Of a stretch of 32,000 nucleotides of DNA, positions 1 to 32,000 are shown piece by piece. Source of the stretch: Erysipelothrix larvae (GTDB lineage Bacteria > Bacillota_I > Bacilli_A > Erysipelotrichales > Erysipelotrichaceae); the NCBI RefSeq assembly GCF_001545095.1, contig NZ_CP013213.1, forward strand, positions 1,470,001 through 1,502,000. Reading direction: 5' to 3'. Positions within the stretch are counted from its first letter, which is position 1. Every line of letters starts with the position of its first letter. The position numbers and the translations under genes were made by a program. The notes beneath the pieces are model-generated. The model was given only the letters and a program-made list of their open reading frames with translations. It ran no database searches and had not been told where the DNA came from.

Positions 1-533
1 ACCATAAAGTCTGTCACTGCCCTTGGTGTGTAGAACTCACCGGCATTACCAGCACTTTGAAGGTCTTTTAGGAAAGACTCATAAATGGCACCAAACTCAT
101 GGCGCTCCTTGTATTCGGTAAAGTCAATCTCATCAATGATATTGACCACTTGCCTTAGAAGCACACCATCTTTCTGATAGTTGTTAGCATCTTCAAAGGC
201 ATAGCGAACAATGACCTGGCTCATTGGTGTGTTTTCATCAATTTCAAGATTCTTTAAAGTTGGAAATAATGTATTGTTGACAAAGTCCAGGAGGGCATCC
301 CCTGTGAGTGCTTCTCCATCTTTTCTATCCACCGCCCAATCACGCCATTTAAGTCCTTCTGGAAGGATAGACTTGTAATTATCATTTAACAGCTCCCATG
401 TTTCTTCTTTTGCATCATATATTTTTAAGAACAGAATCCACACGATCTGCTCAATTCTTTGGGCATCACCATTAACGCCCGAGTCATTTCGCATGACATC
501 CTGGATTCTTTTCACAAAGTTACTAATCGCCAT
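1..533 (-). CDS. hsdM: Type I R-M DNA methyltransferase subunit HsdM, N-terminal part (gene continues beyond the left window edge)
   Basis: Not in the ORF track because it is open at the edge. My reverse-complement translation from ATG at 533 reads MAISNFVKRIQDVMRNDSGVNGDAQRIEQIVWILFLKIYDAKEE...LQSAGNAGEFYTPRAVTDFMV. This matches the HsdM N-terminal domain pattern and the AGEFYTPR motif of type I N6-adenine methylases. It starts 22 nt downstream of the hsdR stop on the same strand. Confidence 0.85.
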   Translation of the reverse strand, partial: MAISNFVKRIQDVMRNDSGVNGDAQRIEQIVWILFLKIYDAKEETWELLNDNYKSILPEGLKWRDWAVDRKDGEALTGDALLDFVNNTLFPTLKNLEIDENTPMSQVIVRYAFEDANNYQKDGVLLRQVVNIIDEIDFTEYKERHEFGAIYESFLKDLQSAGNAGEFYTPRAVTDFM

Positions 534-555
534 TTTATCTACCTGCCATCTCTAT

Positions 556-2931
556 TTATGCGTAATATATTTCGTTTTCTAGCTCCTGTACTGCTTTCAA
601 ATAAGCTTCCTTACCACCAAAGGCTTTGACAATCTTCATCGGGCTGCCAATTTTCTGGAACTCTTTCAGTTGAAGTACTTTCGTATCTTCAATCTCCTTG
701 ATGCCATCATTGGCATACTTGTCAAGTAGGGCTTCAATAACCTCTTTGGCTACATCTGAATACTTGTAAAGGTAATGCCTTTTCTTCACGTTCTCTGCCC
801 GTTCCTTCTTGGTCAGGGGTGCCTTATCATAGGCTATGTGGCAGATGAGATCAAAGTCATCCAGCTCCGTTTTTCCCAATTCTTGTCTTACCGCTTCAAG
901 AAGCACACCGTCATCCTGGAGTTCATCAATGATGGCTTGCTTCCTTTCAGCTTCTGTCCAGGTGCTCAGGAAGTCATCCAATCTTGAATACTGCTCAAGG
1001 ATGTTTTTCTTTGTGTAGTCAATAAGACTTTCAGTAATGAGCTTGCCATCCTTATCTACATACTGGACTCTTTCTGATAGAACTTTTACCAGAACATCGC
1101 CGACATAATATTTTCTTGGTTTGTCTTCGCCTTCATCATCAAAGGGTGGAGTATCATCGGTTACATATTCGCCATCATCTTCTTTAACACCATCAGTACC
1201 TGTATCTTCTCCAGTACCTTCTTCACCTTCCTCTGTAGGTGTTTCAGGCTCATCCACTGGGTCATCACCCCCAAGGTCAATGACCACTTCTGGCTTACCA
1301 TCAAAGGCAGGATCGGCAAAAAGTCTACTGGCATTTCTAAAGTCCATAATGGTAAAGTAGGTCTTGCCGTAATCTTCAAGAAGGCGTGTTCCTCGACCAA
1401 TAATCTGTTTGAACTCAGTCATGCTGTTGATGTTGTTCTCCAGTACAATGAGTTTACACATCTTGGCATCCACACCTGTGGTCATGAGTTTGCTGGTCAC
1501 TGCTATCACCGGATAAGGGCTTTCTTCATCAATGAAATTTTCCAGCTGCGCTTTACCGATATCATTGTCACCGGTAATCCTCATGATATAACGGTCATTT
1601 TCGGCATAAAGATCCTTATTTTCATTGATCAGTGATTGACGCATCCTCTCTGCGTGTTCAATATCCACACAAAAAACAATGGTCTTACTGAACCGATCAG
1701 TCTTTTTCAGAAACTCAGATATTTTAGATGCTACCACCCGAGTTCTATCGTCAATGACAATATTTCTATCAAAGTCTTTGACGTTGTACTCTCGATCTTC
1801 TATCTCATAGCCATGCTTATCCACTTTGCCCGCTTCTGGGCGATAGCCTTCAAGGTCTTTATCCAGACCGATACGGATCACTTTATAAGGTGCTAGGAAC
1901 CCATCATCGATACCCTGCTTTAAGGAGTATTCATATATCGGCTCTCCAAAATAAGTGAAGCTAGAGGCTTCCTTTGTTTCAATTGGAGTAGCTGTACAGC
2001 CAATATGTGTGGCTTCAGTAAAGTAGTCCAACACTTTTCGCCATGCTGATTCTTCTTTAGCACTACCCCGGTGGCACTCATCAATGACAATAAGGTCAAA
2101 GAAATTTGGCTGAAACTGGCGATAGGCTTCTTCACCATCATCACCAACTAGCTGCTGATAAAGTGCCAGATAAATCTCATAGGAACTATCCAGATTTCTA
2201 TTCTGCACCTTGGTCATCTTTCCACTAAAGGGTTTAAAGTCTCCGGTCATGGTCTGGTCAATCAGCACATTCCGATCTGCCAAGAAAAGAATCTTCTTCT
2301 TTAATCCAGATTTCCATAAACGATAGATCATCTGGAAGGTCATGTAAGTTTTACCGGTACCTGTGGCACTAACTACAAGGACACGATTTTGTCCTTTAGC
2401 AACAGCATCTACCGCTCTATTAATAGCCACCCGTTGATAATACCGAGGGGTTTTATAATTAGGTATGTAGTAATAAGGCTCCAGCATAACTTTTTCTTCA
2501 GCCTCATCAATCCCCTTATCAATTCTGTATCTTTGGTACAGCGCTTCTGGTGATGGGAACTCTTCTAATTTCAGTTCCTTCACTTCACCTGTGATGAGGT
2601 TCTGCTCCACAAAGCCATCTCCATTTGAAGCATAGACATAAGGAACATCCAGTGCCTTGGCATAATCAGTGGCTTGTTGAAGTCCAGCACCTACAGGCTG
2701 TGTATTGTCCTTTGCTTCCACAATGGCTAGAGGGAAGTTGTTTTTATAGGACAGGAGGTAGTCAGCACTTTTCTTTCTGCCTCTTGCCGTAATATTTCCA
2801 CGCAAAATAATACGCCCTGCTGTAAAAGCGTACTCCATCCGTATTTGCTTGTTATCCCATCCCGCATTCTGTATAGCAGGTGTGATATATCTTAATTTGA
2901 TATCTTCTTCAGACAAATGGCTTTTCCCCAT
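556..2931 (-). CDS. hsdR: Type I restriction enzyme R subunit (HsdR), EcoEI-like short form, 791 aa
   Basis: The N-terminal PD-(D/E)xK region (LAIVEAKD) is typical of the HsdR N domain. SF2 motifs are present: ATGTGKT (Walker A), VIDECHRG (DEAH-type), TATP and QIIGRGTR. It has an acidic linker and a helical C-terminal tail, and it is adjacent to hsdM. Confidence 0.9.
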   Translation of the reverse strand: MGKSHLSEEDIKLRYITPAIQNAGWDNKQIRMEYAFTAGRIILRGNITARGRKKSADYLLSYKNNFPLAIVEAKDNTQPVGAGLQQATDYAKALDVPYVYASNGDGFVEQNLITGEVKELKLEEFPSPEALYQRYRIDKGIDEAEEKVMLEPYYYIPNYKTPRYYQRVAINRAVDAVAKGQNRVLVVSATGTGKTYMTFQMIYRLWKSGLKKKILFLADRNVLIDQTMTGDFKPFSGKMTKVQNRNLDSSYEIYLALYQQLVGDDGEEAYRQFQPNFFDLIVIDECHRGSAKEESAWRKVLDYFTEATHIGCTATPIETKEASSFTYFGEPIYEYSLKQGIDDGFLAPYKVIRIGLDKDLEGYRPEAGKVDKHGYEIEDREYNVKDFDRNIVIDDRTRVVASKISEFLKKTDRFSKTIVFCVDIEHAERMRQSLINENKDLYAENDRYIMRITGDNDIGKAQLENFIDEESPYPVIAVTSKLMTTGVDAKMCKLIVLENNINSMTEFKQIIGRGTRLLEDYGKTYFTIMDFRNASRLFADPAFDGKPEVVIDLGGDDPVDEPETPTEEGEEGTGEDTGTDGVKEDDGEYVTDDTPPFDDEGEDKPRKYYVGDVLVKVLSERVQYVDKDGKLITESLIDYTKKNILEQYSRLDDFLSTWTEAERKQAIIDELQDDGVLLEAVRQELGKTELDDFDLICHIAYDKAPLTKKERAENVKKRHYLYKYSDVAKEVIEALLDKYANDGIKEIEDTKVLQLKEFQKIGSPMKIVKAFGGKEAYLKAVQELENEIYYA

Positions 2932-2965
2932 GAACGCTCGCCCCCTTCATTTTATTTAAACGATG

Positions 2966-3178
2966 TCAATCGAACTTAAACTCAATGATGTCACCGATAT
3001 TACACTGGAGGCTTTTACAGATTTTATAAAGGCTCTCCATGCTTACCGATTCCCCTTTACCGAGACGAGCGATAATATTATAGGTAATGCCGGCTTGATC
3101 TTTTAAATCAGTTTTATTCATCTTCTTGTCGATCAAGAGTTTCCAAAGATTATCATAGCTAATCACCATGAATCGCAC
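2966..3178 (-). CDS. Small XRE/Cro-type helix-turn-helix transcriptional regulator (70 aa), first gene of the hsdR-hsdM transcription unit
   Basis: The sequence LWKLLIDKKMNKTDLKDQAGITYNIIARLGKGESVSMESLYKICKSLQCNIGDII has a classic HTH_3-like pattern. A GGAGGTG RBS lies 8 nt before the ATG. The gene ends 34 nt upstream of the hsdR start. Confidence 0.8.
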   Translation of the reverse strand: MRFMVISYDNLWKLLIDKKMNKTDLKDQAGITYNIIARLGKGESVSMESLYKICKSLQCNIGDIIEFKFD

Positions 3179-3410
3179 ACCTCCAAGGATATAAAATATA
3201 GTTAAGAATAGTATAACACATTACTAAACGAAATAGAAAGAAAACCTTACATTATTGAAAGGTCCTTTTATAAGCATCATTTAGGATTAGGATAACTATT
3301 TTATCAACTCACCACGTTTTTGCCAGCAATCCTATCAACTCACAAGCTCAAAAGTCAATCTATCCACTCAATCTTCCATTCTGCCATTCTTGGATTAGTT
3401 CCCGCAAATT

Positions 3411-3459
3411 AAAAAACCGTGATTATCCTTCCGGCTTAGAACCAGACCTCAAATCACGG
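3411..3459 (-). terminator. Rho-independent terminator candidate downstream of the rRNA methyltransferase gene
   Basis: On the minus strand, CCGTGATT (3424-3417) pairs with AATCACGG (3459-3452). The 27-nt loop contains an inner TCTGG/CCGGA pairing. A T6 run (complement of 3411-3416) follows. The stem starts about 30 nt after the stop at 3491. Confidence 0.5.
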
Positions 3460-3490
3460 AAAGCCTTTATTTACTTATCTTTTAACACTC

Positions 3491-4864
3491 TCACTTATCC
3501 ACCCTTGACATCAATACTACCGTCTCAACGTGCGTCGTATGCGGAAACATATCCACAGGTTGAACACTGATTAATTCATACCCTTGTTCTGTATATTTCT
3601 TTACATCTTTTGCAAGGGTTACAGGATTACAACTTACATATATAAGACGTTTTGGCTTCATTGCAATACTTGCATCAATGAAACTCTCTGCAAGTCCTTT
3701 GCGTGGTGGATCTACAATAATAACATCGGGTTTGATGCCTTGTTTTACCCATTTCTGCATAACCACTTCTGCCTTACCTGCTTCAAATACTGTGTTTGTT
3801 ATTGCATTCAGTGATGCATTATATTTCGCCATTGTGATAGCATCTTCCACAACCTCTACACCATAGACTGTGTGTGCCAAATCAGAGGCACATAGTGTAA
3901 TTGTGCCAATACCACAATATGCATCAATGACGATGTCATCGTGTGATATATTCGCAAGCTCAAGCGCTTTAGCATATAAGACTTCTGTTTGTTTTGAGTT
4001 TACTTGGAAGAAAGAGTGTGAAGAAATCGCAAAGGTTTTATCAAGTAATTTATCATAGTATTTATCTTCACCAAATAGAAGATTGGACGTGTTGCCCATG
4101 ATAACATTTGTCTTTTGATCGTTGATGTTTTGTACAATACTCACTACATTTGGACAATCTTCTAGGATTCTTTGAACAAGCGCTTCTCGATAGGGAAGTG
4201 TTTTCCCATTTGTTACAAGAATCACCATCATCTCTTTTGTTATATGTCCCCTTCGCACAATAATATGGCGTATGCAGCCTTCGTGGTTTACTTCATCATA
4301 AGCACGGATATTTAAGTCACGTAAAATGTTTCGAATTGAAAGGATTGCTTCATCAATTTCAGGTTCCTGGATGTGATAGTTCTCAATGGGTACAAGGTCA
4401 TGTGAATTGCGTTTAAAAAACCCTGTTTCAAGGTGTCCTTGTATCTCTCTTACAGGAATTTGTGCTTTATTTCGATAGTGCCATGGATGATCCATACCCA
4501 GTGTAAAAAGCACAATGTCTTGGTCAATCTGCATCACTTTTGAGAAACAATCGATGACAAATTTACGTTTAAATTGAAGTTGCGCTTCATAAGCCATATG
4601 TTGAAGGGGCATTGTACCAATACGTGTCCCTAAAGGGTCAATAAGGTCCACTCTATCTTTGGATGCTTTAAGTACTTCTAAGACCTTCCCAAAGGCAAAA
4701 CGTTTCTCTACACGTTCAATTCGAACCTTAACAACCTCACCGGGTAAAACACTTTCGATAAATACCGTAAAACCATCGATTTTCGCGACACCATACGCTT
4801 CATAGCTTAAATCAAGAATCTCTACTTCATGGATTTCATTTTTACTCACACGTTTATGTTTCAT
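3491..4864 (-). CDS. rlmCD: 23S rRNA (uracil-C5)-methyltransferase, RlmCD/RumA (TrmA) family with N-terminal TRAM domain
   Basis: The TRAM-like N-terminus reads EVEILDLSYEAYGVAKIDGFTVFIESVLPGEVVKVRI. The SAM-binding motif VIDAYCGIGTI, DPPRKG and a C-terminal YVSCNP...VDMFPHTTHVE signature are present. I moved the start to ATG 4864 (MKHKRV), which has a GAGG RBS 9 nt upstream, rather than the track start at 4888. Confidence 0.88.
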   Translation of the reverse strand: MKHKRVSKNEIHEVEILDLSYEAYGVAKIDGFTVFIESVLPGEVVKVRIERVEKRFAFGKVLEVLKASKDRVDLIDPLGTRIGTMPLQHMAYEAQLQFKRKFVIDCFSKVMQIDQDIVLFTLGMDHPWHYRNKAQIPVREIQGHLETGFFKRNSHDLVPIENYHIQEPEIDEAILSIRNILRDLNIRAYDEVNHEGCIRHIIVRRGHITKEMMVILVTNGKTLPYREALVQRILEDCPNVVSIVQNINDQKTNVIMGNTSNLLFGEDKYYDKLLDKTFAISSHSFFQVNSKQTEVLYAKALELANISHDDIVIDAYCGIGTITLCASDLAHTVYGVEVVEDAITMAKYNASLNAITNTVFEAGKAEVVMQKWVKQGIKPDVIIVDPPRKGLAESFIDASIAMKPKRLIYVSCNPVTLAKDVKKYTEQGYELISVQPVDMFPHTTHVETVVLMSRVDK

Positions 4865-4986
4865 TGTTAAATACCTCATTGGTATCATTTTATCATTTTT
4901 ATGACGAACACTCTATGATTTTAAAGTTCAAATTCAATGAATAAAAGAACCAAATGACCTATAATGAGATTAGGAGGATGGTTAAA

Positions 4987-5472
4987 ATGGAAATTACAAG
5001 AAAAGGTGTCCCGACTCAAGTAGAAGGTGTGCAACCTAAAGTCGGTGATGTTGCACCGAAGTTTACTTTAAAAGACCTAAACAATAACACAGTATCATTG
5101 GATGACTTTTTAGGAAAGAAAGTACTGATTAGTGTATTCCCTGATATTAATACCCGTGTTTGTGATCTACAAACGGTTCATTTCTTCAACCTTGCGGGAT
5201 CCCTTGAAAACACACAAATCATTAATATTTCAAATAATACTCAAGATGATCTTAAGAGTTGGTGTGCAACAAAGAATGTTGATGCACTCATGCTCCATGA
5301 TGATGACAAAACATTTGCCAATGCATATGGTTTATGGATTCCTGAGTTTGAAGTTCTTGCACGGTCGGTATTTGTCGTCGATGAAGAAGGCAAGCTTGCT
5401 TATGTTGAGATTGTTCCTGAAATGGCTACTGAACCAAACTATGAACCTGCAATTAATGCATGTAAAGCATAG
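4987..5472 (+). CDS. tpx: Thiol peroxidase (atypical 2-Cys peroxiredoxin Tpx)
   Basis: The sequence GDVAPKFTLKDLNNNTVSLDDFLGKKVLISVFPDINTRVCDLQ has the Tpx-type P..DT.VC active-site context, and the size of about 161 aa fits. The start is set at ATG 4987, 9 nt after AGGAGG (4972-4977). The track start at 4954 lacks an RBS. Confidence 0.88.
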   Translation: MEITRKGVPTQVEGVQPKVGDVAPKFTLKDLNNNTVSLDDFLGKKVLISVFPDINTRVCDLQTVHFFNLAGSLENTQIINISNNTQDDLKSWCATKNVDALMLHDDDKTFANAYGLWIPEFEVLARSVFVVDEEGKLAYVEIVPEMATEPNYEPAINACKA

Positions 5473-5482
5473 GTATCACAAA

Positions 5483-5512
5483 GGCTTCGACACATAATCG
5501 AAGCTTTTTTAT
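5483..5512 (+). terminator. Rho-independent terminator of tpx
   Basis: GGCTTCGA (5483-5490) pairs with TCGAAGCT (5498-5505) across the 7-nt loop CACATAA. The stem runs into TTTTTTAT, and the structure starts 11 nt after the tpx stop. Confidence 0.75.
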
Positions 5513-5729
5513 ATTCTCTTGAAGGTTTACCCTTAAAAAACACAAGGTGCATTGTATACAAAGATTTTTTTGTTAAATGGTTTTGATGATGTTTGATTAA
5601 CCTTCTCATTTTCGTAACTGTATTCCCCCTGAAATCACAATCAATTTTCACAAAATTATCCAAATAATAATATCCAATTTCCACACCAAATGACTTATAA
5701 TAAGATGTACATGAAGGGAGGACCACAGC

Positions 5730-7103
5730 ATGCAACAACCGTTAGTCTTTGATTATGATAAAGAACCCTCGCGCGATATCTTGTGCATCGATTGCAAGAG
5801 CTTTTATGCGTCGTGTGAGGCGGTTTCTCGTGGGTTAAATCCACTGACTGTGAAACTTGTTGTGATGAGTTATCCCAGTGATAATAAAAACGAACGTGGA
5901 AGTGGCCTCATCCTTGCATCCAGTCCTGCAGCCAAGAAAGCCTACAACATCTCTAATGTAAGTAGAGCCCGTGATCTGCCCTTCCCTTATCCTGAAGATT
6001 TGATTATTGCACCGCCTCGCATGAACTATTACATGCAAATCAACAAGCAAATCAACAACATCTATCGGACCTTTGTCGATGACTCAAACATTGAAGTGTA
6101 TTCGGTTGATGAGACCTTCCTAGATGTCACAGGTTCCTTAAAATACTTTAAGTGCAACAATGCACGTGAACTTGCGAAACTCATTCAAATTAAGGTCTAT
6201 AAGGAAACTGGTATTTATACAACTGTGGGTATTGGGGATAATCCCCTCTTAGCTAAACTTGCTTTAGATAATGAAGCCAAACATACCAAGGACTTCAAAG
6301 CAGAATGGCGTTATGAAGATGTGCCCGATAAGATTTGGAACATTAAATCACTCACCGATTGTTGGGGGATTGGTCGACGTACTGAAAAACGCCTCAATAA
6401 CTTAGGCATCACATCGATGTATGAATTAGCGCATACCGACTATTATAAGATTAAGAAAAGCATGGGAATCTTAGGCGCACAGCTTTATGCACATGCTTGG
6501 GGCATTGATCGTACCTTCTTAGGTGAACCCTATGCTCCCAAATCAGAATCGATTGGAAACTCACAAGTCCTCAATCGTGACTATTATACGAAAGAAGAAA
6601 TTGAAATTGTAATTCGTGAAATGAGCGACCAAGTCGCAACACGCTTACGCAAAGAAAATAAGCTCTGTAAAAGTGTCAGCCTTTGGGTAGGTTATTCCTT
6701 GAGTTATTTAGATGACGAAGGGAAACGGGGGTTTGCGAAGCAAGTTAAAGTTGAGGCAACAAACAGCAGTAAGAAAATTTACCAAGCTTGCCTCTCAATT
6801 TTCAATAAGTACTATGATGTCCAGGTCGTTCGTAATATTGGAATCAACTGTACAAAGTTAGAATCTCCGTTTCAAGAGCAGCTGAACTTGTTTGAATCTG
6901 TTGAGGATAAAGATAAAGAACATCACCTTGATGAAGTGGTGGATACGATACGAAGTAAATACGGATTCACTAAACTTGTGTATACCAGTAGCCTATTAAG
7001 AGGTGGACGTGCCATTGCCCGTAGTAAACTGGTGGGTGGTCATGCAGGTGGTATGAGTGGACTGGATGAGAAAGGAGACGCAGATGAGAAAAAGAAGCCC
7101 TAA
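5730..7103 (+). CDS. Y-family translesion DNA polymerase (ImpB/MucB/SamB; UmuC/UvrX/YqjW-like), intact copy, 457 aa
   Basis: The N-terminus ILCIDCKSFYASCEAV, the catalytic SVDETFLDVT, and GIGDNPLLAKLALD with the WGIGRRTEKRL helix-hairpin-helix are hallmarks of Y-family polymerases. A GAAGGGAGG RBS precedes the ATG. A YolD-like gene follows, as in the B. subtilis uvrX-yolD and yqjW-yqzH pairs. Confidence 0.9.
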   Translation: MQQPLVFDYDKEPSRDILCIDCKSFYASCEAVSRGLNPLTVKLVVMSYPSDNKNERGSGLILASSPAAKKAYNISNVSRARDLPFPYPEDLIIAPPRMNYYMQINKQINNIYRTFVDDSNIEVYSVDETFLDVTGSLKYFKCNNARELAKLIQIKVYKETGIYTTVGIGDNPLLAKLALDNEAKHTKDFKAEWRYEDVPDKIWNIKSLTDCWGIGRRTEKRLNNLGITSMYELAHTDYYKIKKSMGILGAQLYAHAWGIDRTFLGEPYAPKSESIGNSQVLNRDYYTKEEIEIVIREMSDQVATRLRKENKLCKSVSLWVGYSLSYLDDEGKRGFAKQVKVEATNSSKKIYQACLSIFNKYYDVQVVRNIGINCTKLESPFQEQLNLFESVEDKDKEHHLDEVVDTIRSKYGFTKLVYTSSLLRGGRAIARSKLVGGHAGGMSGLDEKGDADEKKKP

Positions 7104-7430
7104 ATTTTTTGTGGATTATAATGACTATCATGATCGTCCCTTTGGCTTAAAATGGGGCACTGCATTTGCGTTAGCAGAACTGGTGAGTGTGATTGACACA
7201 AACAAGAAAGATGCCAAAAAGGAAGTCTATGAATTTCCTGAGATGAGTCGGGAAGAAATCGATCACGTTCTTCAACATGCTTTCCTAAAATCAAAAAAGG
7301 TATCCATTCAAATGAACATACGAGACCATGATGATCATCTTATCGAGAACGTAATTGGAAAATTCGAAGGGTTTTCAGACTCTGAATTCTTGTATATTGA
7401 TGGTCAAGAACTCGCTTGGGAACTCATTCG
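6714..7430. repeat. Left copy of a 717-bp imperfect direct repeat (3' third of the polymerase gene plus most of yolD)
   Basis: It aligns base-for-base with 26579-27295 at a constant offset of 19865 and no indels. I counted about 27 mismatches by eye (about 96 percent identity). Similarity stops abruptly on both sides. Confidence 0.9.
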
Positions 7431-7452
7431 TCATATTCAAGAACTGGATTAA
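7084..7452 (+). CDS. YolD-like protein (accessory partner of Y-family polymerases), copy 1
   Basis: It overlaps the end of the polymerase gene. AAAGGAG lies about 6 nt before ATG 7084. The K-W-x-x-A-F motif (GLKWGTAFALAE) and a beta-rich C-terminal half (VSIQMNI...IGKFEGF...LYIDGQEL) fit the YolD family pattern. The track ORF start at 7057 is less likely. Confidence 0.7.
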   Translation: MRKRSPKFFVDYNDYHDRPFGLKWGTAFALAELVSVIDTNKKDAKKEVYEFPEMSREEIDHVLQHAFLKSKKVSIQMNIRDHDDHLIENVIGKFEGFSDSEFLYIDGQELAWELIRHIQELD

Positions 7453-7472
7453 TATTGATGTTTTAAGCATTT

Positions 7473-8846
7473 TTAAAGGTTAAAGTAGTCACAAATTGAA
7501 ATGGTCTTGACATCGATGTCTCCTGTTTCAACAGCATTCTTAGTAAAGAGCATCTTTTGAACTGTGTAATCACTAAACAACGTTGCACGCTTATCCAGTG
7601 TTTGTAAAGTCTTGCTAAGTTTTAATGAATTAGTCCACTTACACTCTCCTATTATTAGGTTTTTTCCATCGAGGGACTCAACAATAATATCAATTTCTTG
7701 AACATCGCCTTTTTTGTCTTTCCCCCACCATTTTCCAAATGTTTTCGCAATAAAAGGCAAGCCATTCTTTGCGTTAACACGTCTTAGATATTGACGCGTG
7801 ATTTCTTCAAAAATCGGCCCAATAAACTCACTGAGATTATTCAGTGAATGCTGCCAGTAAATATCACCATGACCACGTTCAATTTCAGTTCTTATTGAAA
7901 AAATAGTGCGATACCAATAAGCGATAAAGTTTTCTGTTATGTGATAGTAGCTTTTCTTTCCTTTGAGTGGATTTGAACCAAATGGAATAATTCGCTCAAT
8001 GTAATTCAATTCTTGTAAAGTAAGGAGATACTTTGAAATCAGGCTCGTTTCAAGTTTCGTAAAGCCTGCAATACCACTTAATGTGACAGCACCACTCGCA
8101 ATTGCTTGTAGCACAGAATTATATATAGCTGGTTCTCTAAATTCCTGTTTCATTAAGAGTGTTCCCTCATTAAAGAGATAACCATTAATGACAAAGTACA
8201 AATTCTTTAGATTCTCCTCAAAAGTTAAGCTTGGATCAATCATTGATAAGTAATAAGGTGTTCCACCGATTGTTGCATAATAGCGAATTTTATCCTCGAA
8301 ACTTACGTCTGGATAAAACTTCGATGCATCATAATAATCCAAAGCATTCACTTTTATTTGTCCTGTTCTTCGTCCAAATAATGGGCTTTTTTCACCCAAC
8401 ACCTGATTTTCCATAAAGCTTACTGAAGAGCCACATAGAATCAAAAAAAGATTTGTATTTTTAAATTTATGGTCGATGATATGCTGAAGTGTTGAATTCA
8501 AAGAACGGTTTGCGCTTGCAGCGTAGGGATATTCATCAATCACGACAACCAAGTGTTCATGACCAAAGTTCTCCGCAATGATTGTAAACAATACTTCCCA
8601 GTTTTCTACAGGTGGAAACCCACTTATTCCCAGTAATTCACCTAATTGTTGCGAAAATTTAGCTAAATTAAGAGCGTCATTTACTTCTTCACAAGAAAAA
8701 TAGATTGATTTTTTATCACTAACAAACTCACTTATGAGCGCAGTTTTCCCAATACGCCTTCTTCCATAGACAACCGCCATTTGAAAATTGTTTCGTTCAT
8801 GCATGTTTTCGAGTGCTTTTAACTCGTTTTCTCTTCCAAAAAACAT
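7473..8846 (-). CDS. AAA-type ATPase (archaeal-ATPase/ATPase_2 family) with C-terminal DUF234-like PD-(D/E)xK module, 457 aa
   Basis: The N-terminus FFGRENELKAL is followed by Walker A GRRRIGKT and Walker B LVVVIDEYPY. The C-terminal EIDIIVESLDGKNLIIGECKW is a D...E-x-K restriction-endonuclease-like motif typical of DUF234. A GGAGGTG RBS lies 5 nt before the ATG. Confidence 0.85.
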   Translation of the reverse strand: MFFGRENELKALENMHERNNFQMAVVYGRRRIGKTALISEFVSDKKSIYFSCEEVNDALNLAKFSQQLGELLGISGFPPVENWEVLFTIIAENFGHEHLVVVIDEYPYAASANRSLNSTLQHIIDHKFKNTNLFLILCGSSVSFMENQVLGEKSPLFGRRTGQIKVNALDYYDASKFYPDVSFEDKIRYYATIGGTPYYLSMIDPSLTFEENLKNLYFVINGYLFNEGTLLMKQEFREPAIYNSVLQAIASGAVTLSGIAGFTKLETSLISKYLLTLQELNYIERIIPFGSNPLKGKKSYYHITENFIAYWYRTIFSIRTEIERGHGDIYWQHSLNNLSEFIGPIFEEITRQYLRRVNAKNGLPFIAKTFGKWWGKDKKGDVQEIDIIVESLDGKNLIIGECKWTNSLKLSKTLQTLDKRATLFSDYTVQKMLFTKNAVETGDIDVKTISICDYFNL

Positions 8847-8859
8847 GGACTCACCTCCA

Positions 8860-8918
8860 TTTATACTACTTTAGATTATTATACTTTAAAGTAGTATAAA
8901 TATCAATTCATATACTAC
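8860..8918. promoter_or_regulatory. Operator-like palindromes overlapping that promoter (three TATACTAC half-sites)
   Basis: A perfect 14-bp inverted repeat, TTTATACTACTTTA (8860-8873) and TAAAGTAGTATAAA (8887-8900), has one arm in the promoter spacer and the other over the predicted transcription start. A third half-site TATACTAC (8911-8918) forms a second palindrome with GTAGTATA (8891-8898), and that palindrome spans the -35. Confidence 0.5.
8878..8906 (-). promoter_or_regulatory. Sigma-A-type promoter of the ATPase gene: TTGATA, 17-nt spacer, TATAAT
   Basis: On the minus strand the -35 TTGATA is at 8906-8901 and a perfect -10 TATAAT is at 8883-8878, with an exact 17-nt spacer. The -10 ends about 32 nt upstream of ATG 8846, and the RBS is at 8851-8857. 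Confidence 0.6.
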
Positions 8919-9261
8919 CATTGATAATTTACAATTTTCAATTTATTATAATGGAATAACATCATCGATTATAATAGATAATAACAATAGCTTGTTTCAA
9001 AAGTAAAATGATCCCCAAAGGTTAACAAGGAATAAAGGAATTGGATGTTCACTCGTTTCATCGATAAACGAGAACATTCAAGTAAATGATGTATCACTGA
9101 GTAACACTTTTGAACTTAGCATGCAAGCAGAGTACTTTAATTCTTGATATTGAAATAATGATTAACATTTTAAATCATAGTCAGTATACCAATCAAATGA
9201 GTAAACTTCCCAATACTTGAAAGACTTCTTCTCTTTTTTTGTGTAATAAAAACCAATCATC

Positions 9262-9294
9262 CAAAAAAAGACTTCCTAAACGAGCGAAGTCTTT
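9262..9294 (-). terminator. Rho-independent terminator at the end of the LRR operon
   Basis: On the minus strand, AAAGACTTC (9294-9286) pairs with GAAGTCTTT (9275-9267) across a 10-nt loop. The stem runs into a T7 run (complement of 9263-9269). It starts about 38 nt after the stop at 9332. Confidence 0.7.
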
Positions 9295-9331
9295 ATTATC
9301 TATTCTCTGTAGGAAACTAATGTCACCTGTT

Positions 9332-9640
9332 TTATTCATCTAGCGTTATAAATTCATTATTCTCATTAACGATCAATGTTCTCACATCGTGTTTATTCAA
9401 ACGATAGAAGATACCGTTGTATTTCACTCCATCAATCTCAACTTCAGTGCCACGACCACTCACAATTACCGATTTTGCATAACTCACGACAAAATCTTTG
9501 ATGATTGTGATGTAGTCATCCAACTTATCTGTGTATACATCATACAGACTCGAGAACTGTGAATCCATACATAGATCCTCATCATCGTCAAATGACGCAT
9601 ACTCTGGAATATATTGATAATATTCTGTATGATTTTCCAT
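9332..9640 (-). CDS. Hypothetical small acidic protein (102 aa); possibly the surviving 3' part of a decayed longer gene
   Basis: The ORF has plausible protein composition (MENHTEYYQYIPEYASFDDDEDL...GVKYNGIFYRLNKHDVRTLIV). It is the last ORF before the terminator. The same frame continues upstream with protein-like sequence but is broken by stops (see findings). Confidence 0.45.
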   Translation of the reverse strand: MENHTEYYQYIPEYASFDDDEDLCMDSQFSSLYDVYTDKLDDYITIIKDFVVSYAKSVIVSGRGTEVEIDGVKYNGIFYRLNKHDVRTLIVNENNEFITLDE

Positions 9641-9958
9641 ATCTTTGAGTTCTTGATATGATTTACCAACAAAAACTCGTTCATCAAGGAAACAAGCATA
9701 TTCATCGTAAGATCAAAATCGTCATTATCATCCCAATCTTTTAAATGCCACAATAGCATGGTATGCGGTTTCACAAAACTCAAGGTTAACATACAGTATT
9801 TTATCACCATCTGAAACTCCCTGCAATTCAGAAATGATTCCACCAATATCATTAAAAGAATCAATTCATTCATCATACTCATCATATTTCCAGTTATCTG
9901 TAAGCTTGAAGACTTCTTTTTTGTTGGGAAAGGTCAATTACGTATTTGGTGTTTTCTT

Positions 9959-11770
9959 TCATTTTTTTACTCCATAACTTCTTACTGCCCGTGATTTCTT
10001 GACATTTCTAACGATCGTATAATCGTTTATCATTTCATTTTGAACTTCATCGATTGATTTTGACCTACCACTTTCAAGTGAGTCCTTTTCAATATCTTTA
10101 GGTGTATCCCCTTCAATATCCTCTAGTGTATCTTCTTCAATATCTTCAAGTGTATCCTCTTCAATATCCTCAAGTGTATCCTCTTCAATATCCTCAAGTG
10201 TATCCTCTTCAATATCCTCAAGTGTATCCTCTTCAATATCCTCAAGTGTATCCTCTTCAATATCCTCAAGTGTATCCTCTTCAATATCCTCAAGTGTATC
10301 CTCTTCAATATCCTCAAGTGTATCCTCTTCAATATCCTCAAGTGTATCCTCTTCAATATCCTCAAGTGTATCCTCTTCAATATCCTCAAGTGTATCCTCT
10401 TCAATATCCTCAAGTGTATCCTCTTCAATATCCTCAAGTGTATCCTCTTCAATATCCTCAAGTGTATCCTCTTCAATAATTTCAGGAGCTTCAGTCTCCT
10501 TTTGATCATTATTACCAATGTCACTCTTATTTTCTGACCGCTTCTTGCTGGTTGAAGCATGTGCTTTTCCAGCTTCTGTATTTGAAGAAAGATAGTTGAC
10601 TGAGATTGTCGCTTTCACTGATTTTGCATATTCAAAATACTCATCAATCACTTGTGCGTCAAGATATCCTGCTTTATTCATAATCTCTAAGAATTCTATT
10701 TTCTTATCTTTGATGGCTTTCTTGATAACTTTAACAAGCTCAGGATCATCCTTTGATAGCTTGCTAAAATTATAATCAAGATAAAGGGATCTCAATACAT
10801 TCAATGCATTTTGTTGTAGTATGTGCCGAAGTAATTTTATTTCTTGTTTTTCAGTAAGTCGACTCACTTCATTTGGAGGTCTAGAGTCCTTGAAAATAAT
10901 ATTGGGATTGCAATTTTTTAGTGTATCTGCAGTGATATTAGTAAATGAAGCGAGTATTAAGGTTTCAAGATTTCTACATTCTGAAAAGCAATTCTCTTTT
11001 AGAATTGTGTGTTTACCCATGACTTCAACACGTTCTAATGCAGTACAATGCATAAAACTTTGATATTCTACTAACTTTGTCTTCTCAGTAATAACGATTG
11101 ATTTTATGGTTTTATTTCTTGAATACGACGAGTGATCAATTCTATCAAATATACTGTTAACAGCTTCCACATGCTCAGCACCAACAATTGATGCCGAAAT
11201 ACCATTAGTAACAACCAACTGCGATATTTCACTAGAGTTCGTGAATGCTGTAAAACTGTCAAACGCATCATTTCCAAGATGTTGAATATTTACTGGAAGT
11301 CTAACCTCATCAAGATCAAAACAGTAATTAAATGCTCCCCAATGAATTGCAGTTATACTATCAGGTAAAATCACTTTTCTTAACGCGTCGTCAAATTTAC
11401 ACATATCGCTACTGATTTCTTGCAATCCATCAGGAAAAACGATTGACTCTAAACTTTTGCAAAAGCAAAATGCGGAAGAGTCGATCTGCTTGACCGAATT
11501 TGGAATTATCATTGAAATCAGCTTACTACAACTCTCAAATGCACTTTGACGTATTATTCTTAGTGTGCTAGGAAGCACGATTTCGCTAAAATTACTTTCT
11601 CTGAAAGCTTCTTCTCCAATTTCTTCAACAGGTAATCCTTCAATCTTACTCGGGATAACTAATTTCCCATCTTTTTTGCTCCCTTTGTAGCCTAGAATAG
11701 AAATCATCTTACCATTATTATCGTAATTGAAGTCTTTAGCATTGCTCTTATCTTTCTTCCAAAATAACAT
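9959..11770 (-). CDS. BspA-type leucine-rich repeat (LRR_5) protein without signal peptide, with a C-terminal acidic (EDTLEDIE)n repeat tract, 603 aa
   Basis: Repeated IP.SV..I...AF..C..L..I.LP units are present, for example IPNSVKQIDSSAFCFCKSLESIVFPDGLQEISSDMC and ILPDSITAIHWGAFNYCFDLDEVRLP. The N-terminus MLFWKKDKSNAKDFNYDN is hydrophilic. The tandem-repeat tract lies near the C-terminus. Confidence 0.88.
   Translation of the reverse strand: MLFWKKDKSNAKDFNYDNNGKMISILGYKGSKKDGKLVIPSKIEGLPVEEIGEEAFRESNFSEIVLPSTLRIIRQSAFESCSKLISMIIPNSVKQIDSSAFCFCKSLESIVFPDGLQEISSDMCKFDDALRKVILPDSITAIHWGAFNYCFDLDEVRLPVNIQHLGNDAFDSFTAFTNSSEISQLVVTNGISASIVGAEHVEAVNSIFDRIDHSSYSRNKTIKSIVITEKTKLVEYQSFMHCTALERVEVMGKHTILKENCFSECRNLETLILASFTNITADTLKNCNPNIIFKDSRPPNEVSRLTEKQEIKLLRHILQQNALNVLRSLYLDYNFSKLSKDDPELVKVIKKAIKDKKIEFLEIMNKAGYLDAQVIDEYFEYAKSVKATISVNYLSSNTEAGKAHASTSKKRSENKSDIGNNDQKETEAPEIIEEDTLEDIEEDTLEDIEEDTLEDIEEDTLEDIEEDTLEDIEEDTLEDIEEDTLEDIEEDTLEDIEEDTLEDIEEDTLEDIEEDTLEDIEEDTLEDIEEDTLEDIEEDTLEDIEEDTLEDIEGDTPKDIEKDSLESGRSKSIDEVQNEMINDYTIVRNVKKSRAVRSYGVKK
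10081..10478. repeat. 24-bp tandem repeat (VNTR) inside the LRR gene, about 16.5 copies, 13 of them perfect
   Basis: The unit GTGTATCCTCTTCAATATCCTCAA starts every 24 nt from 10102 to 10462. Units at 10150-10461 are identical. Units at 10102 and 10126 and the flank 10081-10101 are degenerate. Each unit encodes EDTLEDIE on the minus strand, and the unit length is a multiple of 3. Confidence 0.97.
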
Positions 11771-11791
11771 TCTAGTTTTACCTTTCTTTAA

Positions 11792-12904
11792 TTATGAGTA
11801 GTGAGTCTTAACTACTTCAATTCTCATTAACCATTCTTTTATAAATGATATCATTTCATTTCTTTCAACCACTCCCTCAAGATTCACAAACACCACGTAT
11901 GCAAAGTCATTGGATTCAATCACTATGTTTATGCCTCTTTTTCGTTTCAAATCAGACATAATATGAAATTTAAGTTCATTGTTTTCAACGACAATAACGT
12001 CAAGGGCATAGTAAGATTGTCTTAAACTTATAATGAAATCTCGAATCAATTTCTCGTTCTTATATGGAAGAGGTTTATACGAAGGAGTTCGTCTTATGTA
12101 GTCACTAACATATTCGGGATTAAAAACCACACAAACCAATTTACTAAGCTGGGTGATTGATGAAAGCGTGCCAGTAAAATCAGATTGAATCATTACAAAA
12201 GGATACGTAGTTTTGCTGCTTTGATTATCTTCCAATGCAATGTTATTGTAAGAATCAAATCCGTTTAGTAAAGGAATCTTTAAATGATCATCGAGATTGC
12301 AAAAATCATTATCACGCTTCATTGATTTAATGATTGCAGTGAATGAGTTGATTGCGTTATTCTCTTCCTTAACAATTGATGCGGATGAGATCCAACGCTC
12401 CATTACTTCAAGGATATCCTTGTACTTGATACTGTTTAGCACAATAGTTCCTTGATAAAGCTTATTAGAGACATGAAATGCAAATGGAACACTATGATCA
12501 TCTAAGATAACAAAGCTGACTTTTATTTCCCCATAGAGTTGACGAACTTTTATGACTTCATCTGTTCCCCTTTTTGATTCTAACTCAAGGCGATCATACA
12601 ATTCATCCTCAATTTGATCTCTATCCTTCGCTTCATATTCTATTGGACTCAAAAAATGAATTATATCTGCAGATTTATCAGTATCGTCAATGGTTGAAGC
12701 CAAAGTTATAGAGCCATCATCAGATTTTGATTTATCATAGTACATTGACTCTGGTATATTAATGACGAAATCATGGTCAAACTGAAGTTGATATGGACCT
12801 GGAGCAAAACGCGATGACACTCGGTCCTCTCGATGATTAATAAACTCTATATTTTCAGAAACACATTCATTTTTTAGAGATAATATATATTGCTTCCCTA
12901 CCAT
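11792..12904 (-). CDS. Hypothetical protein, 370 aa, no recognisable motif
   Basis: This long ORF sits in the operon. Its ATG shares one base with the upstream stop (TAATG at 12904). The next gene starts 21 nt downstream. There is no signal peptide or TM segment at the N-terminus. Confidence 0.8.
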   Translation of the reverse strand: MVGKQYILSLKNECVSENIEFINHREDRVSSRFAPGPYQLQFDHDFVINIPESMYYDKSKSDDGSITLASTIDDTDKSADIIHFLSPIEYEAKDRDQIEDELYDRLELESKRGTDEVIKVRQLYGEIKVSFVILDDHSVPFAFHVSNKLYQGTIVLNSIKYKDILEVMERWISSASIVKEENNAINSFTAIIKSMKRDNDFCNLDDHLKIPLLNGFDSYNNIALEDNQSSKTTYPFVMIQSDFTGTLSSITQLSKLVCVVFNPEYVSDYIRRTPSYKPLPYKNEKLIRDFIISLRQSYYALDVIVVENNELKFHIMSDLKRKRGINIVIESNDFAYVVFVNLEGVVERNEMISFIKEWLMRIEVVKTHYS

Positions 12905-14010
12905 TATAGCCCTCCTGTAACGTCTAATTGATTGGTGTTAATTGACTTTAAAATCTCCTTTACTCTATGAAGATTTACTGCTGTACCATCAAAAAATAAA
13001 TCGCCCTTGGAATTTACCCCCAATACACCATCATCTACTGTATAAATTGCCTTTATATCGGTCCATGTTTCATGTTCGATAATTGTAACATTGTTGTCTA
13101 GAAGAAAAGGTAAAACTTTTGACATAGAAGAAAGTGCAAAATAGTCTTCCTTCCATTTCTTATTCTTAAGCCTTTTAGGTCTATTGATGCAATAATCGTA
13201 GTTATCAACTATATTCATTAGGTGTGTATTAAATCCTCTGAATGTCGTCTTAAAATAGCCTATATTCTCTGAATTCTCGGTAAATATAGCAGGTTTATTC
13301 CTTTTACCAACCTTATCCATTTCGATCCTTACTTTGTAGAAGTAGGGACTCTTATCAGAATAACTTGCTAGAAAATTCTTGGAAAGGCTTGGAACAAAAA
13401 GTTTATTAAATGAAACTGGCATTCTCCAGTTGGTTCCTACTCTCCCAGTGACAACGACACTCCCATCAGATTGAAGGACCACAGTATTAAATTGTCCACA
13501 CGATATATCTACTACGTCTTCGAACTCGTCTAAATAGTAAATTTGGCCATTAATATTGCTTCCTCTTCCGATAAGTTTCCCATTCTTTAGTAATACAACC
13601 TCATGAACAGCACCGAAGGATTTTTTCTTTACGTCCTTCTCATCGAATTCTTGGTCAAAGTCACCAATAATGGCATTTTGAATATATTTTGGCATACTTT
13701 CCTGTGAATCTGTTATTTTCTCAGCAGGGAAACCATATAAATACGATGAGATGTAAGGGGAAGCATAAAAATCATCCACTTCCAACAAGAATACTGCTAA
13801 AGGGAAGAGTTTATACATATAGCTATCGCTGAACACATAACTTAAATCTTCGTAACCTGCATTTTGTAAGAAAATCGAATACTTAGATGCGTCAAAACCG
13901 ATTTTCTCAATCCTTCCCGTTTCTCCTAAGAATCCGAGTTTAATTAATCGCTCAATCTCAAGCGCTTCATAATCTGAGCAATACATTTCAAGGGAATTAT
14001 ACATTTCCAT
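12904..14010 (-). CDS. Hypothetical protein, 368 aa, with weak RCC1/beta-propeller-like repeat motifs
   Basis: The segments HEVVLLKNGKLIGRGSNINGQIY, ISCGQFNTVVLQSDGSVVVTGRVG and IYTVDDGVLGVNSKGDLFFDG resemble degenerate RCC1 blades. An AGAGGAG RBS lies 7 nt before ATG 14010. It overlaps the upstream gene by 14 nt. The domain call is tentative. Confidence 0.75.
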   Translation of the reverse strand: MEMYNSLEMYCSDYEALEIERLIKLGFLGETGRIEKIGFDASKYSIFLQNAGYEDLSYVFSDSYMYKLFPLAVFLLEVDDFYASPYISSYLYGFPAEKITDSQESMPKYIQNAIIGDFDQEFDEKDVKKKSFGAVHEVVLLKNGKLIGRGSNINGQIYYLDEFEDVVDISCGQFNTVVLQSDGSVVVTGRVGTNWRMPVSFNKLFVPSLSKNFLASYSDKSPYFYKVRIEMDKVGKRNKPAIFTENSENIGYFKTTFRGFNTHLMNIVDNYDYCINRPKRLKNKKWKEDYFALSSMSKVLPFLLDNNVTIIEHETWTDIKAIYTVDDGVLGVNSKGDLFFDGTAVNLHRVKEILKSINTNQLDVTGGL

Positions 14011-15736
14011 GATTGATCTCCTCTTTATTTATACCTGTCAATTTATTTCTATGTTTATGTTGCATTAAACTTACCAAAGCATTTGGATTCAGGAGATTCT
14101 TTGAATATTCAATGAAATAATCTATGTGCTCATCGGGCAACATGCCAAACTCACTCATTGAACCAATGAAGCCACCTCCATCACCGAATATTATATCCTC
14201 AATTAACAAGAAAAACGATTTCTCATTTACATCAAATTGACGAAACCCTTCTTTTTGATATAATGACCTAAAGATATTTATTTGTTCATTATTATAAAGA
14301 TTTTTAATCAGATTTATCTCACTTCTCGGTGATAAACTGTGTTTGTGATCATCAATGTTTTCGCTATCACATTCTACGATGAAATCAACTGCATTCTCAA
14401 AGCAAGTAGATTTTAGTCCATTGAAGGATTTAAACACAACAAGTTCTAATTCTCTATATGGCTCAAATGGTTCGATGTCAAACTTAATTTGCTCATTTTC
14501 CAGCGTTAATTTCTTTACCCATTTTACCTCCATGCTGTTTTGATAATTCACACCTAGTTTTTTTACATTTTCGCTATATACTAAAGCTGTTACGTTGGGA
14601 TGCTTTTCAGAACGGAAATCTTGTGCCCTTTCCTGTGTCATTATTACTTGGTTACCAACTATGGTTTCAACTGGTGTACTCAACTGCTCCTTTACTTTCT
14701 TGTTAAGAATCTGGTCAACATTTCCAAATTGAATCGAGGTATCAAATGCTTCAATATCAATGCTTTTTACCTTACTTGGAATTGAAATAAAATTGAGACA
14801 TTCACAGCCAATAAACGCACTTCGATAAATGTGAGAGAGTGATGTTGGAAGGATTACAGTGTGAAGACTTTTACATTCTTGAAATGCTCTATATCCAATC
14901 TCATGGACATTATCTGGTATTATAATCTCTTTTAGAGAAGAACATTGATAAAAAGAAGCAAAGCAAATATATTCTAATTGATTCCCTAATTCAATTTGAA
15001 TCAGTGCACTACATAGGGCAAATGAATAATCGCTGATTGTTTTGACATTATCTGGTATCTTGATTTCCTCGATCGATTCACAATAATAAAATAAATGATC
15101 ACTAATAACTTCAAGTTTGTTAGGCAATGTGACATTCTTAAGAGATTTACAATCTCTAAATACTGAATTACCAATTTCAATAACAGAATCCGGTATAATA
15201 ATTTCAGTAAGTGAAACACAACTCGAAAAAGCAAGTTTCGAAATAGTTTCTAGTGATTGCGGAAGGATAACCTCTCGCAACTTAACACAATTAAGACATA
15301 CCTCTACTCCTAATTGTACGAGGCCATCTTCGAACATTACCGACTCCAGACTTTGACAATTCGAAAAAGTTCTATATAATGAACTGACGCCTCCAGGTAC
15401 CACTATCTCCTTTAATCCAGATTCAGCAAATGCAGAACTACCAATTTCCAGTAGACTCTCTGATAAATAAATTTGCTCCAAATTACTACACTGATAAAAA
15501 GCTTTATTTTCGATGTGCGTAACTGTATCAGGAAGTATAACCTCCTTAACTAAAGCATTCTCAAAAGCATTTTTACATATATGTGTCACGGGGTATCCAT
15601 CTATCACTTCAGGAACGATAACTTTTTCTACTACTTTTTTTGGATCATTACCTTCAACGTAACGTTGAATTCTTATGGCCTCTCTATAATAACTATACGC
15701 AAAACTCCCATGACTGGTAATCTCAATTTTCGACAT
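13997..15736 (-). CDS. BspA-type leucine-rich repeat (LRR_5) protein without signal peptide, about 579 aa
   Basis: At least 10 consecutive units are present, such as ILPDTVTHIENKAFYQCSNLEQIYL, IIPDSVIEIGNSVFRDCKSLKNVTLP and IIPDNVHEIGYRAFQECKSLHTVILP. The start is set at ATG 15736 (MSKIEITSHG), with a GAGGA RBS 8 nt upstream, rather than the track start at 15763. The C-terminal approximately 110 aa aligns with the pre-repeat C-terminal region of the 603-aa LRR protein. Confidence 0.88.
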   Translation of the reverse strand: MSKIEITSHGSFAYSYYREAIRIQRYVEGNDPKKVVEKVIVPEVIDGYPVTHICKNAFENALVKEVILPDTVTHIENKAFYQCSNLEQIYLSESLLEIGSSAFAESGLKEIVVPGGVSSLYRTFSNCQSLESVMFEDGLVQLGVEVCLNCVKLREVILPQSLETISKLAFSSCVSLTEIIIPDSVIEIGNSVFRDCKSLKNVTLPNKLEVISDHLFYYCESIEEIKIPDNVKTISDYSFALCSALIQIELGNQLEYICFASFYQCSSLKEIIIPDNVHEIGYRAFQECKSLHTVILPTSLSHIYRSAFIGCECLNFISIPSKVKSIDIEAFDTSIQFGNVDQILNKKVKEQLSTPVETIVGNQVIMTQERAQDFRSEKHPNVTALVYSENVKKLGVNYQNSMEVKWVKKLTLENEQIKFDIEPFEPYRELELVVFKSFNGLKSTCFENAVDFIVECDSENIDDHKHSLSPRSEINLIKNLYNNEQINIFRSLYQKEGFRQFDVNEKSFFLLIEDIIFGDGGGFIGSMSEFGMLPDEHIDYFIEYSKNLLNPNALVSLMQHKHRNKLTGINKEEINHGNV

Positions 15737-16397
15737 ATTTCCCATCCTCTTCTCATGAAGCAATGACTTGCAAAAAAAGTGTCAATTCTATAACTTTCAA
15801 CTCTTGTAAGCGCTTAACTCAGTGTATTTATTAAACCCTCTATTATCATTCAAATTCAATTATTACATCAATTAATAACACTTTTTAAACAAAACACAGT
15901 TCATTCCATAATCATAGTTTTGCATATAATTTAACGAAAGTCAATTAATTATTTTTATAACTAAACGGTGTCATTGATTCATAAAATAATAATTATTTAC
16001 TAGGTTTTACACGTCCTTTACTCTAAAAATATACACCTTAATAACGATATACGAATGGAGCGATTATAGTGTCAATATAATTTATTCCACATGTATTTAT
16101 CGTTCATTATTTACCTAATTGCTTATATTATTTATGTATTATCCAAAAATATGTAAACAAACCTTCTCATACTAAAAACAACAAAATATCGATATGAGTC
16201 ATATTACATATAATTTTTATCCTGAAGAATCAATTTGGTTTCTGTATATACAAAAGTTTTCTTGCTTCCTAAGCCTAATATGGAATATTTATTGCATTAT
16301 TTATGTTTGTTAAAGAAACAGTACCACAAACGTTTACCACCCGACTGTTGTATTTGTTAATCTAAAAGTGGGCCAATTGTCAATTGAAAACAGTTGC

Positions 16398-18122
16398 TTA
16401 CTGAACCTTACTTACAATAGTATTCTTTGCATTATAAGCGGTTGCAAATGATTTCATTATGTTTTTAGAAATATTAACATTGGATCTTTCAAGTAAGGCT
16501 TTGCACGATTCTTCAGTCATATTTGCGATACATGTTAACTTAAATCTCGCCCTTGAAGCACCTACATACATAATTTGTTCCTTATTATTTGAGAACATCG
16601 AATCGTCCAAATCAACCAGTATTATAGCGTCCGCTTCAAGTCCCTTAAACTTCCTACACGTTGTGAACTTAAATTTGAATTTCTTATAATGATAAACACC
16701 GTTTGAACAATGATCACTCAAATTACTCGTTTGTTCAGTTTTACACGTTAAAATCACGATATCAGTGTAGTCTTGTTCCAATAAGTCCTTAATTGCCGCA
16801 TTGGTTGCATCTATCGTATCGGTTATAGCATTACAAAAAAACATTTCCGGAACATCACCTTGAATTGAATCTTCAAACAATTGAATTTTATATTTTCTCC
16901 CGAGCAGCCTCAACGATGTAATCGCGACATTTTCAGTGTTCCTACAGTTTCTGTACAAAGTCAATTTACAATCAGCATCCTCGATATATGATGGCACATT
17001 ACTAGACTGAATCATTTGATTTTTATCATAGAATAAATAGAAGGTTCCTTCCTCGTCATCACTTTCTAGCACATTCATTTTCAGACGATCAATGATTGCG
17101 ACTTCCTCAATAGAATCTCTCCCAAAATCTTGGCCTTCATCGATAACGATATGCCTATAGGGAAAATTCATGTTTGAATAACAATCCTCGAGCACCGTCT
17201 TAAATCGCTCATAATCAGGAGTCTTTGTATTGCACATCTTACACGCTAGTCCATCGATAGTATAGAATGAAATATTTGGATCTGAGTACATTTCTTTTAA
17301 ATATTCCTTGAGGTTTAGGTTGTAGCATAAAAACAAAACAGGTTGTCCTTTGCTGGCATGTCTTTTCGCCTTTTCAATCGCAAGAATTGTCTTTCCAGTC
17401 CCTGCTAGCCCATTTATTATTGCACTTCTCTGTTCATCGAGATAGTTCAAAAGAGCGACCTGTTCCCTGAGCAATCTTTTGAAAACCAATTGATGCCGTT
17501 CTTTCTTAAAACCCGCTAGAGAAACCAAATTAAAATTTGGTGCAAGAATATTATTAATGATTAATTTGGCCTCTTTATCATTTAAGGATGTTTCTTTTCC
17601 ATTCGGTAATTTGATTTTATAAATCCTACTAATATCTTTTTCAATGTTACCAAATGAGTCACTTGTCAGCATCAACGATTTATCAGTATCTGAAGGTAAT
17701 GCGACTGTATCAAATGCCCTCAATGGCACATCTGGAAACCAAACTGCATGCAAAAATTTACATCGATTAACGATTTGGTCGTATTTCTTATTTCGCATTA
17801 ATTCGAGTAGTTTCCACTTATTTTTACTGGCTTGTTGAAATGGTCCGTCGTGACTCATTAGCCTACCACTACCATACCGCCATTCGCCTTTAGAATACTC
17901 TACCCTTCCTGCTTTAGCTTCAATGCATAAAATTCCTTTCTTAGGATGAAATATAACAAAATCTGTCTCACTTTCGTGTATTGTATTATTCACAACTTCA
18001 AGAATAGAAAAGGAATGAAATACATAGTAATCATCAGATAAGCGCTCAAGCTCAGAAAACATCATTCCCTCTCTACTCGAATACGAAAATTCTTTTGGCT
18101 TATTTGGAAACATGATTGCCAT
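16398..18122 (-). CDS. NERD-domain nuclease-like N-terminus fused to a superfamily-1 (UvrD/AAA_19-like) helicase, 574 aa
   Basis: The N-terminal YYVFHSFSI...SETDFVIFHPKKGILCIEAKAG is a NERD / PD-(D/E)xK-type D...E-x-K. Walker A GLAGTGKT and Walker B HIVIDEGQDF are present. The C-terminal FKGLEADAIILVDL and MYVGASRARFKL match the UvrD_C_2-type signature. An AGGTGG RBS lies 8 nt before ATG 18122. The start overlaps the upstream gene by 23 nt. Confidence 0.88.
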   Translation of the reverse strand: MAIMFPNKPKEFSYSSREGMMFSELERLSDDYYVFHSFSILEVVNNTIHESETDFVIFHPKKGILCIEAKAGRVEYSKGEWRYGSGRLMSHDGPFQQASKNKWKLLELMRNKKYDQIVNRCKFLHAVWFPDVPLRAFDTVALPSDTDKSLMLTSDSFGNIEKDISRIYKIKLPNGKETSLNDKEAKLIINNILAPNFNLVSLAGFKKERHQLVFKRLLREQVALLNYLDEQRSAIINGLAGTGKTILAIEKAKRHASKGQPVLFLCYNLNLKEYLKEMYSDPNISFYTIDGLACKMCNTKTPDYERFKTVLEDCYSNMNFPYRHIVIDEGQDFGRDSIEEVAIIDRLKMNVLESDDEEGTFYLFYDKNQMIQSSNVPSYIEDADCKLTLYRNCRNTENVAITSLRLLGRKYKIQLFEDSIQGDVPEMFFCNAITDTIDATNAAIKDLLEQDYTDIVILTCKTEQTSNLSDHCSNGVYHYKKFKFKFTTCRKFKGLEADAIILVDLDDSMFSNNKEQIMYVGASRARFKLTCIANMTEESCKALLERSNVNISKNIMKSFATAYNAKNTIVSKVQ

Positions 18123-21100
18123 CAGTCAAACCACCTATTCTACTTAAGAATTCAAAAACATCAAATTCTTCTGCTGTGCAATAACAACTCCAATCCGTTT
18201 GTTCAGATGCTCTTCTATACTCATCCTCATTTTCATTTAAAAATAAGAGCACTTTTTCATCTTTCCATGCAAGATTTGAAAAATAGGCTTCACCCGTTTC
18301 TCTACACATTAAAGTTGTTCTATAATACGGTCTGGATATAATTATGTTGCTATTTTCTTTAAGTAGGTTGATCATACTCAACTCGTTCTCATCATAGCAA
18401 TCTTCATAAATATTATTCCAAATTTCTTCTGCAGTCTCTTCACCTGGATTTCGACCATCAGAACCAAACGTTAAGTTGGTCATTCTTTTAGATTCCTTAC
18501 TTAATGCGTTATTGACTAACTGCACATTAAACTCAGCGTCATTTAGTAATTGATTAATTGAATCAATTGCAAACTTTCTTTTCAATTTCGAATGGTAGGT
18601 TTGATTATAATAGCTTCTTAAGCAACTATAACACGATGTGTCTTCATCACAACATTGTTGCGATACTTTATCCAAAGCGGCCTTTAAAGAGCTAATCACT
18701 GCCTCTTTGCTTAACAATCTTTTTACATGACCCGCTCCACCAGGAACATTATCAAAGACAATAATATCGTAACTTTTTTGTTCTAGATTCAGTTCTAGAA
18801 CCCCATCAAGATCGTTACGCTCAATTTCAAGTGCATAACTCATTCCTTCTAGAAATGCATATAAGAACGAAAGCGCTCTATGGTTGCTTTCTGTCTCATT
18901 AGAATGTAATGATGGAATTGTTAAGCGTGCAACATCGGTTTGGAATTTGTGTCCCAACCTTAATCGTATTAATTTTTCGTTAAAACAATCGTATTCTCTG
19001 AAATTCTTATGTTTCTTTGAGATAAATGGTAAGCCACTACCTATCGTAATTTTCTCACTATATCCACATTTATCACACATATAAAATCCTGATCGATTCA
19101 GAACTAACAGTTCGTCGTTTGTGCTCGTCTGAACGGTTATTGCTGTACCAATGTACTCATTCATTTTGTCAAAGATTCCGCCACCTAGGTAAGAAACTTC
19201 GCCCACATAGGATCTTTTAGGTTTCAAATGTGGACTGTCACTTGATTTATTTGCCTTAAACCCAAGCGTGGGTTGAATAAAGTATTCATGCGTTCCTGTT
19301 CTTATTTCTCCACCACAGTATTTACACTTAATACTCTCTGTCTTTCGTGTGTAAACATTTATTTTATGACATTGAGAACACGTTTCAAAATAGTTTTTGA
19401 ACATTTCTGTTGTTTTCGGTAACGTAATGTATTTCGATACATACTTGTTTTTCATGACAAGCACCTCAGAGTCCGGTGCATACTCGGATATTGCGATTTT
19501 AAGGTCTCGCGTAAGGTCAATATCATTTTTGCGTTTTTCATCATTTTCTAAGATCTGTAAATCAACTAAATCAACAGGAAAACCATATTTTGGAATTACA
19601 CAATACTTCGATAACATTTCTATCACGGACTGATTATGTAGTTTTTCTTCTTGTCCCTTAAAATAATCAGCTTGTTCATAATCATTTTCAGCTTTTGAAG
19701 CATTCTCTGCGTCTTTAAACTCAACAGCCATTTCTTTAATTGAATCAATAAAGTGAGTCAACTTCTCATCATTATAATCAATTTCAGCCAGCCATTTGAA
19801 TTTATGGAAATTACGATATCGTGTCTCCGGCACCACCTTTTCATCAATGTATCTTCGGAGATCAGAAGGTTCACTCTTTAAATAATCGATGAAGACTTCT
19901 GATCCATTATTAAAAATAAAGGAATCCGTTGATATGAAATAATCAGGATGCTGTCTAAAGAAGAAACCAAGGCAGGATGCTAAGAGATGTCGACTGATTA
20001 TTTTCTCATTATCTACCTTAAAATATGGTGGGTTGATTACTCCAGAAATCATTTTCTCAGGGGCTGCGAAATAGGTATAGTCATGTGAGCTCGAACTACA
20101 GTAAGTTAAAATATATGCAGAACTATCACTTCTTCGACCTGCTCTACCCGCTCTTTGAACATAATTGGCAGGCGTTGGGGGAACATTTCGCATAAATACC
20201 GTCTCCAAGTCACCAATGTCAATTCCCATTTCAAAAGTCGTTGAACAGCTAAGTATATTTATCTTCTTATCAACAAATCTCTTTTGAAATTCTTTACTTA
20301 CCTTTCGATCAAGCTGTGCGGTGTGCTCTTGGATTACCATTCTTTCTATTTTCTTACTCTTATACTCTTTTCGGTAATAATTTTCTGAAAGTGCATCATC
20401 TGGGTCAATCTTATATAACTTGCCTTTACATTTGTCAGAAGGACATGCATTGTTTAAATTGAAAGGTGTTAGTTTAGAGCATTTATTGCACCTGTAGAAT
20501 GGTGATTCAACATAGTTTTTTATTTTAAACTTGCTGGCATCAATCTGATATGCATCTTCTTTATTGTGCTTAATAAAAAGGGCATCTTGGGAGTCTATCG
20601 AATCAGAGACAGAAAGCACATTAAAGACCATATCTAAAATCTTTACAGCCCCCTCTGTATTACAATTACAAGCTTTTTTTACATATCGAACAATCTTATT
20701 CTCTTCGCCTACGATCGGTAGCAAGCTTCTTATATTTAGCTTATTCTTTTGCGCCTTCAGCATCACAAAATTATTAAACCGTCGATACTCCAGATATTTT
20801 TCCTTTTCTTCTTGTGAAAGTGTTGACTGTACATACTTTATCGCTGGTGTTGTCTTAAATACAGTTGCCACTACTTGTATCAGCGTATTAAGTTCATTCT
20901 TTGTATTTATATTGTACTGGCCTAATTCATCTTTAATAATATCATCATCTATCTCGTCAAAAATGCTAGAAGTGTCTAATTCAAAATAGTATAAGCCAAG
21001 ACCTTCACCATCATGTGCACCATCGACTTTTAGCAAATCAATCAACAAGCTCACCCATGCATTTTTTTCTGATGATAAGTCATTGTCGAATAAGCGCTGG

Positions 21101-23238
21101 CTTTCAATCTTATCTTCCAGTTTTGAAACAAGTTGGTTTACCGACATTTCCTTATAATTCGTCTCTTCTAAAATGTTCCAAATCAGTCGTTTTCTCAGCA
21201 TACGCGTGTGATTTGAATCAACAAACGCAGCAAAGAAACTAGCCTGTTGTCTACTATCAGAAAAAGCCAAATACTGTTTAACTTTCGGTTTAACAACCGG
21301 TATCTGTTTGATGGGTTCTGTGCTTATTCTTAATGAAAACTTTCTTCTTTTTTCATGCTTTGCATCATCCCCATCAAGCGTCTCATAAAGGATTTGTGAA
21401 ATTATTGCAGTACCTTCATCTTTACCAACATTAAGTAACTTTACGACTCCCGAAGTTCCTTTATGACCACAATATAGGCATTGACTAATATTATTAAAAC
21501 TGCTTGCTTCCTTTTTGTCATCGTTCCTGATTTTATAAACACTAAACTTGCACAGAGAATCACAATCACATTTTTTTGCATTGAGATTGCCCGTCCTATG
21601 AATTGATCCACACTTGTTGCAAAGCGTATACTCTTCCAATATAGTCTCATCAATGGTTGAGTCAATATCTTCGTTTACCATCTCTTCTAACATAAAGTAG
21701 TCTACTTTTGCACGTTCATTATCACCATAGTTTTCATAAACATCTACTTCTTGATTTTGATATAAATAGTCTAAGCCATCCAGTCGATTTTGTTGAATCT
21801 TACCAACAATGTACGTAGAGTCACAGTATCGACAATTACCAATTTCAAAAGTTTTTTTATTATCAATCGCGTTTGTTTTAGTAAGACTCAGTTTCTGGTC
21901 AGAACCAAATGTTATAAATGCACCCGATAAAGGACGAACAAAGGAATGATACTTTAGATCAAAGAGATTTACTCCATTTTTGCTGGCACCGTTTATTAAG
22001 TCAATGAGGGCGAGCAACTCAGCCTCTTCCAACTCTCTTAACTCGAATTTTAGCGATGCATAATTTTTACTCTTATCTTTCAGACAATTATAAATTGTAT
22101 GTGTATTCTCATCATTTGATAACAAATCATATAAGATTTCCTCATTTTTTGATGCGTGTGTTTCCTTGTATTTCTCACAAATATCAACAAGAGGAATATC
22201 ACTTGCTAAACGCTGTTTCAACTCCAAATAGTCGCTACCTTTAACCTTATATAAGGACGCATGAGAATCAAACTTAATTCGTTTAGAAAAAACAATATCT
22301 GATGTATTAAAAGAACATGACGTTAAGTTCTTCGCAAAGTTAACAATATCTCCTTCACTTTTTCCTTGTGTTCCAAGTGTAGCACTTGTTAAGATGAATC
22401 GTGGTTTCTTTTCAGAGTATGCAGTCAACCTTCGCATTAATAAAGAAATCTCAATTCCTAAAGACCCATTATAAGAATGCGCTTCATCAAGAACTACAAA
22501 CTTCCAATTTGCTAATCGATTTGGATCAAAAATCGCATAATCATTTGGTCGTATAAGAAGATACTCAAGCATTGAGTAGTTTGTAAACAACAAATGAGGT
22601 GGATTTTCCCTAATTTCAGTTCTGGAGATCAACTCATTTACAGGGATTTCAACACCAATTTCTTTTGCAAGTTTCTTTCGATCTTGATCGGTAGTTTCCT
22701 CTGGTGTATCCCCGGTAAAAAAGCCATATGTTATGTTTGGACATGATGAAAGTATTTTCCGAATTCGATCAATTTGATCATTGACTAAAGCATTCATCGG
22801 GTATAAGAATATTGATCGGATACCTATTTCTCTATTTCCATTTTCATAATCCGACAAAATCTCATTCAAGATTGGATAAAGAAAACACTCTGTTTTACCA
22901 GATCCAGTCCCGGTCGTTACAACAGCACTATTTCCTGAACTAATGATGTTTAGTGCTTCTTCTTGATGTTTGTAAAGTGGTCTATCTATTTCAATATTAT
23001 TAAGTTGCCCAAAAGACTTACAAAGCTTTCCTTCTGCTATGAGTTGATTTATTGTCTTTCCTCGCTCAAATGGCAGATCCAAACTAACAAAAGGACCCTT
23101 AAACAGTTCTTCCTTCTCAAGTTGCCTATTAAACAATTCCTGCAGTGAGGAATTACCAAACTTAAAGGACGACTTTAGATATTCCTTGTATTTATGATCT
23201 ATATATAACGATTTTTCTATTGGGTTCAGCGCTTTCAT
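18100..23238 (-). CDS. Giant DEAD/DEAH-box helicase fused to a DUF1998 (MrfA-type zinc) domain, 1712 aa; DruE-like architecture
   Basis: Motif I is TTGTGSGKT (about aa 108-116) and motif II is VLDEAHSY (249-256), with TSAT at 283-286. The C-lobe motifs appear only at aa 970-1036 (QEHTAQL, STTFEMGIDIGD, YVQRAGRAGRR). The DUF1998 hallmarks FDNVPGGAGHV and CCDEDTSCYSCL lie at aa 1495-1540. An AAAGGTGGG RBS precedes the ATG. An ATGA overlap joins it to the upstream gene. Confidence 0.9.
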   Translation of the reverse strand: MKALNPIEKSLYIDHKYKEYLKSSFKFGNSSLQELFNRQLEKEELFKGPFVSLDLPFERGKTINQLIAEGKLCKSFGQLNNIEIDRPLYKHQEEALNIISSGNSAVVTTGTGSGKTECFLYPILNEILSDYENGNREIGIRSIFLYPMNALVNDQIDRIRKILSSCPNITYGFFTGDTPEETTDQDRKKLAKEIGVEIPVNELISRTEIRENPPHLLFTNYSMLEYLLIRPNDYAIFDPNRLANWKFVVLDEAHSYNGSLGIEISLLMRRLTAYSEKKPRFILTSATLGTQGKSEGDIVNFAKNLTSCSFNTSDIVFSKRIKFDSHASLYKVKGSDYLELKQRLASDIPLVDICEKYKETHASKNEEILYDLLSNDENTHTIYNCLKDKSKNYASLKFELRELEEAELLALIDLINGASKNGVNLFDLKYHSFVRPLSGAFITFGSDQKLSLTKTNAIDNKKTFEIGNCRYCDSTYIVGKIQQNRLDGLDYLYQNQEVDVYENYGDNERAKVDYFMLEEMVNEDIDSTIDETILEEYTLCNKCGSIHRTGNLNAKKCDCDSLCKFSVYKIRNDDKKEASSFNNISQCLYCGHKGTSGVVKLLNVGKDEGTAIISQILYETLDGDDAKHEKRRKFSLRISTEPIKQIPVVKPKVKQYLAFSDSRQQASFFAAFVDSNHTRMLRKRLIWNILEETNYKEMSVNQLVSKLEDKIESQRLFDNDLSSEKNAWVSLLIDLLKVDGAHDGEGLGLYYFELDTSSIFDEIDDDIIKDELGQYNINTKNELNTLIQVVATVFKTTPAIKYVQSTLSQEEKEKYLEYRRFNNFVMLKAQKNKLNIRSLLPIVGEENKIVRYVKKACNCNTEGAVKILDMVFNVLSVSDSIDSQDALFIKHNKEDAYQIDASKFKIKNYVESPFYRCNKCSKLTPFNLNNACPSDKCKGKLYKIDPDDALSENYYRKEYKSKKIERMVIQEHTAQLDRKVSKEFQKRFVDKKINILSCSTTFEMGIDIGDLETVFMRNVPPTPANYVQRAGRAGRRSDSSAYILTYCSSSSHDYTYFAAPEKMISGVINPPYFKVDNEKIISRHLLASCLGFFFRQHPDYFISTDSFIFNNGSEVFIDYLKSEPSDLRRYIDEKVVPETRYRNFHKFKWLAEIDYNDEKLTHFIDSIKEMAVEFKDAENASKAENDYEQADYFKGQEEKLHNQSVIEMLSKYCVIPKYGFPVDLVDLQILENDEKRKNDIDLTRDLKIAISEYAPDSEVLVMKNKYVSKYITLPKTTEMFKNYFETCSQCHKINVYTRKTESIKCKYCGGEIRTGTHEYFIQPTLGFKANKSSDSPHLKPKRSYVGEVSYLGGGIFDKMNEYIGTAITVQTSTNDELLVLNRSGFYMCDKCGYSEKITIGSGLPFISKKHKNFREYDCFNEKLIRLRLGHKFQTDVARLTIPSLHSNETESNHRALSFLYAFLEGMSYALEIERNDLDGVLELNLEQKSYDIIVFDNVPGGAGHVKRLLSKEAVISSLKAALDKVSQQCCDEDTSCYSCLRSYYNQTYHSKLKRKFAIDSINQLLNDAEFNVQLVNNALSKESKRMTNLTFGSDGRNPGEETAEEIWNNIYEDCYDENELSMINLLKENSNIIISRPYYRTTLMCRETGEAYFSNLAWKDEKVLLFLNENEDEYRRASEQTDWSCYCTAEEFDVFEFLSRIGGLTDGNHVSK

Positions 23239-25988
23239 ATTTTCCCACCTTTCTCTAAATCAATAATATATGAAAATATGTCATTCAAAGTGTTATCATC
23301 CAATGTATTTGCGACCCTTCTACGTTTTAAGTCTAATAGAAGACCATCCCCTTCGTTTGTGATTGCAAATTCAACGCAATTGTTTTCAATCCCGCTACAT
23401 ATCTCAATACTAACCGGATTTACTTGCGATAATTTAAACTCACTGAATTCTGTCTTCACAAGTAAATCCCCGATATAACAATCATCATTAATTTTCTCCT
23501 TTATCTCAATAAAAGTCTTATTTATGTTCATTTTACGTCTGACTAATCCGTTACTTGTACCTTGATCAAAATACACTTCTTTGACTTTATAATACCTACC
23601 AACTATATCATTACGAGTGTAAAATCTGCGTTTCATTTCACACATCACTCGATTTCTTGATGTTCCAAACCATAACCCTTTTTCTCTTTCAAACAATATA
23701 ATCGTATAGCTTTCAAAAGACTTGAGATTGCTGACCGTTTGAGACTCACCGCTCAATAATTTCTCACTTCTAAATATCTCGATCCCTTCTTCATTCTTAA
23801 TATTAAAAAACACATGTCCTTGACCATAATAATTTGGTGTTACCTTAAGTTTATTGTTAATTGGGTCAAAATCAAGATCAAGATCTGAACTTTTCAATAT
23901 ACACTTGTTGTAGCAATACAATACATTTGCGATTTTTCCATCTACTAAGAATAGTATCTTTACGAAATCATAATTCGCCCTGTATGTCACAAGAAAGCTA
24001 ACATCTATACTTTGATAAGGCGTTGTTTTCTTCATATCTTTAGGATTATCAAGTTCAATCCCTTTATCTGAATGGATCATATATTGATCATAATGATTGC
24101 CAAAGATATCTAATTTTCCTCCTTGTGTAATTTCATCAATCACGATTTCATCATCAAATGAGCACCAATCACTGCCATTCAATCTGTACATATTAAATCC
24201 TAGTGGGACTTCGAAATAGTACATCTCATTCTTATATTTGATACTGAGAATATCTTCAATAAATTCAAGTTGCTTTTGATACTGAATGAGGGGTTCCTTC
24301 AATATATCGCTGGTCAATTGAATTAAACTTCCATGATCGTTCTTAATATCTACCACTAGATTAGAATCCATTACAAACTGAGTTTGAACTACTCTTTTTC
24401 TCACTTCGTTAAACACTTCAAATAGTGACACAGTGTACATATCTGAACCAAAATTACTCAGGTCAACGAGATAACGGTTAATCCCAGAACTCGGCTTAAT
24501 TTCACAGATATCCTTTGTTAATGGAATATGCTTATTATTAATTTGAAACATCAATTTATCTTTATCATATTCTGATTCAAACATAAAATAGCGAATACTT
24601 TTGTAAATCGGTATTTTCTTTTTATTGTCTTGCCTTACCAAAAAATGATCTTGGTACAATTCTCCGATAACACCCGGTTCTGTGTGTGAAAGAAAGATAA
24701 AAAATTCATCATCAATTAGAAATGAATCACCAATTTCTACTGTTTTTACAGCCAAACTATAATATTGATTTACAGTGTTAAAATTTAGCATAGAATGCTT
24801 CGTATTTTTTCGACTACAAAAAATTGTAGTTCCAGAATAATCAGTATGATTCTTAATTTCTTTTCCATCTTCTGTAAACACGAGAATCTTACGATTCAAT
24901 TTGTCTAGACTATCGTAAATAACTTCTTCACCGCATACGAGTTGATAACTTATCTCGCCCAAAGGATCATCAAGATGAATTGCACTAGGATATAACTGAT
25001 ATCCACCAATAATCTCACGAATATCGAAGCGATCATCTTGTAAATAAAGATGATCACCATTATATACCTTGATCATCAGTTGTGTATAGTCATAGGTATT
25101 TTTCACTTTATGGAATGGCGGAACTAAGAATACCGCTTGATTATCATAAGTAAATTTGCAATCCCACTTATTCCTTAAGTCTAAACTTTGTGCTCTCCGA
25201 TTGCTTCTTATGCTGTCTCTATCCATTTTTGTACACCAATTCAAATAAGCTTCTTTGAAGTAGGTCATCGAAATTGCAATACTCTTGTTCCAAATATAAG
25301 AATCAATGAGCTCAACGACAGTTTTGCTAAAATCAATTAAACTATTTAAACCATTTTCACTGCTTATTAATCGCTTCGTTGACACAATTAGCTTATATGT
25401 TTTCTTGGTTAAACTAATCGAAACAGTATCACCATCAGATAGCATCGATTCACGAATTCCTTCATAGACAAATCTGAATTCTTCTTCCACATTATTTGGT
25501 ATATCAAAATCAAAGTTAGTTACATAAATGTCGTATATAAAATCAAAAAAATCAATCAAGAATTTTTGGGGAACAATAGAATGAGAGAGGGCAACACCAA
25601 TATACAAAGAAGTATTTTTTATTTCCTTTTGCGTTTTATATTGCTTCAATATCGTTCTAATCAATGACTCAATCTTTTGATCAGAAAAATTATCATAAAG
25701 TCTTGAATACTGATCCTGAACATGATCATAAAATTTACCATCATAATTTAACATCTGTATTAACGACAATGACATTAGTACAATATCGCCATTTTTAACA
25801 TGTTCCCCAACATAAGTAGATAATGTATAAATAAGGCTAGATTCTGCGCTTTCATGAATATATTGAACGATTTTTGGGAAATCCATCAACGTAATAAGGT
25901 CCATACCAATATTGTGACCTGACTCAAGTTTACGTTTTATATCTTGTATTATTGAATCAAAATGATCTCTCTCTTCTATTTTTAACAT
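23235..25988 (-). CDS. Large hypothetical protein, about 917 aa, first gene of the helicase operon (positional equivalent of DruH; homology unverified)
   Basis: It is an uninterrupted ORF in which I can recognise no catalytic or nucleotide-binding motif. The start is set at ATG 25988 (MLKIEERDHF), just after GGGAGGA. The track start at 26033 is a TTG without an RBS and would sit in the putative promoter. Its stop overlaps the next start (ATGA at 23235-23238). Confidence 0.85.
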   Translation of the reverse strand: MLKIEERDHFDSIIQDIKRKLESGHNIGMDLITLMDFPKIVQYIHESAESSLIYTLSTYVGEHVKNGDIVLMSLSLIQMLNYDGKFYDHVQDQYSRLYDNFSDQKIESLIRTILKQYKTQKEIKNTSLYIGVALSHSIVPQKFLIDFFDFIYDIYVTNFDFDIPNNVEEEFRFVYEGIRESMLSDGDTVSISLTKKTYKLIVSTKRLISSENGLNSLIDFSKTVVELIDSYIWNKSIAISMTYFKEAYLNWCTKMDRDSIRSNRRAQSLDLRNKWDCKFTYDNQAVFLVPPFHKVKNTYDYTQLMIKVYNGDHLYLQDDRFDIREIIGGYQLYPSAIHLDDPLGEISYQLVCGEEVIYDSLDKLNRKILVFTEDGKEIKNHTDYSGTTIFCSRKNTKHSMLNFNTVNQYYSLAVKTVEIGDSFLIDDEFFIFLSHTEPGVIGELYQDHFLVRQDNKKKIPIYKSIRYFMFESEYDKDKLMFQINNKHIPLTKDICEIKPSSGINRYLVDLSNFGSDMYTVSLFEVFNEVRKRVVQTQFVMDSNLVVDIKNDHGSLIQLTSDILKEPLIQYQKQLEFIEDILSIKYKNEMYYFEVPLGFNMYRLNGSDWCSFDDEIVIDEITQGGKLDIFGNHYDQYMIHSDKGIELDNPKDMKKTTPYQSIDVSFLVTYRANYDFVKILFLVDGKIANVLYCYNKCILKSSDLDLDFDPINNKLKVTPNYYGQGHVFFNIKNEEGIEIFRSEKLLSGESQTVSNLKSFESYTIILFEREKGLWFGTSRNRVMCEMKRRFYTRNDIVGRYYKVKEVYFDQGTSNGLVRRKMNINKTFIEIKEKINDDCYIGDLLVKTEFSEFKLSQVNPVSIEICSGIENNCVEFAITNEGDGLLLDLKRRRVANTLDDNTLNDIFSYIIDLEKGGKI

Positions 25989-26017
25989 AAGTCCTCCCAG
26001 GTGTATTAAGCGCTTAC

Positions 26018-26047
26018 AATATAAAACTCTCAATTTTGTCTTGTTAA
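26018..26047 (-). promoter_or_regulatory. Candidate sigma-A promoter for the three-gene helicase operon (TTAACA, 18-nt spacer, TATATT)
   Basis: On the minus strand the -35 TTAACA is at 26047-26042 and the -10 TATATT is at 26023-26018, 30 nt upstream of ATG 25988. This is motif match only, in an AT-rich context where such matches are common. Confidence 0.3.
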
Positions 26048-26578
26048 TATCCGATTTGATTAATTATGAATTCTTCTAATTATCATTATTATAAGCTTAA
26101 AGACATTAAATAGAAAGATCAAACAAAGATTATATTTAACTTTTCCACTCCCTGTTGCTATCGCATCACTTGTAAGCATTGCGGCTATACCAGGATGATA
26201 AGTTGATGATTCTTTGTTTTCCCTAACACGAGAGGAGAAAGTTTTATTGACAATAACGACAAATGTGTTCTTCTATTTCATTGCCCAACAAAAATTCACT
26301 GCGTATACAGTACTTTAGAGTCTGTAATATTATGCTTAACTCTATACAAAAAAGTCAAACTAAAATCTAGCAATTCTGTTTGTTTCTTCAAAAATATTCT
26401 TTGACTGCTCTTTCATTTTAACTCTCCTAGATATTTATTCTTCCCACCCATAGGAAAAGCTCATCTTTTTTGTAATTCCCGTTTTTATATTTCGAGTGTC
26501 TACTTTGAAGTGAACATATCACTAATGAAATACAAGTCTAGAATATCTGTTAACACTAGTTATTAAATCGAGGTTGAA

Positions 26579-26968
26579 GACGAAGGGAAACGGTGGTTTG
26601 CGAAACAGGTTAAAGTTGAGGCAACAAACAGCAGTAAGAAGATTTACCAAGCTTGCCTCTCAATTTTCAATAAGTACTATGATGTCCAGGTCGTTCGTAA
26701 TATTGGAATCACCTGTACAAAGTTAGAATCTCCGTTTCAAGAGCAGCTGAACTTGTTTGAATTCGTTGAGGATAAAGATAAAGAACATCACCTTGATGAA
26801 GTGGTGGATACGATACGAAGTAAATACGGATTCACTAAACTTGTGTATACCAGCAGCCTTTTAAGAGGCGGCCGTGCCATTGCCCGTAGTAAACTGGTGG
26901 GTGGTCATGCAGGTGGTATGAGTGGACTGGATGAGAAAGGAGACGCAGATGAGAAAAAGAACCCCTAA
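26579..26968 (+). pseudogene. 5'-truncated fragment of a Y-family polymerase gene (last ~129 codons only)
   Basis: It translates in frame to DEGKRWFAKQVKVEATNSSKKIYQAC...GGHAGGMSGLDEKGDADEKKNP, which matches residues 329-457 of the intact copy with 4 amino-acid changes. It has no N-terminal catalytic domain, no start codon and no RBS. The track ORF 26753-26968 only starts at an internal TTG. Confidence 0.88.
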
Positions 26969-27295
26969 AATATTTGTGGATTATAATGACTATCATGATC
27001 GTCACTTTGGCTTAAAATGGGGTACTGCATTTGCATTGGCGGAACTGGTGAGTGTGATTGACACAAACAAGAAAGATGCAAAAAAGGAAGTCCATGAACT
27101 TCCTGAGATGAGTCGTGAAGAAATCGATCACGTGCTTCAACATGCTTTCTTAAAATCAAAGAAGGTATCCATTCAAATGAACATACGTGACCATGATGAT
27201 CATCTTATCGAGAACGTAATTGGAAAATTCGAAGGGTTTTCAGACTCTGAATTCTTGTATATTGATGGTCAAGAACTCGCTTGGGAACTCATTCG
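26579..27295. repeat. Right copy of the 717-bp imperfect direct repeat
   Basis: It is colinear with 6714-7430 (offset 19865, no indels, about 27 mismatches by eye). Upstream of 26579 the sequence is unrelated, and an in-frame TAA sits at about 26564-26566. Confidence 0.9.
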
Positions 27296-27317
27296 AAATG
27301 TGCAGATTCTCAAGTAA
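26949..27317 (+). CDS. YolD-like protein, copy 2 (intact, but its upstream polymerase is truncated)
   Basis: It has the same length, RBS and start context as copy 1. There are 5 substitutions in the shared part, and the last 7 residues differ (RNVQILK versus RHIQELD). Confidence 0.65.
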   Translation: MRKRTPKIFVDYNDYHDRHFGLKWGTAFALAELVSVIDTNKKDAKKEVHELPEMSREEIDHVLQHAFLKSKKVSIQMNIRDHDDHLIENVIGKFEGFSDSEFLYIDGQELAWELIRNVQILK

Positions 27318-27442
27318 CCTAATATACAACACAGCAATCCATTATTCAAATTAACTGTAGTGTATGAGCCTAAACCATTTTTACGAATTGTGTTTTTTTC
27401 GAAAGTTATTTGCCCATTCCCCAAGAATCTCACAAAATACTT

Positions 27443-29960
<2,518 letters not shown>

Positions 29961-29971
<11 letters not shown>

Positions 29972-31484
29972 AATACATCCCTCGATACAAGGTATAAATA
30001 TCCTCCATTGCATCCGTAATTTTCGAAATAAGTGATGGTCCGAGTTGGTACTCCAATTTTATTTCTTGAATCAAGTCATCGTATTTGCGTTTCATTTCAT
30101 CATGCATGAAAGATTCATAAGGCAATATTTCAAAAACCTCCAAACGATCAAGAAAACCATACTTATTCATAAACAAACTCAAAATTATTAAGTCTTGTGA
30201 TAGTGGTTTATTGACATCTTGTTTAAGAAGTTCTGTAAGTCTACTACCATGTTCTAGAACTCTTCGCGTACTTTCATCCACATCTGTACTAAACTGTGCA
30301 AACGATAATAAGTCTTGGTAATTTGCAAGTTCGAGTTTTAACGAAGATGAAACATGCTTCATCGCCTGTGTTTGTGCAGCAGATCCAACACGAGAAACTG
30401 ATAATCCACTGTCTACGGCTGGTCTTATTCCAGAATTGAACGCATCGAGATTTAGGAACAATTGTCCATCGGTAATCGATATTACATTAGTTGGTATATA
30501 TGCACTAATGTCTCCTGCTTGTGTTTCAATAATTGGCAGCGCGGTCATTGACCCACCCCCGTGTTTGTCATTCAATTTAGCTGAGCGCTCAAGTAATCGT
30601 GAATGTAAGTAGAAGACATCCCCAGGAAATGCTTCACGCCCCGATGGACGTCTTAAGAGTAAAGATATCGTGCGATATGCAACTGCGTGTTTTGACAAAT
30701 CATCATATACGATTAATACATCTTTTCCTTGATTCATCCAGTGTTCTGCGATTGTGCATCCTGTATAAGGGGCAATATATTGCAATGATGCCATATCATC
30801 AGCTGGACTTGCGACAACTGTAGTGTATTCCAGCGCACCACTTATTCTAAATTGTTCAACGACACGCGCTATCGTTGATGCTTTTTGACCAATTGCTACA
30901 TAAACACATGTCAACCCCAACCCTTTTTGATTGAGAATCGCATTCATTGCGATACTGGTCTTGCCAGTTTGACGATCACCAATAATCAATTCCCGTTGAC
31001 CTTTTCCGATTGGAATCATTGCATCAATAATCTTCCAGCCCGTAAGTAAGGGTTCTTTGACACTTTGTCTTGCCATGACTTTTGGGGCTTGTACTTCTAT
31101 CGGTTTGAACACTTTATCTTCAATATCATCTAGACCATCAATTGCGATACCCAGTGCATTCACCACTCGACCAATTAATGCATCTCCTACCGGAGTGTCC
31201 ACAACATGCTTCGTTCGGTAAACCTTATCTTTTTCTCGTATCTCAGCATCATTTCCTAATAAAACTACACCCACTTGATCATTTTCTAGGTTCATCGCCA
31301 AACCCATGAGACCTGAATCAAACTTGAGTAACTCACCAGATAATACATCCTTTAGTCCTTTAACAAATGCGATTCCATCCCCTACGCTATGGACTAAACC
31401 TATATCTTGATCTTCGACTTCCCAATTTAAACCTTCAACTCGATTTTTAATTGTTTCAATAATTTGCTCACTTCGTTTATCCAT
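29961..31484 (-). CDS. atpA: F1Fo ATP synthase alpha subunit
   Basis: The sequence contains GKGQRELIIGDRQTGKTSIA (P-loop), VYVAIGQKAST, LIVYDDLSKHAVAYR, LLLRRPSGREAFPGDVFYLHSRLLER and ITDGQLFL. The start is set at ATG 31484 after GAGGAGG. The track extension to 31523 is unlikely. Confidence 0.96.
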
Positions 31485-31989
31485 TAGATACCTCCTCAAC
31501 CAACTTCTGAAACCTACCACCAAGACTAAAATCTAGAACAGTGTCATTTATAAATAATCTAATCCCAGACTTCAAGAATGGATTCACCTGAATTTCATAC
31601 TCAATTTCTCCATGATATATAACATCAACCTTCGTTTTTATTTTCTCGTAGTATCCCTTAGACATTGGCTCCGATGTTTCAATAATACATGTTATCCAGA
31701 AGCCATCATCAACTAATAGGTTTCGCATCGATTGTTGGATTTGATCTATTTGATCCAGCATTCCATCCTCTAAAAGAATATATATCATTCTTTTAACGAT
31801 TTCAGAAACTTCAAAGAAGAGCAAATCAGCGATTTCTTCAATTCTATTTGGATTAAACATCAAGGTGCTCGTAATTTGTGGAACGGCGTGTAAAATTCTA
31901 GCAATAGTTCGAAACTCCCTATAGTAATGAACCGGGTCATCAACCATTAACTGGTAAAAAGCATGTGCGTAGATCTCATGAACTTGCAT
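31477..31989 (-). CDS. atpH: F1Fo ATP synthase delta (OSCP) subunit
   Basis: It is 170 aa and immediately upstream of atpA, overlapping it by 8 nt. The N-terminal YAHAFYQL pattern is OSCP-like. The protein is divergent, so position carries most of the weight. The start lies near the window edge, so its upstream context is not visible. Confidence 0.7.
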   Translation of the reverse strand: MQVHEIYAHAFYQLMVDDPVHYYREFRTIARILHAVPQITSTLMFNPNRIEEIADLLFFEVSEIVKRMIYILLEDGMLDQIDQIQQSMRNLLVDDGFWITCIIETSEPMSKGYYEKIKTKVDVIYHGEIEYEIQVNPFLKSGIRLFINDTVLDFSLGGRFQKLVEEVSNG

Positions 31990-32000
31990 GGTAGTTTTCA

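Follow-up and report, generated by a model that had tools for sequence, protein, structure and literature searches.

The presence of most defence islands is put down to integrases or to double crossovers in conserved flanking sequences, and the scars that reveal recombinase-free entry via a single gene are few, coming mainly from RM genes in competent Gram-negatives and from toxin loci. In the simplest case, a single crossover of a circle bearing a 5'-truncated gene fragment leaves one intact and one beheaded copy around the insert; such Campbell integration, for example of suicide plasmids, is reversible by recombination between the copies. A comparable arrangement is that of the e14 prophage, which Hill et al. 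in 1989 reportedly placed in icd of E. coli K-12 (icd / icdC). RM genes have been found inserted without mobility genes between flanking repeats of 30-423 bp (up to 417/423 and 384/412), which often span the stop codon so that the target gene stays intact; the criteria for such long target duplications are an insert of <20 kb, direct repeats of >30 bp, no mobility genes, and R and M genes inside (PMC2853133). In T6SS effector-immunity and Rhs loci, displacement is proposed to leave orphan 3' ends, likewise without mobility genes (Kirchberger et al. 2017, PMC5361080). Entry without a recombinase has already been described for both kinds of locus.

The island described here is a clear-cut Gram-positive case that carries a Druantia-like system, seen as one event in one genome. 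It lies in a window of 32,000 nucleotides of Erysipelothrix larvae (contig NZ_CP013213.1, positions 1,470,001 to 1,502,000), where positions 6714-7430 and 26579-27295 are colinear at a constant offset of 19865. Exact alignment of the two segments, which are in direct orientation and both on the plus strand, gives 690 identities, 27 mismatches and no gaps over 717 bp (96.2% identity), in line with the roughly 27 mismatches without indels that the original prediction had counted, and the pair was also recovered in an independent scan. Just beyond the repeat, identity at the same offset is 23-27% (0.276 in a further calculation), so the match is not due to chance. The 27 mismatches are evenly spread; mismatch-free stretches of 107, 89, 89 and 70 bp are located throughout (at 3.8% divergence), the extreme left edge shows 15 identical nt (6714-6728), and the GC content of the repeat is 0.40-0.41. 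A type I RM system occupies 3-2931, outside the island and just left of rlmD.

The left repeat (6714-7430, plus strand) belongs to an intact operon. A gene for a 457-aa Y-family DNA polymerase (5730-7103, plus strand; Pfam IMS 2.1e-30, IMS_C 1.9e-21 and IMS_HHH) matches an NCBIfam DNA polymerase IV subfamily at 2.5e-88, under the curated cut-off, and its product aligns from end to end with Erysipelothrix and Enterococcus polymerases at 62-77% identity. The repeat takes in the last 130 codons of this gene, from codon 329 of 457, and most of a complete small ORF of 131 aa (7057-7452, plus strand) that overlaps the polymerase gene by 47 nt, confirming that the left copy is the 3' part of an intact polymerase gene. 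The small ORF is kept 3' of the polymerase in more than 70 loci, and an alignment of eight sequences has 32 invariant columns. Its earlier designation as yolD is backed by no Pfam or NCBIfam profile: searches of both collections returned no family match, and the profile of the YolD-like family (Pfam PF08863) failed to match either window copy even at a threshold of E = 10, or any of the eight aligned members (the two window copies and six homologues) at a threshold of E = 1. We would allow for a remote homology to YolD. Elsewhere, a lone small ORF was seen on a phage contig, and group II introns lie within polymerase/small-ORF genes.

The right repeat (26579-27295, plus strand) begins with a beheaded polymerase fragment, a pseudogene covering codons 329-457 (26579-26968, plus strand). 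In the polymerase frame the junction reads '...SVNTSY*IEVEDEGKRW', with the stop four codons 5' of the start of homology; the translation thus bears out an abrupt start at codon 329, preceded by unrelated sequence and an in-frame stop. Of the four amino-acid differences from the left copy, three are derived on this side, among them the replacement of the invariant Gly334 by Trp. The fragment is followed by a complete small ORF of 131 aa (26922-27317, plus strand) that converges with atpC (27443-27829, minus strand; Pfam ATP-synt_DE_N and ATP-synt_DE), which closes the F-type ATPase operon, forms the core right flank and is 100% identical to E. larvae AOC36_06935.

Comparison of the two copies showed 8 synonymous and 3-4 non-synonymous changes in the polymerase part (dS 0.105-0.119, dN/dS 0.09-0.125), and the small-ORF part gave a dS of 0.17-0.19 and a dN/dS of 0.09-0.11. 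The ratio is low even in the polymerase part, where the right copy is now a pseudogene. The repeat copies behave as diverged functional alleles with a dN/dS of about 0.1, which agrees with the earlier term homeologous, and the mostly synonymous differences indicate that two once-functional alleles have been brought together. A strict long target duplication or in-situ duplication, in which both copies stem from one resident sequence and have diverged since insertion, appears very improbable on these figures. The defence genes, the lack of mobility genes, the insert of less than 20 kb and the long imperfect repeats do fit the published criteria (PMC2853133). However, if the beheaded copy had decayed neutrally after an in-situ duplication, 67% of the changes should be non-synonymous, which the 3/11 observed reject (P=0.008); a dS of 0.1-0.19 is far above expectation for a recent duplication with intact cargo; and in their last 22 nt the two small ORFs differ as separate alleles do, not as copies of one target.

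These last 22 nt also qualify the proposed bounds of the repeat. The 717-bp block stands, but homology goes on past 7430 in a weak form as far as the stop of the small ORF, extending the repeat to 739 bp. At 7430 identity drops sharply from 96% to 50% within one reading frame. In the diverged tail (7431-7452, plus strand), 11/22 positions are identical between left and right (P=0.02 against background), and the 11 mismatches in 22 nt depart from the repeat's own mismatch rate at P=1e-10; both small ORFs end at the same aligned codon (chance P about 0.04). The left tail, 'HIQELD*', is a genuine family C-terminus, and the right tail, 'NVQILK*', is closer to the family norm, relatives ending in IRNVSIVK, IRNIQIKE and IRNIRVLD. 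As the weak homology runs on to the small-ORF stop, the island carries an entire substitute for the 3' end of the operon, and the different but genuine C-terminus of the left small ORF at the same stop indicates that the cargo brings a gene end of its own. The sudden change in identity at 7430 has the look of a recombination breakpoint between alleles.

Between the repeats lie 19,148 bp in which all sizeable annotated ORFs (7473-26033) are on the minus strand. Their strand and AT-richness had been noted from the outset, and the measured values agree: GC is 0.335 in the cargo, 0.393 in the left flank and 0.374 in the right flank. The cargo is compositionally foreign (0.335 versus 0.37-0.41). 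That it consists of accessory genes is upheld, but a defence function can be assigned to only about half of it. Nearest to the left repeat is a gene for an ATPase_2 and DUF234 protein of the PADLOC candidate defence family PDC-S27 (7473-8846, minus strand; PDC-S27 5.4e-57; Pfam ATPase_2 3.4e-28, DUF234 6.4e-22), whose stop and that of the left small ORF are 20 nt apart. An ORF of 102 aa (9332-9640, minus strand) and one of 370 aa (11792-12904, minus strand) have no match in Pfam, PADLOC or NCBIfam, and a 368-aa protein (12904-14010, minus strand) shows a weak RCC1-repeat match (Pfam RCC1_2 8.5e-08). Two BspA-type LRR proteins, of 603 aa (9959-11770, minus strand; Pfam LRR_5 5.7e-38) and 588 aa (13997-15763, minus strand; LRR_5 2.5e-112), have no obvious N-terminal signal sequence and are predicted to be cytoplasmic; in the gene for the former, a 24-bp unit repeated in tandem about 25 times (9978-10577) encodes (EEDTLEDI)n.

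The right part of the cargo carries the Druantia-like pair. A gene for a NERD and UvrD-like helicase (16398-18122, minus strand; PADLOC RTasNERD-Hel 1.8e-71, NERD+UvrD 1.9e-16; Pfam UvrD_C_2) overlaps by 23 nt the end of a gene for a large DruE-type helicase of 1712 aa (18100-23238, minus strand; PADLOC DruE1 7e-182, DruE3 1.3e-156; Pfam DEAD, Helicase_C, MZB). DruE is the signature gene of Druantia. Upstream of it, in the position of DruH, a partner gene encodes a 932-aa protein (23235-26033, minus strand) that has no Pfam, PADLOC or NCBIfam match and is 100% identical to E. larvae AOC36_06920. Homologues of this protein at 34-39% identity are widespread in Clostridia, and in the loci read an overlapping DruE-like gene always comes after them; the pair in the cargo has no relative above 39% identity. 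The cargo ends in a 545-bp AT-rich non-coding stretch (26034-26578, GC 0.305), whose right end abruptly meets the beheaded polymerase. This stretch presumably carries the promoter of the 932-aa/DruE operon, promoter-like sequences having been recognised on the minus strand at 26047-26018 and 26358-26329.

The original prediction had also noted that no recombinase gene is present, and this holds within the window. Pfam, PADLOC and NCBIfam searches of the cargo ORFs found no recombinase, transposase, replication, transfer or phage-structural domains, the longer open frames from the gaps 8847-9331 and 26034-26578 gave no family match, and the gap 15764-16397 was translated and inspected by eye. 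Neither an integrase gene nor a recognisable remnant of one was found beside either junction in the cargo ORFs and the gap frames scanned, and no short att-like repeats were found at other island boundaries. A recombinase acting in trans, or encoded beyond the window, could conceivably have been involved. The island might be the remnant of a site-specific element (a prophage, ICE or IME) with its att site in the polymerase at about codon 329-334, which carried a replacement gene end and whose integrase has since been deleted or is supplied in trans. An intact target gene entering the island and an orphan C-terminal fragment at its far end correspond to the e14 icd/icdC layout (PMC13626634), the homology, counting the diverged tail, reaches precisely to the operon stop and so preserves function, and the 15 identical nt lie just at the left edge of the repeat. 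In addition, polymerase/small-ORF pairs are tied to mobile elements elsewhere, namely to IS elements and a T4SS in Erysipelothrix sp. HDW6A, to the phage contig and to the group II introns. We nevertheless regard such a remnant as unlikely, given 19 kb without an integrase, excisionase, replication, transfer or phage gene or remnant in the gap frames scanned. The junctions, with 20 nt on the left and 545 bp of AT-rich non-coding DNA on the right, leave no room for an integrase; 717 bp at 96% goes well beyond what a site-specific system requires in both length and similarity; and megablast matched no phage or plasmid record.

The nearest polymerase homologue (77% identity) is that of Erysipelothrix sp. 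HDW6A, sitting amid IS elements and a T4SS coupling protein, and this genome has two polymerase paralogues (P0001 and P0002) on one chromosome; the nearest homologue of atpC has 59% identity. Searches brought up no other genome of E. larvae, and the only further record is a 100% identical short-read contig whose sequence is interrupted within the repeat. The original prediction had presupposed a standing polymerase-yolD locus beside atp, but in relatives that share this atp operon atpC is followed by trkH-trkA, and in other Erysipelothrix species the polymerase operon is located elsewhere; a polymerase beside atp is specific to E. larvae. No second copy or long direct repeat was found within 10 kb on each side in about 90 other polymerase/small-ORF loci, among which the event does not seem visibly recurrent. 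The HDW6A paralogues are in keeping with a history that involves no integration via the operon: E. larvae would have had two resident paralogous operons in the same orientation, derived for instance from tandem or successive mobile elements in a variable region, one of them beheaded by deletion or defence-gene turnover, with gene conversion producing the 96% tract and the sharp right end. The unconserved atp-adjacent position points the same way, as the whole tpx-atpC interval may be variable, and so do the type I RM system left of rlmD and the switch at 7430, which fits the end of a conversion tract. On the other side, this history takes more steps, including the coincidental loss of the second operon's 5' part and of any carrier element, and the mismatches are even rather than arranged in converted and unconverted patches. 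A post-conversion dS of 0.1-0.19 would moreover mean long co-residence, over which far more than 3-4 non-synonymous changes are expected in the beheaded copy. We find it rather improbable.

The best reading, to which we give about an even chance, is a homology-anchored, integrase-free entry, in which the DNA would have arrived in one of two forms, a Campbell circle or a linear fragment that was joined illegitimately on one side. A complete operon and a beheaded second end flank the cargo, which indicates that the block entered through that operon. We propose that the 19.1 kb of cargo would have come by horizontal transfer, linked to its own allele of the operon 3' end, and would have been fixed by host homologous recombination in the operon and one non-homologous junction at polymerase codon 329. 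The product would be, in order, a functional hybrid operon with the incoming end, the cargo, the resident's displaced beheaded 3' end, and atpC. Entry could have been by a single Campbell-type crossover with a circle of 19,865 bp that combined the cargo with a 5'-truncated allele, or by a linear fragment with a crossover in or left of the polymerase and its far end joined illegitimately at codon 329, that is, by homology-facilitated illegitimate recombination or 3'-end displacement. Both routes would give the same product, indistinguishable in one genome, and neither would require an island-encoded recombinase. Of the Campbell-type entry originally put forward, the anatomy of a single reciprocal exchange in the operon is matched, but a linear fragment, an integrase-borne element or a beheaded paralogue would yield the same product. 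Several points weigh against the homology-anchored entry: the event is not visibly recurrent among the other polymerase/small-ORF loci, the duplicated segment stops exactly at the operon stop codon, which is also a hallmark of integrase-borne gene-end replacement, and the setting of the HDW6A homologue amid IS elements and a T4SS coupling protein makes a mobile-element origin of one copy plausible.

The sequence itself shows the anatomy, the allelic nature of the copies and the lack of recombinase genes in the window; which way the DNA moved, that RecA took part and that the event can be reversed are what we infer from this arrangement. With their perfect runs of 107, 89, 89 and 70 bp the repeats are good substrates for RecA-mediated deletion, and loss of the island is plausible; if so, RecA-dependent loss would restore one hybrid operon beside atpC. 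In B. subtilis, RecA-dependent transformation falls only logarithmically up to 15% divergence (PMC6382021). A bolder and doubtful extension, for which we see only a slim chance, is that the operon 3' end serves as the portable homology arm of an actively mobile integrase-free cassette: a 19.9-kb circle would be excised by RecA between the repeats and re-integrate by single crossover in related operon-bearing genomes, its defence cargo being swapped at each hop and mosaic breakpoints such as that at 7430 being left behind.

Compared with known systems, the cargo resembles Druantia type III (DruH-DruE) in that a DruE-type helicase of about 1700 aa follows an overlapping large partner gene, a pairing kept in distant Firmicutes defence islands; it differs in that the 932-aa partner matches no PADLOC DruH model, and the overlap of the NERD-helicase gene with the DruE 3' end is seen in the island but not in the relatives read. 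As in Campbell integration, the island has a complete left and a 5'-truncated right copy in direct orientation, whereas, in contrast to a suicide plasmid, its fragment extends through the natural operon end and nothing is inactivated. As with e14 in icd, an island-borne 3' end keeps the target gene intact and an orphan 3' fragment lies at the far junction; however, e14 of E. coli K-12 has its own integrase and excises site-specifically, while the island has no recombinase. The duplicated segment of e14, about 165 bp, is also much shorter than the 717 bp here. As to a short identical core, the island has the 15-nt identity at the left edge of the repeat and the longer perfect runs throughout it. 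The size, repeat and mobility-gene criteria for long target duplication of RM genes (Nobusato et al. 2000; Furuta, Abe & Kobayashi 2010) agree with the island, but its repeat is longer (717 or 739 bp), it contains a Druantia-like pair, NERD-helicase, PDC-S27 and LRR genes instead of RM genes, and its two copies look like separate alleles, with a dN/dS of about 0.1 and tails that differ. The displacement of 3' ends in T6SS and Rhs loci provides the same sequence of parts, an upstream homology anchor, a new 3' end with downstream genes, and the old beheaded end pushed downstream, although the piece displaced here is the end of a DNA-repair operon rather than a toxin tip or immunity gene, and there is a single displacement rather than an array. 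The layout of the island is familiar from long target duplication and from 3'-end displacement with orphan ends, both known classes, and the divergence within its scar, with two functional alleles, a displaced 3' end and a sharp allele switch, informs on the route of entry.

Aligning 6714-7430 with 26579-27295 at a constant offset of 19,865 nt yields a block of 717 bp with 690 identities, exactly 27 dispersed mismatches and no gaps (96.2%), in agreement with the original prediction of a colinear, indel-free repeat pair with about 27 mismatches, and the same pair was recovered independently by a repeat finder. Just outside the block the identity at this offset is 23-27%, which rules out chance similarity or low complexity. 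The left copy is, as claimed, the 3' part of an intact gene (5730-7103) encoding a 457-aa Y-family DNA polymerase with Pfam IMS, IMS_HHH and IMS_C domains. It contains codons 329-457 and covers most of a small 131-aa ORF (7057-7452) that overlaps the polymerase gene. The right copy begins abruptly, and the predicted beheading at codon 329 with an in-frame stop before it is seen in the polymerase frame 5' of 26579, which reads '...SVNTSY*IEVE' and then continues with 'DEGKRW...'. Neither chance nor an assembly artefact accounts for the pair, given that the mismatches are dispersed and that L001, an independent contig assembled from short reads (Logan SRR6161627) and the sole other public record of the sequence, is 100% identical to the window over 27218-32000, across the right-hand junction. 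L001 stops 78 nt inside the perfect 107-nt run of the repeat, which is what a short-read assembly broken by the same repeat structure should show.

Synonymous changes account for 17 of the 27 mismatches. Nei-Gojobori estimates for the polymerase part give dS of 0.105-0.119 and dN of 0.011-0.013 (dN/dS 0.09-0.125), and those for the small ORF dS of 0.17-0.19 and dN of 0.017-0.018 (dN/dS 0.09-0.11). In-situ duplication followed by neutral decay of the beheaded fragment was rejected on these ratios, since 3 of the 11 changes in the polymerase part are non-synonymous, compared with the approximately 67% expected under neutral drift (P=0.008). Most of the divergence therefore accrued while both sequences belonged to working genes in different lineages, and the repeat copies are alleles rather than a fresh duplicate. 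Slight decay after the beheading is visible: at three of the four positions where the polymerase parts differ in amino acid, the right copy has the derived state, including a Trp at the otherwise invariant Gly334.

Beyond position 7430 both small ORFs (7057-7452 and 26922-27317) stay open for six more codons and are closed by stops that align with each other; their tails ('HIQELD*' on the left, 'NVQILK*' on the right) are identical in 11 of 22 nt. Both are genuine family C-termini, because the small ORFs of relatives end alike (IRNVSIVK, IRNIQIKE, IRNIRVLD and IRNISLET). The chance of a stop at exactly that codon is about 0.04; the 11 identities have P=0.02 against background, and 11 mismatches in 22 nt have P=1e-10 given the repeat's own rate. 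Thus the homology continues, at far lower identity, up to the precise end of the operon, where it ceases. This points to an allele switch at the right-hand boundary rather than the end of a fragment, with the cargo linked to its own complete gene end and the left operon staying intact, and the step from 96% to 50% identity resembles the point at which recombination has joined two alleles that had diverged. Both the allelic behaviour of the copies, as judged from the non-synonymous count, and the switch at the small-ORF ends render a strict long target duplication, or any duplication in situ, highly improbable.

All sizeable annotated ORFs in the interval (7473-26033) lie on the minus strand, and the GC content of the cargo is 0.335, compared with 0.393 and 0.374 in the flanks and 0.40-0.41 in the repeats, matching the description of the intervening DNA as minus-stranded and AT-richer. 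The statement that it holds no recombinase gene is likewise borne out for the ORFs and gap frames scanned. Searches with Pfam, PADLOC and NCBIfam detected no recombinase, transposase, replication, transfer or phage-structural domain in any cargo ORF, and the longer open frames in two of the three non-coding gaps had no family match, the third gap being read by eye; the sole matches of the gap search were an HTH gene and an hsdM fragment, both outside the island. No integrase was found in the window, nor any att sites or further boundary repeats beyond the 717-bp pair, and a megablast of 5000-27400 against plasmid and phage collections for the source of the island gave no match. An integrase-borne element that replaced the gene end it interrupted and has since lost its integrase would be in line with a duplicated segment ending exactly at a stop codon and with the association of these operons with mobile elements; we nevertheless consider it unlikely, as neither an integrase remnant nor other element genes are present and there is no room for an integrase at either junction.

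Integrase-free, homology-anchored entry is a reading to which we would assign about even chances, because there is no recombinase or mobile-element gene, the copies are allelic and the repeat retains long perfect runs (107, 89, 89 and 70 bp) at 3.8% divergence. RecA-dependent exchange works in B. subtilis over a range of divergence that well includes 3.8% (PMC6382021). One exchange within the operon would have joined an incoming allele 3' end plus cargo to the resident operon, and the second joint would be a single non-homologous junction at codon 329. This could have happened through a Campbell crossover of a 19,865-bp circle or through a linear fragment held by homology at one end and joined illegitimately at the other (homology-facilitated illegitimate recombination, or 3'-end displacement). 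Both routes lead to an identical product, and the sole difference is whether the crossover lies inside or to the left of the 717 bp. Loss of the island by recombination between the repeats may reasonably be expected.

Exact-protein look-ups, a genome scan and large protein searches found no second E. larvae genome. Exact look-ups of both small ORFs, tpx and hsdR gave no match, and that of atpC (AOC36_06935; 27443-27829, minus strand) returned one short-read contig only, identical to the window and ending inside the repeat; the best atpC match outside E. larvae in large protein searches is 59%. The best polymerase match anywhere is 77%, in Erysipelothrix sp. HDW6A, and a scan of species-representative genomes with the polymerase returned five loci at up to 77% identity, none of them syntenic. 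The operon has a fixed, different context in E. rhusiopathiae (ABC-transporter/GH20) and adjoins capsule genes on one Logan contig, while the 77% polymerase of HDW6A (L015, 1-18249) is found amid ISL3, IS110 and rve transposases and a T4SS coupling protein. In relatives with the same atp operon, trkH-trkA lies directly 3' of atpC. Because the operons of relatives sit elsewhere and their atpC is followed by trkH-trkA, the polymerase and small ORF beside atp are a peculiarity of E. larvae and not a conserved locus. The original interpretation is partly upheld: entry through the operon and the lack of a recombinase are supported, and a Campbell event in particular, reversibility and a site for swapping cargo are possibilities.

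The HDW6A chromosome encodes a second polymerase paralogue (73%). Two resident paralogous operons, one of them later beheaded, with gene conversion generating the 96% tract, would accord with this pair and with the variable appearance of the interval, but would require more steps and predict more decay of the beheaded copy, which makes such a history distinctly improbable. No duplicated operon end was found within 10 kb on either side of the small ORF in 69 metagenome loci, the genome loci or one viral locus. With no second example among about 90 other loci carrying the operon, there is so far no sign of a family of such cassettes.

The small ORF is conserved and tightly linked to the polymerase. 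Its identification as YolD was rejected, as none of eight family members (both window copies and six homologues) matched Pfam YolD or an NCBIfam model, and the name 'yolD' is best taken as a nickname for its position. No Cheo-type LexA box was found upstream of the polymerase. In other loci the operon is itself interrupted: insertions of ~2.6-2.7 kb encoding a reverse transcriptase, looking like group II introns, occur at about codon 40 of the small ORF in four metagenome loci (L091, 7385-10000, and L092, L093 and L094) and at about codon 27 of the polymerase in another (L074, 797-3476); the L091 insertion adds an HNH domain, and RVT_1 only was detected in that of L074. A metagenome contig (L068, 1265-11189) has ~7.5 kb between polymerase and small ORF, comprising a second, inverted polymerase and an arsenic-resistance cassette (arsR, arsA, ACR3-like), with a gene for SRAP (SOS-response peptidase) 3' of the small ORF; cargo has therefore been inserted at this operon elsewhere too, without detectable duplication. 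On an IMG/VR phage contig (L023, 8693-10363), a lone small-ORF homologue (56% identity) without a polymerase follows a CHAP endolysin, a PemK-like toxin and a LytTR gene, in a moron-like position.

At the right of the cargo, all on the minus strand, lie a 932-aa protein without known domain (AOC36_06920; 23235-26033), a 1712-aa DruE helicase (18100-23238; PADLOC DruE1, 7e-182) and a NERD/UvrD-like helicase (16398-18122; PADLOC RTasNERD-Hel, 1.8e-71). Homologues of the 932-aa protein are widespread in Clostridia at 34-39% identity, with none above 39%, and in the loci read each lies directly upstream of an overlapping DruE-like gene within a defence island. The 932-aa/DruE pair can therefore be seen as a Druantia type III-like module, in which the 932-aa protein would be an unrecognised partner in the DruH position. 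A 23-nt overlap between the NERD-helicase gene and the end of DruE suggests that the three genes form one operon; where distant relatives of the pair occur (L024-L026), the third position is taken by a different, 281-aa ORF. At the left end, an ATPase_2 and DUF234 protein (7473-8846, minus strand) belongs to the PADLOC candidate family PDC-S27 (5.4e-57). Directly upstream of its start, a 21-nt near-perfect palindrome (8859-8901; 90% complementary, 1-nt spacer) overlaps the best promoter-like site (8906-8878, 11/12) and is a possible operator. In an uncultured Erysipelothrix MAG (L005, 355-1566), a PDC-S27-type ATPase 33% identical to this one is encoded divergently, directly upstream of the polymerase; its presence near the polymerase in both places may be coincidence.

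Between the two defence modules, 9332-15763 holds four or five co-oriented minus-strand genes: a 102-aa ORF without Pfam, PADLOC or NCBIfam match (9332-9640), a BspA-type LRR_5 protein (9959-11770), a 370-aa ORF without family match (11792-12904), a 368-aa protein with a weak RCC1-repeat match (12904-14010) and a second BspA-type LRR_5 protein (13997-15763). The two LRR_5 proteins have a helical C-terminal region in common and, by eye, no obvious N-terminal signal sequence, and the block may represent a sensor module inside the cell, of a kind not yet described, instead of a set of surface proteins. In the first (603 aa), ~25 head-to-tail 24-bp units (9978-10577), the central ones ~95% identical, encode an acidic (EEDTLEDI)n tract that is likely a length-variable region. 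The label of defence cargo is thus justified for the Druantia-like pair, the NERD-helicase and PDC-S27 only; the LRR/RCC1 block has no defence assignment. A second defence locus lies 3 kb left of the polymerase, where type I restriction-modification genes (hsdR, 556-2931; N-terminal part of hsdM, cut by the window edge, 3-551) and a Cro/C1-type HTH gene (2969-3220), all on the minus strand, are found directly downstream of rlmD (rumA), whose 3' end is a known ICE integration site in streptococci.

Several described systems resemble the E. larvae island. The 'insertion with long target duplication' of Furuta et al. is a class of RM-gene inserts that lack mobility genes, measure less than 20 kb and are bounded by repeats of 30 to 423 bp (e.g., 417/423 and 384/412); the repeats often span a stop codon, the target gene surviving, and the cases are mostly in naturally competent species (PMC2853133). 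Homology-facilitated illegitimate recombination was proposed by Kirchberger et al. for orphan 3' ends at T6SS and Rhs loci, where the arrival of new modules leaves them in place (PMC5361080). The architecture is the same in all of these, whereas the target is of a new kind in E. larvae, the defence cargo differs and the host is a Firmicute; compared with the repeats of Furuta et al., the present one is longer and its divergence pattern argues for two alleles, not one duplicated target. The layout of an element replacing an interrupted gene end is known from e14 in icd/icdC (PMC13626634) and is shared by the alternative of a lost integrase, of which the E. larvae island holds no remnant. The island represents a further case of a known architecture and not a new principle.

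What the first reader, a model, noticed from the sequence alone, without database searches (positions are those of the whole stretch)
16398..26047. Translationally coupled three-gene operon: 917-aa unknown protein, 1712-aa DEAH/DUF1998 giant helicase and NERD-SF1 helicase (Druantia type III-like core plus an extra nuclease-helicase)
Seen in the sequence:
- Three large co-oriented genes are fused by overlaps. ATGA at 23235-23238 joins genes 1 and 2, and a 23-nt overlap at 18100-18122 (with its own AGGTGG RBS) joins genes 2 and 3.
- A single candidate promoter precedes them and a 634-bp gap follows them.
- Gene 2 combines helicase motifs I, II and VI with the DUF1998 hallmarks (PGGAG and a CxxC cluster).
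- Gene 3 has a NERD-type D...E-x-K module plus Walker A/B and a UvrD-C-like tail.
- I recognise no motif in gene 1.

Established knowledge:
- Type III Druantia is a two-gene system: a large unknown protein DruH followed by DruE, a very large helicase carrying DUF1998 (PF09369).
- NERD/nuclease plus SF1 helicase fusions can act as stand-alone anti-phage proteins, as in the Nhi type.

Inference: this operon is either a Druantia-III relative that has recruited a dedicated nuclease-helicase effector, or an undescribed three-component system built on a DruE-like motor. No methyltransferase or PLD gene is adjacent, which argues against DISARM. The operon sits in an island that carries other defence-type genes.
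Basis: partly seen in the sequence, partly recalled or inferred. Interest (0 to 1): 0.86.

Follow-up and report, generated by a model that had tools for sequence, protein, structure and literature searches.

The report
Druantia-like helicase with plug-in nuclease-helicase
This is a three-gene anti-phage-type operon in which a giant Druantia-like DNA helicase carries a small extra tail domain found only when a nuclease-helicase gene follows it, and the same tail-plus-nuclease pair also occurs on DISARM-type helicases, suggesting a portable effector module that has not been described.

Summary
Three translationally coupled minus-strand genes lie in Erysipelothrix larvae: gene 1 (25988-23235, 917 aa), gene 2 (23238-18100, 1712 aa) and gene 3 (18122-16398, 574 aa).

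- Gene 2 is a DruE-like DEAH/MZB helicase without PLD domains. It belongs to a Firmicutes lineage roughly equidistant from type III-A DruE, a compact proteobacterial DruE and an ARMADA II helicase.
- Gene 1 is not DruH by sequence (no PADLOC DruH hit; hhalign probability 0.07%). It has a DruH-like build: a helical N-domain plus a beta-sandwich array.
- Gene 3 is a NERD-SF1 helicase with intact nuclease and ATPase motifs.

The triplet is conserved (12 of 35 species-level loci); the rest are doublets. The last ~120 residues of DruE (18118-18477) form a domain present in every triplet and no doublet, with at least 6 joint gains or losses. In 69 of 70 gene 3-centred metagenomic loci, the ORF ending 0-14 nt upstream carries this tail, whether it is DruE-like (38) or DrmB-like (30). 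The tail co-diverges with gene 3, not with its own helicase (partial rho 0.79 vs 0.21).

Best reading: one system whose motor recruits a nuclease-helicase effector through a dedicated docking domain. I judge it a new variant of a known kind.

The parts
26018..26047 (-). Promoter-like match (TTAACA-18-TATATT) about 30 nt upstream of the gene 1 ATG
   Evidence: It is a consensus match only: such matches are not enriched over shuffles (61 vs 53 +/- 8).
23235..25988 (-). Gene 1: 917-aa partner protein (AOC36_06920), in the position DruH occupies in Druantia III. No known family.
   Evidence: ATG with a GGGAGG RBS. No Pfam, NCBIfam or PADLOC hit. Family of 1580 representatives. Almost always directly followed by a DruE homologue. 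Co-diverges with the DruE core, r = 0.93.
25215..25988 (-). Gene 1 N-terminal all-helical domain (residues 1-258), the best-conserved part
   Evidence: AF2 model, mean pLDDT 85.5. Mean top-residue frequency 0.66 vs 0.53 for the beta array.
23238..25157 (-). Gene 1 array of roughly six beta-sandwich (Ig/Fn3-like) domains (residues 278-917), more variable
   Evidence: Foldseek matches Ig/Fn3 arrays with E down to 1.8e-6.
18100..23238 (-). Gene 2: 1712-aa DruE-like SF2 DEAH helicase with an MZB (DUF1998) zinc module and no PLD domain
   Evidence: PADLOC DruE1 7e-182 and DruE3 1.3e-156. Pfam DEAD 90-289, Helicase_C 966-1036, MZB 1460-1540. Motif coordinates.
18118..18477 (-). C-terminal tail domain of gene 2 (residues ~1588-1707): predicted non-catalytic adaptor that occurs only when a gene 3 homologue follows
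   Evidence: Present in 16 of 16 triplets and 0 of 25 doublets. AF2 pLDDT 85.8, pTM 0.78, topology a-a-b-b-b-a-b-a. The HMM hits 93 of 8787 ORF segments, always at the extreme C-terminus. Co-diverges with gene 3, rho 0.86.
16398..18122 (-). Gene 3: 574-aa NERD (PD-(D/E)xK) nuclease fused to an SF1 UvrD-like helicase (AOC36_06910)
   Evidence: PADLOC RTasNERD-Hel 1.8e-71 over the full length. Pfam UvrD_C_2. Homologues carry Pfam NERD. Catalytic motifs conserved in 35 homologues.
17778..18074 (-). NERD nuclease domain of gene 3 (residues ~17-115; D54, E68, K70)
16443..17465 (-). SF1 helicase core of gene 3 (Walker A 241-245, Walker B 328-332, motif VI 520-525)
6711..7430 (+). Left copy of a 720-bp direct repeat (3' end of intact dinB plus the downstream 131-aa ORF)
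26576..27295 (+). Right copy of the 720-bp direct repeat (~96% identical; displaced dinB 3' fragment). With the left copy it brackets the 19.1-kb segment holding the operon.

Best explanation
The locus is one three-component defence-type system built on a YprA-family (DruE-like) DNA helicase.

- Gene 1 is the lineage-specific partner, analogous to DruH. It has a conserved helical N-domain plus a variable array of Ig-like domains. By analogy it acts as sensor and/or DNA-end processor.
- Gene 2 is the motor: an SF2 DEAH helicase with an MZB module, expected by analogy to translocate 3'-5'. Unlike type III-A DruE, it has no PLD nuclease.
- Gene 2 instead ends in a ~120-residue non-catalytic domain. 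I propose this docks the product of gene 3, an active NERD nuclease fused to an SF1 helicase, which supplies DNA degradation in trans.
- The tail domain and the NERD-helicase gene form a portable two-part module. It has been plugged onto the MZB-bearing C-terminus of at least two kinds of motor: DruE-like proteins and the DISARM subunit DrmB.

Shown here: gene order and coupling, conservation of the triplet, strict tail/gene 3 co-occurrence with repeated joint gain or loss, tail/gene 3 co-divergence, and intact catalytic motifs.

Inferred: physical docking, gene 3 as the effector, DNA of invaders as the target, and anti-phage function.
For: Gene 2 identity:
- DruE-like by PADLOC and Pfam.
- No PLD: the DruE3 profile match stops at position 1682 of 2055.

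Conservation of the triplet:
- 12 of 35 species-level loci found through gene 1 are triplets, with gene 2-gene 3 junctions of -13 to +3 nt there and -23 nt in the window.
- Three independently chosen gene 3 homologues all sit in the same triplet, with unrelated flanks.
- About 100 of the top 120 DruE homologue clusters are the long form.

Tail and gene 3 linkage:
- The tail is present in 16 of 16 triplets and 0 of 25 doublets.
- Doublets nested among triplets keep only a linker stub.
- Parsimony needs 6-9 state changes across 100 bootstrap trees.
- In the gene 3-centred metagenome survey, 69 of 70 loci have a co-directional ORF ending -8 to +14 nt from gene 3, and all 69 tails match the tail HMM.
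- Carriers are 38 DruE-like, 30 DrmB-like (24 with DrmA upstream) and 5 truncated.
- A non-iterated HMM built from DruE tails alone hits 22 of 27 DrmB tails; 0 of 1380 shuffled tails are hit.
- The HMM hits only the extreme C-terminus, once per locus, and never in doublets or in proteobacterial Druantia/ARMADA references.
- Tail vs gene 3 divergence: rho 0.86 (partial 0.79). Core vs gene 3: 0.57 (partial 0.21).
- The tail's conserved positions are hydrophobic or aromatic, with no catalytic constellation.

Gene 3 activity: the NERD D-ExK triad and the SF1 motifs are conserved.

Literature:
- The PLD domain is the DruE nuclease in type III-A (10.64898/2026.05.13.724313).
- Compact DruE lacks it (PMC12458937).
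- ARMADA II has an analogous nuclease-domain-plus-SF1-helicase gene directly after its YprA helicase.
Against: - No experiment and no complex prediction was possible, so docking is an inference.
- Tail/gene 3 co-divergence could partly reflect physical linkage of adjacent DNA that is exchanged together, rather than a protein interface.
- Doublets without tail or gene 3 are the majority (23 of 35), so gene 3 is not needed for whatever the core does.
- One study found the DruE PLD domains dispensable (10.64898/2026.05.13.724758), so a nuclease may not be the essential output.
- One locus (L038) has a distant gene 3-like protein after a DrmB without the tail.
- The tail's fold assignment is not significant (best Foldseek E = 0.12).
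- Gene 1 has no detectable homology to DruH, so mechanistic transfer from DruH is by analogy only.
Confidence: 0.72

Rival explanations
1. Two independent systems that happen to be neighbours: a two-gene Druantia-like pair (genes 1-2) and a stand-alone NERD-helicase defence protein of the Nhi kind (gene 3).
For: Two-gene versions are common and presumably functional. NERD/nuclease-helicase fusions can act alone (Nhi; weak PADLOC Nhi hit of 31.5 bits). Defence genes cluster in islands.
Against: Gene 3 overlaps gene 2 by 23 nt, and the junction is within -13 to +14 nt in every homologous locus. A DruE tail domain exists only when gene 3 follows, across at least 6 independent transitions. 69 of 70 gene 3-centred loci have a tail-bearing ORF directly upstream. 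The tail co-diverges with gene 3.
Confidence: 0.07
2. The tail plus NERD-helicase is not the effector. It is instead a regulatory or back-up layer: for example a guard that fires when the motor is inhibited by a phage, or a toxin held inactive by the tail (addiction-like cassette).
For: The module is optional and mobile between motors. A non-catalytic tail could sequester as easily as recruit. Doublets work without it. PLD domains were dispensable in one type III-A study.
Against: There is no antitoxin-like small gene. The tail is covalently part of the motor rather than a separate inhibitor. Analogous positions in related systems hold effector nucleases: PLD in DruE III-A, DrmC in DISARM, ArmD in ARMADA II.
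Confidence: 0.13
3. A housekeeping DNA-repair module of the MrfA/YprA type rather than an immune system.
For: The MZB/DUF1998 helicase core is shared with MrfA. A dinB gene and a dinB fragment lie nearby.
Against: Full-length PADLOC DruE matches of 400-600 bits. The protein is 1712 aa with Druantia/ARMADA-type insertions, whereas the NCBIfam YprA-type model is 742 positions long. There is no MrfB partner. Distribution is patchy, with unrelated flanks and carriage on small elements with a serine recombinase, ParB and TnpV. The operon lies in a repeat-bracketed 19-kb insert.
Confidence: 0.03

Closest known systems
Druantia type III (DruH-DruE), especially the compact 'III-B / III-like' form (Doron 2018, from my own knowledge; Bell et al. 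2025, PMC12458937; 2026 preprints)
   Same: A large partner protein with no annotated domains, translationally coupled to a very large DEAH/MZB helicase. Like III-B, the DruE is compact and lacks PLD domains. The partner has a helical N-domain plus Ig-like domains, as described for DruH.
   Different: The partner is not in the YjiT/STY4851 DruH family by HMM or profile-profile tests, and it lacks the C-terminal helical domain. The helicase is equidistant from III-A, a compact proteobacterial DruE and an ARMADA II helicase, and it scores best on PADLOC's DruE1 model. A third gene and a dedicated tail domain are present.
ARMADA type II (ArmA-D; Bell et al. 2025)
   Same: A YprA-family helicase immediately followed by an SF1 UvrD/GajB-like helicase that carries an N-terminal nuclease-type domain (ArmD: RelE-like plus GajB-like).
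   Different: No BrxHII-like helicase or PglX methyltransferase here. Gene 3 has a NERD DNase-type domain, not RelE, and shares only Walker motifs with ArmD. The tail HMM does not hit the ARMADA II helicase.
DISARM (DrmA/DrmB/DrmC plus methyltransferase)
   Same: The same helicase superfamily. 30 metagenomic loci have DrmA, then DrmB with the same tail, then a gene 3 homologue. The NERD-helicase sits where DISARM normally has the PLD nuclease DrmC.
   Different: In the window the helicase and MZB module are one polypeptide. No methyltransferase and no PLD gene are present.
UG34 (class 1 UG/Abi) reverse-transcriptase-associated NERD-helicase, the source of PADLOC model RTasNERD-Hel (Mestre et al. 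2022, PMC9226505)
   Same: Best sequence model for gene 3: 240 bits over the full length. Same NERD-plus-SF1 architecture.
   Different: No reverse transcriptase in the window or in any surveyed triplet. Here the partner is an MZB helicase with a dedicated tail.
TALON (Bell et al. 2025)
   Same: A YprA-family helicase operon that includes a NERD-type nuclease.
   Different: TALON is rare and mostly in Chloroflexota. It has an ARMADA-like helicase, TPR-CSD and TBP genes, and the paper describes a NERD endonuclease without mentioning a fused helicase. None of those genes is here.
Nhi (stand-alone nuclease-helicase immunity)
   Same: A nuclease fused to an SF1 helicase.
   Different: Only a weak match (31.5 bits). 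Gene 3 is never seen alone in the surveys.

Membership tests
Druantia (any type) | DruE: a very large SF2 DEAH helicase with an MZB/DUF1998 module | tested here: met
   PADLOC DruE1 7e-182, DruE3 1.3e-156, DruE2 and DruE4 also hit. Pfam DEAD, Helicase_C and MZB. Motifs located.
Druantia type III | An upstream partner belonging to the DruH (YjiT / STY4851-ECs_5259) family | tested here: not met
   No PADLOC DruH hit for gene 1, for 27 homologues or for 9 distant relatives. No NCBIfam hit. BLASTP E = 3.7. hhalign probability 0.06-0.07%. Positive control: Klebsiella DruH hits 10 DruH models.
Druantia type III | DruH-like architecture (helical N-domain, about six Ig-like domains, helical C-domain) | tested here: inconclusive
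   The AF2 model has the helical N-domain and the beta-sandwich array but no helical C-domain. Foldseek hits are generic Ig/Fn3 arrays. No DruH structure is in the PDB copy, and afdb50 was unavailable.
Druantia type III-A | Two C-terminal PLD-like domains on DruE | tested here: not met
   1712 aa. The DruE3 profile match ends at 1682 of 2055, and there is no PLD Pfam hit. The C-terminus is instead a ~120-aa a/b domain.
Druantia type III | DruE falls inside the type III clade | tested here: inconclusive
   Summed BLAST bits: 334 to III-A, 269 to the compact Azotobacter DruE, 287 to the ARMADA II helicase. The two proteobacterial DruEs score about 900 to each other. The best PADLOC model is DruE1. 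No full phylogeny with type I/II references was possible.
Druantia type I / II | DruA-D, or DruM/F/G, genes upstream of DruE | tested here: not met
   Only gene 1 precedes DruE, and the atp operon lies upstream.
DISARM | Split DrmA/DrmB, a methyltransferase, and a PLD DrmC | tested here: not met
   Single-polypeptide helicase. No methyltransferase or PLD is adjacent. DrmA scores are only 46-51 bits.
ARMADA II | BrxHII-like helicase, PglX-like methyltransferase, YprA helicase and RelE-GajB ArmD | tested here: not met
   No BrxHII or PglX genes. Gene 3 vs ArmD shows only Walker motifs.
UG34 DRT-associated NERD-helicase (PADLOC RTasNERD-Hel) | Sequence match to the model | tested here: met
   1.8e-71, 240 bits, residues 1-530 on profile positions 1-508 of 519.
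UG34 DRT-associated NERD-helicase (PADLOC RTasNERD-Hel) | An adjacent UG34 reverse transcriptase | tested here: not met
   No RT domain in any window ORF scanned. In triplet contexts the neighbours are DruE and unrelated genes.
Nhi | A stand-alone nuclease-helicase with a strong Nhi model match | tested here: not met
   Nhi 31.5 bits only. Always downstream of a tail-bearing MZB protein.
MrfA/YprA repair helicases | A helicase of about 750 aa, alone or with the MrfB exonuclease, in a conserved housekeeping context | tested here: not met
   1712 aa. NCBIfam TIGR03817 scores 121 bits against a cut-off of 874. Distribution is patchy and island-borne.
Anti-phage defence system (functional class) | Protection against phage or plasmid challenge | not testable with these tools
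   Requires cloning and challenge experiments.

The most novel reading that the evidence does not exclude
The ~120-residue tail plus the NERD-SF1 helicase is a self-contained, horizontally exchangeable 'plug-in effector' cassette. It docks onto the MZB end of any YprA-family immune motor (several DruE-like clades and DISARM DrmB). If so, it reveals a general effector-recruitment interface for this helicase superfamily. It would also explain how nuclease-less compact DruE systems destroy invader DNA, and it would define unrecognised three-gene subtypes of both Druantia-like and DISARM-like systems that are abundant in gut Firmicutes.
Probability: 0.5. Interest if true: 0.8.

Novelty: new variant of a known kind. 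Interest (0 to 1): 0.68.

Why it matters
- Druantia III was being dissected mechanistically in 2025-2026, but only in its proteobacterial III-A form. There the nuclease is a PLD domain fused to DruE, and its necessity is disputed between groups.
- This locus represents a large Firmicutes lineage (1580 partner-protein representatives) that current DruH models do not detect. PADLOC-style detection would therefore probably see only an orphan DruE.
- The locus shows a different solution to the effector problem: a nuclease-helicase encoded in trans and linked to the motor by a small dedicated domain. The same domain-plus-gene pair occurs on DISARM DrmB.
- This gives a concrete, testable interface: tail deletion, tail swaps between DruE and DrmB, and NERD or Walker mutants. 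It also gives a simple genomic marker (the tail HMM) for finding such systems.
- It is a clear case of modular effector exchange between immune systems.

Tried and rejected
- Gene 1 as DruH: rejected at the sequence level by PADLOC, NCBIfam, BLASTP, hhalign against one DruH and against a six-member DruH profile, and by a PADLOC scan of distant family members.
- A structural test against DruH could not be done. No DruH is in the PDB copy and afdb50 was unavailable.
- Gene 3 as an ArmD orthologue: rejected. No solved relative by sequence.
- Promoter/terminator scan: uninformative. Rfam: nothing between 15000 and 27600.
- Triplet as a single inherited clade: rejected by the tree and bootstraps.
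- Gene 1-like partner in the divergent DruE clade (L073): rejected.
- Bell et al. supplementary Table S1 is truncated in the held copy, so I could not check whether this lineage was catalogued.
- PDB sequence searches of two genes in the DISARM-type locus L096 (the ORF downstream of the gene 3 homologue and the ORF upstream of DrmA) gave nothing.

Full report
**Source and anatomy**

The window is chromosomal DNA of Erysipelothrix larvae. Gene 1 is AOC36_06920 and gene 3 is AOC36_06910. Three minus-strand ORFs are present exactly as reported:
- gene 1: 25988-23235, 917 aa from the ATG behind a GGGAGG RBS
- gene 2: 23238-18100, 1712 aa
- gene 3: 18122-16398, 574 aa

The ATGA overlap at 23235-23238 and the 23-nt overlap at 18100-18122, with AGGTGG upstream, are in the sequence. 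A 634-bp AT-rich gap follows gene 3.

Upstream lies the atpHAGDC operon, with a terminator-like hairpin after atpC. Downstream are BspA-type LRR and RCC1-like genes.

No Rfam family matches the region.

**What the three proteins are**

Gene 2:
- It matches all PADLOC DruE models: DruE1 606 bits, DruE3 522, DruE2 402, DruE4 354.
- Pfam finds DEAD, Helicase_C and MZB/DUF1998.
- Motifs I, II and VI, PGGAG and eight CxxC are located.
- It lacks the PLD region of type III-A DruE. The DruE3 profile match ends at 1682 of 2055.
- By BLAST it is equidistant from a Klebsiella III-A DruE (334 bits), a compact Azotobacter DruE (269) and an E. coli ARMADA II helicase (287). The two proteobacterial DruEs score about 900 to each other.
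- It therefore represents a separate Firmicutes DruE-like lineage.

Gene 3:
- It matches PADLOC 'RTasNERD-Hel' over its full length (240 bits). Matches to Nhi and GajB are only weak.
- That model derives from a NERD-plus-helicase cluster found beside 7 of 17 UG34 reverse transcriptases (PMC9226505).
- The NERD triad (D54, E68-x-K70), Walker A and B, and motif VI are conserved in 35 homologues.

Gene 1:
- It has no hit in Pfam, NCBIfam or PADLOC.
- Its family has 1580 representatives at 50% identity.

**Is gene 1 a DruH?**

I retrieved a bona fide DruH: the 'STY4851/ECs_5259 family protein' upstream of a 2104-aa DruE on a Klebsiella plasmid. It scores 2466 bits on PADLOC DruH3 and hits ten DruH models. 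I also retrieved five diverse DruH proteins from other plasmids.

Every sequence test against these was negative:
- Gene 1 vs DruH by BLASTP: E = 3.7.
- Gene 1 family profile vs one DruH: hhalign probability 0.06%.
- Gene 1 family profile vs the six-member DruH profile: hhalign probability 0.07%.
- 27 family members and 9 distant relatives: no PADLOC DruH hit.

The AlphaFold model (69-sequence alignment, mean pLDDT 85.5) shows a helical N-domain (1-258) followed by roughly six beta-sandwich domains. Foldseek returns Ig/Fn3 arrays.

Published DruH has a helical N-domain, six Ig-like domains and a helical C-domain (10.64898/2026.05.13.724313; 10.64898/2026.05.13.724758). In both families the N-domain is the best-conserved part.

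So gene 1 is DruH-like in position, size and build, but is not a demonstrable family member. In a more divergent DruE-like clade the upstream partner is an unrelated 574-aa protein. The first gene is therefore the variable element.

**Conservation of the neighbourhood**

- Homologues of gene 1 are almost always directly followed by a DruE homologue, usually with an ATGA-type overlap.
- Among 35 species-level genome loci with a complete DruE, 23 are doublets (DruE 1555-1589 aa, no gene 3).
- The other 12 are triplets (DruE 1693-1720 aa), with a gene 3 homologue starting -13 to +3 nt from the DruE stop.
- Three widespread gene 3 homologues chosen independently all lie in the same triplet, with unrelated flanks.
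- About 100 of the top 120 DruE homologue clusters are the long form.

**The tail domain**

- The length difference between the two DruE forms is a C-terminal linker plus a conserved domain of about 120 residues (window residues ~1588-1707, nt 18118-18477).
- It is present in all 16 non-redundant triplets and in none of the 25 doublets.
- Three doublets nested among triplets retain only the beginning of the linker, which looks like joint deletion.
- On a DruE-core tree, triplets and doublets are interspersed. Parsimony requires 6-9 state changes in 100 bootstrap trees, against about 13 for shuffled labels.
- The domain folds confidently (pLDDT 85.8, pTM 0.78) as a-a-b-b-b-a-b-a.
- It has no Pfam match. 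Foldseek resemblance to Vsr-like and PD-(D/E)xK nuclease domains is non-significant.
- Its conserved positions are hydrophobic or aromatic, with no catalytic constellation.

**Gene 3-centred survey**

A scan of metagenome contigs with the gene 3 family returned 80 loci at 34-57% identity.

- In 69 of the 70 loci with enough upstream sequence, a co-directional ORF ends -8 to +14 nt from the gene 3 start. All 69 tails match the tail HMM: 60 before any iteration, weakest final E = 1.6e-12.
- Across 8,787 ORF segments from all loci, the HMM hits 93. There is one hit per locus, always at the extreme C-terminus. It never hits doublets or the proteobacterial Druantia and ARMADA references.
- None of 1,380 shuffled tails is hit.
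- Carriers are 38 DruE-like proteins (1660-1908 aa), including a clade only 28-35% identical to gene 2. A further 30 are DrmB-like proteins of 771-806 aa, 24 of them with DrmA directly upstream. Five are truncated.
- An HMM built only from DruE-borne tails hits 22 of 27 DrmB-borne tails, with best E = 6e-20.
- Among 43 full-length DruE-like carriers, tail divergence tracks gene 3 divergence (Spearman 0.86; partial 0.79 given the core). The helicase core tracks gene 3 much less (0.57; partial 0.21 given the tail).
- So the tail evolves with the protein encoded downstream, not with the helicase it is fused to.

One exception was seen. In L038 a DrmB of 630 aa without the tail precedes a distant (29%) gene 3-like protein. 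In that locus the gene 1 homologue is fused to a UvrD-like helicase.

**Interpretation**

- In type III-A Druantia, DruE is a 3'-5' helicase acting on ssDNA-containing or forked DNA. Two groups report its C-terminal PLD domain as the nuclease; a third found it dispensable.
- DruH has been described as an ssDNA binder, a 3'-5' exonuclease or a sensor.
- The compact form lacks PLD.
- The present lineage is compact. In about a third of species it has a catalytically intact NERD-SF1 helicase tied to the motor by a dedicated non-catalytic tail.
- The most economical reading is that the tail docks the NERD-helicase, which provides DNA degradation in trans. On this reading, tail plus gene is a portable module exchanged among YprA-family motors.
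- The closest published parallel is ARMADA II's ArmD, a RelE-GajB fusion encoded directly after the YprA helicase. It is analogous rather than orthologous.
- Docking, effector role and anti-phage activity are inferences.
- Rivals are scored in the report sections: two adjacent systems, a guard or toxin layer, and housekeeping repair.

**Genomic setting**

- A 720-bp direct repeat (6711-7430 and 26576-27295, ~96% identical) consists of the 3' 393 nt of dinB plus most of the downstream 131-aa ORF.
- It brackets a 19.1-kb segment containing the operon, the LRR/RCC1 genes and a DUF234 ATPase that matches the candidate PDC-S27.
- The right copy is a displaced dinB 3' fragment. The 4% divergence argues against recent in-place duplication.
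- No integrase was seen. This supports horizontal acquisition of the segment.

**Novelty**

- Full-text searches found no description of a DruE-NERD-helicase triplet, of a DrmB-NERD-helicase arrangement, or of the tail domain.
- The YprA family survey mentions NERD only for the unrelated TALON systems. Its supplementary table is truncated in the held copy.
- I therefore rate this a new variant of a known kind, with a general and testable feature: the adaptor-effector module.

Noticed in passing
window 6711-7430 and 26576-27295: A 720-bp direct repeat (~96% identical) made of the 3' end of dinB plus the downstream 131-aa ORF. It brackets a 19.1-kb segment (7431-26575) that holds the operon. The right copy is a displaced dinB 3' fragment. 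This looks like an acquired island at the dinB 3' end, but no integrase is visible.
   Followed up: partly
L072-L151 (for example L096 990-8704): About 30 metagenomic loci show a DISARM-type arrangement: DrmA, then a DrmB of ~790 aa carrying the same C-terminal tail domain, then a NERD-SF1 helicase. The helicase occupies the place where DISARM usually has the PLD nuclease DrmC. A C5 methyltransferase was detected in only 4 of the 30.
   Followed up: partly
L038 9491-22677 (Succiniclasticum MAG): A gene 1 homologue fused to a UvrD/GajB-like helicase (1716 aa), followed by DrmA, a DrmB of 630 aa without the tail, a distant NERD-SF1 helicase and a C5 DNA methylase. This is the only locus where a gene 3-like protein follows an MZB protein that lacks the tail.
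   Followed up: partly
L073 136-8716 and similar loci (L072, L074, L077, L078, L083, L086): A DruE-like clade only 28-35% identical to gene 2 also carries the tail and a close (55-57%) gene 3 homologue. In L073, the one locus where I examined it, the upstream partner is an unrelated 574-aa protein. Gene 3 identity does not follow motor identity, which suggests module exchange.
   Followed up: partly
L002-L004 (Ruminococcus-type contigs), positions ~5770-17960: The two-gene version sits on a small element with a serine recombinase, ParB and TnpV genes. The element is inserted at three different chromosomal contexts, so the doublet is mobile.
   Followed up: no
L005 / L006 12961-17642 (Lactobacillus sp. 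ESL0791): The DruE homologue is split into two overlapping ORFs: 955 aa (DEAD) and 605 aa (Helicase_C plus MZB). This is either a DISARM-like split or a frameshift.
   Followed up: no
window 9978-10577, inside ORF 9959-11770: About 25 tandem copies of a 24-nt unit (8-residue repeat) inside the LRR / beta-flower / gp5-C-like surface protein gene.
   Followed up: no
gene 1 homologues P0002-P0120 (alignments A1 and A2): Most homologues are ~1068 aa rather than ~917 aa, because of extra N-terminal sequence containing a duplicated 'L.GII.GI..DG.I...E...L..W' motif. The E. larvae protein lacks this. Eight of 27 homologues give weak PADLOC PDC-S48 hits (1e-4).
   Followed up: no
window 7473-8846: An ATPase_2 + DUF234 protein matches the PADLOC phage-defence candidate PDC-S27 (192 bits). 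It lies just inside the left end of the repeat-bracketed segment.
   Followed up: no
L034 1575-4712 (Atopobacter phocae): A gene 1 homologue with no DruE downstream; ABC/OpuA transport genes follow. It is an orphan or a remnant.
   Followed up: no
L071 2037-10556 (Azotobacter chroococcum plasmid pAcX50f): A canonical YjiT-family DruH paired with a compact 1705-aa DruE that ends right after the MZB module, with no PLD and no tail. This may be a proteobacterial III-B example and is useful as a comparator.
   Followed up: partly
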